Shown: piece after piece, positions 1-64,000 of the stretch
How the letters are laid out: each line of letters opens with the position of its first letter
How positions within the stretch are numbered: position 1 is the stretch's first letter
Assembly: GCA_905178155.1 (NCBI GenBank)
Contig: CAJINV010000007.1
Coordinates: 590,020-654,019, forward strand
DNA: 64,000 nucleotides
Reading direction: 5' to 3'
Source: Amoebophrya sp. A120
Lineage: Eukaryota > Protista > Dinoflagellata
The notes under the pieces: model-generated
What the model was told of the DNA's origin: nothing
Database searches by the model: none
What the model saw: only the letters and a program-made list of their open reading frames with translations
Made by a program: the position numbers and the translations under genes

Positions 1-1099
1 GCAAATATGTATGCAGAGTAATGTGATGAAGAATACAGAGTGCCTTAACAAAGAAAGGACATGGCTTCTTTTCATCTTAGGGGGCCCAAAGGAAAGGGAG
101 AAAGAGAAGCAACAGCGGAGGAAGAAGACTAAAGAAAAGAGGCGCCAGGTACGAATGGGTCTGCGACCTCCTTGCTATCGTGTTGCCGCACCATAGCGAG
201 GTAAGTGCCAGACTCAGGGAGCTACCTGCTGATCGGAGCAACAGACCAAGACTGAAGGGCTGGACGGGACAGGTATTGACGTGTGAGCGCTCTGTGCCTG
301 ACACGTCACACATAGCAACAGAGATCAAACGGGCGATACGATTCACACACCACGCCGATGTTGCTATCTGGAGGCAAATCGCAGTCGCATCGCACCCCCG
401 GGAGAAAAATTAAAGACACAGATGAGAAAAGGGAAAGGCACGCAACTAGGTGACGCGCACTTTTGTACATCTATTTCTCATCGAGTCCAGCAGAATGAGC
501 CAAGGACACCGCCACCAATCCGTCAGCGGCCGCCCCAGGGTGGTAGGTGTCGACCAGACCGACGGCGATATATTCTGCTGGGTGTGGGATATAGATTGCC
601 AAAAGAGGAGGGAAGTATGTCAAAATATGCATGAATTGAGTGTGACTCCCGGTAGGGAAGAGCACTAGTGAGCTTGAATTACCTCTAACTATTTAAAACT
701 ACAGTTTGGCATGCAGAGGTAAGGCAAGCTTGCGCCACCGATCTGTGGGAGGCCTAGATAATTATTGAAACTGGAAGTGAAGTTGTCATGCATGACTTTG
801 TATTGACTTGTATGAAAAGCCTATGCACTGTGTAGAGCTAAGATTTGTATGAAAAATGAAATTTGTATGAACACTTCCAAGTGCGATAATTTCTGGTAAC
901 ATTCTAGCGGCAAGAATAGTACCAGTCTGGGCCTCCGCAGGGAGGTAGGAAGACATACTCGAGGCAGGGCGCTAGCCTCTTTGCGCGCTAGGGCCCGAGG
1001 CCCCTTTTCCTTTTCTCCTTATTTTTTTTTTGCATGCGGGTAGCCGTGTATAGAGGCGCATCCCCTCCCGCAGGCAAAAAAAAAAAAAAAGTTTCCCAT

Positions 1100-1135
1100 C
1101 TTGACTATGGGGTGGGGACGTTTTCCCTCAGGATA
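1100..1135. mobile_element. Orphan right end of a family J introner; left end outside the window or displaced by an insertion
   Basis: ttgactatggggtggggacgttttccctcaggata resembles the right ends at ~10535-10565 and 46180-46209, ends in TA and is followed by an open frame. Confidence 0.6.
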
Positions 1136-1354
1136 ACCGGTCTTCATGGAGCAACAACATCAAAAGCGCTGGCTTTTTCGTCCACCCCGGAACAACCTTT
1201 CGACGCAGCATCGGTGGAGATGTGGAAAAATAGTGGGTTTTGTCCACTCGCGGCGGTAGAGATGTGCACTGATTGGGGGGTGATGCCGCGGGTGTTTCTG
1301 TCGTTTTGCGAAACCGCCGTCGTGAAAGGATTGGTGGGGAGGGTACAGAATTGA
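1136..1354 (+). CDS. Probable last exon of an upstream gene, unknown product
   Basis: Longest open frame after the introner end (TGLHGATTSK...GRVQN*). Confidence 0.35.
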   Translation, partial: TGLHGATTSKALAFSSTPEQPFDAASVEMWKNSGFCPLAAVEMCTDWGVMPRVFLSFCETAVVKGLVGRVQN

Positions 1355-1847
1355 GGAGGAAAGGATGTTGTTCTACAACTACTTGCGAGGAGGAAAGTAC
1401 TATTCATACTTTTACACAGTACTAACTGTTGATACACGTACATACATCAGAACTACACCGGGACCACCTCGAGCCGAAGTGCAGAATATACGACATTTTC
1501 TCTGGAAATGAACTCGTCCGGTCCCTACTACATTCAGTCCCCGTGATGTCTTCGCCCCCAAAAAACAGTGAAGATCTGTCAGACTGTGCTGGAAGCATTT
1601 TCTCAATCTGCTGTGGCCGTTGGCGGATCGGTCGCCTGTGTTGACGTGTCATGATTCTTCCTGTAACCGTCACAAACCGCTGGTTCATCTACGATAGACC
1701 AGACTCGGGGCCCTTCCACGGTATTAAGTATCATCGGATGAAGATCCTTTTGGTGCCGGTCCCAATGTGCTAGTAACACACCGACCAGGCTGTATCTGTA
1801 TCACGACCTTCCACGAAAATGAAGTAAGTAAAAAAACTTTTGTCAAG

Positions 1848-4800
1848 ATGGTTTCTGTAGTTTCTCTCCCCATGCTCCTCTCGTTTCAGTTTCTCTTACT
1901 CAATTTCGTGGTCGAGACTGCGCAGCGCGCCACCGCGTATCCCGGGTTGACTAACGTTCGGGGCGGCGGCAAGAACGGTCGAACAAATGCGGGGACGAGG
2001 AACAGTGGTGCGTATGGAACATCAACTCGTGGAGGTCAACCCATCTCTGGACAAGAGGTAGAGCCCGCAGATGCAGAGCCTGCTGGCGCGGCGCGTGGAA
2101 CAGCATTTGCAGCAAATTCTGTGCCCCCGCCTGCAGCTCGTCCTGACGACTCGCACACCACGACGGACCCAACGCGGGAGCCAGACGTCGAGCCTTCTTT
2201 TGAAAACCCTTCTTACAAAGCCCCGACCGCGATTGTTTTCGCGGGCGTTTCCGGTGCGGAGGAGACAATTGAAGCGAACTTGCAGAATCTAATTCTTCCC
2301 TACCAACCCGCGCACGTCTTCATCTGTGGGGCAGACAAGATAAGTCCGCAATACAGGAGTTATTCTTCTCCCTCCACCGGCATGACATCAAATGACCATG
2401 AGTATCTTTACCGAAAGTGGAAGCCGTTTCTGAAAGGCGTGAATTGGAGCCCACACCCGCGGAACAACCCGCTGCAGTACACGATAGAGACGAAGGAGGA
2501 AATTCTCGCCGCGTTGAAAATCACGGAGGAAGAATACGAAGAGTACGGCGGGCGGTATTTTCAACAGCAAATCTTCAACCACACGTCCACTTCACCGTAT
2601 TGCCTAGTCCACCCTCTGAACCAAGTTTTGGACTTGATTAGGTGCTGGAAATTGGTGGAGCTGGCGGAATATGAAATGCAAAAGTATCGTACTCGCATAA
2701 ATGCGTTACAAATTTCCTCAGCATTATGAGAAATAAAATTTGTGATGCGGATTTACCTTAAGAAAATGCATGACTCATGACTGCCATTACGATAATTTTG
2801 CAGTTCATACGGAAATTGAGCAGGACATGAAGTACAAAAGAGTGGTGTTCACCCGGTTCGACAACATCTTCTTGCAGAAAGCAGACACGGAGATTCTGAA
2901 AGGGCATTTGGAGGACGAAGGAGGAGGAAAAGCTGAACCAAGCACCGGCTTATCATCATCACATCATCGGATGAGAAAGAACGACTATTATTTCCCAGGT
3001 TCCCGTCCAGCGACAGAGTCTGTGCTGGACATGCACCAGACGACCAGACTTGCTCCAGGAAGCAGTAGTTTCTCGACTTCGACGCATGGTGAGCAACCGG
3101 TTGGAGCAGTACAACAAACAGCACCCCTCGACGTCCCTGGGCAGGGACAACCGCAGTCCACCACCGCGTTTGCACCACCAGTCATAGAAAAAAACATCTG
3201 CTTCGTGCCCTGTCCGGGCCGCGACTGGGGCCACGGCATTTGTGACCACCACGCCATTTGCGACCGCATTGGGGCGGATCATTATGCCGGCGCCCGGATG
3301 TTTTTGCTTACGCGTGGGCTGAATGAAATCTGGCTGCAGAAGAAATTGTTCGATAGTTTCATTCCCGAAGTGGTGCTGAAAATCGCCTTGGATTTCACCG
3401 GAACGGTGATCAAACGATACCGCCACTCCCATGTCCGGACCTGCAACAAGCACCAGTACGAGACGGGGTTGCTGTATCCTGCGAAAAAAGTGTTACAGTT
3501 ACACACTCTGATGGAAGACAAGCAAGACAGACAAGAATGCAGGAATTTCTTGCCAGCCTCTTTGCATTCGCGTTTTCGTCCCTTATGGTCTGCGCATCAC
3601 AGGTTTTCTTTGCTATGTCGAGCAACTTTGTGATGCAAAAATTCCAAAAAATGTGTAATTGTAACACTTTTTTCCTGGGATATGCTGTACGGAAGACGCA
3701 AGCACTGCTACTACAACAAGGCACTCGGTCTGTACCACAAGGCTGGGGTTCACTTCCCGGATAACTTCTCCGCCTTATTTCGACAAGAAGCGTGGAAAAA
3801 ATTGCGGGAGGTTAGAGCAGCAGATGCAGTAGTGGCTGCAGCGACACTTCGACCAGGAGCTCCAGATCATGAGTACAACAATCCTGTGGCCGCCCGACAT
3901 GACGTAAAGAACAGGAAAATCAAGCTGCAGGTGCGGACCGGGAAGGGATCCAGATTGCATGAGACGATCTTGGAAGATGAAGATTTGTTTCGGTACAGTG
4001 ATAACAACGATCAGCTGGCGTTTGAAGGGCTCAAGTTTGAATTGTTGAAGAACGGAGCTGTAGCTGCTGCGCATGAGAACAAACAGTCTGCGCCGGTCGC
4101 AACTACGCATGCGTATGAAGAGCGCAGCTTGAACAAGGTTTTGAAAGAGGTTCTGTTGCAGGGCTCGGGTACGGAGGGTATAAGATCTGTTGTGGAAAGC
4201 CGCAACACAAATTCTCTCTACCAGTACTTCACCGACAACTACAAGTGGTTTTTCAATCCTTTCTATCAGATGCAAATATGTCTGGTAATTCTGGAAAGAA
4301 CTTGGGATGCAAGTCTGACAGTGGTGGGCGCACGACTGCTACACGCAGCCAAGCACGACAATTTTTTGAGCTGCTACGTGTTGCGCAACCCGCATGGCAA
4401 ACTGCGGCTCTGCGCCACAGCCAAGGGCCAGGCCTTTTACGTGTCTATGCATCACAGAGTTCACGCCCGTAATGCCAGAGTGATATTTGCAAAAATGCAT
4501 ACTTTCGCCGTGCACTTCCACAACCCGGCCATGCAGACGATTGTCGGCTTCTTCCGCCACTTTCTGCAGAACGTGGACCCTGGGTACTTCGAGAAATGGC
4601 AGGCCTGGGTGGAGAGAGGACAAGGGGCTTCAGAGGACGGAGAACCAAGTATTGAAAACGAGCAAGAAACTATCGTACGAAAAAAATGTTTCACTGTAAG
4701 GATTTTGCAAGTTTTGCATCACAAGTTTGTTCTACACCAGAGAGAAAATTTGCCATGCGAGATTCCTAAGGGAAAACACAGCTAAAAATCCACTGTCTTG

Positions 4801-7800
4801 CATGTGTACCAAGACAAACACCTCTCAGATACATTTTCTGCATTACAAGTTTACAGTGAAACAGTTTTTTCTTGCGATAGAAACAGACGAAGTCGAGTTG
4901 ATGATCCGAGACAAAAAATTCCAATTGCTAGCCGAGGAACTGGAGCAGCAACTGCTTGCGATGACAACATCAAATGGTAACCACACCGGAGGTTCCGAAT
5001 CTTCCGAGCTGCAAGAAGATCATAGCCAGAGTGTTGCTGATGTTCCTTCTCGACTAGCCCCCGCCCCGCTTCGCTACGACAACCCTCTTGAGATTGAAAA
5101 AGTCTACCACTCAATTCTCCTCCGCTCCCCGTTACTTCGGAAAGCGATGCAGCTATTGAGAGGAAAAATCCCCCCTCCCCATATCGAAAAGGTATGCTTC
5201 CGAAAATTTGCGTTGCTGATTTGAGGTCACAAATCACATTTGTCTTGCAAGAAGACAATGGCAGAAGCTTCCGCCCCATTCTGGAAGCGATTTGTCATGC
5301 TGTTGGGCCTAAAGGGGAGCCGTTTGCAATGCTGAGCACCTAGACCCATACGCCCCTACCTAGCCTGGGGATCTGGCCGCAGTGCCCTCCTGCAATACAA
5401 AGCTGATTCGTGTACGCAAATCCAGCATCACAAACTTCGTTTTGATATGGGGTGGGGGGATTTTTCCTTTTGATAGCAGCAGGAGAAATCACTGTTGGAG
5501 GATTTGAACCGCAACCGAGATTACTTCTTTCGACTATTCCATTCGCTGTTCAGCTCGAGTGTCGTGAAACCGGGGTTGAGCAATGAGGGCGAGAAGTTGT
5601 TGCTGAAAAACCCACTTTTGCAATACTCCTTCAACTACGTAAAGGTGAATGTTAAGCAAGCTGGGAAGACGCAGAGCGAAAGAACCGGTGGCGGTAGTCG
5701 CGAAGATCATGCTCGACGTGGTCCTGTGACCGGCTACGCAACCGGCGAGGTCGACGGGATCTTTTCCGCGCCGGATGCTACAGTGAAGGTCTCACGAGAT
5801 GAATCATCACCTACGGGGGGTGGGATCAGAGAAGAGGACGACCAAAGGAGCCGCGGCGAGCATGAGGACCAACAAGCCGGTGAGGCAAGACCAGAACAAG
5901 ATGAGAAGCCGCCGGAGCTGCAGTTCACGGAGGAAGAACTATTCGACCGGACGTGCTGGCTTCCCTGCCCGACCATCGACTGGGAATTCCTTTGCCACGC
6001 GTTTGGAATTTGCGACAACGACGATAGTGGAGTCGCTGCTTCTGCTTCTGGGGAAGACGTTGAAGATAGCAGCAACCATTCGTCTCAGCAGTCTTCCCAT
6101 AAAAATCAAGATAAACCTCCGCAAGAAGGACCACCACAACTCCCCCCCTCCCCCCTCCTTCGGACGGAGCTGCAAAAGGAATTGATCCAGGCCTACAACA
6201 GCTGGGTCATTCCGGATCACGGGATATCAAATGCAAAAGTGTCTGGGTCTGGAAGGTTGGAACTTGTGATGCTGTCTCTGGATTCAAAAAAAATTTGTAT
6301 TGCATGACCAGCAAGAGGACTCCATTTTGTGCTACGCGGAGAGGGCTTTTCTCATGCGGTAGAAATATCACAAAGCCCTCTAAAAATCTGTGATGCTACG
6401 GCATGCATCACAGACATCATGGCTCATGGAAAATATGCATGACAAATCTCGAAATCTTCCAGACCCAGACATTTTTGCACTTGATACGGGACGAGATCCG
6501 TCGATTTCGAAGTGCACGGACGAGGCTACGGAGAGAGATACGACGCCTTTGCGGACAATTGGATTGCGCAGGAGAGGGACAGGATTGATATGCTGGAGAA
6601 ACCTACTGCATCATCACCTGGACTTACGGATGGTAGCTCGTTTGATTCATCTTCTGCACTACAAGACTCGTCTGCAGCTGCTGCCAGTGACCGCGAAAAT
6701 GATGCAAAAGCTCCCGACAATGCAGAGTCTGCACTAGCGGTTCTTGCCCCCGCGCACCAAGCATCGGCCACTGCTACGACCTACAATTCCGCAAGAAGTA
6801 CTAAATCTGTCGGCAAAGATATGCAAGAAAAAAACTGTGTAAGTGTAAATCTGTGATGCAGAACACGCAGCAGAGTTACACCTGTCATGCCAGACAGCCA
6901 TGCAGTCTTCTTTTCATGTGTGTTTTCCCTTACAAACCACGCATGACAGGTTTTCTCTGTCATGTAGAGCAAATTTGTAATGCTGTCAGCCAAAGATAGT
7001 TACACTAACACAGTTTTTTTTTTGGATAAAAGAAGAGTACGCTTCGCAAGACCGGGTGCGGAATTTAGAAAAAGCGAGATTGGAGAAAGAACAGTTGCTG
7101 AAAACACGCCAGGACAATGTAGGTAGCAGTACAACTAATGATCCGCAGGAAGGCAAAAAACCAGCAAAACTGGTGACCAAATTCACGATCGAGGAGCTCA
7201 TGAAACTTTGGGAGGGGGAGGGCGAGATGTTCTACGGTGGAAGTGCAACTTCTAAGGACGGGAAAAAAAGCAAAAAGGACAACAACAACAGCATACCCGA
7301 CGTTTTTCTCCGCGAGCACAAGAGCTACGAAATTCAAGAACTAGAGGCGAAAAAACGGGCTTTTCGGATCATGCTTTCAGTATATTGCAAGGAAAAATCC
7401 CCCCTCTCCATATCATAACGAAATTTCTGATGCTGGATTTGTGTACACAAATCAGCTTTGTATTGCAGGAAGGCACTGCGGCCAGATCCCCAGGCTAGGT
7501 AGGGGCGTATGGGTCTAGTTGTTCAGCATGGCAAACGGCTCCCCTTTAAGTCCACCAGCATGACAAACCGCTTCCCTAATGGGGCGGAAGCTTCTGCCCT
7601 TGTCGTCTTGCAAGACGCGCGCGATTTGTGACCTCAAATCAGCAAAGCAAATTTTCGGAAGCATAGGTTTTCAATATGGGGAGGGGGGATTTTTCCTTTC
7701 GATACAGTGGGCGAAGTGACAAGGGAAAACAACCAAGAGCCGAACGATCCGCTAGAACAGGTGGAAGCTTCTCAATCTTCTGCAGGCACAAAAAGCACAC

Positions 7801-8747
7801 GTCCAAAGTACGATATCACGAGAAAAAAGTGTATACAGTTACACATTTGTTGGAGTTTCTGCATCACATATTTTCTCTGTGTGGCAGAGAAAACTTGTAA
7901 TGCGAAGATCATAAGGGAAAACAGGAAGGAAACAAAGCTCCGAAGCATTTCCTGCATGAGAAAGGTTGTCTCTGTTGCCAGTCTTGCATGACAATGTGTA
8001 ACTGTAACACTTTTTTCTTGGATATACGAGCGCGCCGAGCAGGTCGCGTGTCAACAGGACCTGGGGAAGCTGTATCTCAAGTACAACTGGGCAATCGACG
8101 AGTATTACCCCGACGCGAAGAATCACTTCTACAAGGTTCCGATGCAAACGATCTACTCGGAGACGCAGCCGGTGACGTGCGTGCACCCAAGTCTCCCGGA
8201 TCTGAAAAACCTCATCGTGCAAAACTCCCCCTGCCGGGCGTATACTTGGAAGAAATCTTGGAAAAAACCGCTCAACCGGGCGTACTTCAAAAAGCAGAGC
8301 TGCAAGTTCGGGAGAGAATTGAAGCTGTTGATGCCGAAAGCAGCTGAAGTGCTGACGAGAAAGAACAACTGGGCGAGAGGGAAAGTGGAAGAAGAAATTC
8401 AGTACAACGATGATGGGGACCACGTCAAAGTAGACCCCACCACGACCACAACCGCCTCTAAAATGTTGAACGCTGGTGTTAGCTACGTGAACGTCAGCCA
8501 GGAACTGCCCTTTCTCAACTTCGAAAACGAACCGACGATCGAGAAATACTGGAAGTCAAGACCAAGAAATTCCCTCGTCCCTCCACACTCACACATTCCC
8601 AGAAATCTAACGACCACGACGGTGTTCGAGTTTCTGAAGTCCACGCTGCTCCCCATCGTCTTTTCCCAAGACGGGAACACGGTGTTTCTCCCCAGACTAG
8701 AGCCGGCGCAGTTAGATACGACGATACCCGGACATCAGGCGTCGTGA
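1848..8747 (+). CDS. Gene 1: ~1658-aa secreted or membrane-anchored protein with a glycosyltransferase-like N-terminal region; join(1848..2669,2815..3474,3688..4670,4885..5153,5481..6224,6492..6819,7034..7382,7710..7813,8030..8747)
   Basis: Removing 8 introners plus one DR each joins the ORF fragments in frame (4977 nt). Hydrophobic N-terminus. Motifs AIVFAG, HVFIC, YKRVVFTRFD and GICDHHAI recall uncharacterised GT-like proteins; function is tentative. Confidence 0.75.
2670..2809. mobile_element. Introner family B
   Basis: TIR tatgaaatgcaaaagtatcgta / tacgataattttgcagttcata; DR cggaa; restores LAEIEQ. Confidence 0.9.
3475..3682. mobile_element. Introner family C
   Basis: TIR core aaaaaagtgttacagttacac; DR tgctg; restores GLLYGR. 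Confidence 0.9.
4671..4879. mobile_element. Introner, C/E-related
   Basis: TIR tatcgtacgaaaaaaatgtttcactgtaa / ttacagtgaaacagttttttcttgcgata; DR gaaac. Confidence 0.9.
5154..5475. mobile_element. Introner family D
   Basis: TIR core ggaaaaatcccccctccccatatc; DR gcagc. Confidence 0.9.
6225..6486. mobile_element. Introner family A
   Basis: TIR tatcaaatgcaaaagtgtctgggtctggaag; DR cggga. Confidence 0.92.
6820..7028. mobile_element. Introner family E
   Basis: TIR tatgcaagaaaaaaactgtgtaagtgtaa; DR aaaga. Confidence 0.9.
7383..7704. mobile_element. Introner family D, opposite orientation to 5154
   Basis: Interior is the reverse complement of 5154-5475; DR cagta/cagtg. Confidence 0.9.
7814..8024. 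mobile_element. Introner family C, opposite orientation to 3475
   Basis: Family C TIR; DR tacga. Confidence 0.9.
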
Positions 8748-9493
8748 GGAAAGGGGTGGTCAGGGATGATTTTACTGAACTGCGCGGCATGTTGAAATTG
8801 AGAAATGTAATTTTCGCGCAGGAGGACCTTGATATCACGTCTGGATCGTGCAGCACAGGACTACATGTTGCCATATGGCTTTCACATCTAATGATCGTCG
8901 GACGCGTTTCATGCCTGCGCATGATGACTGCGTGTGTGTATGCAACAACCTTGAGCTCCGCCTTTTCGGCTGCAGTGGAGTTCGCACAATTAGCGATATT
9001 GATAAATCTGATGCGCTTCTGTAGGACAATTGGAAGCGTCACTCCGCTCCTGTCCCTCCTCCTCCTGTGGAGCCGTGTTTCTGTTCGGTGTTAAGCTGCA
9101 CACTTTTTCTTTTTGTGAAATTGATTTTGGAAGATCCTTTTGACCTGCCTGTCAACTCTGAAGAGATGTGGTTTTCTTCTTGAAACTTTCTCTCCTGGTC
9201 CTTTCGGTGCGCAGCGCTGGGTCCTGTTTTGCTACGGAAAAGGAGCTCAGATCGTGATCTACTACTGGAATATTTGTAAAAAAAATTTGTCGTTATTTTT
9301 CGTTTTCTAAGTACATGATTTAACAATATCTGGGGCATTTTCATTAGGCACCACTTCATTCCTGGCATTTATTGTCCCTCTTTTGGCCTCCGAATTGGAT
9401 CGGAATCGGACATCTTCAGTCGTGAAAGACTTTAAAAAATTCGATGTGAAACTCTTGGCTTCTTCGATAAAAAAGACCAAAGACACGACGACC

Positions 9494-12400
9494 ATGTCGG
9501 ACATCACTACCGTTCGTCTGTTGGCCCCCTACCCTGCCAAAGGGGATCAACATTTCATCCACGCGGCCGGGGGTTCCTGTACTACAGGAACTACTACAGC
9601 TACTACCCCACAACCACCTGCGGGAGATGAAAACAGAAAGTTCAACAAGGACCACGTGGAAGTTCTGACTTCCTACTCCTTAACCGGCGCTGTGGTCCTC
9701 GACGGTACAAAATCGACTTCCCTCACCGGTTTATCCTCGAGTGCCAACGTCGTTTCTCTGCTGCGGGAGCGTTTAATCGCCGAAAACGCGGTGCCCTTGC
9801 TCGGGAACGAAGAGATTACAGTGAAGAACAACGGTATGGAGAGAAACAAGTTTGTCACAGTCACTAACTTGCAGGTTTTGCAGTACAAATTTTTTCAGCA
9901 TCACAAACTTTCCTTGTGTTGCAGAAACACTAGGGAAATCCCTAATGAAGTTTGGCTGTGATGCATTTTTACGCATGACAAACAATTTTGTATTGCAAGA
10001 ATGCGCATGAGTGATCGTGACGAACTTTTTTTCTTTGATAAACGGATTGGAGGTGGACGTGAAATTGCTGTTACCGGAGGAGTTTTTTCGCGACGATAGT
10101 GCCAAGAAGCTAGGAGGTGAGAAACCTTGTCTTTCGACGTCCCAAGATGAAGATGAAGCCGCGACGACTGGGAATAATACCATCGAAGAGCACGAACCCG
10201 AGATTGAAAAAACCTTGCTCCACAAGTGGCTGGCCTGGCTGGTGCAGAAGGCGGTGGATGAAGATAGTGCGGACAATATCCTGTGTAAAAATGTCCCCAT
10301 GATCCCAGAGTTGTCATGCAGATTTGCGATTACAGGAACATTTGTAATGCGCATCGCCATGAGAGGCATTTCCAATCGTGTTTTTGAATCTGTAATGCTG
10401 TAAACACGGTGAGATAGTGGCTTTCTCATGCGGCTTCCCTTGCTAAGCAGACCTACACTTCTGCAGATGGAAACTTGTCATGCACAACTCCCAAACCTTG
10501 GAGATTTGTGTTGCAGATTTACCAATTTGAGTTTGACTACGGGGTGGGGGCATTTTTCCTCTCAAGAGAGAAAGTGGGAAAATGGACGGATCTGGCGGAA
10601 GTGGAGCTTTTATTTTGCTACCAGTATGGCTGCTCCTTTGACAAAACGAACAAAATCGTGGACAATTTGTCCTTGCTACAGCTACTAAAACTCTTCCCGA
10701 AGTGGTTTCAGATCAGCGAGACAGGACAGGAATTGCGGTTACTGGAAAAACCGGCGGTATTCGTTTAATGGAGTTTTTTCTAATGGTGATCGTTTATTCC
10801 ATGCGCATGTATAAATGCACCTTCCAGCATGCTAGTTTCTAGCACGATCGCAAATTATCCAAATTCTAATTGACGACTCGATTTTCAGGTCGCTCCCACG
10901 GTTCTTTCTACCGCCGCGGAACCCGAGCCGGAACTTGTTTCACCGCATGACAAACCGTCGTCACTCAAGGTCGATTTGGACCAAACTTTGGGCGACAATT
11001 CCTCCGTGCCCGACCTGTCTTCCTCCGTCAGCAGCAACAAGTTCCGCCCGCCGCCCGGTTTGGAAGCCTTGAGTGCAACATCCAGTTTGCCGAAGATCAT
11101 TAACTTGGAGAACGAGAAAACTATTCTTACTGGTTCCAACGATGATGATACAACGAATTTTGTCGCTACAACTCCCCGCGCAGCTGGTCTCCGCCCGACC
11201 TCGCTTTCCCAGGGAACTTCGGGGTTCTTCGGCACTCCGCCGCCGCTATCACGCAGAAAAAAGCAGGCAGGTCACATTTGTAATGCAAAAAATCTGTATT
11301 GCATATCCCAAACAGCATGCTATGTGGCCTCCCATGACAGATTTTTCTGTGTTTTCTTATTTTTGCATTACAAATCTGACCTGCCTGCTTTTTTCTGTGG
11401 GATAGCCGCCCCCTCCGCTGCCGGAGGACGGATTTTCTTCGGATGAGGAGGAGTATCAAATGTAAAAATGTCTGGGTCTGGAAGATTGCCGGGTTTGTCA
11501 TGCACATTTTGCATGACTCCTCAAGTCTGTGATGCATGCCCTAGCATCACAGATTTTTAGAGGGCTTCCTGATGCCTATTCCGCATGACAAATGCTCTTT
11601 CCGTGCTGCAAAATTCGGACTCTCTTTGCTGCTCATGCAATACAGATTTTTTTAGAATCCAAAATCAGCATGACAAGTTGGATTCTTCCAGACCCAGACA
11701 TTTTTACATTTGATAACGAGGAGGAGTTGTCTGCTTCTAAGGGAACGGCATCGAATCTGAATCTGTCGAATAAGCAGACATCCCTCAATGCCGCAGCGGA
11801 ACCCTTTACCATGCCACAAGCGCCACATGCTCAGGCGGGACGTGCAGCGATGTCGATGAAAGAAACCGCATCGCAGGTGGCAGCAGGGTTGAGTTCTTTA
11901 CCGGATTTCCACCACCAGCACCACGTGCACCAATACAACAATCATTTTCCCGGCAGTTCCTTCGCCTGTAACATTGGCACCATGCCCGGATCCTCCTTGC
12001 TGCACTATCCGCAAACGCCCGGGCCGCCGCCCCTAGCGGGACCCCTGCCCCAATTGCCCTACTACCTCAACGCCGGTGCTGGTGCAGCTAACGCGACCAC
12101 CTCCGGAGGAGATCAACAGTCCGCGGCACGAAAGCAAGAGCTACAGATGAAACCTGGTGTAGTCGTGCAGCAGCCAACATCTACCAGTACTACTTCTACC
12201 ACTCACGTGCTCGTCGCCACCGATCCTTCGTTCACCGGGATGGCTTCGACCTCCGCGGCGGCTGCTGGGAATTACTCTCCGTCGCATTTACAGTACCATG
12301 GTCACGTGCATCCGGCGCCGCAAATGCAGCTCTTCGGCGGTTCCATTTTCACGTATAATAACTGCAACCAGGGTTCTTCTGTGGTGAGCAATCCGAATGT

Positions 12401-14160
12401 TCTTGTCGGAAATCCACCGGGGACGAGCGCGTGCGGGAATGGCACAGCCACGACTGTGCAGAACTTCTTTCAGCAAAACTCCAGCTACGTCAGCAAGAAA
12501 TACTATCCGCAGTCTTTACTACCCGAACATTTGCAGCATCAACGACGGGCGAAACAGGAGGCGCGACTGACGCAGGAGGATTTCGCCATGCTGGCCGACA
12601 TCGATTCGGATTCCGATTTATCCACTGCAAATATGTTGTCTTGGACTGGAAGTAGAAATAGAATACAGACGTTTGTCATGCAGGTTCATCTGCATCGCGC
12701 AGAAGCAGAACCTACCAGAAGGTACTACGGTATGCATAGCATCACAGGTTCTACCGCGAGAGCGGTGCGATGCCTGTTCTGCATATAGGGATCCGCCCTC
12801 AGTTGTGTGGCCAAATAATGCGGGAAGCTTAGGCTGCACTCCTCGCATGACAGATTTTAGCGTGACTGGCAGAAAGCATCACAAGTTTTCATCTTTGCTT
12901 TCCAGAGCCAGACAGACTTGCAACCGATACGATTGCAGCTCCGATGCGGACACCTCGGATGAGGAGAGTACTTCTACTACTTCGATGTAGTTTTAAGATT
13001 GTATGTCGGATCGTACAAACGACAACTCGCATGACATTCACAAGCAGAGTTGCATAGTTGTGCATGACAAACTTGAATAATACCAAGATGCCGCCCTGGC
13101 GCTCTGTGAGCTGCGGCACCGGGCCACGGTCAACTGCGACTCGTTTTTGAAGCTGTTTCAGAACCACTGCTATGAATAGCAAACATGTCTCGGTCTGGAA
13201 AGAACTGTTGATGCTCGATTGGGGATTTGATTGCAGCAGGTTGTCTGAGTGCAGCGAAGCATGGTAAGTTTTTGAGACCTCATCCTGACCCTGAGTGCGC
13301 ATGACAAACTGCGTTTTTGCATGACAAAAAGAAGCTGCTGTGCCGTTGCTGGTGATTGTCATGTAGTGCAGATTGTAGAGAAATAGAAAAGCATGAGCAG
13401 CAATACAAGTTGCGTTTTCATCCCAGACCGTTAAACGTGTTTGCAATGCATAACCCCGACCTGAATGTTTTGAGCTACAAGAAGGAGGGGTTGATCCAGC
13501 ATGCGACGAAGTGGAAAGTGGAGGAAAAAGTGACGGTTTATATGCAAGAAAAAAACTGTGTAGGTGAAAGTCTGTGATGCAGAAAATGCAAAACAGTTAC
13601 ACTTGTCATACTGGACATGCATCAGAGGCTTTTTCCGTACGTGTTTTCACGTACTAGCCGGGCATGACAGGCTCTCTCTGTCATGCAGAGCAAACTTGTG
13701 ATGCTCTTCCTCCAAGAACGTTACACTAACACAATTTTTTCCTCTGATAGTTTACATCCCAGAACTACCGGCGGAAGGATATGGCGCTCTCAAACGTTAC
13801 ATCCTCAGCTGTCACATGAATTTGTTATGCAAAACTACCATCAAGATCCACACGAGCAAGCCGCTTCGCATGACAAATTTGCGAAGGGCTAAACAGCGCC
13901 GAAATCTGTGCGGAATTTGTAATGCTAGAGGTGCAACCTTCCCCTTGGACTTTTGCTATTCTTGCATTGCAAATTCGTGTAACAGATGAGAATGTAACGT
14001 TTGAGAATGCCATAAAGGAACCCGCTCCTACATCTGCTTGCCGATACTCTGTATACAACTTGTTTGTTCATCTCTGAAGATCATCTACTTTTCGCTGACC
14101 ACGTTAAGGAGGAGTATTGCTGGGTGTCTTGCGGGCGCGCATGAGAAAGAAGACCTTTGA
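9494..14160 (+). CDS. Gene 2: multi-exon protein with two putative OST-HTH/LOTUS-like domains and long low-complexity linkers
   Basis: 8 introners plus GT-AG introns 10757-10888 and probably 12968-13087 give a continuous frame; the junction near 10565 is uncertain. Segments WTDLAEVELLFCYQYGCSFD...SLLQLLKLFPKWFQI and VNCDSFLKLFQNH.DLNVLSYKKEGLIQ resemble the LOTUS pattern. Confidence 0.55.
9835..10040. mobile_element. Introner, C/E-related
   Basis: TA ends, imperfect TIR, DR aacgg; restores KNNGLEV. Confidence 0.85.
10277..10565. mobile_element. Introner family J with eroded right end
   Basis: Left tatcctgtgtaaaaatgtcccc as at 45920; right ggggtgggggcatttttcctctcaag lacks the terminal TA and a clear DR. 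Confidence 0.65.
10757..10888 (+). other. Canonical GT-AG intron
   Basis: gcg|gtattc...ctaat...ttttcag|gtc joins ORF 10475 to ORF 10976 in frame. Confidence 0.75.
11247..11404. mobile_element. Introner family K with ~45-bp TIR
   Basis: tatcacgcagaaaaaagcaggcaggtcacatttgtaatgcaaaaa with its inverse at the right end; DR gccgc. Confidence 0.9.
11454..11715. mobile_element. Introner family A, reverse orientation
   Basis: Family A TIR; flanks atgaggaggag / acgaggaggag. Confidence 0.9.
12619..12929. mobile_element. Degenerate introner family A
   Basis: Eroded TIR; DR cgatt; restores DSDCSS. Confidence 0.8.
13171..13452. mobile_element. Degenerate introner family A
   Basis: tatgaatagcaaacatgtctcggtctgg ... 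tttgcaatgcata; DR actgc/acccc; element plus 5 nt keeps the frame. Confidence 0.7.
13541..13749. mobile_element. Introner family E
   Basis: Similar to 6820; DR gttta. Confidence 0.9.
13780..14014. mobile_element. Introner family G-related
   Basis: TIR tatggcgctctcaaacgttacat / atgtaacgtttgagaatgccata; DR aagga. Confidence 0.88.
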
Positions 14161-14199
14161 TTAGATGATATGCACGACAAATAAGACGAAACACTTTGA

Positions 14200-14375
14200 G
14201 TGAGGTAACAAATTCCTCCGTTAAGTTACCGGGTAACTTAGCGTCCGGCCGGCCGCCGGACGCTAAGTTACCCGGTTCCCGGGATCCGGGATCCGGAGAA
14301 CGGAGCGGTCCGATCCGCTGGAACGGGCTGGCGGTTGGGAACCGGGTAACTTAACGGAGGAATTTGTTACCTCAC
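14200..14375. mobile_element. Intergenic MITE-like palindromic element, not of introner type
   Basis: 31-bp exact TIR gtgaggtaacaaattcctccgttaagttacc; internal perfect 22-bp hairpin 14228-14276. Confidence 0.8.
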
Positions 14376-16969
14376 AATTTAATATCAGATGAAACCGTCG
14401 CCCGAGGAAAGTTGGAAAAGGTGATCATGCAGAAGACGCGATGCGGCATACAGTCAGTCAATATCGAAAAAAATTGTGTCTAGTGCAGCAAATGGTAATG
14501 AAAAATCGCTCTACTTGCAGAAATAGCGCCATGTAGCGTGAAAAGTTGGAGCCGAGTGCATGTACTCGCACCGCAGGTCAAGTTTCCCAGCGCTAGACAG
14601 AGGAATCGTTCTTCTTTTTTCCTGTGTATTCGTATTGGAAAAAGGAGGACACTTTATCTGTCGACGTACACTGACACATTTTTCGCTGCCATACTGGAGC
14701 ACGACGAGAACGGGATCTATGTGGAGATTGAACTGTGCAAGAATCAGCACGAGGCCTGGGTTTCCTTGCAGCTACACATCACCTTTGCCCCACCGGAAAG
14801 CAGCGCAGCGTACATGTGAGTAAGCACAGACCCGGCTTTGTTTTCCAACGGCACGTGAAAAACAAAAGGAAAAAGCTACAAGTTTTGGGACTAATTTTTC
14901 AAAAACGTCAACGTGAGAACATCGGACACACGTGCCAGGATTTGGAAGTGATAGTAACCAATGAGATCGCTTTGAAGCGATATATTGTATTCTTGAATCG
15001 TCTAACTCCAGCTAGCATCCTGAGCAGGTCGTGTGAGTAGCGGTACTAACTCTGAATGTCACTAGTATACTTGCCTCTGTCGTGAACGGCTGCGAAATGA
15101 AACTGTAATGAAAGACCAACAGGTAGAGGTCCGCTCTATGTTTGCCTCCGAAGATGAAATGCAAGAAGAAACAAGAAATAGAATACACAAGGACTACTGG
15201 ACGGCCGCGTAATATTGTGTCGATAATTCTTGCTACCAAGGACAAAATCTTCTAGCGAAACTGCGGAGTCCTACACCGACTCTGCTGTTGATGTATGCGT
15301 AGCAACCTTCCCGCTTGCGACTTATCAATTTCAACTCCAGCAGAGCCGGTAACAATTAAATCAACAAGGCCACGTCGATTTTATTGAGAATTCGAGGGTT
15401 TCCCACTTTTCTCATCACAATTTTGAGAATACATCAACCCGTAGCCGCAGCAACCAAGAATGTCTGTATCGTTCGCGGAGAAAAAGTTGGTGTGCTGGCC
15501 GTACTACTTCTATTTGATTTTGCCGCTAGGTAGCATTAGTAGCCGATATAGCTATAGGTTATTTTCTCTGACCGATAAGTGTGATGAGTCCTCTTGTCTT
15601 TCTGGAAGAAACAAAAAAGCAAGAGCGAGAGCAACGGAAAGAGTGGTGCACAATCTCTCTGCACGCCTTTTAGTTTTGACCTGACCGAATACCGAACTTC
15701 GTCTGTGTTCCGTCTAGGTGCTTGAAGCCATGCAATAGTCGTTGTCGGATTCGTAATTTTCGCCGTCGGTGGTTTAGTCGTGCAATGCCTATCGTCGTTC
15801 GTGGATTTATTACGAAGAAAAATGCATCTTCGTGTTGTCGTCCTTTTCGTTTTCCATTTCGTGCAAGATGGTTGTTCAGTCTTCGGTGTACTTCGTCAAA
15901 CCTTCGGCAGCGGTCTAGCTGGTTGGAAGCGAGAGTGAAACACTTGGTGCGTCTACATCAAGTACTCGTTTTTCTTTTTCTCAGTTCTTTCAGGCAGACG
16001 TTCAACCCGAATTGACTGAAAACTGAAGGCAAAGACGAGGTTCTTTTTGTCCTAACACATTCCCCCCCGAGGAATATATAAGAAATCACCGCACAAATAA
16101 TTTTCCCAAAAGCAACCATCATTCCCAAAAGTGCCTCCAATCAAATCGAAAACGAGCCGGAAACTTGCAATTTGGGTGCACCCACCAGCACCTGAGCTTG
16201 CATTTGACAACATTGCACACTTGCAACTCCTCGACCATTATACGTGGTAACCCAACATCTTGCTTGATCGCGGTTCTTGATAAGAAAAATGGTGGAAGAA
16301 AACCAAAACCGACGCTCTTCGCAGATGCAGGGCCGTGTCGCGCGGGTGGGTTGCTGGGCCAGGGTCTTGGGCCGTGGAGGAGGTTTTTCCTGCCTGATGC
16401 TGCCGCAGCTATTCGGGGGCAATCTCTGCATGCGCGACATGTCTTTTTTCGTGTCAGCTGAGCGCCGCGGGTTCATGGACAAAACGCCCAAGCCGCCGCT
16501 ATCCAATAAAAATCTTGATGTTGGGGCAGAAGTGATGGAGTTTCATCTCTTGTGAAGACGAGTACAGAGACAGAGTAGCTCTGCATACACAAGAATAAAA
16601 AGGCCAAACACGCTGCTTTAAGCTGCAGCGTGGGCTGCTTAGTACTAAATTTATGCAATGTAGTTCCGCATCGTTTTGCTTCGGTTCTTCTCCTTTCGGT
16701 ACACTAAACTACAACCGAATCCGACGGTGTCACTGATTTCCATCTCACGCACACTGCAAATGGTAAAACTGTTGCTGTTCTTCTGCAGACTCCAACTGAA
16801 CTGTTTTTACACCTTTCACGAGGACAGCTAACTTCATTCGCTCCACCACGACAAAGTAGATTTTTCCTTTCCATACCCTCCAGGCAAGGAGTATGACCGC
16901 GGCGGTGGGATTGCACTACAGCGGGCTATCATTGAGTGGGACAACTACATCTTCGACACGGGAGTAAGC

Positions 16970-19900
16970 ATGCTGCAGAATGTGTACTACTCCGCCAAAG
17001 ACGTTGCCGTTGGGGCTTTGATGCCTGGATCTTCTGCAAATCAAGACGACGAAGCGGCGGGTGCTGCAACTTCAAAGTTGGCGCGCAAGCACCCGGAGAA
17101 GCGGAAGAAGTGGGCTGCGGTGACCCGGGTTGGGAACACCGATGGTGATGACAGCAAGAGCAACCCGGCGGACATGATCCCGCAAGACGCCGAGTTTTTG
17201 AATGAAGAGGGGACGACGAATGAAGCGGGTCGTGATTCGAAACCGCGGAACTCTGACGACTCTACGTCAAGCCTTCAGAGGCATCTTCACTCAGCGTCCA
17301 GCTCCGCGCTGGAGAAGAAAAGCAAGGAGTTCTTGGCGGAGGAACAACAAGGTGCGAACGATGCTCGCGTCCGTGACAACGCTGATTCTGCTGGGCAAAA
17401 TAATGCTGGGAAAAATGACGAACCTGAGTCCAAAGACCATGATTACGATTCTTCGTGGGCTGGCAAAGTGTCGAGTTTCTTCCAAGCGGCCAGCGACGCG
17501 GTAATTGGAAGCTTTTTCCAGGTGGGAACCGCGAAAACTACTGCGGAAAGTAGCGGCGACAAAAATCTTCACCAGAGCAAGGAGCGAGATCAGCAGCTGC
17601 TCCCGCAGCAGTCCTTTCTCGAAGAAACACTGCCACCCACGAACAACATTGGCGTAATATCGACGCCGGCTCCGCAGTTTTCTCCGATTGGTTCGCCTTT
17701 GTTGGTGCCCGCAGGAGAAGGCACAACACCGTGGGAACCTGCCTCTCCGGAGACTGCTTCGGGGGGGTTTCTCGAGCAGGTTTCGAGCGTGTTGCAGGCG
17801 GGGACTGATGCGGTTGGAAGTTTGTTTCAGAGAACCAGTGCGGTAGTGGGGCTTTCACCGGGTGATCATCAGCATGCACAGGTGGAGCAGGAGGCCGAGC
17901 TCTCTGTGAAGACGACCAGCACGACAGAAACGTCGCCTCATCCGCCGGCGCCGCGTGCGGAGGGTTGTCCGTCAGACGATCAAACTGTGGCATCAAGTGT
18001 ATCGCACAGAAAAAAGCTAGCACTTCTCAACAGTGGTAAAAACGCATGATGCGTAATATCGAAATGCAGTTGCAATTGCACGCGAAAGACAATAAATACA
18101 ATAGTTCAAAAAGATTGTGTTTGTGACGCGCACGGCCGTCGCATGACACTCTGCAAGACTGGTTTTTGTTCAGCACGGCTTGTCTCTTTTCTACTGAAGT
18201 TGAGATGCTAGTAGTTATATTCTGTACGATAAAACCAAAACGAAGCCGTGTTGACGACAGCCACAACGGAAACGTCGCCGCACCCGCCGGCACCACCTGC
18301 GGGAAGTTTCACAGAGCTGCGAAAGGACCGCGCGAAACCAAGTTTGGATCCCAGTAAGAACGAGAATGCCAACGCGGACCAGGAGCTACGGACGTACAAA
18401 CGCCACATGGGTGCTGCTATCGAGAAGGTGAAGGGGATGGATCGAGCGCGGCGCAAACTGCAACGAAAATTGGAGTACCCAGAACTACGTGAGTTTGTCC
18501 AGTTGCGGGAAAGCAGGGCGAATAAAGAACAAGAAGCAGAGCGTGCAAATAAAGCAGGCTCTGAGACGAGCGGAGAGCGAGGACCAAGTGATCATGCAGA
18601 ACCAGCAGCAGCGGGAAACGCAAATCTGACTCGTCTTCAGGTGGAGATGTGCAAACTCGGGCCCAGCGTTGCCGGGCTGGTTCCCATCGAGCATTTTTTT
18701 GTCACGTTTTACAAAGAAAATTCACCGGTTGATGTTGGTGCCCAAGCCGCCAAGGGCCATACCCGTATCGTGGTTGCGGAGTATGAGGGAAGCGGTTTGG
18801 ATATCGCCACCCTGGACCAGCTTGACCACGAGCAGGCGGATTCGAGTATTTCCATCTACCAGGGCAAAAGGCGGAAGTACAGCAGCATCAACAATCCGGG
18901 GTTCTTTGGCATTGAAACGTGGACGGACGACTTGGACGCCTATAAGGAAAAACCTGAAGAGAAGAAGAAAAAGGCAAAGTCCCTTATTTGTTTGGGCATG
19001 GTCCCTGACAGCACCCCCCAAGCCGCATTGATACAACGACAAGGTCTGGGTGATGAAATTCCTTATGATGTGGGCACCTCGGGTCCGAAACAAAACGAGT
19101 TCAGGTTATACTCATTCGATGATCCTGTTGAGATTAAGGACCTGGTTGGGCTTGTGGGTCAGACGATGGGGTATGGGTGGAATGAAGATTACTCACTCAA
19201 GGGATCGCAACTGTCAACACTTTGTAAATGCGATTGTGAATCTTTTTTCTCCGCGACGGTACAACATATCTGTGCAGACACGAGCCCTGTCAAACACGGT
19301 ACTAAATATCGTAGTGCCAGATCATGTGGTACCTGCGGAAAGGGTAGACACTGACGGATTGAGAAACCAGCTGAAAAAGAATTTGCTCCATCTGCTGGAG
19401 ACTCTCCGTGATACAGTTACAGTTCAGGAAAAACATTCGCAAGGTGGGAGTACCAGTGGAATGCCTGCAAAAAGCAAAGTTCCACTGCACAAGCTTTGGA
19501 AGGACGAAGAAATGCGCAAGTTTGATCAGCTGCTTGAAGAAAATAAGCTCTCATATGAAAAAGGGGAGAAGATGGAACACGAACGAGAAGCGATCTCCGT
19601 AGTGGCTGATCCGCAGTTGATGACTCTGTTCGGTAAAATAGTCACAGAATCAGAAAAGTCACTCCTTGCGCAGGAACACACAGAAGCATCAGACCACGCT
19701 CCAGTCGACGAGGACAAGAAGAAGCTGGGTGTTTATGCTCACGCGATGGACACAATCTGTCGGGCTTCAAGTGACATGGTGCGGGATCGTTTGAAATTCG
19801 CACCAGATCCGAGCGCAATAAAAGTGCAGCGCCGCTATGCGTGCGAACTTTCCCGGGCTATGCGGACGGCAATTGAATCGGACACGGCCGAAAGCAGATT

Positions 19901-20222
19901 GGAAAGATTTGCCGCTGATGACAAAGCAAGGGAGAAAACTGCGACACTTGACAGAACATGGACTCCGTGGCTCCTCGATCCTTTCCCTTCGTCTCCTCGA
20001 TCCTATGACAGCTGGACCCCTTCCCCTTCGTCGGACGGGAGCGCATCAAAAAAATGCAGCCGCAGATGGATGTCAGAAGTAGATTACTATTATTTTTTTG
20101 ATTTTTTGTCCTATTTAATAGGAGAAAAAGGAGACGGGCGTGAGCGCTATTTCCTGTGGGAGCGCTGCGAAGTGCGGAAGTGGTACATCGTCAGCGGATA
20201 TGGATACAAGTGGCTGGCCTAA
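16970..20222 (+). CDS. Gene 3: protein with a permuted papain-like NlpC/P60 domain (PPPDE/LRAT-like) and a 1-nt frameshift at ~19202; 5' end uncertain
   Basis: ORFs 16970 and 18248 are joined by removing introner 18000-18231 plus 5 nt. His motif IEHFFVTF at 18692. Deleting one G in aaggg gives YSLKDRNCQHFV and continues into ORF 19050..20222. Confidence 0.6.
18000..18231. mobile_element. Introner, K-like, with diverged DR
   Basis: tatcgcacagaaaaaagctagcacttctcaac / gttgagatgctag...tctgtacgata; DR aagtg/aaacc; frame restored. Confidence 0.75.
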
Positions 20223-20809
20223 GTGAAAATGACGGATGTATTTTGATCAATACAATTCTATTGTTCGGGCACTTGTTCAGCTACTGACTCAGTTTTCACT
20301 TACCGCGTGATTTCACTAGTAGTGCTGGGAGGAGCCGAATCATCCTGCGTGATTCTAGTATTGTTTGTTCTGGTATTCGTTTCCGTGCTTCACATTGATT
20401 GTGCTGATGTGGTGTTGATTGTTTTTTGTCGAGAGGACTACATTTTATTTGAAGCTGTTATTTAAGGAAGACAGGCGATCTTCATCTTCTACGGAAAGGT
20501 CGCCGTCTTGTCCTAAATTAGATTTGGAAATGTAACGTCGGATTCGCGCACACGCACCTTCTGTTGCTTTGATTGTTCGTGTGCCTTCGTTTTGCAAGAG
20601 CAAGTAGCAGATAAATTCATTGGTGTTGAAGAACATGCAAGATATTCTTCAGCTTTTGCGAAGATGGCTTTTTCTGTAGTTCTGTTTCTTCCATCAAGGC
20701 GAACGTTCAAATTGCAGTTTCAGTGAATCTTCGGTCTGGTCAATGCGCGTCTAGTACATCGCGAGGCGATGGTGGTCGTTCTCGTCCATTATCGTACATC
20801 TTGATCTTG

Positions 20810-20863
20810 GTTCATGTCTTCGTTCATGTCTTCGTTCATGTCGTCGTTTATGTCTTCGTTCAT
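20810..20863. repeat. 12-bp minisatellite gttcatgtcttc, ~4.5 copies
   Basis: Seen directly. Confidence 0.8.
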
Positions 20864-21226
20864 CGTCGCAAATGCAGGAACAGTCGATACATCTTTAATT
20901 CAAAACTTGTACTGGATTTCTTCCTGGACACAAGTATCTATTCTTGGATCCAATTTGTTTTAATATGATCTGATGTCGGACGAGTCGCTCACGCTCGACC
21001 TCCGACCGTGTGTTGCTTTGCACCCCTAGTGTCTTACCGACAAAAGAGCCAACAGGCATGTAGCCGCTAAGACCCCGTCAATTAGTACCCGTTGTGGGAA
21101 ATCTAATTAGATCTTCTACCGCTACTAGAAGGGTGACTGTGTTTATTGAACTTGAGTCTCGTGTAGTTGTGGAGCGCGAATGCCCCTAGCCGCAATTTAC
21201 GTCAGAAAACGTCTCCGAGGTGCAAA

Positions 21227-24200
21227 ATGGCAGCAAAGTTATCTCCGGGGATAATTGCAATTCTGTCTTCGCTGGAGCTGGGGTCCTACCACACCAACAA
21301 CAATTCGTATAGCCCAGCCCCAGCACGCCCCTGTACGACAACGATTCTTGTGCAGGCCCTAAAAGCGGTCCGCCGGCAAACCAGGAGGACGCACAGCAAG
21401 AACCTCTCGCAAACTGGACGGAGCAGGCAACATGACACTACTTCTCAGGCGGTACAAAATAAATCCAAGACCATTCTGGACACACGACCAGCACATTTTT
21501 CCCTGCTGGCTCGTAGCTCGCGCGAGGACAGCACTAGGAGTACACGAGGTGTTGAAGGGAACCACGACGAGCAACCGCTGTTACGGCGAGCGCGTAACCC
21601 GCCAGCACATGAAGATGCAACCGAAACCGTCTTGGGCAGAAACGAAATAGCAAACGACCTCAAGCCCACCTCCTTCTGTGCGGGCGGATCGTGCGAGGGC
21701 GGGATAATTGCGCCAGAAAAGCCCAAACAGCTCCATACCTACGACGAGGCGCGGGGTTTGCTGTTAGACGGAGCAACAGGAAGGATCATCGGAAAGAAGA
21801 GAGAGGGGAGCAATCAGATCGTCGATGTGGTGAACAAGAACTCCATGGTCGTCATAGGCACGATTGACCCAGCATCCGGGAATATAATCAGCGCTGCTAC
21901 TGGCGAGGTAATCGGGTCTAGAACCGGAACAATAGAAACACTAGACAGCGCAGCGGTTTCTGTAGCTTCACGGAACGCTGGTGATGGGTTTCCGACCACA
22001 GGAAACGGAGCTGTACAGCCTCAGACACGTGCAGCCGGTGATAACAAGCGAAACGACCAAAATCTGCAACAGAGCGCAGAGAAGACGACGAAACTTTCCC
22101 AACCACTTACTACCACGACCACCAAACTGCCGTTAGTTTTGCCAGAAAGCGAGATGGGGTACGGCGCTACAGCGTATTCTTGGCTTCTAGGCCCGAACCC
22201 GACGGGACGCTCTGTTGTGCACCCAAGTGTGGATAGGAGATATCCAATCATGCGGGAAGACACGCTCTCCCTGCACGCTTGCCCCCTGGACGTGTGCGTC
22301 TTTTTCCGAGTAGTAGGGACTTCAATTACGCCTAGTACCCCAGAGGCGAGCTTGAACAAGATGTCTACTGCTCAGGAAATAAAGAATTTAGCTGCAGCAG
22401 GACCATTCGGCTGGCTCGGGGCGGATCGCGAGCGGCAGCAAATGGAAGTGCTAGATGCGGCCAGCGATTTGGGCGATAAGACTGTGCAGGCAAAGGGATG
22501 TTGGTATTTGTCGAAGCGAGTAGAGGTGGGGAAGAGTAATAAAGATTCTCAACCTGCTGGAAAACAAGACGATCCTGATGTTGCTATTGATCCAGCAAGA
22601 GCTGCTGCTGCGATCGATCCAGCAAGACAGAATCGTGATCCAGCAACACAACGTGTTCTACAAGCCGACGAGTACTTTATCAAGCACTGGGACAGTGGGG
22701 CGTTTTTGGATTTTGCCGGTATAGAAGAAACACCACCAGCAACTGTAAATAGCGGCGGCGGAGAACAAGAAGTTTCATTAGCTGCTGCGGCTGTACAACG
22801 AGTTCCTGACTTCACCTTCCCAGACAGTCTCTCCGCGGGCTCCTTCACCTTTGTTCGACCGGACGGGAGGAGCGATTCAGGCAATACAGCCGGTACAGCA
22901 CCAGCTATTACAAGTACAACATTGAAAGTCCGGCCAATCAACTTGCGTAAGGATGGGGCCGCTGGCAGCAATTACAGTATCCGCGACCGATTCGGAAATG
23001 CCGCTTGCTACCCGAGAGTGGAAACTTGGTCGATGACGAGTTCTTTATTGAGCACGACAAATAACTATGACATAACGGACGACCAGGTCCAGGAGCAACA
23101 GGAAGCAATAGCAAACGGGAATAATAGAAACGAAAACCCAAGCGCAAACCCCGCCGCAGCTTTAGCCCAGCAAATAGTCAACATGTACGCGCAGTTCAAG
23201 GGCGTTAGCTGCTTAGCCGGCGTCCCGTTTTACCTGATGTCCCACCGGTCGCACGCGTTGATAGTCGACAAAGATGCCATGGGAGGGGAGGTCAATGAAG
23301 TCGCCCTTGACCCGAAGAAGCATCGGAAACCGGCGAAGGGGAAGTTTGTTTTCCTAAACGCCGGGCCGGACCTGGCTGGAGGGGACGACTCCGTTCAAAA
23401 AATGAAGAATCAAAATGCGAATCGGTACAGCCTGAAAGCCGTTGTCGCCGACGCGTACCTTCAGATCAAGAAAAACGACCTGAAACAAGTTCACTGGTCC
23501 GGCAGTGAAGAGGAAAATGAGAAAATTTACGGCTCTCCCGGTCTCTTCCATCCCCCCGACACTTTTTACCCGGACGGCCTCACCTGGGAGATTGTTGGCC
23601 GCGGCGCGCGGGGAATGGCTAGTAAGGTCTGTATCAAAGCGACGTTTGCGAATGATTTTCACGGCGAAGGCGGGGGGAAAAAGGCCGTGTATCTACAAGA
23701 TTTCGTGCACGGGGGGGACAACGAAGGGCCGCGGAATAATTGGCACACATCGGACGCTTTCGTCAACTACTGTGGCAGTTGGGAGGAATGGAGCTTAGTG
23801 CCGGTTGAAGACGATGATGGCAACATCAAGGACGGCACAGAGGGTACCAGTACAGGGAACAACAGGAAGATCTGTCAGGAACTGGAGTTAACCACGACGA
23901 CTACAACAACCACGACCACGACGGTTTTCTCTGGGACTGCCGTGCCGCAGGAAACTGGGAGTGTAGCAGTTGTAGTTGCAGCTGGTCGTGCCAATAGTAG
24001 CAATTCTAGCATTATGTCATGGTCCACATCTGACCGCGTCGACCTCGAAACAACTGGTAGGAACCCTGGAAGAACATCTAATTCATCATCTTCAGCTCAG
24101 TCTATCGCCTCCAGCTCTGATAGAGTAATTGGCGACCTGCAACGAGGCAGGAGTGATCGTACCGTGGGGGTGGAATCGTCTTCGCAACAAGGAGAAGTTT

Positions 24201-25603
24201 CAGACACAGGAAACGCCAACACGACAGTAAAAGCACGACTCGTGCCCCCTTGCAAGGAACTCGTCAACGGTACGGTACGAAACGGAAAGAACTTGAATAC
24301 CACTACAAACGCGTGCCACTACAACTCGACGAACAAAACAGATCCACCACAGCAAGAAACCCGAGGCGACCGGCAAAAAGCCACCCTGTTCGGCCTCCCT
24401 CTCCCTTTCCCCATTGTCGTGCTGGTGATTATCTTTATCGGACTCTGCTGCGCTTTTTTCACGATCACCTGCTGGCTTTGCGGGAGCTCCAGTTGTTGCT
24501 CTTGGGGAAAGAAAAAAGCCGAAGAAGAAGCACTGGATGCGATCCTAGCTCCTTTGGAAAAGAAGTACAATAACCGGAGGAGCCAGAGTGGCCGGGATTT
24601 GTCAGCAAAGAGCAAGAAGCCAAAAAGAAAAAAAACCCTACCGCCTGGCGGCGCAGGTCTAGCAGGAGGGGATCAACATCCTCGTACTATCGGCGGTACT
24701 GGCACTGCATCTGATACTTCTAACACAGCTGGCGGCGGTGCGAGTGACAGATCGTCCAAAAGTAGTACGTTGGCCGCGTCCGATAGACCGCCGTCGACTT
24801 TCATTGGGGCGAGGACACCATCACCGGCTCTTGACTCCGAACAAATTTTTGGACAAACTGCAACACTTCCAGGAACAACGACAACAGCGAAGACGAAAAA
24901 GAAAAAAAGCACTAGCAAAGAATCTACTTCTACGCCGTCCGTGGCCATTGTAAGTTTCGGAGACCAAAGTAATAAAACTTCATCAACAGCTGGAAATGGA
25001 GATGTTGGAAGCAAGTCGATAATAATCGGCGGGACCGTGTCTTCTAATAACTCCAACGATCAGATGAAGTTTTACCCGTCGCAAGTAGCAGTCAATAATT
25101 CTGCCGAGACCAGTGGAAGTAGTGCGACGATAGTTACGAAGGCGTGCAACGAGAGCCATAGCGGAACTACAAGTGGGGGCAGTATTAAAAACGCCAACGA
25201 TAAGGGAAGCAAAGAGCTGCAAGAACACCATCTCCAAAGCAGTTCGCTTTCTTCTGCAAGTTTCGATTACACGGAACAGCAGAAGCTTGCGATGCTCCAG
25301 GCCAACCAAATGCCAGGCTTAGCGGGAATCAGTAATGAGCTCGTGGAGTCCGCAAAATTTGGAGCAGAAGATGCAGATCATGTTGATCATATAATTAGCG
25401 GTTCCCAGGTAGAAGAACAAGTGCGGACATCTACTTCCAGAGGGAGTTTGTTGTCTGGAGAACGTCGTGTAGGTGCAAATGTGCCGGACTTCGCTAGACA
25501 AGAAAAAGAAGAAGTTGTAGTAGTAGACCAGAAAAAGGAGGAGAAACTCAACATTGCAAGCTTCGGGGGCTCGGGGGACGCGAGTCGGGAGGAACATTTC
25601 TAG
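21227..25603 (+). CDS. Gene 4: ~1458-aa intronless single-pass membrane protein of unknown function
   Basis: Uninterrupted ORF; TM segment PIVVLVIIFIGLCCAFFTITCWLC followed by a Cys cluster and basic residues; Thr/Ser-rich stalk. Confidence 0.8.
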   Translation: MAAKLSPGIIAILSSLELGSYHTNNNSYSPAPARPCTTTILVQALKAVRRQTRRTHSKNLSQTGRSRQHDTTSQAVQNKSKTILDTRPAHFSLLARSSREDSTRSTRGVEGNHDEQPLLRRARNPPAHEDATETVLGRNEIANDLKPTSFCAGGSCEGGIIAPEKPKQLHTYDEARGLLLDGATGRIIGKKREGSNQIVDVVNKNSMVVIGTIDPASGNIISAATGEVIGSRTGTIETLDSAAVSVASRNAGDGFPTTGNGAVQPQTRAAGDNKRNDQNLQQSAEKTTKLSQPLTTTTTKLPLVLPESEMGYGATAYSWLLGPNPTGRSVVHPSVDRRYPIMREDTLSLHACPLDVCVFFRVVGTSITPSTPEASLNKMSTAQEIKNLAAAGPFGWLGADRERQQMEVLDAASDLGDKTVQAKGCWYLSKRVEVGKSNKDSQPAGKQDDPDVAIDPARAAAAIDPARQNRDPATQRVLQADEYFIKHWDSGAFLDFAGIEETPPATVNSGGGEQEVSLAAAAVQRVPDFTFPDSLSAGSFTFVRPDGRSDSGNTAGTAPAITSTTLKVRPINLRKDGAAGSNYSIRDRFGNAACYPRVETWSMTSSLLSTTNNYDITDDQVQEQQEAIANGNNRNENPSANPAAALAQQIVNMYAQFKGVSCLAGVPFYLMSHRSHALIVDKDAMGGEVNEVALDPKKHRKPAKGKFVFLNAGPDLAGGDDSVQKMKNQNANRYSLKAVVADAYLQIKKNDLKQVHWSGSEEENEKIYGSPGLFHPPDTFYPDGLTWEIVGRGARGMASKVCIKATFANDFHGEGGGKKAVYLQDFVHGGDNEGPRNNWHTSDAFVNYCGSWEEWSLVPVEDDDGNIKDGTEGTSTGNNRKICQELELTTTTTTTTTTTVFSGTAVPQETGSVAVVVAAGRANSSNSSIMSWSTSDRVDLETTGRNPGRTSNSSSSAQSIASSSDRVIGDLQRGRSDRTVGVESSSQQGEVSDTGNANTTVKARLVPPCKELVNGTVRNGKNLNTTTNACHYNSTNKTDPPQQETRGDRQKATLFGLPLPFPIVVLVIIFIGLCCAFFTITCWLCGSSSCCSWGKKKAEEEALDAILAPLEKKYNNRRSQSGRDLSAKSKKPKRKKTLPPGGAGLAGGDQHPRTIGGTGTASDTSNTAGGGASDRSSKSSTLAASDRPPSTFIGARTPSPALDSEQIFGQTATLPGTTTTAKTKKKKSTSKESTSTPSVAIVSFGDQSNKTSSTAGNGDVGSKSIIIGGTVSSNNSNDQMKFYPSQVAVNNSAETSGSSATIVTKACNESHSGTTSGGSIKNANDKGSKELQEHHLQSSSLSSASFDYTEQQKLAMLQANQMPGLAGISNELVESAKFGAEDADHVDHIISGSQVEEQVRTSTSRGSLLSGERRVGANVPDFARQEKEEVVVVDQKKEEKLNIASFGGSGDASREEHF

Positions 25604-27000
25604 CTGGTGTTAAAACGTCCCCGCATTCGGGATTTCCACTCCATTTTCAGATCGTAATATCAGTCCCATAATAAATTCCAAAACATGAAGATGAAGCGAA
25701 TTCGATCCAATCCCGTACTACTGTACACGTACAGGAAGTGTGCTAAATAAAAAGGCCAGGCTCATCGATCCGAATATAGCTGGATGAATTGCGGAAAGAG
25801 TGCCAGCGTATTCGCCTTCGATTTTAGGATTGCACTTTCTGGCGACGTCGGCGAGTTGATGCTTAGCACGTGTTCGGCCGCATAAGTTCATCTTTCCAGT
25901 GATCTGAAGAAGTAGTAATAGATCCTTCTTGATGTCGTGTGTCTCTTTCAAATACCGAAACAACAAGCAAAAAGATTTTCCGGGTCCTGATCCTTTTCTT
26001 TTCATGTGGGTCTTTGAAGCTTTGGAACCAGCATTCGGTAGTGAGATGATCCGATCAAGAGGGAAGCACTTTACGTTTATTTGTATGTTAATCAATGATC
26101 CAGCTTCACCTCCTGCGCTTTGACGATCCAGATCATTTATTCATCTTCAGAAAGATTGAGAATGACATCTGTTGGTCGTGTGCTGGTAACGTCGAAAAAA
26201 CAAAGTGCCACTCCCGTATTCGCAACATCCCGACCGCTAAAGAGTGTACAGCCCGTGTTGTTGGGCCTCTTTCCACCGAGGTGCAAGAAGAATTTTGATT
26301 CGCTTGAATTCTTTCTATGCACGAACTTCGAGTATTTTCTCGATACTCCTTGTCGATTCGACACTCCATGCCGATGAATTTTCGAACCCAAAATTGTAGG
26401 AACGAAGTGTGAAGATGCTGAGCGCTGACTTTTCGACAAGAGTTTGAATAGAGCAGCAATATCACCTCGAAAATTTCGAATGTGTGACTTGTATGAACCT
26501 TTGATATGTCATCCGTTCGTTGTAATCGTTATCGTGTTGATTCGTAATTTGATACTCGGAATTTTCTAATATACCAATCTTTGTAAGTATAACTTGTAAA
26601 GGTATTGAAGCGGTACTCACATGGATTCACGATATACGAAAACTCTATAAAGACGACTTTTCCGCTGAAAACAAGATCGCAAAATGATACTTAACAATGT
26701 CCGCTCTTGTATGATTTTGAACTATATGATTGTTTCGCGACAGTATTTCGTTCCGGTTTGACTTTGACTTTTATGGAGCGAGAACCGCACGAAGTGACAG
26801 GAACTTCATCTTCCGCTCTGTGCTGGTTGCTTTTATTCCAACTGTGAACGAGAAGAAACCAACCGTGTATTCTTGTTCGACGCGCAGGAGTAGAACTACT
26901 TGGTTCACGCCACAACCACCTAACCGCCTTCCTGTACAACTGCCAGCCTGTCGCAGCAGGAGCCAAGTTCGTCTTCACACGACCAACGACCTCAAAGATA

Positions 27001-30000
27001 ATGTCCACGACTTCTTGTCCCGCCGCTGGTTTAGAAGTGCAACCAAGCGGTTCTTCTAGTTCTGCGGCGCGGAAAACCAAAACAACATCATCATCTCCAC
27101 AACCACTCTCCGTCCTCATGTTGTCATTCTTCCTTTCTTCCAACATCTTCTGCTCTCTCATAAACCCAGCGGACGCCGGGCTGTCCATCACGAAGAGGGC
27201 CGCTTCGGCCGGGAAAACGTCGCTCTTCCCCGAGCAGGCGATGCAGCAAAACCGGGACAGTGGGAATGATTATCATCACAATTACATCGAACGGCACCTG
27301 CTGAGCCCTTTGCGGCAGGAAATCTACGTGGATAGGAAGAATTTAGTGCGGGTCTTAAGGGAGGAGAAAGAGAATGATAGTGCCAACCCAGCGGAATCTG
27401 CACTTCTGCCAAGTAAAAGCGGGAATAATTATACGAATACCAGTCGAGGAGAACTTTCTCTACATCATGATCTCTCGCCAGAACAACTACTACAACAATC
27501 AGGTTTCAAATACAACAAGCTGACTGCAGAAAACATCCGGGACAGCTACAGTGTCATCCCCCGGTCATTCTTTCCCAACCACCACTTCTTCCGAGATTTG
27601 GATTATCGGAGGAGAGGGCTGGATGATGATGATGATGATAGTGATGATGAACCACACCGCAAAAAGAAGAACTCCATTTTACAAACGCGATTAAAAAAAC
27701 TTCGTCGTTTCCGTCGGCAGTTCCGTGACCCCAGGATGAACAAACCACCGACAGAAAAGACTGTCTTCGACGATTTCTGGAGTGTTTTGTTTCCGGAGGA
27801 TAGTGGGACAGATCAAGAAACTCAAGAAACCATTACAACTTTCTCGTCCGATCAATCAGCAGCATCAGCATCTTCATCTGGTACAACCAAGAAAACCCAG
27901 TCGAAAACACGAACAAAGCGCTCTCCAACCTCCCGTGAGAAGTGGGAGTTAGAAGAGGAGCAGCACGAGGAGTATTTTTTCACCATTGACGCCACCAACG
28001 CTTTAACCACCGCGGCGTTTTCCTACGATTTCCAAACCCTGGACCGGATGAGCAGACGGGGCAACTCCGAGATTTTGCACTCCGAGGCAAGGAGACAGGG
28101 AAATCCGGCGAAGCTGCTGGCACCGCTGGGGGGACACCGGGAGTACTATGGGTTGCGAGACGTGAGTACTATGGGCCCGATTGTGACGACGAATGTGATT
28201 CCGCCGTTGGACTTGGAGCTGCAGGGGAATACAATTACAAACGGAAAGTCAAGAACTTCTTCTACATCAACTATTAAGGCATCAACATCATCTTCATCCC
28301 GCAGAACGTCTTCTCGTCCCCCGACTCCAAAATACGTCCGGCGGTCGGTTGGTTCTTTCGTTTTCGGAAAAAGCTTTCCGGAGGGCGTTTTCACAGGGGA
28401 GTCGCTGCTAGAGCAACTGCGCGTATTTCAAGAGAGTGCAAGGAATTCCGGACAGTCTCGTGGTTCTACTTCTTCTTCCACAAGCAGCACAGCAGAACAT
28501 TATCAAGCCTCTCCGTTCACGCCCAAGATGATGCCCCTGCACATCGAGCCTTTGTTCGACCGGAAGACGCTGTACCGGGGCGGATTGCTTCTCGACTCGG
28601 CACAGTGGAAGATCGTTCCGGGGGAGAAATTTGCGGATAAGAGGTTCAAGGAACTCGTGAAAATTGCAACGAAGTACGGATTGCAGTCGACGAAGGTGTT
28701 TGAACAAGGGAACAACAATGAGATGAGCTCCGAGCAGCAGCATGGGTGCAACAGTATCTCCTCTTGCAGTTCCAGAAATACAAGTTCATCGTCTATGACT
28801 GCCGGTGCAGCAGCGGTAGGAAACAAATCGACAAGAATGTTCGCCCCGGACGCGGTCGACCGGGTCACTGCGCTGCTTAAGGGGAAGGAGGAAGGGGACG
28901 GAACGGGTCTTATCTTGGATAGCAATGCTGGCTGGACCAAGCAAATGAAAAAAGCTCTGGACACCCCGGAAGACTACGTGGAGGAAGGACTGCTTCGTAA
29001 CTTCCTCGCACCTGCTCCGCCTACGAAAGCAAATGGAAGAGCCGAAAGTTCTGATGCGAACAAGTCTACTACTTTTTCGAAGCAAGGATCCATCGGTACA
29101 ACTGCGCGAGATGTTGAACAGGACAACGCTCCTGCAGGAAGCACTAACAAATACCAGCCGCAATCCGCCGGCGCTGTCGTACTAGAAAAAATTTCCGACC
29201 TCGCGTTAGAGTTGCGAAACGCCTTGCTCTCGAAGGTGAAAACGAATGCGACGGCGGATGCAGTTGCGGACGACGTCGAGGGGAAAGACACTGCTAGTGG
29301 TCTTACGCAAAAGGAAATAAAGCAGAACAAGAACGCCACGACAACCAGCGAAACTGACGCTACGTCCAACCTGCCGACAGCCGCAAACTTTTTCGAACCA
29401 AGGAGAATGCGGACCCGGAAGTGGAATGAGAAAAGGGCGAAGCGGGAACTGTCGAAGACCACGGGTGTAGCGGTATCGTCCCAAATGTCATGCAGCACCA
29501 GCAATACAAATTCCAATCCGGCAAGCAAACACAAGCAGCCGTCTTGGGAGACTCGCGACTTCCCGTCTTTCTTGTTGCAAAAGGAGATCCAGGAGCTGTT
29601 GCCGAGATTGAGCACTCTGCAGATGCGAAAGGAGGTTTTTAGCAGTGGAAGTGCTACTTCTGCCGCTCAGCACGAGAACAACTTCTACAAAACGGAAACC
29701 GGGACGAGCAGCACACCACCGCACTTCTTCCAACAAGTTTCCTACTCGCTCGAGTTCCGCACCCCGGTCTTGCTCCAGTCTCTGATCGTCTCGGGAAACA
29801 GCAAACATTTTCAATCCGCCATCGCCTACCTCGATGGCGAGGCGCAGTTTGTGATCCCGTTCCGGCTGATTCTGGATGGAGCAGATGGAAAAACTGAAAA
29901 GAATCTCTACGACCTTTCCGAATCCACGACCAGTTGGCACGCGATCGACGAGCTCAGGTTTGTGAATGCATATCGCGAGAAAAAAGTGTTACAGTTACAC

Positions 30001-33000
30001 ACTCTGATGGGAGACAAGCAAGACAGACAACTTCTGTCATGCAGGAAATGCATGCCAGCCTCATTTCATTCGTGTTTTCCCTTATGGTCTGCGCATCACA
30101 GGTTTTCTTAGCCATGTCGAGCAACTTTGTGATGCAGAAACTCCAACAAATGTGTAATTGTAACACTTTTTTCCTGTGATAATGCAGATGGAATCATGAA
30201 TACGGCAAGTGGTGAAAATGATGCTAGCAAAAATTCCTCGCCGTTGAAAATCCACTACATCGAGGTGGAGCCCGCCGTGGGGTATGAAAGTGCACAACTC
30301 CCTTTCCCCCTCATTTGTGATGCAAAGTGCCAACGCCACCCTTTGCCTTTTGCCACGACTATGCATGACAGATTTTGAGAGCCGAAACAGCAACAGAATC
30401 GGTCGCCAATTTTTTGTCATGTAGAGCCTGCATCCTTGCCAGAGCTTGTGTTGCTGGGACTGCCATTCAAATGAGGCGGGGGGGGAGTTGTGCAGCACTC
30501 TCATATGGGGTTCGGCGAGCTCAAAACCGGTTCGCAATCGTTTTTGCTGTTCCGGGATTTGCTGCAAAGGAAGTGGGTGGAGGACTGTCAGGCGATAGTG
30601 ACTTCTACGCCGGAGAATGAAGTCTCCAGTACCAAGAAAACTGATCCAAAATCTTCCAACCTCATTTCGAGCAAGAAACACGAGAACAAAACCAACACTC
30701 CACTTCTGAAGAAACGCAACAGAAACGACGACTCCACCTCTGAAGACTCGGAAGATCTGGACCGCTTGGATTCGGACGACAGCACGGATAGCATTTCCTC
30801 TACTTCCGCAGAGAGCGACGAGGATGCCGAAGCTGTTTTGAAAAGCCGCATGAAAAAAATGAAACCAAAGAACAGGAAAAAGAAGCACAAAAACCACACT
30901 GGTGCGTCATCAAAAGGAGATCGCTCTACTAGCACAACTGCGGACCCAAATACTGAATCAGCTGGTTCACCGCAAACTAACAAGCCGAAACTCGAAGTCC
31001 CACCCCTTCGCTCCATTTTCCACCTGTTCCACCGCATGTCGGCGCTGGCGAAAATCGCGACTTCCGAGCACAAAACGACTTTCGACAACCTCCAATTTCG
31101 CTTTCAGATAAAAGATTCAACGACAAAAGAAAACAACCAGCACGAAGTAGACAGCACACAGCAACAGCACACGGAACTCATCCCCTTCTACAACGAGTAC
31201 GACATTGCGAACTCTTTAAACAACAAAAACCAGTTTGTCGAGCTGATGATCCTGACCCCGAACGGCGCGATTGACGCGCAACGGGTGGACAAGCAGGCGA
31301 AAAAGTACTTGATTTCCCTCGATTTCGCGCTGAAAAATGGGTACAAGATGCTGCCAGAGAATCTGATGAACAACTACCTGTCCCGGGATTTGATACAAAG
31401 ACAAGCGTTTCTGGTCACGCGGTTCTTCTTTCTGGCGCCTGGTACTTCTTCGGAGCAACACGAGACGAAGCGGAGGAGGGACAACGAATGGGTAGATTCG
31501 GCGCTGGACGCGTTGGAGTTATCCTGTGCAAAGGCATCGTACTCGTACTAATCGCAGTCATGCAAGACAAATTTCTTGTTTAACCTAAGTCAGCATGACA
31601 GATTCCATTTGTCATGCTGAGCGAATTTGTATTGCAGTACTACGAGTACGATACTTTTGCAGTTCATAGGAGTTGGTGGATGACGATTTTGTCCGTTTCG
31701 CGACCGAGATGCAATTTTTGCTCGCACTCTGGGGACGGATGCTGCTGGGCGGTGGTGGGTTTGGGAAGCATGACGAAGGGACGAATAATCCTCCGGTTAT
31801 GCAGAATTTCGTCGCTATGTTGGATGACAGTAGCGACGGATTCGCTTTGCCAAGTTTAAGAACTGCTGCTACGCAAGCTGTTTCTAGCGAGGAGGCTGTA
31901 GAGGTGCCACTGCGCGAAGCAGAAACGTCGCATGCTGGTGCGGGAACATCGATACAGCAAGAAGATCAACACCACACGGAGGTAGAGGTAGTGGAGAAAC
32001 CACTTCTATCGAATAAAGCGGACGACGAGGTTCTTCTTCTTCCCGTGACTCCGGATGCAGTGTCGGACGAGTCTGCAGCTTCACATGATGATCCTGTCGC
32101 GGAGCAGCAGTGGGTGCAGACCCATCTCACGTTCGACGAAATCCAAACCGAGGACGAGTTCAACAAGTACGTGCAACGAGAATTTTTCGACAAACTTGAA
32201 AACGGAAATACAAATAACACGATCAGTACAACTTCTAGCATCAAACCAGAACTGCAATTTCTCCCATCCGTCATGAAAGCATCCGACCGACTTCCGGCCT
32301 TCCTTCCCGTGGCAGACGTAGTTTTTGAACCTGAAGAAAGCCATAGCGAAGCAGACCTGCATAATCCGCCCTCTTTGCTGCAACGAGCTACAAGTTTCCT
32401 TTCTGCTACCGTATTTGGACGAACAAGCGCTCCAACCCAAATTATCCACCCGCTGGAGATCTCCCTGGCTAACGGCGCGAAATTGGACATGTTTGATGTC
32501 GCAATGCGTTCCCCACAGTACTTCTTCGACGAGACTCTGTGGGCAGTGGAAGCAAATTTGGGCCTCGATGACGCGGTCAAATTGGAACTGATACAGCCCT
32601 TGAAGATGGAACAAAATAAGACAGCAGCTGCAGAAGGCCGCGAGAAAGAACATCAGAAAGAACTCTACAAGATTGCGTGTTTGAAGCCGGTGTTCGAAAT
32701 TGAGGCGGACAAAACGCAGCGGTACACGCTCGAGGTGATCATCTTGGACTTTTTTCAGTTCGACCATGAAACCGGGCCGGGCAATGCAAATCCTTGTTTT
32801 CGTCATGGTCATGCAGAAGCAGCGACTGTGACCGCGACACCCACGGCAGCAGCTCCGGTTGTAGCGGTGCCGCCGCTTCTAGACGGTGGTCATTTGATGA
32901 ACGACTTGTTTATTTCCGATGGTGGAAGTGATGTTTCTTCGGTCGAAGACGATCCGGTGAGGAGGACGCAGACTTCGTCCAACGACGTGCCTATCGCTAT

Positions 33001-36000
33001 TGATGTCGTGGCGCAAGATGCAGTGGAGCGACATTCACGATCTCCAACGGCGCCGACCATGGCTGGGAGATTTCTTTCTGAACAGGCTGCGATGAAACTT
33101 GGCGAGCAAGAATCTGGTGGCGCGATCCCTTCAGTGCCTCTAGCGAAGAAGAGGGCCATGCACGAATTGCATGAGCAGCATGACTTTCAAGAAGAAGACC
33201 ACTCTACGGCTCCACTCGAGGCCGCACCGCTTCTGGCGAAGCGTCATGCAGCTACAAAAGAAGCCGCGGCGTCCCCGGATGCACGAAGCAAAGCGGCGAA
33301 TCAAAACTACGGCAAGCAGGGTGACAGTACGACTTCATCTCCCAGCTTGGCAGCCACGCCGGGTTCATCTCCACAGGTCGTGGGGCGGTCGGGTCGCCGG
33401 AGTACCAAGGGGAAGACAGCTACTAGTGAATCGACGGAAAAACAAGAAGCTCCGTCGCGACAGCAGGAGCAAACATCTGGAGTTCTTGAACAAGTAGAAG
33501 GATTTTTGTCAGGCCAAAAGCTGCCGACATCAACCTCGTCCCCACCTTCCATTTCCACCGGAAAGAAGAACACACCACCAAAGATATCAAGTGCAAAAAT
33601 GTCTGGGTCTGGAAGATCGCAACTTGGCATGCTGTTTTTGCACGCTAAAAAAAGTATTGCATGACCAGCATTGTGCTACACGGACAGGGCATTTCTCATG
33701 CGGAAGGTGCATCAGGAAGCCCGCTAAAGGTCTGCGATGCTAGGTCATGCATTACAGGCATGATAGGCCATGAGAAATATGCATGAAAAATCTTGCACTC
33801 TTCCAGACCCAGACATTTTTGCATTTGATAAAAGAAAAGGGTGCACTACTTCGACCTGCTGACAGACACTCCCGCCCATCTCCTGATCTTTCTCGCACAA
33901 GAATTCCCCGCGACTTTTATCACCGACGAGGTTCTCCAGAATCTGAAAGCGGCGAAGGAGAAAAACCTTTCTCTCAGTCCGATTTTGGAGAACGTGGAGC
34001 TGCAAGACCAGTTAGAACAATTCGGGCCGGACGGTTCGGAATTCGGGATTTGGACGGTAATCGAAAAGTGGGTAACCAACCGGTTTCAGAAATTGGATTC
34101 GCTCGCGAGAAAACTGGTCGTGAAGCGGGTGAGCGCGCCGGTAGCTAGTTCGGAAAAGGTTTCGGCTGTAGAACACTGGATGATCAAGGTGAATGAGGTT
34201 TTTGATAAGACGCTGAAAGTGGACCCGAAGTTGGTCGAGATGTTTCGGAGGGCAGCAGGAGGGGATCTGCAGCAGCAGCAGCAAAAACTGCCCATGAACA
34301 AGACTTCTGCAGTACAAGTAGGTGCTGCACCCACGAAACCCGCGGCATCCACCTCTACCTCGTCTTCGCCAGTAGAACTCCAGCAGCTGCAAGCAGAGCC
34401 AGCATCAGCTGCAGTGGAGCCTCCAGTGCAAGACGCAGCTACAGCTGTTTTCCCGAGAAGTAGTGAAGTAGAGACGCCAATTGCAGGGACAAAAGAACAG
34501 CTTGAAGACCACTTGGTGCCTGCAATCAACAAGAAGAACCCAGCGGTTCTTCAACTAGAGCCGCAACATTCCGTGTCCGCCCATCTTCCGCAAGAAAAAC
34601 GACCATCAACATCGCAGGAGCTCTTAATCCTCCCGCGAACGGAAAACTTCAAAATTGTTCCCGCAGTGGAGATTATGCAGCGGTGGCTGTATGCGATTGT
34701 TGCAGATGAAGCGGATTTATCAAATGCAAAAATGTCTGGGTCTGGGAGATTGCGAGATTTGTCATGCTAGTCTGGCATGACTCTGAACTCTGTGCTGTAT
34801 GGCCGTTAAGAGCTCCTCTGCCCTGTCATGCAAAAACGCAGTTTCTCATGCGGAGTACGCAACTCAGAACCATGGAAAAAACTTGTCATGCTTGGCAGCG
34901 CATTACACTGAGTTCACTACTCCCTCTCTTGCGTCACAAGTTTGTTCCAGACCCAGACATTTTTGCAATTGATAGGATTTGGATGCGATCGACGAGGAGT
35001 TTGGCGAAGAAGGGGAAGAACAGCAACCTGTTGTCACGAAGTTTCAGCAGGATGCAGGAAGCATCAACGAAGGCGGAAATGAACCTGGGGAGGTCGGGCA
35101 GAACACAATGGCTGCACAAAGTTCTGTCATTCAGAAAACAGCTCTACGTCTACAAGAAGAAGCTCACGACCTCGACGATGATGAGGATGGCAAAACCAGC
35201 CGTGCCAAAATGGCCCAAAACATCCAGGAGATCCTCGCGGAAGAGGATGAAAGCAATACCGAGCCACTACTGTACACTGCAAATCTGCCGGAACAAGCAA
35301 CTGCGACAGTGGTTCCAGAGGATTTTCCTCTACCTGAGGTGACTACAGATCCTGAGGTTTTTGATACTGCTTCTACTGTTCCCGAAAGTGCAGCTTCTCT
35401 TTCGTCCTTGTTCTATGATGAGCTTGGCGCAATAGTAGATGTCGGACCGGATCCTGTTGCTGCGTCGAACAACAGCATCAACCAACAGCACACAGAAATT
35501 CCCCCAGCAACAACATCTACTCCTACACCGCAAAGATTTCGAAACGGGAGGCGGGTAAAAACCCTGGACGAAATCATGCGGATGGACAACGATGGGGTGC
35601 ATATCAAATGTAAAAATGTCTGGGTCTGGAAGATTGAAACTTGTCATGCTAAATCCGAATAATGCAAAAATCTGTGTTGCATGAGTGCCAAAAGCTGTCC
35701 ACTTTCGACCAAGTTGGGCGGGAGTTTCTCATGCGGGCTAGGCATGGTAGAGACCTCACAGACTCTGTCATGCTAGGTCCTGCATTCCAGACCTCATGGG
35801 TCATGGAAAATCTGCATGACAAACCTCGCAATCTTCCAGACCCAGACATTTTTGCAGTTGATACTGCAGGACTACATGCAACACCCCGACGACCCGTCTG
35901 GCTTCGACTTCCAGCGAGGGGCCGATTTAACAAAGGTCGGAGAGGACGCATTGGAAGTAGCGCAGGTGGGAGCAACAGGAACAAGGAAAATAAATTTCGC

Positions 36001-37884
36001 TGCAGTGGAGATGAACGGAACTACGATACTGGGTGGAGCAGGACACCAAGGGGCCGCGGGTTTGAAAATACCAGCAGGAGCAGCATCAACAAGAGCTACG
36101 GGCGGCATTCTTTCTTCGGCAGCACCGGCGGTACCAGCAGGGTCGTCCACCTGGATCATACCGCAAGCACCACCGGAAGAATTTCCAAACCTGCAGGCGG
36201 GTGACGATCAACTACAGTTGGACCAGGAAATCGAGGACGAACTGCAGTACCAGCAAGACTTGTTGATGCGACTGGTTGAGGAAGACAAAGCCAGAGATGC
36301 GGAACTAGCTAGACATCAAAACGGGGAAGAAGAAGTCCTTGTGCAGCAAGCGGTACAACATGAACAGGAGGTTCATCTTCCGACGGCAGGAGTGGATCAT
36401 CCCCCGCAGACTGCAGCAGAACCCGCGGCTGGTGCACCTTCAGATTCACTCCCTCTAGATGTTCTGAAACGACCTCAGCCTCCTGCAGAAGTCGAAATTT
36501 CATTCGAGGCGCCTCCAACAAATACCAGGTTCGAGCACGAAGATTTACGGCATCCAGATCTGGACGATCTAGTGGGGCGAGATGAGGATGAAGAACATGA
36601 TGGTGCAGTAACGACCCCAGATGTATCAAATGCGGGTCGAAATCCTTCTCCTTCACCCCTCTTCACGGCTGCGGAGTTGCACTGGCTCCTGCGACCGATG
36701 GCGTACGGAAAAAATGATCCGCCACCACGACCTGGTCGTTATGCAGCTGCGGGGGAATCCGAATCAGAAGCTAGTAGAAATGCAACACTCAGTACAACTT
36801 CTTCGGCTTCCGAAATAACGGAGAAGCGAAAAGAAGGATCCGAGAGGGAGGTCGCTCTGGAAGTAACAGCAAACGGCACCACCTCAAATTATTCATCTGC
36901 GCAAAAGAAAGAACTCGAGCAACAACTGCGGAAGTTGCTGCCAGACGTACAACTTGAAGATGGCGCAACCACGACTCCAGAGCCGGAGCAGCTCGTGGAC
37001 CAGAACCCAGGAGATGACATTGCGGCCAGTAGTTCACCACCTACAGTGCCGGAAGCAGGCAGCAGAAATCACCCACTGCCTGTAGTTGTGAACAAAACTA
37101 CTGCGTCAACATCATCCCGAGAACAGCAAGTAGAACCTGCAGACACCCTCCTCCCCTGGCCGTCCCACCCGAACGACCAGGAGGCCGCGAAGTGGGGGAG
37201 AGCCGGGCGGAGACGCGGAAACAAGAATCCTGGAGGGCCGGAGGTGAAGAAGAAAATTTTAGTTTTTCCAGCAGTGGACTTCTCCAGAGTGCAGAACAAC
37301 AAGAATACGAAGATATCGAGTTTGTTTTTCCGGTTTGTCTCATACAAAAAGCTCCTACAATATGACAGTGCACAACTCCCCCTCCCCCTCATTTGTGATG
37401 CAAAATACCTAATTTACTCCTTGGCTCGTGGCCTTGTTTGCATGACAAGTTCTGGCAGCCCAAATAGCACAGACCTCCAGTCCATGTGAATTTGTCATGC
37501 GAAACCTGTATTCTTGCTAACGCTTGTATTGCTGTTCATGCAATACAAATGAGGGGGAGGGGAGTTGTGCACTGTCATATACAAGTGGTTGTTTCCTGCT
37601 TTGCGGCGGTGTACCGGCGAGACGGGTTGTCGATAAACAATCGGGTGGAGAATGAGGTTGATAGCAGCAAAAATGGGAACAATATCAGAAAGAAAAGCAA
37701 CGACATCAAACCCGAAGCTCAAGACATGCAGCTCCACATTTACACAACCGACGGTGAGCTGCAATTCGTGTACTCTTCGCAGCAGATGCTCAAGATGCGC
37801 GAGAACTATTTTCCCGAATTACTTCTAACTTTGTGGCAACAAACTTACGACTTTCTGCGGTATGTGAAGTTGAATGAACAATGA
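27001..37884 (+). CDS. Gene 5: ~3093-aa protein with an N-terminal signal-like segment, unknown function; join(27001..29970,30187..30282,30511..31519,31674..33584,33836..34717,34980..35601,35869..37360,37585..37884)
   Basis: Removing 7 introners links eight ORFs in frame (9282 nt). Confidence 0.8.
29971..30181. mobile_element. Introner family C
   Basis: Family C TIR; DR atgca. Confidence 0.92.
30283..30505. mobile_element. Introner family F
   Basis: TIR core gtgcacaactcccc...cctcatttg; DR tgggg. Confidence 0.9.
31520..31668. mobile_element. Introner family B
   Basis: Family B TIR; DR ggagt. Confidence 0.9.
33585..33830. mobile_element. Introner family A
   Basis: Family A TIR; DR aaaga. 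Confidence 0.92.
34718..34974. mobile_element. Introner family A
   Basis: Family A TIR; DR ggatt. Confidence 0.92.
35602..35863. mobile_element. Introner family A
   Basis: Family A TIR; DR gtgca/ctgca. Confidence 0.9.
37361..37579. mobile_element. Introner family F
   Basis: TIR tatgacagtgcacaactcccc; DR tacaa. Confidence 0.92.
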
Positions 37885-39665
37885 AAAAACAAAGAAATTG
37901 ATGAGGAACAAGGTAAAGGTCCAAGTACTAGGTTTCATACAAAAAAATCTTCGCAACGTTTTACTTTTAGCAGTTGATACCTTTTTAGTTTTTATTGTAC
38001 CAAACCCCAAACGAATCAATCAGCAGAATCATAGCTCGGGCGTACCACGGGGGAAAATTAACGGCTCGACAATTGTACTCGACAACATGTTGTAAAATGA
38101 ACTTCTTTGCGTTTGCCAGTGAAAAACAGTTCGCAAGAAATCAAAACTAAAGCGTATCCGCAACCAACCTGTATAATTTAGACAGTTAATCAATCTTCTA
38201 TCGTGTGAGTATCTTATCTCACGCGGCACGAAAACGGACGGAGGTTCGTAGTCGTAGTCGTGTGCGACCTATGCCAGACAGCATTTCGGCGTGAAGTTTC
38301 ACAAGTTTCGCTTTCAGAAGTATCGCTTTTCTACGCGGTTTGAGCAAGAACTGATACTAAACCTTTCCTCCAAGCTGACAAATGAGCTCACATTTTACAG
38401 TTTCTCACTTTATTCCCCCACAAAAACCAACTCAATTTTATACAAGATGCTCGTCAATTTTACAAACTAGAATCCGAATAAAAATACACTCTGAAAGTAA
38501 ACTCTGCTCAGAAGGTTTTAGACATGCCTTGCTAGGGGTCTACTTTTACCGGGGCCGCTTGATAAAATTGAAGATCCTCTACTGCGCAGTCCCTTCATTG
38601 CTCGTTCACGGTGGAGCACAACAAGACTTGTGCCTGCAGTTTGAGCTTTTATTTTGGACTAGTCTAAAAAGAAAAACCGTTGTACTAATACTGGAAGTTT
38701 AATAGCGAGATAAATGACAAAGACGAAGGAGTGACGTACTCACACTGTAGCAGTATCTTCATGAAAATCTTCGTCTAGACAGAATGACAAACTGTACTGA
38801 CAAGCTAAGTGGTACTGACTTACCCCCTTCTTCTTCTACCCCTTAAACAAGCTGTAAATCTGTATATCCTGTTCTTTCATCACTTGTTGAGCTACGGACT
38901 TGAAAAAAATGCCGAAGAACCCAGCTGAGAACTTGTTGTGAGCAATTGTACCGAAATAATTTTCAGCGATGAAAATTTCCACTATGCTGCATTGTAGACC
39001 GTGCTTCTAGCTACAAAAGCATCATTCCTGATTTGATCTTACGAACGAACGATGATGTTGAGACCCTTCGAGAAGAAGGGAAGACTTCGAATGAAAACTG
39101 GAGCTAGTACCATGTTGCAAAAAGTTGTCCGAAGGATTTCGTCGAAACCAGCTGTAAAGCACCGAAGTTTCTGCAGCTACTTTTTCCCTCGCAGAGAACT
39201 CGCTAGTCAGCCACCGTGACAACTTTGGGGCGGATTGTTCTATGAAAATTTAGTGGCGCATATAATTGCCGCAGGTACTGAATCTGAATTCTGAAGATCA
39301 AGATTCTCATGAGCAGCTTTGTTGCAGCTGCAGGTTCGAAAGAGCGCGATGAAACGAGCGGAGATATTGAAGGTTGTCTTCTCCTGCTGGAGCGGAGGAC
39401 TCATTTGCATAGGAAATAGAGCAAGACGGGGACGAGGTAGGAGCGAAAAATCTCACGAGGTACTAATTATTAAGGCCACGACGGGCGGGCTTGTAGTTCA
39501 TTCGTGGATAGAGATGACCACGAGCAGAGTGAACTACAAAAGCAGACGCAATAACTACACCTTGTTGCGGAACAAAATGACGTAACATCAGGAAAAAATG
39601 ACGTAAAAGAGAGTTGCCTTCTCTTCCGACGAAAACCGCAGCAGCACCCCGCGGACGCTGCCGCA

Positions 39666-42600
39666 ATGAACCAGCGGAAGAACCCCTTCGCGGGGGGCGG
39701 GCTCGGCGGCCGCGGACAGCACGGAGGTGCCAAACACGGGAGTCAGCATGACGAAAACCAAAATGACGATGAGAATCAAAACAACCCAGGAGACGGCAGT
39801 GGCTCAAACAATTCCGGCAATTTGCTGGCCGAAACGTTCTATCAACTGCAAAAATGTCTGGGTCTGGAAGGTTGCAACGTGTCATGCTAAATCTGAATCA
39901 GGCAAAATAAAAAACTGTGTTGCATAATTGCCAAAAGTTGTGCACTTTTGACCTAACCGAGAGGCAGTTTCTCATGCAGAATAGGCATTAGAACGGTCTC
40001 GCGGAATCTGTCATGCTATGTCCTACATACCAGACGAGACCTCATGGGTTATGCGAAATATGCATGACAAACCTGGTGGCAATCTTCCAGACCCAGACAT
40101 ATTTGCAGTTCATACCTTCTCCATCGAAACTCGGTTCAATGAGTTCTTCGACTCCCGCCCCGTCATGCTGTCGATGGCCTGTTTGACCGTATTTGTCTTA
40201 TGGGGTGACGACCTTCGGTTGTACGCGTTTCCGAAAGATTACGACCCGGTCTTCTACACCTTTTTCCTCATGGCCTTTCTCATTTTCTTTTTCGAGTTTA
40301 TGGGGAACACGATCTGCAAGCCGGGTTACAAGGGCGGGTTCTTCTTCTGGCTGGATTTGATCGCGACATTTAGTTTGCTGATCGACATTCCCTGGGTCCT
40401 GGCACTGATCGAGAAGTTAATCGCGAGTAGTTCCGGGCAGTCGGACGACGAAGAATCGGGTGCAGCGTCGATCTATGCATTGCAAATGTGTCTGGGTCTG
40501 GAATGGTGTGAACTTGTGATGCGCATTTCACAACACACACAAATCTCTGATGCGTAGGCAGCAAAAGATGCCCACTTACTGTCACCAAAATGGAGGATTT
40601 GTCATGCGGATTCGGCATTGCGGAATCTTCTCGAAACCTGTGATGCTAGGGCTTCCATGCCAGAGCTTCTGTGTCATGCAAACACAGCACGACAAAACTC
40701 TGCAGTCTTCCAGACCCAGACATCCTTGCATTTCATACGATCAACTCCACGGTCGCGACGGTGCGAACTGCCCGGGCGGTGCGGCTCGTGCGGTTGATCC
40801 GGTTGGTGCGAGTGGTGAAGCTGTGGTCCATGGTACGGAAGGCGAACGAGTTTTGGGAGTGTCAGGATTGAAATCGTCGAATTTGAAATACTAGTTTGTC
40901 ATGCATAGAATACAGCCCACAAAGTGCCTGTCTTGCAGAGTAGGCAAGTGAGGTAGATCGTAAGCTTGTTGAGGGGTAGAAACTGAGCTGCTAAAGTAGG
41001 ATGACAAAAGGCGTCTTCCTTACCCAAACAGCATGAGAGAAACTGGATTTCGGCTCTACCCAAATTTGTCATGCGCCACTTGGAAAGTGGGTTACAACTT
41101 TCATCCATTTTATGCATATACTTACAAACTTTGTCGGTTTCAATCCTGACACATCCATACGAATCCCAAACGGACGAGATGCTGCAGCAGCAACAACGGA
41201 ATGCGCAGAACGCGAAGCAAGCGGCTCTGAAGCGGGTGGAGGCAAGTCGGTTGGGGAAGTTGTTGTCGGAGATGACGACAAGACGGGTCGTCGTCATGGT
41301 ACTGATGATGCTCTTCGTCTTACCGTTTCTCGACCCGGCGGATTTGGACAACTCCAAAGTGTTCGGTCTCTCGCTCCTGTTCTGGTTCGGCCGCAGCTGG
41401 TGCGACACGAATCCAAGTGGTGCGACATCTTCAGGTAGTTCCTCTTCCTCCTCCTCCGCGGCTTCTTCCAGTGACCACTACGGGTGTTCCGAGTTTCAAA
41501 CGGAAAACTGGCTTTTTCTTGACGGGTGGCGGCTATGACCTACTCAAACGTTACAATCTCAAACGTTGCAATAGAGTCTGGAATTTGTTGTCTCGCATAA
41601 TGAGCATGACAGACTCGCAGACCATTCCACTTTCTGCAACACAAATTTCGGCAGATTGTAGTCTGGTTTGGGACTCCGGAACTTGTCATGCGCAGTCCTA
41701 TGAGACTTGGCTAGATCATGCACTTCTTGCATGACAGATTTGCAAGTTCTATTGTAACGTTTGAGATTGTAACGGTTGAGCAGGTCATAGCGGCACCTGG
41801 TGTTTTCCTATTCGCAGCTCAGCCGGGACCGCTATGAAGTGCAAATATGTCTGGGTCTGGATGAAAAGTGGAACTTGTAATGCGTGTCTTGCATTTCTGG
41901 AAAATCTTCTGTGTTGCATGTGTAGCAAAAGAGGAGCTTCCACCTTTGTCATGCAAAAACGAGATTTGTAATGCGTGCTAGGCATCAACCGGCGTCTGAA
42001 AAACTTGTCATGCTTGGCTGCCATTGCATTTGCAAGCGCCTCCGTGAACATGCGCGACTCAGCATCACAGGTTTCCAGACCGAGACAAATTTGCATTTCA
42101 TAACCGGTACGCAAGCACGACTGCGGACCACCTGAAACTGACCGAACCGCTGCTGTGGTATGCATTGCAAATATGTCTGGGACTGGAAGGTTGCAACTTG
42201 TGATGCTGTCCTCACATTCCAAAAGGATTGGTAGTGCAGGAGCAGCAAGAGAAGTCCAGTTTGTGCTACGTGGGGAAGGCATTTCTCATGCGGAATTTTA
42301 GAAATCTGTGATGCTAGATCATGCATTACAAGCATCGCCGGTCATGCGAAGTATGCATGACAAACGTGGCAATCTTCCAGACCCAGACATATTTGCATTT
42401 GATATGTGGCTGCGGGTCCCCAATTGGGCGGACGGGGGGAAGATGAGCGACATCGCGTCGGTATCAATTGCAAAAATGTGGTCTGGGTCTGGAAGAGTCA
42501 TGCTGCTTTTGCATGACACAGAAGGCCTGCCATGGAAGTTCTAGGATCACAGGTTTCGAGAAGCTTCCGCAAAAATGCCGAATCCGCATGACAAATCCCC

Positions 42601-45600
42601 CATTCTGGTGACAGAAAGTGGCCAGCTTTTGCTGCCTGTGCATGAAAGATTTTTATGGGTTGTAAAATGCGCATCACAAGTTTGCATTCTTCCGGACCCA
42701 GACACTTTTGCATTTGATAGTCGGTGGTAACGGACAAGGGCTCGTGGTACGAAAACGCGTTCTGCGGCCGGCTGTTTCTGGTCACGAACGGGGACCACTG
42801 TCCGCATCGGGAGGACGAACTCGAGGATGTGATTTACATTCCCCCAAACACGGAGCAGATGATCATCGCAGTGGCCCGGTTTGACCGGTCGGAGTTTTCG
42901 CGGGAACAAGCAGCGGTCTCCATGCTGCAAACGTGTTTCGTGTGCATTCTCCTCGGTACGATGTCGATTCAGTTTCAGAACGACACGCAGTCACTCGTGA
43001 TTCGGCCGATCGAAAAGATGGTAAATATCATCAAGCAACTAGCGGAGGACCCGCTAGAGCCACCGAATCTTGACGAAGACGGAGAGGAGAATGGGAACGG
43101 CAGTGCAAGTTCTATGGGCGGCGGTGGTGGCGGCTCTGGTGGGGGAGCAGGGGGGAATAGCGGTGATGGGAAAAATATCGTGTGCAAAAGTATCGCATTC
43201 GTATTGCAGTCGTGCATTATAAATCTTTTTCTTAAAGGTAAATCCGCATATCAAATTCCATTACTCATGCTGAGGAAATTTGTAATGCATTCATACGAGT
43301 ACGATACTTTTGCAGTTCATAAAAGAGAAGAAGAAGAAAAATAAGGGGCCACAGCTGGAAACCACGATGCTTGAGAACACCATTTTGAAAATCGGCGGAT
43401 TGTTGCAGGTACAGAAGTTCTTACGTTTTTGAAGATGTCTGCACGCATGATTGGCGCAAGGAGGTGATCACGATCAGTACCTAGACCCGTAAAGAGAGCA
43501 TGCGCATGAAAATGATCCCTCCCCAAGTAGTTCCTGCTTCTTTCTTTCGAGAGCCGCTATAGAAATCACCTCGAAATTTTACTTTACTTAGGTTGGTTTC
43601 GGCGAGGCCGGTGCACAGATCATCGGGAAGAACATGTCATCCGGCGACGGCGAGCTGAATATCATGATGCCGGGGTCGAAAGTGGAGTCCATTTTTGGTT
43701 TCGTGGATATCCGGCAGTTCACCGACACGACAGAGTGTTTGGAGGAAGACGTCATGGTGTTTGTCAACTCCATATCAAATGTAAAAATGTCTGGGTCTGG
43801 AGGAATGCCACTTGTTATGCTGCATTTGGATTCCAGAAAAATCTGTATTGCATGAGTACCAAAAGGAATGTAATTTTTGCTACACGGAGAGGGCATATGT
43901 CATGCGCAATAGGCATCAAGAAGCTCTGAAAAAATCTGTGATGCTAGGGCATGCATCACAGACATCAGGGCTCATGCAAAACGTGCATGACAAGTGTCAG
44001 AATGTTCCAGATCCAGACATTTTTACAGTTGATACTCCATCGGCTACATTGTGCACAAGTGCGTCCACCGCTGGTCTGGGGTGGCGAACAAAAACATCGT
44101 ACTCAGACGAAAAGATCTCCCCTCCCCATACTGAAAGCGCATCCGTGTGAAAATCTGTGATGCAGATCTGTGGCCACAAATCCTGTCTGTCTTGCAAGAA
44201 GGCAAACCCAGAGAGTCCGCCGCATTATGCAGGCGGTTTGTGATGCTGGTCGGCTTACAGCGTCGACATCTGTCATGCCAGTCTCCTACATCAAAACCTT
44301 GCGACTCCGGCTTGGCATATGCCTGCAGTCCTCTCCTGCAAGACAAATTTGTGTACGGAAATGCAGCATGAGAAACTTCGTTTTGATATCGGGAGGGGGG
44401 ATTTTTCCTTTTGGTACATCGGGGACGCCTTCCTCGTGCTGTGGAAGATTCCGGACCGGAACAGTTTCGGGTCAAATGGAGGGAGTAGTGGTGGGCTGTT
44501 CGGGTCCCACGGCTCGGCGGGGAGCAGCCAGCTGCAGGTAGCCGACATTGCGGACCGGAGTTTGGTAACCACTGCAAAAGTATCGTACTCGTAGAACCTA
44601 ATCCCAACACTGTGTGCTGCTGACAATATTATGTCCTCCCTACTGAATCCAGATCAGCATCACAAATTCTTCTATTAGTATTTACATTGCTTGACTTCCG
44701 GGTTCTGGTACGGCATACCCCCGGCGAGAGGTGACCTTGACAGGTGACCTCGACAGGTGACCGTGACAGGTGACCTCGACAGGTGACCTTGACAGGTGAC
44801 CTTGACAGGTGACCTCGACAGGTGACCCGGACAGGTGGCCACGACAGGCGACGACGACAGGCGAAGCGAGAGGTGAAACGAGAGGCGACGCGACAGGCGA
44901 GGAAAGAGGATAAATCACAGCTGAGGCCAACACCTACGCGCGTTTCGTTCTTGACGTGAAAAGCAAATATTTGCGACGCAGAAAATGAAAAAGATAAAAG
45001 GGCAAAGACACAAAGAACTGGCCCCACACACAAAGACGTTTCTGCGTCGCCATGAAAAAATAAAAAAGCGCTTACTTCTGCAACCAATGCACGCCCGGGA
45101 GACCGTCTCCCGGAGACGGCTGCTTACTTCGCCTCCGGAATCGGGAATGAGTTGCGCATCAATATTAGAGAACTTCTCTTCAGCAGCCGGGCAGAGATAT
45201 CGCCTTTGCTTCTATTTCATTTTTGTCTTGCAAAATGCAGGCACCTAATTCATCCTTTTGTTTTGCCAATAGCGCACTAAGCCACCATGCGCGCGCCTGG
45301 TGTGAGGCGAGGGGCGGACGCTGTCCGCCCCGAAGGCGAACACCCTTTCCCCACTAGCGCCACTAGGGACGGGCACAAGGCCCCAGCGTGGGGACCCTGT
45401 CCCCACGCGTGGGTCTTGTTTTTCATGCTGCGCAAATTTGTCATTCGGTGCTGGCTACTAGAACTATCCAGTGCGACACTTTTGCAAAAATGCATATTTG
45501 TTCGCGTTTCTCAAAATCATCGCTGAGGCAAAGCGGTCCGAGCGCATCAAGTCCTTCGCGAGTCACCCCCGGATCATCCAGAAATTTGGCAAAAACTGTA

Positions 45601-48600
45601 TAACCTGCTCAGGTGTTACAATCTCAAGCGTTACAATAGAATATGGAAATCTGTCATGCAAGAAATGCATTATCTACTTAGCCAACTCTCGCAGGATTGC
45701 GCATGACAAGTTCTGGAGTCCCAAACCGCGCTGCAATTATCTGGCGTAGTTTGTATTGCGGAAAGTGGAACGCTGTCCGAGTCTGTCATGCTCATTGTGC
45801 AATACAAAACCCGGACTGTATTGCAACGTTTGAGATTGCAACGTTTGAGCAGGTCATAAACTGCGAGGTCTGCCGGTTTGGGCTTGGGCTGCACGTCGGG
45901 TGGGCGATCGAAGGTCCAATATCCTGTGTAAAAACGCCCTTACCCCAAAGTTAAGTTGGGAATTTGGCAAGACAAGTCGACCATCTTTGGGACTCACGCA
46001 TAGCAAGTTCTTTGGCTTCTACGCAGTGCAGTCGTGCCTAGCTAGGTCAAACGCATCACAGATCCAGTCTGGCACCCTGATTAGCGCATGACAGGTTTTT
46101 CCCAGATGCCACTAGGTAATGCCTCTCATAGAGTGAGCGGCATGACACACATTCTGAGCATGCAGATCTGCATGACAGCTATTGGGTGGGGAAGTTTCTC
46201 CTCAGGGTATCCAATCGGCAGTGACTACAAAATCGACGCGAGTTACCTGAGTCCGCACGTGAATATCACGATGTCGCTGGAGGCCTGGACGAAGATTTAC
46301 CTGGTGAATCTGCTCCTGTCCGAGCCACTGTACCTCTTCCTGTCGCTGAAGGCCAAACAACGGTGTCGGAAGATCGACATGGTGAGCATTTCGACGGACA
46401 TATGCAATGCAAAAGCATCGTACTAGTACAAATTGCATTACAAAGTAGCCCACCATTACAAATTGAATTTGTAATGCTGATTTACCCTGAGAAAGAGATT
46501 TGTAATGCATAAATGCAATTAGAATTACTACGAGTGCGATACTTTTGCACAGGATAGGACAATGCTAGTAGCAACGCGACAGTGGTCTTGTCCACTTCTA
46601 CTTCCGGAGCAGGAACGAGCTCGTCAGGTACCGGTGGCGGCGCCCAGGACGCGGGTGGCGAGGGCGGAAGTGGTCTTGCTGGATCTGTTACGAGTCTCGG
46701 CGCAGGAGGAGCAAGTGCGGCTCCGACTAGAACCGCATATCACAGGAAAAAAGTGTTACAGTTACACATCTCTTGGAACTTCTGCATCACAAATTTGCTC
46801 TGCATGCCGAAGAAAACTTGTAATGCGCAGACCATAAGGGAAAACACGAATGGAATGAGGCTGGCAATTGTTTCCTGCATGACAGAGGTTGTCTGTCTTG
46901 CTTGTCTCGCATGAGAGTGTGTAACTGTAACACTTTTTTCTCACGATACCGCGGGCGCGCTGTTAAGTAGTTCCGGTTCGGTGTTACTGGCATCTGGTGG
47001 CGCTGTATCAAGTGCAAATATGTCTGGGTCTGGAAGGTTGGAACTTGTGATGCTAACTTTGGACTCTAAAAAAAACTGTATTGCATGACCAGCAAGAGGA
47101 GTCTAGTTATTTGCGCTACGCGGGGAGGGCGTTTGTCGTGCGGCGTAGGCATCAGGAAGCCCTCTAGAAATCTGTGATGCTAGGTCGTGCATTACAGACG
47201 TCCTGGGTCATGCAAAACATGCATGACAAGTCTCAGAATCTTCCAGACCCAGACATATTTGCATTTGATACGCTGGCGCGTCGCACGGGGCCGGGTCGTC
47301 AAGCACCAATGGGAAGCCGTTTGGGCTGTACACCTTTCCCATGGATGTCACCAACTGCGTCGCCACCACGCCGTATCAATTTCTCGAGCAGCACCGGTCG
47401 CCGGGCGACGTGTGGAAACCGGAATCATTGTCCGAGAATGTCTATCAAATGCAGCTCAATATGTCGGAGTCTGGAAGAATGCAACCTGTGATGCTAAGTT
47501 TGGAATCTAAAAAAATCTGTAAATGCATGAGCAGCAATAAAAGGAGTCGACTTGTTTTTGCTACGCGGCGAGGGCGTTTCTCATCATGCGGGATAGGCAT
47601 CAAGAAGATGCCCGCAAAAAATCTGTGATGCTGCTGCATACACCACAGACATCATGGGTGGTCATGCAAGGTGTGCATTTGACAAACCTTGCATCCCTCT
47701 AGTGACCACATTCATATTTGCAAAACTGCATAATGTCAACACGGATGTTATAGAGATGCGCGACGGGGTGGAGTTTTTGTTCCTGATCGACAAAGTATGA
47801 CAGTGCACATAGCTGCCCCTCCCCCTCATTCGTATAGCATGAACGGCAATACAAGCATCAGCAAGAGTGCCGGTTTTGCATGACAGATTTGCACCGGAGT
47901 ATAGTGCTATTTGGGCTAGTGCCAGAACTTGTCATGCATAATAGTGACAGGAGGGAAAGCGTGGATTTGGTAGTTTGCATGAGAAATGAGAACGAGTGGG
48001 AGTTGTGCACTTTCATACAAAGACGTGCATCTGCTGCAGAAAAACGTTCCGGGTTTTGATCCAGACCTGCTGCAAGTCAACTGCTCTACGCAGCTGGAGG
48101 TGAAAGCGAAACAGAGAATATGCAAACAAAAAAAGTGTTACAGTTACACATTGTGTTGCGGCAAGCCCTGTCATGCCGGATATGCACAAGAACACAATTT
48201 CATGAGTGTTTTCCCTTGTGATCTCTGTCATGCAAGGCAAGTTCGTCTTAGTGAGCCGAAGGCACTACAAATGTGTAAACTGTAACACTTTTTTTGTGCG
48301 ACAGCGCAAAGCGCTCAGCTACTACCTCGCGGGCGATTGGCGCTTGGCCAGGGAGTATTACGAGGATTTGCTCGGGAATAGTAATTCCCAGTCAGGAACA
48401 ACAGCAAATAAGGGAAAAAATAATCCTGATGGAGGTACTAGTGGTAAAAACACTTCTTCAGCATCCCAAGCCGGTGGTGGAATGATGTCAGATGGCGACC
48501 AAAATAAACAAGCACCGGGAGTTGTAGATTCTGAGAATGAGGATGCCAGTGACGCAATCTCCAAGTCTACGCTTTCCAATGTGACCGTGAGCACCGCCGG

Positions 48601-51600
48601 TACGCTTGGAACAACAACGACGACGACAACGGCGGCTTTGAATCTAAATCAAAACAACAAAAAAGACCACGACGGCGTAGGACCACGAACAAATAGTAGT
48701 AGAAACAAGGGGGAGCAGCCGAACAATAATGCGAAAACCACGACTGGCACTGGGGTGGATACCTGCGCTCAAGTGGTTTACGAGTACATGAAATCGTTCG
48801 AGTTCGTATCTAGATGGAGACCAGTTCATCTCGCATCCACTTGGTGTCATTGTGTCAGTGCAATAACCGTTGCGTTTGGCATGATGCGCTAATGTCGGCT
48901 TCTCAGATTCAGGATCAGTATCCAGTTACATGCGGCACAGCTACACTGTTTGCTATGACATATAGACCATTATGCGAGACGTCGCTTGATTCGTGTTGAA
49001 CTTGAAAGCTGGCAGGACTCCACGCAAGACGGCTATGCGATCGTGAGAAAACGGCGCCAGGCCTGACCCCAACAAAAGAAGGGCACTGGCAGCGGCTTCT
49101 CCCACAGGCTGGGCGCACTGTTCATGGCCCCCCGCTTGCTTGGCTCGCCTCGCCTGACACTCACAAACGACACGTAGGACGACCCGGCTATCGCGCACTT
49201 GCATACACCTGCCAAAGCCCCCGCTAAAGATTGCAGGCCACTGCCTCCGGGGGTGCTTGGGTTGGCTAATTTGCCTCCTTGGCAGGTCGCGTCCTGAGGG
49301 GGCGGGCACACTGATGCCGGTGTGCTGCCCCAAAGAGCCGAACCAGCGGCGCCACTTTTCTAAAAGTCGCGGCCCCGGGCCTCCGCGGATTCTTGGGATT
49401 CTTGGAAGAAACACGCACCCGCGGGACCCCTAAAAGGGGTTTTTTCCGGAACCCTTGTAGCAGTGGGGGAAGCTTCCAAAAGTAGTGCTTTTGGGTACCC
49501 CTCCCGGAGGGTCCTCGGAAAGGCTCGCGCATCACGGAAAACCTTCCGTCTTAGAAGCCCCGGGCACATATTTCCATAGGGGCGCAGGCCTTCCCCGACT
49601 GCTTCTGGGCGATGCTGGCATAGGCCCAAAGACCTGCCCGCGCTAGAGGTAGGCAGCAAAAGGCGCAGGCCGCCGGTGCCTACCCCTGGTTCGCCTTTTT
49701 CCAGTGCGCCCGCCTCCTGCAGTTTGTGTCGGCTAAATCATGGCGCAAAACACTACGGCCTTGAAAACTCCCCACACCAAAGACACTAGCGGCTATTGTT
49801 ATGGATGCACTGCCGCCTGCAGGCTTCGCGCGGTGAAGTTGTGCCGCATGTGGCTGCGCTACTGAAGCGCGGCCCGCCTGGTTCGGCGCCCACTGCTTTA
49901 TGCAAAAGCAGGTATGCGTTCGCGCACAGGGAGGGCGCATCCGCAAAGCCTTCGCCACGAACGCGGGCGCGCCGAGTCGATGGGAAACCAAAAACGCGGC
50001 CCAATGTTGCGCGGCATCGTCGAGGTTTGCCCAACCTGTGCAAGGCCTCTACTTGCTCGAAGTGTGCCCGCGCGGCGGGGCATGCGCATCACCAACACAT
50101 AGGGGCGCGCCCCTTGGTGCACTTCGGGACGCCGTGGCGCCTCGCCAACAGCGAATGCCACGCGGCGGGCCCTCCACGAAGTGGGTCCCGGAGGAGCTTG
50201 ACGTGGCCAGCCTCCAAGCTGATAGACACAGGCCCTGTGGGAACGGGGCGCGATGTCTTCGAGTGTCGCCCAAGTGCTCGGAACCCAAATCGTCATGCGA
50301 AAAAAAATGCATATCAAAATTTTCAGCATACTTGAAAAAAGCGTCGTTGACGCCACCATAATTATGCGAGACGTCGCTTGCTTCGTGTTGAACTTGAAAG
50401 CAAATTCATTGCCAATTATCATGCTGGCGATTTGTATACGCAGAAACGAACAAGGACAAAGGAAAGCGCTCCCTTTGTCCTTCGAAGGTTCCAGCTGCCG
50501 CTCGTGGGAGAACAAAAAAGCTGTAACCTGAGTAAAGATTTTACTCAGGTCCGGTGGCCTGAGTAAACTAAAACTTTTACTCGGGTCCGATGGCCTGAGT
50601 AAAATCTTCATCGGGAGGGGTCATGAGGGGCAGGGCCATGCCTAAAAAATCTTTCGCGGGCGATCGGGTGGAGAAAGCCCGCTGAAAAAAAAAAAAACTT
50701 TTGGGGCTTCCAAGCTGCATTGTCTCCAGAGACCTTTTCTCTTCTCGACCCTCCCAGTCCATGGAGAAAAACCCGGCTGGAAATTCAAAAAGTTTTCAAC
50801 TTCCCAGCGGCATTTTCTCGAAAGACTTGCGCGGGAAAGATTCTTGTCGACCGCGTCCATGGAGAAAAGCCCGGGTGGAAATTTAAAAAGTTTTGAACTT
50901 CCAAGCGGGATTTTCTCGAAAGACTTCTCGGGAAAGATTCTTCTCGACCCAGTCCATGGAAAAAAGCCCGGTTGGAAATTTCCAAGGCGGTTTTTCTTCG
51001 CCCGCAGACTTTACATACTCAGGTCCGGTGGCCTGAGCAAAACTTTTACTCAGGTCGCGTATCCTTCGTCCTTCGTTTCTGCATTTGTAATGCAGGAATG
51101 CAGGAGAAAACATACCATAGCACGGCTTTCCAACTTTGGAAAGTTGTAGCGCAGAGGTGAAGGACCACTAGGACAACAGAGAGTCAAATTAGTTGAAGTG
51201 GCCATCTCAACGTTCCTCCGATGGAGGAAAATTGAAAGAGCCACGTCAACAGTTTGTCCTTCGTTTCTGCAGTAGCATTACACATTGCCAATCATGGCTT
51301 CCCCCCGGCCACATGGCCGCAGGCCTGCGCTCGCTGGCGAACGAGCGATTGATGGAGGGACGCGGGGACGGGGTGGCGGATCAGCGACCGGTGATGGAGG
51401 AGAGCGAAGACGATGGGACGGCTCGGCGCAAGTTGTCGCCGGTTTGAGTAATGCTCAAAAAGCATGGATGCATCCCCCCCCTCCCCCCCCATTACTTGAA
51501 TAATGGTCCGACTTTTGTTGGACAAGATCTTGTGAAAAGTAGAGCATTATGCGAGACGTCGCTTGATTCGTGTTGAACTTGAAAGCTGGCACAAAGAGGG

Positions 51601-51669
51601 CGGCTTAATTGAGCTACTCCATACCCCATCGCGCCGAGTAACTGGAAGGAAACCTACCGGAAGATGTGA
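39666..51669 (+). CDS. Gene 6: ion-channel (voltage-sensor) / class III adenylyl cyclase fusion, alveolate AC-alpha type, ~1163 aa in 22 exons
   Basis: The spliced frame gives TM helices (FFFWLDLIATFSLLIDIPW), S4 VRTARAVRLVRLIRLVRVVKL, LVIRPIEKMV, ETTMLENTILKIGGLLQVGFGEAG, FGFVDIRQFT, NKNIGDAFL, GLHVGWAIEGPIGSDYKIDASYLSPHVN, a TPR-like YLAGDWRLAR and the C-terminus F.APSNWK. It has 20 introner-type introns and one GT-AG intron; 3492 nt total. Confidence 0.9.
39840..40114. mobile_element. Introner family A
   Basis: Family A TIR; DR cgttc/ccttc. Confidence 0.9.
40474..40737. mobile_element. Introner family A
   Basis: Family A TIR; DR cgatc. Confidence 0.9.
40852..41159. mobile_element. Introner family H
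   Basis: TIR gtgtcaggattgaaa / tttcaatcctgacac; left end TT instead of TA; DR cgagt/cgaat. Confidence 0.88.
41534..41789. mobile_element. Introner family G
   Basis: TIR tatgacctactcaaacgttacaatctcaaacgtt; DR gcggc. Confidence 0.92.
41833..42102. mobile_element. Introner family A
   Basis: Family A TIR; DR accgc/accgg. Confidence 0.88.
42159..42404. mobile_element. Introner family A
   Basis: Family A TIR; DR tgtgg. Confidence 0.92.
42462..42719. mobile_element. Introner family A, inverse of the 40474 subfamily
   Basis: Family A TIR; DR gtcgg. Confidence 0.9.
43176..43321. mobile_element. Introner family B
   Basis: Family B TIR; DR aaaaa/aaaga. Confidence 0.88.
43409..43591 (+). other. Canonical GT-AG intron in the cyclase gene
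   Basis: cag|gtacag...ttag|gtt joins the conserved GGLLQ-VGFGEAG. Confidence 0.88.
43773..44034. mobile_element. Introner family A
   Basis: Family A TIR; DR ctcca; very similar to 57315. Confidence 0.92.
44100..44416. mobile_element. Introner family D, inside the catalytic NKNI|GD motif
   Basis: Family D TIR; DR catcg. Confidence 0.92.
44566..45496. mobile_element. Family B introner expanded by a nested ~0.75-kb insertion
   Basis: Family B ends 931 bp apart; DR tttgg/tttgt; restores ADRSL.AFLKII. Confidence 0.8.
44729..44900. repeat. 13-bp tandem repeat aggtgaccttgac, ~13 copies, decaying to the right
   Basis: Seen directly. Confidence 0.9.
45599..45858. mobile_element. Introner family G, opposite orientation to 41534
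   Basis: Family G TIR; DR aactg. Confidence 0.92.
45920..46209. mobile_element. Introner family J
   Basis: TA ends, imperfect TIR; DR tccaa; restores EGPIGSDYK. Confidence 0.9.
46401..46556. mobile_element. Introner family B, reverse orientation
   Basis: Family B TIR; DR ggaca. Confidence 0.9.
46738..46948. mobile_element. Introner family C, reverse orientation
   Basis: Family C TIR; DR ccgca/ccgcg. Confidence 0.9.
47006..47270. mobile_element. Introner family A
   Basis: Family A TIR; DR cgctg. Confidence 0.92.
47443..47732. mobile_element. Degenerate introner family A
   Basis: Eroded TIR but intact TA ends and DR atgtc. Confidence 0.85.
47796..48017. mobile_element. Introner family F, opposite orientation to 37361
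   Basis: Family F TIR; DR caaag. Confidence 0.9.
48119..48303. mobile_element. Introner family C variant
   Basis: Family C TIR; right end CA instead of TA; DR gagaa/gcgca. Confidence 0.8.
48968..51591. repeat. Three direct copies of a 41-47-bp sequence at 48968-49014, 50361-50401 and 51545-51591
   Basis: cattatgcgagacgtcgcttgattcgtgttgaacttgaaagctggca; the outer copies are identical. Confidence 0.9.
50526..51054. mobile_element. MITE-like element with acctgagtaaa TIRs, subterminal hairpin repeats and an internal ~97-bp tandem repeat
   Basis: actcaggtccggtggcctgag-type hairpins at ~50543, ~50579 and ~51017; tccatggagaaa units at 50758, 50857 and 50953. Confidence 0.65.
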
Positions 51670-53470
51670 AGCAAAATTGAAGTTGGAGTTCGAACCACCA
51701 CTGAGTTTTTTTGAATATCAGGCTCGTCAGTGGCGTGAGCCCGAGGCAGAATTTTTTTTACAGCTTGCATTTGAGTATAAGCTAAGTTTAAGTACTTCAT
51801 CTACTTTTAGTGCATGTAGTGAGGTACCACCGTGTGATCCTTGCAAAAATGATCAGACAGAAAGCTAAAAAGCGTACGTGAAGAAAATCCAGAAGAAACG
51901 AGAAGCGAAAACCGTTTGAGAAAATTTCAGTTTATTTTGACGAGGTGGTCGGTGAAACGACAACGAGTTGTATAGTCAAGGAATAACAGAAGAGGGCCCA
52001 AAAGAGCCCTTAATTTCTTGCAAAGAGACGAGAGGGGAGAAAATGATTACGACCTCCTCATGCACAGTTGAGTTACTGCATTTGCTTTTGATCAAGACGT
52101 CATGCCCATGTAGACGGGAAAAACAATGCACGTGAAGAGAGCGTGGCTTTGCTTATTTTCGTGCCCAAAACCGTGTTCCTACGTCCCGTTGGAACGATTC
52201 GATTCTTCTGGAAAGAAACTTTCGGTGTCAACAAGTTTTTTCAAACGTTGTACGTAGCTCCATTCGGCTCGTTCTTAGTCAGCTTGTGACAACTTCGTGA
52301 CAGATAAACAACACAACAAAGCAGGAGCACGAAAAAGCTCGTCGCGGTCGGCCTGTTATGGAGATTTGGATTTAGTATTTTCATCATTTTGTGATTGTGA
52401 TTTCGGTTCATGGGCAGCCCATGCAGCCACGAAGATGCTGGTGGTGGTCCCAAAAATCACAATCGGTGCTCGTCGTACTATACCTGGTCTATGAAGACCC
52501 CTTCGGATTTTTCAGTCTCGTACCCACACAATAAAGACTGTGCAACATCTTCACAAGTTCTCGGTGCAGAGATCGATGTTCTGATTCATCTTCGGTGTGG
52601 CCGTCGTGGTACTTTACTGCGTGGTGCTTTTCAAAAAGAAATCTCTCGGTATGGATGGTGCAGTTTTCAAGCAGTTTCTTGGCTTGATCTTCTCGGTATT
52701 CGTGTCGTGCAGCAATTGAGGATAGAAATAGATACACTTACATGGCAGTGGCACGGTGGTTTTTTTCGTTGCAACTGCTAGTGCCGGATGAGGATCTCAC
52801 TTGTGTTACAAAGCACTTTGTCCTCAAGAGCTATCAATCTACTTATAGTTTTCGTGATTTGCAAGTGCAACAGGTAACGTTGTGCTCTTGTAACCTCAAC
52901 TAGCACAATAAACAAGACGTCGCGTATTTTTCTTTGAAGATGACCCCACATCACCGATGTACTTCAGTATCTTGTTTCTGCAGCAAGGACCTGAGGATTT
53001 TTTTGCCCCAGTTGTACCCACTTTTGCAATATGAGAATGAAGTCGAAAATTTGTTTCCAGCACAAGTAAAAAAGACTTTTTCTGCTTAACCACAATTTTG
53101 ATCTGAAGATGAGAAAATCGTTGGCCTCCCAAAAGATGCAGTCTTTCCACCCCCGGATGCTGCTCTCTTCTGCCGTTTTCCTGTTGGCGCATGATCCACC
53201 TCTCGCAGAGCTTATCCAAGTGTAAAGTTTTTGTCTGTGACGGCAGATTCATTCGCGTTTGCATGGTGTGACTACACTACTAGGGACCACTGGTGGTGCT
53301 TTTGGTTGATAGAACTTGTACAGACGCGCGTAGTATTTACCGATGATGCGGAATCTACTTCATCCCTGGAGGTTGCAGTATACTAGTAGACGACCAGCGA
53401 CAAGCATCGAAAAATCTGCAGTATAGTTTTTCCTTGCATAGACTTTGGGTTGTTTCCGGGAACAAGTTGT

Positions 53471-56400
53471 GTACGGTTCGTGGCGGGAGTGGAGCAGGGG
53501 GAGCGAAAATTTTGGAACCCCTTTGCAGGCTTGTTCGGGGGTGGCGAGAAGAAAGTACTCGCTACATAATCTAACTAGACTTGTTCACTTTAGTTTCACT
53601 TTCCATCTTTGCAACTGATCTGCTTCACAAGTTGTATCTTGTTTTTCATCATTTGTCATTCACATAAACAGGACCCGGCCGAGCACGACGATGACGGCGA
53701 CGATAACGAACGTATCAAAAAAAAAAAAGAATGAGGGCACATCAACGTGCGATGGTGTCAGAAATCCAGCTGAGCGAATACGTGATGCGCCAGCTGTGTT
53801 GTGCTTGAGGTTGGACAAAGTGTAATTTTGTATTATAGTCTTGCGCTTTTCCACCTTTTGGATTTGGAGCTAACGCAGAGGGTGAGCGTCTACATCTACG
53901 GTGAAAAAATGGTATGAGTTAGAGATTTCCATCCACGTCGTTGAGATTTTTCCGTTTCATATGAGTGGAGCAGGAAGACACGGAGAAGGCGGCGCCGAGC
54001 GTCTGGGAGAGTTTTAAAGGCTTGCTTGGCTTGAGCGGCGGAACAGATGATGTATTAAAGCGAGCACTTGTGTTACCGCATGTAGAGTTTTCTTGCTTCT
54101 GGGCCACTTGTCGTGCTTACACCGCATCCATATTGAGAAAATATTGCCGGTGTCGTTTCATGACTCGATCGCGAGTCCCCTCTACAGTTTTCAGTTTTAC
54201 CATGGTATAAATATACACGAATGCAGGGGACGAAGAGTAGTTTGTTAGCCGGTAGTGATTTGTTCGTTCTGCGCATTTGCAGCTTCCGCGTTTACTTCCT
54301 CAGTAGGTGTAGAGCTTTTCCCATTAGGTTTTTTCATACGGAAGCACGATCTTTCCGCGGCCTGTGCTACAGCACACTGTCCCTGAAAAAGGCGACGCTG
54401 CAGCCTTGGAAGAATGGATGGCGAAACGACATGAATAAACAACAAGTTGATCATGTTGATTATAGATGGAGTCGTCGAACAGCTACTTATTCTATTCTTG
54501 TTTCTGTCCATGTCAAAACAGGCGGCAAAAAAGGAGGAGGAACGACAACAAGCAAGGCTAGCTGCCCAGGAGGCAGTTAAGCAAAAAGCCGCTCAAGCAA
54601 AAGCTGCCGCCGCCGCAAAAGCTGAAGAACAAGCTCAGGTAGAAACTGCTGACATCGGCATGCATGTTGACTAGAGAACGAAGTGTAGTTTTCCTTGATA
54701 GGTACTTTTTCTTCACTCCTTCCACATTCCTGCGTTTCGCTCTGAGCGTTGCTCTTTTCGATATTGGCACATTGGCGATGGCAGCCCTGCAAAATGATGG
54801 CTCTCGTCGAACAAGTTGACATGGAGGGTGATGAAATAAAACAAAAAGCTGCACCAGCTGTAGTCTTGCATCTGCTACTTCTCCTGCTATTGGGCCTGTT
54901 GTATTCTTGTTTCTGGCAATATTAAAACAGGAGGCGCAAATAAAGGCCAAGGAAGACGAGGAACAACAAGCGGCCGAGAAACGAAGGCTACTTGCTGAAG
55001 CTGCCGCAGCAGAGGCCCGAAGAAAGGCCGAACAGCAGAGGAAAGACCCAGAAACCGCTGCGAAAAATGCCGCGAAAGCAAAAGCAAAAGCGGGAGCGGC
55101 GCATTACAACGTGCAAAAGTGGTGTGGTCGTGAGGATTCGCATTATTCTACGGCGCATATGTCCTCTGTTGCTATTCAGTCGAGTTTTGGGTTGACTATA
55201 GTACAATGGAAAAGTTCTTGTTGTACTGCACACTAGGCGAGATACTTTGTCCATGAAGCTAAAATAGATTCGTCTTCGAATTATAATGCACCCTGTTCTT
55301 GTTCGCCGTTGTGGACTACAAGGCTCGGCGCGTGAGCAATCCCTTCGATCGTGCGTTGCGGTGCTGTGAAAGCAATTAGATTTTATAGAAGTAGCACTGT
55401 TCTTGTGCTCCACCTCGTCCTTCTTCCTGGAGGAACTTTCTATATTTTCTTCAACAACTCTAGCAAATTTTGATTTCGTGTTGATTGTCCTGAAGCGCTT
55501 CGACGGACAGGAGAAGTCTTGCACAGTATTGCCGCGCTACGTACCTCGGCTACCTCGCACTTGCTAAACTGTTGCTATGCCCTACACGACCACGACACTT
55601 TTGCACTGGATCATGACGGCGCGGTGGAGTCAGCACAAAAAGTGGAAGGCGCGCAAGGAAGCCCGCCAATGTCACCATCCAAGCTCCTACCGAAGGAAAA
55701 AACTACCCCATCTCGAAAATCGTCATCGTCGTACAGGGCTTGCAAGAATATACTACGAGCTTGAAGCTCATGTCGGCCGGGAAGGACAGTCCTCTAGAAA
55801 TACCTACTGACTTCTTGACGATGCCGAACACAACCTGTGCATAACTGAGCCAGTTGTAGTCTGTCGCTAAGTGGGTCTGCTTTGATCCACGAGAAAAATT
55901 AAAGCATAAAATGTCTGGGCGCAACGATCTTCACGAAAGCGAAGCAGTGGAGCTGTGTTGACAGAAATAACTGGAGAATCAAAATAAGTAAGTCCACGCA
56001 CGGTGTCTGTATGAATTCGAAGATGAGGTAGAAGTTTTCTTTTCATACCGTTCGAGAGCCCGCAGCAGTATGCTCTCTCCAGACCTGCACCTGAACGCGC
56101 TGATGGAGAACGCTGCCGGAAAACCGAGTGCCATCACCCCCGTGCCGCCTGCAGGAGGAGGAGGAGGAGGGGCTTTATCTTCTGCCTCGTCGCCGCAGAA
56201 GCCAGTTATTTCTTCTTCATCGTCGCCGTCTCCTTCATTGCAGTCGAAACCAGTTGCAGCCACTTCAGCAGCTTCATCCCCTCCATATCCCCAGTGAAAA
56301 AGCAAACGTACTCACCAGCCTCGAGTAGTGGTCATGCAGGTCTACTGCGTCATCTAGTCTACATCTGCCGGCGCCTTTGTAGCAACGTCCTTATAATTTC

Positions 56401-57588
56401 CCCTGAGAAGAGGAGCATAATTGAATTTGTACCTACTCGTACTAGTCGTCGTATTTTCGTTTTGTCAACAGGATGCTGAGCTACTCGCGGAGGGCTTTGT
56501 GATGTATCAATCTGGTGTCCTCCTCGTCCTCCTCGCTGATCAGCAGCACTCATACTACAGACCAAAAGAACTTGTTATGCGTAGTGAAGAATACCAATAG
56601 AAACTCGCTTCTTTTGATGTAGCAGAAGTCCCACTGGTTTCACTGAGGGGCGGGTACGTTTTTACTGAGGATACTCAGGAGTTGTCGAGAGTCAACAGCG
56701 CTCCAGGACCAAAGCCGAGGAGCACGCCACCCGCATCTCCGAAGAAGGAATCAACACCCGCAGCTTCTGCACCTGGTATCCAGAAAGAGAAATGTGGTTT
56801 CGTGTAACAGCTTCGATCGTGGACTGACACTATGACATGACTAATTCATTTCTCTGCATCCAGTATAGAGATAAAATTTGTCGTTGTCATGCATAGCTAC
56901 CACCGGAGATTGATATCTCAGAGGAAGACAGCCGCCGTTCAAGGCTGGCTGGCATGAGAGACATGACTGGTGTTTATTTGCATTTTCTCTGCATCTTCTT
57001 CTCAGATTTATTGCACAACTAAGACAGTTTTTTTTTTCCTGGATACCGGGCGCATCGCCAACTGGAGGAGTGGCAGCGCAGGCTGAATTGCGGAGGGTTC
57101 AATCTGCTATCACTCCGACTCCGTCAAAAAGACCTCCACCACCTGCGTCTCCGGCTGCAGCTTCAGTGAAGATGAACTTGGGTGCCGCTTTTGAAGAAGC
57201 CGCCGCTGCAGAGAAGAAGGGTTCTCCCTCTGAAGCTAGCACTCGTACGCCCTCTGAAGCTAGCACCTTTCATGATATCCGAATCGAAAATCGCCCCTCG
57301 TCCGCTGAAGTACTTATCAAAAGTAAAAATGTCTGGGTCTGGAAGAATGCAACTTGTGATGCTGTATTTGGATTCCAAAAAAATCTGTATTGCATGAGTA
57401 GCAAACAGAATGCAACTTTTGCTACGCTGAGAAGGCATTTGTCATGCGGAATAGGCATCAAGAAGCCCTCAAAAATCTGTATTGCTAGGGTATGCATCAC
57501 AGACATCATGGCTCATGCAAAACGTGCATGACAAGTGTCAGAATCTTCCAGACCCAGACATTTTTACAGTTGATATGAAGCTGGCTAA
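53471..57588 (+). CDS. Gene 7: low-complexity Ala/Glu/Lys- and Ser/Pro-rich protein with mostly short GT-AG introns plus two introners; exon structure and 5' end uncertain
   Basis: Exon-like blocks at ~53965, 54522, 54931, 56083, 56680 and 57051 with cag| acceptors and |gt donors; stop at 57586-57588. Confidence 0.45.
56777..57045. mobile_element. Degenerate introner, E-like
   Basis: tatccagaaagagaaa / tttttttcctggata; DR cctgg/ccggg. Confidence 0.8.
57315..57575. mobile_element. Introner family A with a 4-nt spacer at the left junction
   Basis: tgaag-tact-[element]-tgaag. Confidence 0.88.
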
Positions 57589-57976
57589 AACAACTCTAAA
57601 ATAGTTGCAATTGGGAAAAAGCAACAGGCATGCTTGTAGATGTCAGTAGACCCTCAATTATAAATATCCTGTGCTCGTAAAAAAGGATTGGGTTGTAAAG
57701 TTCCTCTTGCATCTGCACGCTACTGTTTTTATTTCACTCCGCCGTACGAAATTGAAGATGCACGGACCTTGAGTGTGATGAAACTGCGCTCTTGAACTTT
57801 GCCTCCTTAGACTGACGCACAGCATCCTAGCTCTTAAGTACGTCGGACAGACCTGCTGCTCTATACATGCAAGACAAGTAATTCTTATCCTAAGAAGTAA
57901 GGCCCTTTCGGGCGGGCAGGTCCGCTTGCAAAAAACGTGCGGCCGCTCTTTCCACTTCCCACTCGTGTCGTGCTAA

Positions 57977-59838
57977 AAAAACCCATCCCACGGCTGTTGG
58001 AAGATCATCCACAACTACGTGGGCCGCCGCGGGGCGCTTTTCATTCTCATATCTTCGTCCGCGCCCTCGTCCACAGGGCAAAAGGCAGGAACAGTGAGGA
58101 GGAAGTTCTCGTTTGCAGACGAGTTACCCCAGAAAGCCGTCGAGTTACCCCAGAACGGAAACGTATGGATGTGTCAGAGTTGAAATCGACAAAGTTGAAA
58201 TAATTTGTCATGCATAAAATGGATGCCAGTTGGAACCCAGTTCCCAAGTGGCGCATGACAAATTTCGGTGGTCCCTAAATCCAGTTTGTCATGCTGTTTA
58301 GGCAAAGAAGAGCGATTTTCTCATGCTACTTTAGCAGCTCGAGCTGTGACCCCAAACAGGCTTACAATCGGCCTCAATTGCCTGCTCTGCAACACACGTA
58401 CCTCGGGTCATGCATTTCATGCATTACAAATCATTTCAACTTTGACGATTTCACACCTGACGCTCCCATAAAACGTAGCTCCGTTGACCGAAAAAAATCT
58501 GGCAGCTGCCAAGTTGACCAAGGACGGGCTATTGTGAGGAAAAATCCCCCCTCCCCATATCGAAAGCGAGATTTGTGTTGCTGTATTTGAGTACACAAAT
58601 CACGTCTGTCTTGCTGGAGAGGACTGCAGACCCATATCAAGCCTGAGTAGAGAGGCTTTGACTTAGGCGCTTAGCATGAAAAGCGTCCGTGATGTTGGCT
58701 CAACAGCATGACAAACCGCCTGCACAATGCTGCGTAGCTTGTCGAGTTGCCTTCTTGCAAGACAGACGTGATTTGAGGTCGCAAATCAGCAACACAAATT
58801 TCCGGAAGCATAGTACCTTTTCGATATGGGGAGGGGGGATTTTTCCTCTTAATACGGGCTGCGCGTTATCCTGTGCAAAAGTATCGCACTCGTATCAATG
58901 CCAGACTAGCATCATGACATCAAGTCTGGTTTTTTATGTAATTTAGCATGACAAATTGAATTATTTCATGCTGAGCTAATTTGTAATGCATCTACACGAG
59001 TACGATACTTTTGCAGTTCATACGCGTCGTGCCTATTCAACCAAATCGTTTTCTTCCTCGCACCAAGACACCAGGAACAGCCCTTGCTCGGCCGGGATCC
59101 ACCAAGCCACACGGTGGGTCTCCTCCTTCTGGACGTGGAACAAGCGCAAGCGGTTTGGCTCTCACAAGTCGTGTATGCATTGCAAATATGTCCGGGTGGT
59201 CTGGAAGGTTGGAACTTGTGATGCCTTCTTTGGATTCTAAAAAAATCTGTATTGCGTGACCAGCAAGAGGCGCGTAGTTTGTGCTACGCGGAGAGGGTAG
59301 TTCTCATGCGGAATAGGTAACAGGAAGCCCTCTAAAAATCTGTGATGCTAGGTCATGCATTACAGGCGTCATGGGTCAGGCGAAGTATGCATGACAAGCC
59401 TAGCAATCTTCCAGACCCAGACATATTTGCACTGCATATCGACGGCAGCCGCCGACCGGAAGAATTTCATTCGGGATGTTGAGCAAGAGTATGAATAACG
59501 GCGGAAAAGGGAACAATAAAGGCGGCAAAGGGATGAAAGCTGCGGGAAAAGGGAAAGGCGTGGGGTGGAAGGGCAAGGGAAAAGCTGTCAACAAGGGGAA
59601 GAACGGCAAGGGAAAAGGTGCCAAGGGAATTGGCAAAATGGGAACCGGCAAAATGGGAAACGGCAAGGGAAAGGGAAGCAGCCGCGACGGAAACGGAAAA
59701 GGCAAGGGCGAAGGTGGCAAAGGAAAAAGTGGCAAGGGAAAAGGTGGCAAGGGAAAAGGTGGCAAGGGAAAAGCGGCGTGGAAATCAGCTTCCTTTGCGG
59801 AAGTCGACGCGGAAGGGACGATTAGTGGGCCACTTTGA
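57977..59838 (+). CDS. Gene 8: basic protein ending in a Gly/Lys (GKGKG) repeat domain; start codon not located
   Basis: Removing four introners gives ...DELPQKAVELPQNGNVAPLTEKNLAAAKLTKDGLRVVPIQ... running into ORF 59476..59838. Confidence 0.65.
58164..58470. mobile_element. Introner family H, opposite orientation to 40852
   Basis: Family H TIR; DR aaacg. Confidence 0.9.
58530..58854. mobile_element. Introner family D
   Basis: Family D TIR; DR cgggc. Confidence 0.92.
58867..59022. mobile_element. Introner family B
   Basis: Family B TIR; DR cgcgt. Confidence 0.92.
59174..59438. mobile_element. Introner family A
   Basis: Family A TIR; DR tcgtg/tcgac. Confidence 0.88.
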
Positions 59839-59840
59839 TT

Positions 59841-60102
59841 TATCAAATGCAAAAATGTCTGGGTCTGGAAATTTTCTAGACTTGTCATGCAGGTTTTGCA
59901 TAAGTCTTGATGTCTGTGATGCGTGCCCTAGCATCACAGATTTTTTGAGGCCTTCTTGATGCCTATTCCGCATTACAAATGCCATCTCCGCGTAGCAAAA
60001 ATTGCATTCCCTTTGCTGCTCATGCAATGCAGATTTTTTTGCCATCCAAATGCAGCATCACAAGTTCCAACCTTCCAGACCCAGACATTTTTACATTTGA
60101 TA
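59841..60102. mobile_element. Introner family A inserted at the stop codon / 3' UTR
   Basis: Family A TIR; DR tgatt contains the TGA stop. Confidence 0.92.
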
Positions 60103-60254
60103 TGATTGAGCTTTTTTCTGGTTGATTGTAACTTTGTTTTAATTGTCACATGATTTTTACATTTTCACAAAATTCATTCACTTCCGAAACTACACGCACA
60201 TACTTTCTTACGTCACCGAGATTTTTTACAGCATATGAAAGCATTGTAACTTTT

Positions 60255-60319
60255 GTCTTCTTACGTTCTCAATTACCACTTTACAAGCGTCTTCTTACGT
60301 TCTCAATTACCACTTTACA
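60255..60319. repeat. 31-bp direct duplication, period 34
   Basis: gtcttcttacgttctcaattaccactttaca occurs twice. Confidence 0.8.
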
Positions 60320-62068
60320 TTGTAACTATTGACTTGTTGTAAAAATTTTCAAGATCCACGCGAGCAGCATGCTCGTAAATCTTATGCACTCTATTTTTTT
60401 CGCATTCTTTTTGCAAGCATTTATCACCATTCGCACATTGTTATTGTAAACACGGACAAATTTTTTACTTTTTGGACACACGACACGCACTAGTTTTTCA
60501 ATTTCATCGGCACAACAAGCATTGACTTCTGGAACATGAAAGAATAGAATTTCGGCATTAACAGTTTTTAGTACTACGAACACGCACTCTTCGAAGTAAT
60601 TGAATACACCGAGGACCTCAAGTTTGAAAATTTTCACGACGAACTGATAAAAGAGATAAATGCAAAGAATAGGTTGCAGGACGGGGAAACACGGTCACGG
60701 CAAGGGACTTCTTGTTCGCCGAAAAGCAGCAAAAAGACTGGTCCGAGGGCAAAAGATCTTCAGGGACGAAGCAAAATAAATTCGCCTATTTAATCCTGTC
60801 TCGTCGCCGACGTTTACGTTCGAGTGACAGAAGAACTTCGAAGATTTACTTTATCGGTCGCGTGGAATATAAAGTTTTTCGGTATTTATTTTGATTTTCG
60901 TCCGGATTTTTTACAATGTTCGGTCCGAGTGGTCCTTTCCGACTCCGTGGTACTCTGGCTCCGAGTAGTTTTTATCACCATATAGTGAGCAGCTCGCGTC
61001 AGCGTCAGGCTGATTTTCAGCAGTTCAGTTTTGTCTTTTTAAGAAAATCTTCCATTGTAGTTGCAAATCGCTTCGTCCCAGCGCTGGTGTACGTCATCGT
61101 TGAAGCAGGTGCAATCGTTTTACTACCGACCTATCGTGGTTGATATTTCGGTTTTCTTTCCTCGTCCTGTTCCGCACGCGGGTGATCTACTTCCGTAAGG
61201 CTCTGTTGTCCTCGTCGTCCGTCGTTCTTCACATCTTCGTCGAAAACAAAAATCGTTCACATCCTCGTCGTCTTTCGTCGTGCGGCCGTGTTGTCCTGCT
61301 TTCTTCAGATTCCACTTTGCCCTAAAATGATGACCAACAAGAAGAACAACGAACAGCGACAACAAGTAGAACACGACCCCAAGTTACTCTCGAAAAGAAA
61401 TTTGTTTCAACATTTACTGCTAAGTAGAGTAAGTACTACTAAAAATTATACCACCCCCTGCAAGGCATATTCAGTACAAAATTTTTTCTCACCTTGCATT
61501 GCTGCAACAAGTTGTAGACGTCAAAGCAATTTCAGCACTTCACAAGTAAGCCGGAAGTAGAGCAGGATAGAAATTTGTACCTCGTCGACTAGATCAACTA
61601 CTCCTTTTTTTTGTGGTGTTCGGCAATACAACATCAATCTACTTCTACTTTATCATCAAAAGCCGTCGTCTGGGTGGTCCTCATCGCCTGCGACCCCTAC
61701 ACACCAGAAGGAGCTCTTCCACAGTTGGACGAACAGTTCGTGGACAGCAGTCCTCCGCAGCAGCGACTAGTTACACTCCTGCTCCGCCCTTCATCATCAA
61801 CCGGCGACACGACATCAGGTACAAGTACACTACGGATATTTTTTGTAGTCGAGTTTATTTTGACTTTACGTTTTATTTTACATGTGCGCATTCATTCTAT
61901 CCTAGTCCTACTGCCATTGAAGATTGGCGGGTACAACTTCCTCTTCTGCAAATGAATATGGTGCACCTGCTCTTGTGATCCGGCCGAGCACGGACTTCTT
62001 GATCCTGGCCTCGACAAGTAAAAGGCTTAAATTTTTGTCATGCATTTTTACAATCTGTTATCTATCAG

Positions 62069-63459
62069 GTGAAGAAGATGAATAAGGCGAAACAGGCGAA
62101 GGTGCTGCGGGACAGCTGTGCCAGGGCGGCCCCCGCCCGGGGCAGGTCCTCGTTCCCGAAGAAGTTAGCTGGCGCTGCGTTGTTCGCGCACAGCCAGACG
62201 GGGTGTGCACCAGGCGCGCACGGGTTTGAGGTGTTGCTCACCAACCGGAAGAAGGAAAATAAGGTGCACCTCGGCAACATGAAGAAGGAGAATGTTGTAT
62301 CGCGAGGGAAAATCTTCACCCCTCCCCATACTCACAATGCAAATTTGTGATGTTAATTTGTGAGACCACAAATCTAGTCAGCTTTGTCTTGCATATGAGG
62401 CATCAAATAGGAGGCGTGTGGCGTATTGCACAGCCAAGCTGTCATGCGCTTTTGCCTACTGCATCTGCAAAGCTGTCTGTCATGCCTGAGTGCTAAGTAG
62501 ACTTTTGCATACCTAATCAGGCTCAGCAAATTATGCCTGCAAGCGCTTACTGCAATACAGCGCTAATTTGTGTACGCAAATCCAGCTACAGAAATTCCCG
62601 TTTCGATGTGGGGAGGGGGCTTTTTTCACTTTGATATGTTGCGGCAGACGAAAAGAAAGTAGAGTCAATTACTTCATCGCTCTCCACCGCCAAGTGCACC
62701 ACGCTCGCCACCAGCAGCTATTATCATCGGTGCAAACTATGCATTGCAAATATGTCTGGGTCTGGAAGGGTGCAAGTTTGTGTTGCTCTGCTAGAATGTC
62801 CCGCATCTGTCATGTACGATACCCAAAAGCCCCAATTTTCTGTCATTCAAAAACGCAGTTTGTCATGCTGAATAGACAACACCTTGCAACTCAGAAACTT
62901 GTCACGCTGAGCCGTCATTTGTGGCGTCTTCATGATTCGGCGGCCAGCGACGTCACAAGTTTCCAGACCCAGACGTATAATTTGCATTTGATACAAACTA
63001 GGCACTGACTACGATCCCCTGAAGATCACTTTTTGGAAGGGAGCGAAGAAAGGCGATGCCGAAAAGTATGCTGAGTTGACAAAAACAGAACCGGAAAACG
63101 AGGTGAAGGCTGACTTCTGGAAGACCGATCTTGGATTCGCTGCGCTGGACACAACGGTGTCAGCGGACTCTGCCTCGAAGCTGTTTGGGCTCCAGTGCGC
63201 AAATCATGATAAAGAAAACGAATGGATGTCGTGGGCCTACCAGAACGACATGACGGGCTTCAACAATTTCTGGAAGGGCGACAAATATGACGTCCTCGAA
63301 CTGCAGTGGTGGAGGGCCCCGTGCATCACCAATTGTTTTTTTGGACATAACCAAAGGGATCGCAAAGGGGGTGAAGTGAAAATTGTCGGCAAGAACTGCG
63401 TACCGGCGGAATCCTCCGGAACGGGTGCAGCAGATTCATCAGCTTGCATGGGCTGCTGA
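62069..63459 (+). CDS. Gene 9: unknown protein, 5' exon(s) unresolved; join(62069..62297,62642..62737,62999..63459)
   Basis: Removing two introners gives a continuous frame ending ACMGC*. Confidence 0.65.
62298..62636. mobile_element. Introner family D
   Basis: Family D TIR; DR tgttg. Confidence 0.88.
62738..62993. mobile_element. Introner family A
   Basis: Family A TIR; DR caaac. Confidence 0.9.
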
Positions 63460-64000
63460 ACCTCCAAGACCGGGGGCGACGGAATCAAAAATACAATATT
63501 TATCGTCCAAGGTAGTATGTACTAGTACTTTTAATTAGTACTAGCTAGTACTGTAGAAGAGCAAACCGGGCAGGAAGATAACAAGTAGGTACCAGGCGCC
63601 GACGAGGTGGAAACAAGATATGGAATGTGGAAAAAGAAGCCAAACGAAAAATTGAGTATTTCGATCATACACTCGCGACACTTAGAGGATGAAGAAGGAG
63701 ACGGTGTTGAAAAGTTATTTCTTGGGAAAAACATGAATCGTCGCGGAGAAAATCAGTTTTTGCCTTGTTGTTTTTGCCGTTTTCTACTTTTTTTGACATA
63801 TTGCATGGTCGACGGCGTAATTGGTTTGGAAACCAATACCAAACCAGTACAGCTTTTTCGCCTGAAGAGGCAATTAAGTTTAAAGATGTGGTCCGGTATT
63901 CTTTTAACTAAATGTATACAAAGTCATTTTATTTTTCCCTCTTTTTCGTTTCGTATTCGTTTCTCTTTTTCATGCATATTTTCACGTCGTGGTCGTAGTC

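Follow-up and report, generated by a model that had tools for sequence, protein, structure and literature searches.

This locus raises the question of how insertions that interrupt coding exons, and that bear no GT-AG boundaries, can be removed from transcripts so precisely that the reading frame is restored. The window is the whole stretch of DNA that was analyzed, 64,000 nucleotides of contig CAJINV010000007.1 of Amoebophrya sp. A120. All three exon queries taken from it have 100% identical counterparts among the proteins of Amoebophrya sp. A120, and the profile over 92 element ends in the window reads TAT-N7-AAA, which fits the inverted repeat described for A120 introners (TAT, seven variable nucleotides, and at least three A; Farhat et al. 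2021, PMC7789003, section 11). Because of these two agreements, the window elements are identified as transposon-like introns already published from the A120 genome (PMC7789003); the Amoebophrya-type introners recognized by the initial annotation are thus, specifically, the A120 set. Since they were published from the same genome, finding them is not in itself novel. How they are removed has yet to be explained in published accounts of A120 introners; we did not find a single fixed cut position in the text of these accounts, although Fig. 3 and S19–S25 of Farhat et al. may show part of it.

The proposed grammar of 5-bp direct repeat, TA, and terminal inverted repeat (TIR) is borne out. An ungapped scan of the window for TA..TA pairs with TIRs matching at 11/14 positions or more and an exact 5-nt flanking repeat returned 24 pairs, versus none in any of 10 Markov-1 simulations. 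The curated window set contains 54 elements, to which mapping of deposited proteins adds 6 older ones, so that the total is 60 rather than the 53 first counted. The length range given for most of them, 140–340 bp, holds for 54 of the 60. TA..TA ends are found in 56/60 and TAT..ATA ends in 52/60. The exact 5-bp repeat is present in 37/60 and absent from 23/60, several of these being nearly fully decayed; the repeat is therefore dispensable and not a necessary part of the element. Nor are there about 10 families with unrelated interiors: the 54 curated elements fall into 17 similarity groups, and 53 of them have the internal motif TGTVWTGC in common. The number of groups, together with a depth of X5 contigs over element bins that is thousands of times the unique depth (a value that is not a copy number), indicates repeated families. 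Elements sit in genes in both orientations (20 versus 33 in similarity group 1, with 0 inconsistent edges). With 173 of 2124 edges inconsistent, the largest family gives noisy orientations, and we therefore relied on smaller families; opposed pairs include 5154..5475 and 7383..7704, 45599..45858 and 41534..41789, and 58164..58470 and 40852..41159.

Exact target site duplications (TSDs) flank, among others, the elements at 2670..2809, 3475..3682, 4671..4879, 5154..5475, 6225..6486 (main family, about 262 bp), 6820..7028, 7814..8024, 9835..10040, 11247..11404, 12619..12929, 13541..13749, 13780..14014, 29971..30181, 30283..30505, 31520..31668, 33585..33830, 34718..34974, 41534..41789, 42159..42404, 42462..42719, 43773..44034, 46401..46556, 47006..47270, 47443..47732 (weak TIR), 47796..48017, 62298..62636, and 62738..62993. 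The TSD is mismatched at position 5 at 7383..7704 and, silently, at 41833..42102 and 46738..46948; at position 3 at 10277..10567 (3′ end AGA) and 56777..57045; at position 2 at 11454..11715 (main family, reversed); at positions 3 and 4 at 13171..13452; and at positions 2 and 4 at 48119..48303 (3′ end ACA). Reversed main-family copies also lie at 40474..40737 and, at the stop codon of the upstream ORF, at 59841..60102. The elements at 58530..58854 and 58867..59022 precede and follow a 7-nt micro-exon and are not mappable on the deposited protein P0006, which looks wrong by 1 nt at this micro-exon.

The length of the duplication was assessed on 350 elements in related contigs (L001–L156) that were chosen without using the repeat. 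An exact repeat was found at k = 5 in 254/350 and at k = 4, 6, 7, 9, or 10 in 0; the target duplication is exactly 5 bp. Three paralogous empty sites each contain a single copy of the 5-mer, and the elements must thus have inserted. A fourth empty-site match (L023) was dropped because its alignment runs into the element itself. TIRs and a fixed-length TSD made on insertion are present here as in non-autonomous TIR DNA transposons (MITEs). A DDE-type transposase would mobilize the elements through the TIRs and the repeated internal motif, and the AAYYTGTVWTGC motif may be a binding target for an integrase/DDE protein. No transposase family was detected in 84 scanned ORFs (76 of 192 long locus ORFs and 8 window ORFs). 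No Pfam match in 24 window exons or in P0001 and P0002 passed the cut-offs, Rfam gave no match in the window, the element-end pattern had 0 matches among viral contigs, and a search of representatives with a 49-aa exon query had 0 matches.

Removal of the elements plus 5 nt restores stop-free frames of 1617 aa (across 4264..4501, which has a weak TIR), 764, 3144, and 1215 aa. Frame alone cannot separate +5 from +2 or +8 in several genes, where these give similar frames, and was rejected as sole proof of +5. The deposited protein P0001 provides a stricter comparison: the spliced 20-intron model of its gene (39666..48892, + strand; 19 introners and 1 GT-AG intron) reproduces it at 1178 of 1178 residues. 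By its likeness to P0005, P0001 is likely an ion-channel/adenylyl-cyclase fusion. As the initial annotation had pointed out, removal is exact even inside conserved motifs, between NKNI and GD (44100..44416, ends TAC..GTA) and between EGP and IGS (45920..46209), where the restored sequence is collinear with P0002 and P0005. In one stretch of the window contigs could also be compared. The X1 contigs, whose RNA-like nature is our guess, skip 267 (262+5; 35602..35863), 224 (219+5; 37361..37579), and 280 nt (275+5; 39840..40114) at three explicit joints, each losing the element and one direct repeat as anticipated for transcripts, and a 141-nt gap in them equals three exons (38+51+52). The DNA-like X5 contigs pass from exons into element ends and keep the elements. 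Over the same stretch, the raw RNA runs contributed 6 reads (X9) and 0 reads (X10). The coexistence with ordinary introns also stands, as the GT-AG introns at 10757..10888 (by frame only) and 43409..43591 (by P0001) are both real; three more lie at 53555..53671, 54052..54521, and 54639..54930, and a likely one, by frame only, at 12968..13087 links two ORF blocks (867 aa), all on the + strand. Thus, removal at the RNA level is precise, takes element+5 nt, and does without GT-AG, as had been proposed: RNA-like contigs and deposited proteins drop element+5, and 1 of the 60 reads GT-AG in the register inferred below.

Where within the repeat are the cuts? We call offset 4 the register in which the intron takes 1 base before the element and 4 bases after it. 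Among 32 junctions examined, 30 were mappable; offset 4 fits 30/30, versus 25 for offset 5 and 23 for offset 3. For the 11 informative junctions the only common offset is 4, the remaining 19 of 30 being uninformative within the repeat. The chance of such agreement is 6e-5 under uniform cuts, or 0.04 when only the 6 informative junctions defined before proteins were compared are used. Left TSD base 1 is kept at 35602..35863, base 2 at 39840..40114, and base 4 at 43176..43321 (X1 and P0001); an X1 piece implies that base 4 is also kept at 40852..41159 (5′ end TTT), and another ends at the left repeat of 34718..34974. Four contig-based bounds agree with offset 4. At the 931-bp element 44566..45496, which contains a tandem array, base 5 of the right TSD belongs to the exon (F in P0001 and in the A25 orthologue); the residue expected at an offset of ≤4 is thus also found, independently, in the orthologue. 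Offsets of 4–5 are found at 56286..56673 and 59174..59438, and of 3 or 4 at 18000..18231 (P0007), whose TSD is decayed at 3 positions.

Six old copies with decayed TSDs are still removed. These lie at 16500..16875 (P0007; removed as element+5, internal motif lost), 53213..53440 (P0006; offset 4–6), 53713..53961 (offset exactly 4, there GT-AG), 55105..55612 (ends TAC..ATC; offset 3–5), 55688..56047 (offset 3–4), and 57276..58051 (offset exactly 4, there AT-TT; a main-family copy is nested inside at 57315..57575). In 53713, 55688, and 57276, 4 of the 5 TSD bases have decayed, and such copies still lose element+5. All six retain TA(T/C)-N7-A-rich ends. An exact internal motif is absent from 5 of the 6 and present in 1, which removes this motif as a candidate splicing signal. 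The direction of TSD mismatches was likewise discarded as a cut locator, as the mismatches are too few and without pattern. The upper bound on the register (not 5) comes from deposited proteins, whose models derive from BLAT/EST2GENOME alignments; one of the two exact offset-4 cases, being GT-AG, is open to aligner bias. Taken together, the deposited proteins, which are transcript-based, and two contig ends indicate, indirectly, one cut position, with the intron being N+TAT...ATA+NNNN. An intron made of the last TSD base, TAT...ATA, and four TSD bases restores the pre-insertion sequence exactly.

In the offset-4 register, the 5′ terminal T (+2) is present in 169/169 elements versus 161/169 for its mirror A (Fisher p 0.007; the comparison is post hoc, with p about 0.11 after correction for 16 positions). 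T is at +2 in 60/60 window elements, which were chosen partly on TA. The resulting N-T-A start resembles the GTA of canonical introns, with which all 5 GT-AG introns supported by a protein or by frame begin. AG ends (19/169) and GT starts (53/169) are near flank composition, and no residual G(+1)/AG selection is seen in TSD composition. The 60 elements have 35 different end pairs, in which only +2 T (and +3 A) is kept, and as a set they lie outside the GT/GC-AG definition of U2-type introns. No 3′ adenosine is invariant, as the ends ATC, AGA, ACA, and GTA occur. In Table S4 of Farhat et al. (PMC7789003), all 18 predominant non-canonical splice-site pairs have T at +2; the table includes CT-AC and AT-AC, pairs that aligners favor.

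A terminal stem, which would hide the donor, is predicted in 39 of 56 elements. For the removed copies 53713, 47443, 48119, and 16500, hardly any in-register stem, or none, is predicted. Covariation is absent at TIR positions 4, 5, and 7. It is present at positions 10 and 14, where subfamily descent could account for it, and mismatches able to form G-U show no excess over A-C mismatches (115:125 and 67:57). These comparisons give no clear sign of selection for base-pairing of the element ends. The idea that a machinery reads paired ends rather than splice dinucleotides is therefore not supported as stated, given an asymmetric 1/4 cut and an invariant +2 T, and is weakened further by the removed copies with little predicted stem and by the missing covariation. 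A reading of end motifs fits the data at least as well as one of hairpins.

What, then, removes the introners from pre-mRNA? We favor, with a probability of about 0.5–0.55, a relaxed spliceosome of the U2 type, lacking U1, that would measure from short motifs at the element ends. The donor N-U-A would mimic G-U-A and keep U(+2), which in a yeast structure pairs with U6 A51 (bioRxiv 212811). Acceptor choice would depend on distance from UUUU-N7-AUA instead of on AG; the branch A perhaps lies within the AUA; and the terminal stem may help bring the ends together, although it does not look required. Section 10 of Farhat et al. (PMC7789003) reports U2, U4, and U6 in Amoebophrya, with U5 in A120, and U1 not found. 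Docking of the acceptor in the yeast P-complex relies on a G(+1)-G(-1) pair and on a pair between the branch A and A(-2) (bioRxiv 212811); introners have neither, which counts against a spliceosome, as do the GC and GA donors and mixed mechanisms given for A120 families in the Dataset of Gozashti et al. 2025 (PMC12130899).

The lack of any trace of G(+1) or AG could alternatively reflect a second, non-spliceosomal system for nuclear pre-mRNA, an endonuclease with an RtcB-like ligase as suspected for euglenid introns. Such a system would bind the TIR stem or the TAT-N7-AAAA end motifs in either orientation, cut 1 nt upstream and 4 nt downstream, and ligate the exons. Removal of both orientations, the stems predicted in most elements, the U1 not found by Farhat et al. 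(PMC7789003), and the analogous staggered geometry of euglenid introns, which yield circles without lariats (PMC11282704, section 6), all speak for it. We nevertheless regard it as doubtful, because canonical GTA starts share the invariant +2 T and the N-T-A pattern, an old copy has GT-AG ends in this register, and the TIRs lack, at positions 4, 5, and 7, the covariation and, in their mismatches, the G-U bias of a stem, which some removed copies are not predicted to form in register at all.

Less likely again is hairpin-guided spliceosomal removal with cuts that float within the direct repeat, the fixed register then being an annotation artefact. The legend of Fig. 3 in Farhat et al. (PMC7789003) calls splice sites variable, annotation-based donors vary (Gozashti 2025, PMC12130899), and most junctions are uninformative within the repeat; yet 11/11 informative junctions and the contig-based bounds agree with offset 4, and copies whose repeat has all but decayed still lose element+5. 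Excision might instead occur in DNA, with the intron-less contigs representing rearranged DNA, as for the internal eliminated sequences (IESs) of ciliates. Ciliate IESs are also TA-bounded, and TA ends with precise restoration of the target would suit such excision. This possibility is largely refuted and very improbable: X5 contigs with a unique depth of about 45 span exon-element boundaries at either side of the elements, no empty form occurs among the X5 joints listed in a crowded table, the 1/4 asymmetry is hard to obtain from a two-fold symmetric DNA substrate, and the introns of Farhat et al. (PMC7789003) are backed by comparison of RNA-seq with DNA.

A cut fixed at 1/4, with a U(+2) that never varies and with no dependence on the direct repeat or the internal motif, allows sharp tests of mechanism. 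It also provides a re-annotation rule for roughly 30,000 A120 introners and accounts for the harmless spread of a 5-bp-TSD transposon through coding exons in both orientations. If the relaxed spliceosome is correct, a U1-less machine with only U(+2) and a distance rule would be a major departure from GU-AG docking. If instead a second system operates, it would undo the 5-bp target duplication and so silence tens of thousands of insertions.

Compared with known systems, the elements most closely resemble the A120 introners of Farhat et al. (PMC7789003), which likewise have direct repeats, a length of about 240 nt, repeated families, and non-GT-AG ends beside GT-AG introns. That account gives direct repeats of 3–5 nt, "no clear splicing signature", and variable splice sites, whereas here the TSD is exactly 5 bp and dispensable, one cut position fits every junction tested, +2 T is invariant, and an internal motif is shared. 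The 58 A120 TIR-DNA introner families of Gozashti et al. 2025 (PMC12130899) are of the same class, at about 150–320 bp, with tens of introns per gene as here. Across 21 of the 58 family rows, the TSD is called as anything from 2 to 5, splice-site mechanisms are mixed, and no common register is stated; family 38 has an integrase-like ORF, in contrast to the ORFs scanned here. Euglenid nonconventional introns (PMC11282704) share the TIR stem, TSD-like repeats, the lack of GT-AG, and a fixed stagger between ends and stem. Their geometry is 3/5, versus 1/4 in A120, with +4..+6 pairing with -8..-6 (section 6); they join Y to R at their junctions and form circles. Finally, the MITE-derived introns of Fritillaria borealis (PMC11282704) are also TIR/TSD elements and are removed by an adapted U2 spliceosome, which prefers the ends AG-AC and AG-AT, whereas A120 fixes only +2 T and +3 A and leaves the acceptor dinucleotide free.

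The elements are removed as introns whose boundaries appear to be set by the element ends rather than by the repeat that flanks them. The gene at 39666–48892, once stripped of one GT-AG intron and of 19 elements with 5 nt for each, encodes a product that equals the deposited A120 protein P0001 over 1178 of 1178 residues. The initial annotation held that this removal restores the frame even inside the motifs NKNI|GD and EGP|IGS, and so it does: both junctions are collinear in the A25 protein P0002 and in P0005, a protein with Ion_trans and Guanylate_cyc domains.

The exact position of the cut can be read at sites where the two repeat copies differ, because there the product reveals which base was retained. 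We examined 32 junctions against P0001 and two other A120 proteins, P0006 and P0007. Retention of four left repeat bases (offset 4) fits all 30 mappable junctions, compared with 25 of 30 for offset 5 and 23 of 30 for offset 3; the 11 informative junctions have only offset 4 in common. Two junctions, each with four of the five repeat bases decayed, specify exactly offset 4, namely 57276, with AT-TT ends, and 53713, whose GT-AG ends make aligner bias possible. At 44566, the A25 orthologue likewise carries a residue that excludes offset 5. RNA-like contigs retain the left base at repeat positions 1, 2, 4, and 4, the latter two coming from piece ends. Uniform cuts would give such agreement with a chance of 6e-5, or of 0.04 if the calculation is limited to the six elements that had been delimited ahead of the protein comparison. 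Cut sites floating inside the repeat are quite improbable. The exclusion of offset 5 rests on proteins, and because deposited models are built from transcript alignments, this register amounts to indirect RNA evidence. Thus, since the informative junctions agree on offset 4, the intron is N+TAT...ATA+NNNN, anchored on the element ends. The two unmappable junctions flank a 7-nt exon between elements 12 nt apart (58855–58866); P0006 apparently mis-joins it by 1 nt, so that its C terminus is likely in the wrong frame. In the inferred register, 92 of 169 junctions of oriented elements from related metagenome loci fall on a codon boundary (phase 0); this could reflect a preference for C/G-A/T-G/C targets that follows the codon period.

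Excision from DNA is unlikely, because contigs that we guess to be RNA skip the elements and DNA-like contigs retain them. In the part of the window compared (29000–44560), the former skip 267, 224, and 280 nt, each an element plus 5 nt, as anticipated for junctions that drop the element and one direct repeat. The latter (unique depth near 45) cross from exon into element end on both sides. In another of the RNA-like contigs, a gap of 141 nt corresponds to the combined length of three short exons (38, 51, and 52 nt). Two raw RNA runs yielded just 6 and 0 reads.

The shared architecture described initially (direct repeat, TA, inverted repeat) is well supported, with 24 pairs of TA..TA inverted ends with an exact 5-nt repeat in an ungapped scan versus none in each of 10 Markov-1 simulations. 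The original count of 53 is superseded: 54 elements emerged from a gapped scan, a search for ends, and inspection, and mapping of deposited proteins added six older ones, for 60 in the window. TAT..ATA ends occur in 52 of the 60, an exact repeat in 37, and lengths of 140–340 bp in 54. The ends share a consensus of TAT followed by seven variable positions and an A tract. In all six old copies, both ends still show TA(T/C)-N7 and an A-rich tract, although one copy has GAT at its 3′ end. The 931-bp element at 44566–45496 holds 13-bp and 12-bp tandem arrays (44725–44900) and is still removed as element plus 5. Elements appear scarce in intergenic DNA, and a 1458-aa stop-free frame in the window (21227–25600) has none, beside genes with 7–19.

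A pattern scan of metagenome contigs provided 156 related loci (those shown being JACKZZ01 contigs), with elements 65–95% identical to those of the window. Of 350 locus elements chosen blind to the repeat, 254 are flanked by an exact 5-mer and none by an exact 4-, 6-, 7-, 9-, or 10-mer, and paralogous empty sites with a single 5-mer copy were found for three elements; on these sequence comparisons, the flanking repeat is a target-site duplication. Families occur in genes, all on the plus strand in the window, in either orientation; the cleanest large group splits 20 versus 33, and each of four small groups shows both within the window. The interiors, initially called unrelated, share the motif TGTVWTGC in 53 of 54 window elements and in all 176 oriented locus elements, with 192 occurrences in window interiors versus 5.7 simulated, a post hoc comparison because the motif was first noticed there. 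Five of six old copies are still removed without it (the sixth has one), so it likely serves transposition rather than splicing. No transposase was found among 84 ORFs scanned. Among tandem paralogues at L009–L011 (JACKZZ01), some carry a copy that others lack, and at 57315–57575 a young copy lies inside an old element, its left 5-mer repeat shifted by 4 nt.

A likely GT-AG intron at 12968–13087 contains two copies of the internal motif and could be a canonical intron derived from an introner. At 19200–19420, the frame changes between long ORFs (18233–19354 and 19032–20222), which suggests a further unrecognised intron; P0007 ends at 19351. Between genes lie a near-perfect 164-bp palindrome (14206–14369), with ends unlike introners and no direct repeat, and three copies of an approximately 40-nt stretch (48970, 50362, and 51547) near a 98-bp tandem repeat (50753–50981), with no Rfam match and no long match in the 156 loci.

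We favor removal by a relaxed U2-type spliceosome, with a probability of about 0.5–0.55. In the offset-4 register the intron starts N-T-A, and all five GT-AG introns examined, one of them in the P0001 gene, start GTA. The proposed coexistence with ordinary splicing is supported. Across 169 oriented locus elements chosen without regard to the first three bases, the 5′ T never changes, and the mirror A varies in eight (nominal p 0.007, about 0.11 corrected for 16 positions). PMC7789003 reports T at +2 in 18 of 18 predominant non-canonical splice pairs (Table S4; nine per strain, some being aligner-favored pairs). It also reports that A120 has U2, U4, U5, and U6 along with almost the whole set of spliceosomal proteins, with U1 not found. 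In the yeast P complex, as described in bioRxiv 212811, donor U(+2) pairs with U6 A51, and that of the elements would do the same. The same structure also counts against the spliceosome, because its acceptor docking depends on G(+1), G(−1), and A(−2), none of which is fixed in the elements. Also against it, no 3′ adenosine is invariant. G at +1 (53/169) and terminal AG (19/169 locus elements) are near flank composition. A non-spliceosomal endonuclease–ligase route, as suspected for euglenid introns (PMC11282704), is possible but less likely. The mechanism envisaged initially is supported in part: the ends anchor the cut, while a machinery that reads paired ends rather than splice dinucleotides is not supported in that form, and evidence for pairing of the ends is mixed. 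A terminal stem is predicted in 39 of 56 elements, with little or no in-register stem in removed copies such as 53713, 47443, 48119, and 16500. Among 150 main-family elements, covariation is present at positions 10 and 14 and absent at 4, 5, and 7, with no preference for G-U-capable mismatches (115 versus 125 and 67 versus 57).

Our comparison drew on parts of PMC7789003, PMC12130899 (21 of 58 A120 dataset rows), PMC9860276, PMC12005148, PMC11282704, and bioRxiv 212811, with Roy 2023, Henriet 2019, and Guminska 2021 taken through the citing review PMC11282704. In this coverage, which leaves out most subscription journals, we found no paper stating the fixed cut, the N-T-A donor, or the internal motif; figures of PMC7789003 may show part of the register. 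That paper (Farhat et al. 2021) describes A120 introners with inverted repeats starting TAT-N7-AAA and direct repeats of 3–5 nt. An exon of the gene at 39666–48892 is 100% identical to P0001, whose source name is Amoebophrya sp. A120, two further exons match P0006 and P0007, and the ends agree, as the initial attribution to Amoebophrya introners had it. The feature is thus real and previously published, the window elements being the introner system of Farhat et al. in the same genome, to which the present analysis contributes a testable splicing rule.

Follow-up and report, generated by a model that had tools for sequence, protein, structure and literature searches.

Introduction

Roughly 29,850 repeated, non-canonical introns are described for Amoebophrya sp. 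A120 by Farhat et al. (PMC7789003), who report neither a transposase nor U1 in this organism. For the same introners, the text of Gozashti et al. (PMC12130899) mentions homology to Copia/Gypsy elements, and the row for A120 family 38 in supplement 8 reads "5-bp TSD, TA/TA termini" under the label Ginger. The elements analyzed here come from a 64-kb stretch of A120 DNA (the window) and from 143 loci outside it (a locus sample of about 0.4 Mb), which together set the scope of all counts below.

Introners in the window

The window elements are known introners of A120. They share with the published descriptions the TAT start, the A-run, the IR and DR, and the non-canonical borders (PMC7789003, PMC12130899), and family lengths of 109, 150, 209, 222, 236, 262, 279, 307, and 322 agree with listed A120 families (PMC12130899, PMC7789003). 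In contrast to the DRs of 3 to 5 nt at variable positions given by Farhat et al. (PMC7789003), the elements here have a 5-bp TSD and are cut after its fourth letter.

The design consists of TAT...ATA ends and a 5-bp TSD. TAT stands at both ends in at least 210 of the 229 oriented elements (11 and 8 ends deviate), in which the termini read TAT(C/G) and positions 11 to 14 are A in 80 to 94%. The TSD matches at 5/5 letters in 37 and at 4/5 in 11 of the 55 window elements; in the loci, where the detector demanded at least 4/5, the corresponding numbers are 271 and 39 of 310. No 5'/3' asymmetry of the TIRs was found at positions 4 to 16, G occupies intron position +1 in 34% of elements and is hence dispensable, and TIR-arm mismatches on the transcript strand comprise 235 G-U and 201 A-C (p 0.11). 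The TAT end and the A-run are common to families, F4, F10, and F12 share a TIR, and the families may have a deep common ancestry. The F0 end had no match among viral contigs, and the whole window gave no match to a known structured RNA in Rfam at gathering score.

A gene for a putative relative of class III adenylate cyclases, named from the source labels of its homologs, is interrupted by 19 introners, by the 2.8-kb intron, and by a single GT-AG intron at about 43409-43591 (Table 1); Pfam returned no family for P0001 or P0002.

Table 1. Features of the window. A dot marks introners without an assigned strand; "exact" counts exact octamers.
Feature	Positions	Strand	Remarks
introner F1	2670..2809	.	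1 exact (2741); ORF 1728-8744 restored
introner F2	3475..3682	.	2 exact
introner F0, degenerate TIR	4264..4501	.	1 exact
introner F2	4671..4879	.	2 exact
introner F4	5154..5475	.	2 exact (5293)
introner F0	6225..6486	.	4 exact
introner F2	6820..7028	.	4 exact
introner F4	7383..7704	.	1 exact
introner F2	7814..8024	.	3 exact
introner F11	9835..10040	.	3 exact
introner F3	10277..10567	.	7 profile sites, all sense; basis is the ORF alone
introner singleton	11247..11404	.	2 exact
introner F0	11454..11715	.	5 exact
introner F0, degenerate TIR	12619..12929	.	4 exact
uncertain short remnant, hand-added	12988..13082	.	2 exact; removal restores no clear frame
introner singleton, F0-like TIR	13171..13452	.	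TSD 3/5, 2 exact
introner F2	13541..13749	.	4 exact
introner F6	13780..14014	.	2 exact
decayed introner	18000..18231	.	TSD 2/5, 1 exact; 761-aa ORF restored
introner F2	29971..30181	.	3 exact; ORF 26848-37881 (3144 aa) restored
introner F5	30283..30505	.	2 exact
introner F1	31520..31668	.	2 exact
introner F0	33585..33830	.	1 exact
introner F0	34718..34974	.	4 exact
introner F0	35602..35863	.	3 exact; skipped in RNA contig (X1 record 2)
introner F5	37361..37579	.	3 exact; skipped in RNA contigs (X1 record 2, X4 record 10)
host gene, putative class III adenylate cyclase relative	39666..51669 (approximate)	+	exon 100% identical to P0001 (A120)
introner F0, cyclase gene	39840..40114	.	3 exact
introner F0	40474..40737	.	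4 exact
introner F7, left end TTT	40852..41159	.	2 exact (40897)
introner F8	41534..41789	.	3 exact (41684)
introner F0	41833..42102	.	5 exact
introner F0	42159..42404	.	4 exact
introner F0, reverse orientation	42462..42719	.	3 exact
introner F1	43176..43321	.	1 exact
introner F0	43773..44034	.	4 exact; RNA skip 267
introner F4, TAC/GTA ends	44100..44416	.	RNA skip 322
F1-like introner split by ~0.7-kb insert	44566..45496	.	RNA skip 936
introner F8	45599..45858	.	3 exact; RNA skip 265
introner F3	45920..46209	.	6 profile sites, all antisense; RNA skip 295
introner F1	46401..46556	.	3 exact; RNA skip 161
introner F2	46738..46948	.	3 exact; RNA skip 216
introner F0	47006..47270	.	4 exact; RNA skip 270
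degenerate F0 introner	47443..47732	.	3 profile sites, all sense; RNA skip 295
introner F5	47796..48017	.	2 exact; RNA skip 227
introner, TSD 3/5, ACA end	48119..48303	.	RNA skip 190, 1 ambiguous letter
decayed 2822-nt intron G|TAT...ATA|CCCC	48806..51627	+	no TSD, short stem; last cyclase-gene intron
decayed introner	56286..56673	.	0 exact, 3 profile sites
introner singleton	56777..57045	.	1 exact
introner F0, TSD 1/5	57315..57575	.	4 exact
introner F7	58164..58470	.	4 exact
introner F4	58530..58854	.	1 exact
introner F1	58867..59022	.	2 exact
introner F0, TSD 3/5	59174..59438	.	4 exact
introner F0 directly after stop codon	59841..60102	.	5 exact
introner F4	62298..62636	.	2 exact
introner F0	62738..62993	.	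1 exact (62861)

An internal motif common to unlike families

A first-pass annotation of the window had pointed to an octamer, TGT(C/G/A)ATGC, that recurs on both strands inside elements of dissimilar families. The observation is real and confirmed. TGTGATGC lies at 2741 (F1) and TGTCATGC at 5293 (F4), 40897 (F7), and 41684 (F8), and the window contains 83 exact matches on the plus and 72 on the minus strand; permitting T at position 4 adds merely three. The suggested enrichment is borne out as well, with 147 of the 155 exact octamers falling within the 55 curated TIR elements (13,449 bp, 10.9/kb) and 8 in the remaining 50,551 bp (0.16/kb). Dinucleotide shuffles yield 3.5 ± 1.9 octamers for element interiors (maximum of 9 in 200 shuffles) and 4.7 ± 2.4 outside elements (30 shuffles), so the eight matches outside elements are at chance level. 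At least one exact octamer is present in 54 of the 55 elements.

A few curated elements (10277, 12988, 40852, 47443, and 48119) were added or adjusted by hand, partly guided by leftover motifs. As a motif-blind control, a detector based on ends and TSD alone was used. All 41 of its calls in the window agree with the curated list, and where the window is free of elements (49,516 bp) it made no false call. Across the 143 outside loci it found 310 elements, of which 303 carry the octamer (960 matches over 76,438 bp).

A broader motif of ~13 bp, approximately RRYYTGTVATGCW, has the octamer as its core; it occurs with the variants TCTCATGC and TGT[A/G/C]TTGC and with an A/T run immediately upstream of the core. 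All 364 elements contain at least two sites by the motif profile. The motif may also resemble RBFOX, ApiAP2, or C/EBP-ATF motifs.

The sites form a helical lattice

Phasing was analyzed on 13 family consensuses with 72 sites. Among the 82 same-strand pairs at most 140 bp apart, 22 are spaced 31 to 33 bp (null mean of 2.7, maximum of 10 in 5000; the null for the best 3-bp spacing window anywhere reaches 13), and such a pair is found in 12 of the 13 families. The 74 opposite-strand pairs include 11 at 15 to 17 bp (corrected P 0.001), 14 at 45 to 50 bp, and none at 31 to 33 bp; inverted sites thus fall at half-turns. The spacing periodicity that the first-pass annotation had proposed to look for is therefore present: the phase score has z = 9.0 at 10.4 bp and -0.9 at 11.0, z remains 8.1 at 10.4 bp after the 31-33 pairs are dropped, and the bootstrapped period equals 10.44 bp (10.34-10.50). 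The score itself is 0.503, against a maximum of 0.295 in the strand-shuffled null. For exact octamers of the window alone the score is 0.454 at 10.4 and falls to -0.011 at 11, a nine-family subset gives 0.46 (null maximum of 0.30), and 18 singletons give 0.31; F3 and F5 have no overall phase (-0.04 and 0.07).

The lattice is also phased to the element ends (Rayleigh p 0.0006; singletons, p 0.002), with inward sites bunching at 33-34, 43-45, 53-56, 64, and 75-78 from the ends. Compared across families, spacers inside the 32-bp pairs have 30% identity (61 pairs), which is chance level, and no 10-bp AA/TT/AT (A-tract) periodicity was seen around the sites. The 10.44-bp period fits B-DNA, not A-form RNA (~11). 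Neither the internal motif nor its phasing is described in the texts of Farhat et al. 2021 and Gozashti et al. 2025 (PMC7789003, PMC12130899). The lattice is absent from print to that extent, and the IR-logo figures of Farhat et al. and supplement files 13-14 of PMC12130899 may bear on its novelty.

Conservation and decay of the sites

Private differences amount to 498/12,537 in cores (0.040) and 2,535/26,148 in spacers (0.097), with 0.066 in TIRs. Cores diverge at 0.4 times the spacer rate, lower than spacers in 12 of 12 families, and neither base class nor CpG accounts for the contrast. The core/spacer ratio runs 0.60, 0.47, 0.47, and 0.42 as pairs become more distant and never reaches 1; selection during transposition cannot be cleanly separated from selection after insertion. 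A search for same-site alleles among the 310 elements gave no pairs.

Conservation in old copies, another point raised for checking, leans toward decay of the sites. Strong-site density drops with TIR decay (rho 0.44, p 0.0008, n = 54), but the trend with TSD decay (1.74, 1.61, and 1.35 per 100 bp) is not significant (p 0.24; loci, p 0.11). Transcript-sense sites are slightly better kept (-0.020 versus consensus, p 0.016; private differences, -0.006, p 0.24) and slightly commoner (z 2.0, chiefly F0).

Removal from RNA probably follows the ends

Splicing was read from contigs that we call RNA contigs, the RNA status of the runs being a software guess, and none is recorded as RNA; raw-read run X8, which matches element ends alone at 90-95%, was left out. 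All 11 elements in 43773-48303 are skipped in these contigs as element plus 5 nt, as are two more at 35602 and 37361, and element removal restores ORFs. In the same comparison, 12 of the 12 listed element joints fit N|TA...TA|NNNN. The cut lies 1 nt upstream of the 5' TAT and 4 nt downstream of the 3' ATA, after TSD letter 4, a fixed rule (N|TAT...ATA|NNNN) that the descriptions in Farhat 2021 and Gozashti 2025 do not give (PMC7789003, PMC12130899). Reverse-transcriptase template switching was rejected as the source of the joints, since the ORFs require removal and two joints share just one letter.

The first-pass annotation had also held that the motif may mark the segment for removal and that its presence on both strands would explain orientation independence. 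Neither idea is supported. The antisense-only copy 45920 (0 sense, 6 antisense) and the sense-only copy 47443 (3 sense, 0 antisense) are both skipped exactly, as is the 0.9-kb copy 44566 despite its ~0.7-kb insert. Sites lie on a single strand in 24 of the 229 oriented elements (15 sense, 9 antisense), and F3, whose sites are confined to one strand, inserts both ways (6 versus 8). The symmetry of the ends, in which 5' and 3' do not differ, explains orientation independence more simply.

The decayed 2.8-kb intron is spliced as well, in a single case from a single sample with a short side of 29-30 nt, and unspliced contigs also cover it. The ~350 nt next to its 3' end contain no site, the 1.2 kb that follow its 5' end contain none of 7.5 bits, and the outer 161 + 83 nt contain none of at least 4 bits. 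The ends bear no lattice; the inner insert of this intron contains two exact octamers. Its removal gives a C terminus with 9 of 13 residues as in the A25 ortholog and the same final residue. The cut rule amends one annotated gene end in the window.

An RNA splicing enhancer would be needed on the transcript strand, yet sense-only and antisense-only copies are both spliced and the sense bias is weak. The octamer is thus likely not the removal signal, and the bias leaves weak room for a minor RNA role.

A putative binding site for a shared mobilizer

On balance, we favor the lattice as a putative dsDNA binding site for one shared element-mobilizing protein. The common trans factor of the first-pass annotation survives here as a dsDNA binder, favored by the 10.4-bp phasing and by conservation in every family tested, and loses its removal-marking part. 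Several copies of a DNA-binding domain would dock on one helix face, with direct sites three turns apart and inverted sites at half-turns, and the docked protein would bend or wrap the 110-320-bp element until its two TAT ends meet. An integrase-type DDE enzyme would then cut and insert at the joined ends with a 5-nt stagger. If one protein recognizes the short terminus common to families (TAT, A-run at 11-14) as well as the lattice, the remainder of the TIR would be free to drift between families with its arms still complementary. It would be the ends, and not the motif, that govern removal from RNA.

The candidate mobilizer is probably an integrase-like transposase, although Pfam detected no transposase or integrase in 119 ORFs of the 0.4-Mb locus sample or in 8 window ORFs. 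That the binder is the transposase itself falls somewhat short of an even chance; a host architectural cofactor of transposition is less likely, and we hold it to be a minority prospect.

Other readings of the same sites were weighed. A host DNA-binding protein on the lattice could mark the segment for co-transcriptional removal, the intron being defined on DNA. Phasing and strand independence suit any dsDNA binder, every element has its two or more profile sites, A120 is without a reported transposase (PMC7789003), and some contigs retain the lattice-free 2.8-kb intron. However, this intron and the interrupted one are both spliced at exact rule positions, site density declines with TIR decay, and the lattice is in phase with the DNA ends, at which a transposase would make its cuts. 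Such marking is improbable. Lower still is our estimate for an RNA signal, with a splicing factor recognizing either single-stranded sites or an intron fold made by motif-motif helices. The sense preference agrees with it, and in predicted folds motifs are paired more than spacers (0.76 versus 0.60), another motif being the partner for 506 of 1208 sites; in close F0 pairs, position 4 is matched in 44 of 124, against 33.8 expected. Yet 80 of these 124 F0 pairs are mismatched at position 4, the period is 10.44 and not ~11, one-strand elements of both kinds are spliced, and F3 and F9 are unable to pair motif with motif (4/136 and 0/20 sites).

We consider it equally unlikely that a chromatin particle (nucleosome or DVNP) is positioned or kept away by the lattice, to the benefit of element insertion or survival. 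The period near 10.4 and the A/T run upstream of the core would suit this, but positioning signals made of dinucleotides are far less specific than this motif, and no 10-bp AA/TT/AT periodicity was seen around the sites. Work on other species connects introners with linker DNA (PMC9860276), which is in its favor. Least credible is a functionless relic, with families built by 32-bp duplications from one ancestor and the motif kept by descent. Common ends and the TIR shared by F4, F10, and F12 fit descent; against it, spacers of paired sites are at chance identity (0.30) across families, cores diverge less than spacers in 12 of 12 families, and tandem duplication cannot yield half-turn spacing of inverted sites, so this reading is already largely refuted.

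The finding divides the problem into two codes, one for movement and one for removal. The phased dsDNA motif offers a bait for the missing mobilizer, the shared lattice may account for the use of one enzyme by many families that differ in their TIRs, and the fixed cut rule defines splice sites without GT-AG. A bolder version, which we rate as rather doubtful, has one DNA-wrapping factor read the lattice on ~30,000 introners, move all TIR families, and, through its presence on the gene, hand the transcript to the U1-less removal machinery. If true, a code of DNA architecture would move an intron class and in part define it, in place of RNA splice signals.

Comparison with known systems

The hAT superfamily usually has an 8-bp TSD; membership was rejected for the elements here, in which the TSD is 5 bp and no transposase was seen. 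As in the subterminal repeats of hAT elements (Hermes BED, Tol2, Tag1; PMC10368747), a conserved short motif occurs in multiple copies and both orientations inside the TIRs, asymmetrically at the two ends and with an A/T-rich flank. Those repeats are bound as dsDNA, whereas dsDNA binding is predicted here; the present motif is ~13 bp against 4, is spread over the whole element in a 10.4-bp lattice common to families with unlike TIRs, and sits in elements that are also precise introns (PMC10368747).

Among Ginger2/TDD elements, TDD-4 and TDD-5 give 5-bp TSDs, as here, but most Gingers have a 4-bp TSD, and their TGTNR ends differ from TAT(C/G) (PMC2836005); no transposase was seen here. The interior of the Stowaway MITE Ost35 raises transposition by a non-cognate transposase; it belongs to another superfamily, and its description reports no phased repeated motif (PMC3660474). 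The nonconventional introns of Euglena bear the signature CDG/CH'G instead of TAT/ATA, and no internal phased motif is reported in their description (PMC12501133). They share with the A120 introners a MITE-like origin, paired ends, the lack of GT-AG, and a cut at a fixed asymmetric distance from the paired terminal signature (PMC12501133).

The octamer belongs to the introners

An exact-match scan of the window recovered the octamer TGT(C/G/A)ATGC where the first-pass annotation had placed it, yielding 83 copies on the plus strand and 72 on the minus strand, with T almost never occurring at position 4. Fifty-five elements were mapped from their ends and TSDs, a few being placed by hand. These contain 147 of the 155 octamers (10.9/kb versus 0.16/kb elsewhere in the window). 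Shuffling gives a chance level of 3.5 ± 1.9 inside elements and 4.7 ± 2.4 outside, which bears out the suspected enrichment. In addition, we analyzed 143 outside loci (408 kb) with the same families and no long match to the window; these were drawn with the end of family F0, so F0 is oversampled. A motif-blind detector, which made no false calls in 49.5 kb of element-free window, identified 310 additional elements in these loci, and the octamer is present in 303.

The elements match already known, published A120 introners. A protein of Amoebophrya sp. A120 matches one exon at 100% identity, and when each element is taken out together with 5 nt, ORFs of 1617, 3144, 761, 604, and 618 aa are restored. 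After removal, 48 of the 55 introners lie within plus-strand ORFs of at least 250 aa (29.5 kb). At outside loci L062, L011, and L030, introners interrupt core genes assigned by Pfam to RNA polymerase Rpb1, SNF2 helicase, and KIN17.

Clustering of 364 elements produced 31 clusters, 13 of them with at least three copies. The family-weighted motif profile is about RRYYTGTVATGCW. At 11 bits, its sites occur at 18/kb inside elements and 0.24/kb outside, and all 364 elements carry between 2 and 10. All 12 families compared show lower divergence in core columns than in spacers, independent of base class (private differences of 0.040 in cores, 0.066 in TIRs, and 0.097 in spacers).

Sites follow the helical repeat of DNA

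Among family consensuses, 22 of the 82 same-strand site pairs within 140 bp are spaced 31 to 33 bp apart (null, 2.7), and 12 of 13 families have such a pair. Opposite-strand pairs accumulate at 15 to 17 bp (11/74) and 45 to 50 bp (14/74), with none of the 74 at 31 to 33 bp. The periodicity that had been proposed as a check emerged clearly: the combined phase is strongest at 10.4 bp (z, 9.0; bootstrap range, 10.34 to 10.50 bp), remains at z 8.1 when the 31- to 33-bp pairs are left out, and falls to -0.9 at 11.0 bp. It recurs in a nine-family subset, in singletons, and in exact octamers of the window only; overall phase is absent in families F3 and F5. Inward sites are phased to the element ends (P = 0.0006), a test that resolves the period poorly, and spacers are unrelated across families (identity, 0.30). 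B-DNA has about 10.5 bp per turn and A-form RNA about 11, so the observed period points to a constraint on DNA. Direct sites are thus whole helical turns apart and inverted sites half-turns, DNA being the constrained level.

Introners leave by a fixed cut

In contigs from one sample, whose runs we guess to be RNA, all 11 elements in 43773-48303 are skipped, each as the element plus 5 nt; two further elements are skipped as well. In run X5, elements are unskipped, at a depth far exceeding that of X5 unique sequence. Where TSD copies are unequal, the RNA retains positions 1 to 4 of the left copy, as seen directly in the element at 48119 and from piece ends in those at 35602, 39840, 40852, and 43176, while position 5 comes from the right copy (44566, 46738). 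The rule N/TA...TA/NNNN (exact form N/TAT...ATA/NNNN for the RNA-checked introners of 35602-48303, slashes marking cuts) fits all 12 joints checked, of which those with perfect TSDs are uninformative and one has a decayed ACA end. The introner 5' end, N-UAU(C/G), resembles a yeast-type donor with its first base free. The cut may be the work of an altered spliceosome or of another enzyme. The element ends lack 5'/3' asymmetry, and the intron +1 base is free. These symmetric ends suffice to account for orientation independence, and the motif's presence on both strands, to which this had been attributed, is probably not needed: F3 sites all lie on one strand, and F3 inserts both ways (6 versus 8).

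The motif is probably not a removal signal

The first-pass annotation had proposed a binding site for a common trans factor, either a transposase or a protein marking the segment for removal. The phased arrangement supports a double-stranded DNA site; marking for removal fares less well, since one-strand and interrupted copies are still skipped. Putative RNA contigs skip both the antisense-only copy at 45920 and the sense-only copy at 47443, and element 44566 is skipped despite being split by about 0.7 kb. Motif-motif pairing is impossible for F3 and F9 sites (4/136 and 0/20 in predicted folds), and among 124 close F0 site pairs, 80 have a mismatch at position 4. A 2,822-nt joint from 48804 to 51627, found in four runs of one sample with a short side of 29 to 30 nt, removes an intron (48806-51627) that lacks a TSD and is free of sites over its outer 161 and 83 nt. 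Its removal yields a C terminus matching the ortholog of strain A25 at 9 of 13 residues with the same end point. This conserved cyclase C terminus is absent from the A120 annotation, in which protein P0001 reads through this last intron.

Some observations count in favor of a role in removal. The unspliced form of the 2,822-nt intron is also seen, and its inner insert contains two octamers. Sense sites are slightly better kept (P = 0.016 against the consensus, 0.24 for private differences) and more numerous (z, 2.0), and motifs are paired more than spacers in predicted folds. On balance, the motif is probably not a removal signal.

Aging copies

In old copies, strong sites become sparser as the TIRs decay (rho, 0.44; P = 0.0008); their density also declines, not significantly, with TSD decay. 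TIRs in F0 to F12 do not diverge in step with TSD decay, so elements whose TIRs match poorly seem to be recent insertions. Past position 15 or so, the TIRs are unlike between families, yet paired within each element. In the closest pairs the core/spacer ratio reaches 0.60, up from 0.42. TSD mismatches amount to at least 2.5% (39/310 elements, one each), the right size to explain the 3.4% core differences among close pairs as neutral postinsertion change. These data are compatible with, though no proof of, selection during transposition only.

Unusual elements and regions (window coordinates unless a locus is given)
Position	Feature	Observation
L041:3094-3724; L040:571-1051; L022:3304-3760; L022:4470-4838	Introners carrying inserts of ~100-370 bp in their interior	5-bp TSDs intact; possible origins are capture of host DNA or a postinsertion hit
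12988-13082	95-nt remnant	Two octamers 33 bp apart; no reading-frame fit found for junction
14200-14375	GC-rich palindromic element, intergenic	52-nt arms of a different kind; no TSD, no motif
19400-21100; 37900-39600; 52000-55900; 60200-62000	Long noncoding regions (examples)	No introners by this detection
21167-25600	1478-aa ORF	No introners detected
35601-35686	Match to 85-nt left end of F0-like element in run X8 (raw RNA, other strain or species)	Flanks constant and foreign; one-armed copy apparently retained in RNA
44690-45415	~0.7-kb insert in F1-like introner	Tandem GACAGGTGACC-type repeats
48967; 51545	47-bp direct repeat bounding inner 2.6 kb of 48806-51627	Similar copy near 50360
50526-51055	Interior of 48806-51627	GC-rich stretch and inverted repeat
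57315-57575	Introner at ORF end	No TSD
59841-60102	Introner directly after stop codon	Stop inside its TSD

Possible mechanism and relation to known systems

The motif is real, and it is very probably bound by a protein on double-stranded DNA; that this site serves mobilization is a reading we favor with less confidence. A shared protein would dock on the lattice along one helix face and bend the 110- to 320-bp element so that the TAT ends synapse, after which an integrase-type enzyme would insert it with a 5-nt stagger. No mobilizing enzyme was found in the 0.4 Mb of loci.

What appears new relative to known introners is the motif, its phasing, and the fixed cut, none of which is reported in the open literature searched, including the accessible portions of PMC7789003, PMC12130899, PMC12501133, PMC10368747, PMC2836005, PMC9860276, PMC11282704, and PMC3660474. 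As far as the accessible text describes them, the subterminal repeats of hAT elements (PMC10368747) and the internal enhancers of MITEs (PMC3660474) work in a manner similar to the proposed mechanism. The introners do not qualify as hAT elements, from which they differ in TSD, or as Ginger elements, from which they differ in their ends as described in the accessible part of PMC2836005. The published A120 family 38, which in the accessible part of PMC12130899 has a 5-bp TSD, TA/TA ends, and Copia/Gypsy homology, offers a lead toward the mobilizing enzyme.

Follow-up and report, generated by a model that had tools for sequence, protein, structure and literature searches.

Transposon-derived elements of Amoebophrya sp. 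A120 are lost from transcripts in either orientation, at a cut position that appears to follow gene direction

Non-canonical introns have been reported to make up more than 60% of the introns in Amoebophrya (Farhat 2021, PMC7789003). According to that report, the inverted repeat of A120 introners consists of TAT, seven variable nucleotides and then As; the elements have direct repeats at their borders, a hairpin and non-canonical ends, and the border positions are called variable or unknown. It also states that most spliceosome proteins and the U2, U4, U5 and U6 RNAs were found in A120, with U1 undetected, and that A25 elements start with TTA and two purines and use TT donors, which, if that placement is right, would again put T at +2 and A at +3. 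Its Table S4 gives only N-T donors for the nine top A120 types and acceptors starting with A for eight of the nine. The A-start acceptors suggest a placement bias, and we therefore do not count this table as independent support for the register described below, with which the N-T donors are compatible. In the part of PMC7789003 available to us, we found no treatment of element orientation. Elsewhere, Roy et al. (bioRxiv 2020.10.14.339549) describe several introner classes of Polarella glacialis and Aureococcus that yield an intron whichever way they are inserted, although one direction is usually favoured; two-way introners are already known, with canonical splice sites. Hairpin-guided cutting by a non-spliceosomal machinery has been proposed for the nonconventional introns of Euglena and diplonemids, those of Euglena having a proposed MITE origin (PMC12501133), and the non-canonical introns of Fritillaria borealis have been attributed to an adapted U2 spliceosome (PMC11282704; PMC13326754).

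The window analysed here, a single stretch of 64,000 nucleotides of A120 DNA, contains 53 elements that were detected with a score of which the 5-bp repeats formed part. These repeats are perfect 5-mers in 38 of the 53 elements and match at no fewer than four of five positions in 48; positions 1, 2 and 3 of the TAT are present in 53, 52 and 51 elements, respectively, and intron positions +12 to +16 are A-rich. The copies of family A divide 14:4 between the two orientations. The elements are non-autonomous transposon copies with TAT...ATA inverted ends and a 5-bp target duplication. In forming repeat families, being missing from transcripts and having non-canonical ends, they are the TAT...ATA introner elements reported for A120 (Farhat 2021). 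A deposited protein of Amoebophrya sp. A120, P0001, is 100% identical to a window exon. A search for related loci in metagenome contigs found none and hence supplied no natural empty allele for comparison.

The original prediction, that members of the same family sit in opposite orientations inside + strand genes with the frame restored both ways, was borne out for 7/7 pairs and 14/14 elements. All 14 elements start where predicted, with TAT...ATA ends and flanking 5-bp direct repeats, the one exception being a family H copy (40852..41159, +) that begins with TTT. The pairs are formed by family D at 5154..5475 (+, target repeat GCAGC) and 7383..7704 (−), family C at 3475..3682 (+) and 7814..8024 (−), family A at 6225..6486 (+) and 11454..11715 (−) and again at 40474..40737 (+) and 42462..42719 (−), family G at 41534..41789 (+) and 45599..45858 (−), family F at 37361..37579 (+) and 47796..48017 (−), and family H at 40852 and at 58164..58470 (−). 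After 30 nt had been stripped from each element end, the pairs aligned as reverse complements with identities of 0.70–0.90, versus 0.46–0.62 on the same strand; shuffled controls had means of 0.49–0.52 and a maximum of 0.57.

Deletion of each element plus 5 nt yields + strand ORFs of 1617, 867, 3144, 604, 503 and 262 aa over these elements, and the ORF concerned is disrupted if even one of the 14 is left in place. The ORF of 1617 aa (1728..8744, +) is freed of nine elements, that of 867 aa (9311..14157, +) of eight elements and two GT-AG introns, and that of 604 aa (39555..43429, +) of eight elements; in the 262-aa ORF across 58164, the first Met comes only at aa 142. In-frame read-through of the elements was considered and rejected, the (length + 5) mod 3 classes being 23/18/12. 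Protein searches with exons 8025–8744 and 59029–59166 gave no match, and Pfam assigned no family to the six proteins checked.

The transcript data are unstranded contigs from four RNA-like runs of one sample, their RNA status being a guess of the tool. Two raw RNA runs, X9 and X10, contributed 6 and 0 reads, respectively. We take the contigs to behave as mRNA because those that skip elements likewise skip both canonical introns (10757..10888, +, starting GTATT, which sets the host strand as +, and 12968..13087, +, starting GTACT, also with an RNA joint), and because X3 has depth 0 in bin 49156–49800, which is covered in the DNA-like X1. At 15/15 two-sided junctions, the element plus 5 nt is skipped, the displayed contig pieces contain 0 other letters, and identical joints recur across the runs covering them. 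All four runs show direct removal of 5154 (joint 5148/5476), 7383 (7377/7705, with a slide of 4), 7814 (7808/8025), 6225 (6218/6486) and 11454 (11450/11718), as well as of two further family C copies, 4671..4879 (−, 4664/4879) and 6820..7028 (+, 6814/7029), the latter being the partner of 7814 and 4671 seen in RNA; for 37361, X3 record 10 joins 37355 to 37580. A single contig of 3053 nt (X3 record 1, 4134–8994) lacks seven elements, D+, D−, C+, C− and A+ together.

Four more of the paired elements are accounted for by piece ends or length arithmetic. X3 record 11 ends its match at 40468 and continues for 47 nt, which together with the frame points to removal of 40474; record 12 restarts at 41164 beyond 40852 and halts at 41528 before 41534, and the 141 nt that it holds between 41528 and 42720 equal the predicted exon sum once 41534 and 42462 are taken out. 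Removal of 3475, 45599, 47796 and 58164 is read from the frame only. Element 3475 has low or no RNA-contig cover, to which we attach no weight. A supposed joint at 48805 was discarded, the record being minus-strand and merely terminating there. Removal in both orientations is visible in the RNA contigs for families A, C and D, and in one orientation only for families F, G and H; the earlier proviso that two-way removal would fall if only one orientation were spliced is answered by the former three.

The cut was located from positions at which the two copies of the 5-bp target site differ. The 38 elements with identical repeats are uninformative for the register, and ten junctions are informative. 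At 7383, where position 5 differs, the downstream copy's base is kept, giving an inferred intron of 7382–7708. The upstream base is retained at 11454 (mismatch at position 2), at 10277..10567 (position 3; joint 10274/10571), which ends in AGA and not ATA and lies opposite to element 45920 in orientation, at 13171..13452 (−, positions 3 and 4; joint 13169/13457), a divergent copy that an indirect sequence link would place in family A, and at 35602..35863 (family A, +, position 1; X3 record 10 joins 35597 to 35865). The same holds at four one-sided piece ends, those of 39840..40114 (family A, +, position 2; X3 record 11 restarts at 40117), 40852 (position 4), 43176..43321 (a short family, position 4; X3 record 12 halts at 43174) and 48119..48303 (degenerate C-like, ending ACA, positions 2 and 4; X3 record 13 restarts at 48308). 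The tenth junction, that of 18000..18231 (mismatches at positions 3–5), was predicted before P0001 was inspected, and the deposited protein carries a hybrid junction there, of register −2 or −1. Element 16500–16875 fits element plus 5 but is synonymous, so it was left out of the count.

In the sole register that fits 10/10 informative junctions, one cut lies a single nucleotide ahead of TAT and the other four nucleotides beyond ATA (−1/+4). The kept target site then consists of the first four bases of the upstream copy and the fifth base of the downstream one, whichever way the element points. Register −1 has 0 violations, compared with two for 0, four for −2 and six to nine for −3 to −5; 39840 and 11454, family A copies of opposite orientation, each exclude the mirror register, −4. 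The Bayes factor for register −1 versus a random cut per element is ~260, of which the five two-sided RNA joints by themselves give only ~2, and just two junctions, 7383 (RNA) and 18000 (gene model), set the register's upper bound. If removal occurred at the RNA level with a loose cut anywhere within the target repeat, the single register would be a small-sample accident or a placement artefact. The large share of uninformative elements leaves room for this, as does Farhat 2021, in which the position of the splice sites with respect to the hairpin is described as variable, but a uniform random cut would give 10/10 junctions containing −1 with a chance of only about 6 × 10⁻⁴, and the joints, clean as they are, recur in every run that covers them; we regard a loose cut as improbable.

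The cut position appears to be set by gene direction and not by element orientation: one register serves both orientations in the transcript set. With every host on the + strand, polarity of the gene and polarity of the window strand coincide here. Of the original proposal, the symmetry of the element-borne signal and the removal of either orientation stand; the act of removal, by contrast, has a polarity (positions 1–4 upstream, 5 downstream). We consider it very probable that the elements are removed at the RNA level and with the polarity of the gene.

DNA-level excision, by which elements would be cut out precisely in some life stage as ciliate IESs are, would agree with symmetric inverted ends that start with TA, with the precise restoration of the empty site, and with the tendency of contigs to drop rare variants. 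In the DNA-like X1, however, 8/8 displayed contigs run into elements at a single-copy depth of 24–32, two of them spanning an entire element (30283 and 47443); the stage of X1 is not given, and the 15 joints displayed, from a table with 921 more, lie between different repeat copies. The elements had been likened to TA-bounded IESs, but what is duplicated, and kept once at the junction, is a 5-mer that varies (52 different ones among 53, with TA in 3), and the TAT/ATA ends depart with the element. The register is likewise asymmetric and indifferent to element orientation. Amoebophrya is not known to have a separate germline nucleus, and offspring would therefore inherit any precise excision as a lost element. 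A symmetric signal with polar removal, no TA left behind and occupied sites in the DNA-like run argue against IES-like excision, which is poorly supported and, in our judgement, very unlikely.

RNA splicing guided by the element's own hairpin is the likely alternative. A stem of at least 10 nt between the first and last arms is predicted in 52/53 elements, on either strand; the terminal TAT/ATA is nearly invariant (152/156 paired), and positions 4–7 pair poorly. The sense strand folds lower in 37/53, an observation that base skew confounds and to which we give no weight. Spliceosome polarity had been held to exclude two-way removal, an argument that fails given the either-orientation introners reported in Polarella and Aureococcus. 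We give roughly an even chance to the spliceosome as the removing machine, a role that we infer and that would entail lariat chemistry. A transposase would insert the elements in random orientation, and the inverted ends would present an equal N-T-A-T 5′ end and an equal stem either way. T+2 and A+3 would then substitute for the GTA of a donor, and a modified spliceosome would use the terminal hairpin to measure out the −1/+4 cuts, the 3′ one being fixed by distance from the stem and not by AG.

Register −1 places T at +2 in 53/53 elements and A at +3 in 52/53, like GTA, which suggests a spliceosomal donor; the canonical introns in the same genes begin GTAT and GTAC. The match may, however, be a 1-in-6 register coincidence, because T+2/A+3 is fixed by the transposon end. 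Against the spliceosome, neither G at +1 (16/53, background 0.30, p = 1.0) nor a terminal AG (5/53, background 0.063, p = 0.39) is enriched, and 0/53 elements have the GT-AG ends of U2 introns in any register, unlike introners that recruit canonical sites. No conserved branch motif was found among the 53, position −9 being T in 31/53; A at −7 (51/53) and −5 (53/53) belongs to the TIR, with no conserved motif upstream, and candidate branch A residues fall within the predicted stem.

The lack of any base preference at +1, −2 and −1 would also fit a separate, non-spliceosomal machinery, an endonuclease with a ligase or some other transesterification, guided by the hairpin to cut −1/+4 outside the stem. 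The prediction of the stem in both orientations is in keeping with this, as are the undetected U1 (Farhat 2021) and the short 5′ and longer 3′ extension past the stem, which parallels the N3CDG...CH′GN5-6|R of Euglena, where full-length intron circles have been reported. Yet T+2/A+3 sit in the canonical donor register, the near-invariant paired TAT/ATA beside poorly paired positions suggests that sequence is read at the end, G-U versus A-C pairs in the stem reveal no bias with respect to the transcript strand (50 vs 40, p = 0.34), and this analysis identified no candidate enzyme. We see such machinery as a serious possibility, though one short of even. More tentatively still, A120 may splice RNA by a second system outside the spliceosome, one that recognises nothing but the TAT/ATA stem, counts 1 and 4 outward and evolved independently of that of Euglena.

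Either outcome of hairpin-guided splicing is informative, since it would reveal either a splicing enzyme not known before or a spliceosome to which G+1 and AG make no difference. A second system, if true, would be an RNA-level counterpart of IES excision, neutralising tens of thousands of exonic transposons. A fixed −1/+4 rule defines the intron ends exactly, letting gene models be corrected, and would explain why insertion costs next to nothing: wherever an element lands and whichever way it points, its removal returns the original mRNA.

Among known systems, TA-bound ciliate IESs (bioRxiv 2022.05.02.489906) resemble the A120 elements in being MITE-derived and intragenic, with inverted ends from TA(T) and precise removal, but they have TA-containing repeats, keep one copy and are removed from DNA, whereas the A120 elements keep an arbitrary repeat, with TA in 3/53 junction 5-mers, and occupy the DNA-like run. 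The introners of Polarella glacialis and Aureococcus (bioRxiv 2020.10.14.339549) are likewise TIR/TSD transposon introns, but have G(T/C/A) and AG sites, either of their own or recruited; in A120, neither G+1 nor AG is enriched. Fritillaria borealis introns (PMC11282704; PMC13326754) are also TIR/TSD-derived and non-GT-AG, but prefer AG-AC/AG-AT ends in a species that retains U1, whereas in A120 positions +1, −2 and −1 are free and U1 is undetected. Euglena nonconventional introns (PMC12501133) share with the A120 elements paired ends with fixed cut offsets, a few unpaired nucleotides on the 5′ side of the stem and a longer run on its 3′ side, and direct repeats; they differ in having a CAG/CTG stem, offsets of 3 and 5–6 nt and a purine after the cut, as against TAT/ATA, offsets of 1 and 4 nt and a first exon base that is A or G in 34/53, and the CDG...CH′G signature at 3 and 5–6 nt is absent from the A120 elements, which in turn have recognisable repeat families and a uniform 5-bp TSD. 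The closest match is to the A120 introners of Farhat 2021, with which the elements agree in TAT inverted repeat, border repeats, hairpin and non-canonical ends; beyond that description, they are found here in both orientations, with a uniform loss of element plus 5 nt and a single −1/+4 register, the derivation of which from mismatched target copies is new.

A search of the window for paired ends returned 56 candidate introners; six (1020, 14211, 14718, 19608, 27271 and 60887) were discarded by eye, one start was shifted from 57315 to 57311, and three elements (4264, 47443 and 62298) were added through similarity. The resulting 53 elements, of 140–388 nt, begin with TAT and end with ATA. They are flanked by a 5-bp direct repeat, perfect in 38 of 53 and matching at four or more of five positions in 48 of 53, counts that are partly circular because the repeat fed into the detection score. 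The terminal triplets tolerate single changes, since skipping persists in elements with the variant ends TTT (40852), AGA (10277) and ACA (48119). A degenerate 376-nt element at 16500–16875, missed by the scan and recognised later, lies outside these counts; P0001, a deposited A120 protein, omits 381 nt there, equal to the element plus 5 nt. Two family A copies are irregular: 57311–57575 has four extra bases between upstream repeat and TAT and a possible alternative start TAC, preceded by G to form a GTACTT donor, with a stop within 3–8 codons from either start, and at 59841–60102 the stop codon that closes the preceding ORF forms the first bases of the target repeat.

The window also holds other repeats. 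A nested palindrome at 14200–14375 is of another kind: it spans 176 nt, its 31-nt arms match perfectly and it lacks a TAT end. Two exact copies of a 47-nt direct repeat delimit the intergenic stretch 48968–51591, and part of a third lies near 50365; the stretch also contains 36-nt and 98-nt tandem repeats, and its part 49171–49768 shows many variant letters in the DNA-like run X1, as expected of a multi-copy element. Inverted arms like those of the short family, lacking TAT/ATA ends and target repeat, occur at 55105–55612 and 44571–44597, possibly decayed copies.

The original prediction placed members of one family in opposite orientations within plus-strand genes. With inverted ends stripped, all seven pairs it named fit best as reverse complements (identity 0.70–0.90 versus 0.46–0.62 on the same strand; shuffled control means 0.49–0.52). 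Each of the eight multi-copy families contains both orientations, with no inconsistent edges: 14:4 in family A (p=0.03, uncorrected), 4:4 in C, 3:2 in D, 2:3 in the short family, 2:1 in F, and 1:1 in each of three further pairs.

Taking out each element plus 5 nt yields long plus-strand ORFs (3144, 1617 and 867 aa, and others); removing 2 extra nt instead rebuilds them only in part, and 0, 1, 3, 4, 6 or 7 not at all. Retention breaks the ORF for 49 of the 50 elements with a host ORF of at least 150 aa (three of the 53 have none), including all 14 in the named pairs; the claimed restoration of frame in both orientations holds. At 4264–4501 in-frame read-through is possible (81 extra aa), yet the element is skipped in three of four RNA-like runs.

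These runs, X3–X6, are unstranded contigs from one sample whose RNA label is a guess; they behave as mRNA, since they omit two plus-strand GT-AG introns and X3 is empty in one bin where X1 has cover. Of 17 joints, 15 were displayed from X3–X6, covering 13 elements and the two canonical introns; with two further joints, element plus 5 nt is skipped at 15 of 15 element joints displayed. One X3 contig lacks seven elements, among them D and C in both orientations, and its unshown middle measures 782 nt, matching prediction. Family A copies at 6225 (+) and 11454 (−) are each skipped in all four runs, and in X3 record 12 positions 41528 and 42720 are separated by 141 nt, as predicted for removal of 41534, 41833, 42159 and 42462. 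Removal in either orientation, as proposed, is thus seen for families A, C and D; for F, G and H it is seen in one orientation only. At 5153, 6225 and 11718–11719, RNA-like contigs, some identical across all four runs, link element ends to flanks of other loci; they may be retained elements, precursors or DNA carry-over.

Excision from DNA had also been offered, to be checked by empty sites. X1, a run whose kind is not on record, has a flat depth of about 30 across unique sequence and is therefore read as DNA. All eight displayed X1 contigs run into elements (depth 24–32), two crossing an entire element. This occupancy answers the check in part: it concerns displayed contigs of a stage not on record, and contigs drop rare variants, which leaves room for empty sites that are rare or limited to one stage. 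We consider DNA excision highly improbable.

Where the repeat copies differ, the transcript base reveals which copy was kept. Counting from the T of TAT, RNA-like joints place the intron start at most at −1 at 7383, and at least at −2 at 10277, −3 at 11454, −4 at 35602 and −1 at 13171; one-sided piece ends, assuming removal of element plus 5, give at least −3 at 39840 and at least −1 at 40852, 43176 and 48119. At 18000, residues were predicted per register beforehand, and P0001 carries the −2/−1 form. Register −1 is the sole fit to all ten junctions, with the upper bound set by two of them and every host on the plus strand; we therefore infer an intron N-TAT...ATA-NNNN. A variable cut within the target repeat is the alternative: the five two-sided RNA joints by themselves give a Bayes factor of only about 2, but agreement of all ten has a chance of about 6e-4 under random cutting (Bayes factor about 260), and we judge a variable cut very unlikely. 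Were the cut position fixed by the element itself, reversed copies would show the mirrored register −4; that register is ruled out in both 39840 and 11454, copies of opposite orientation. This asymmetry points to a machine acting on the transcript.

A stem of at least 10 nt is predicted in 52 of 53 elements, on either strand; the terminal three pairs form in 152 of 156 cases and positions 9–22 in 635 of 718, with positions 4–7 loose. The inverted ends would present an identical 5′ sequence and stem in both orientations, which would account for two-way removal. At register −1, T occupies +2 in 53 of 53 and A +3 in 52 of 53. The two canonical donors, which read GTAT and GTAC, have these bases at the same positions, and this favours a spliceosome; speculatively, a donor paired with the 3′ arm could substitute for an undetected U1. 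Against a modified spliceosome, G at +1 (16/53) and terminal AG (5/53) are at background, no branch motif is evident among the 53 elements, and their predicted stems carry no G-U bias marking the transcript strand. We give a modified spliceosome an even chance; a separate hairpin-guided machinery, in keeping with the stems, is a tentative alternative that the shared T+2/A+3 disfavours. The canonical GT-AG intron at 12968–13087 starts GTACTT, contains the GCATGACAAA motif common within elements and has ATA close to its 3′ end; it is possibly an old element turned canonical.

In the accessible parts of the sources, the window elements correspond to the introners that PMC7789003 describes in A120, and introners with canonical sites occur in both orientations (bioRxiv 2020.10.14.339549). 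The Euglena nonconventional intron signature was taken from PMC12501133, with PMC11282704 as comparison review and PMC13326754, PMC12621601, PMC9860276, PMC12130899, PMC12005148 and bioRxiv 2022.05.02.489906 as further comparison; no report of orientation independence or a fixed register in Amoebophrya was found in accessible full text outside subscription journals. The feature is real, its element class is already known, and two-way insertion by itself is mildly surprising at most. New here, relative to these systems, is an apparently gene-polar −1/+4 rule without canonical dinucleotides, which renders the removal chemistry testable.
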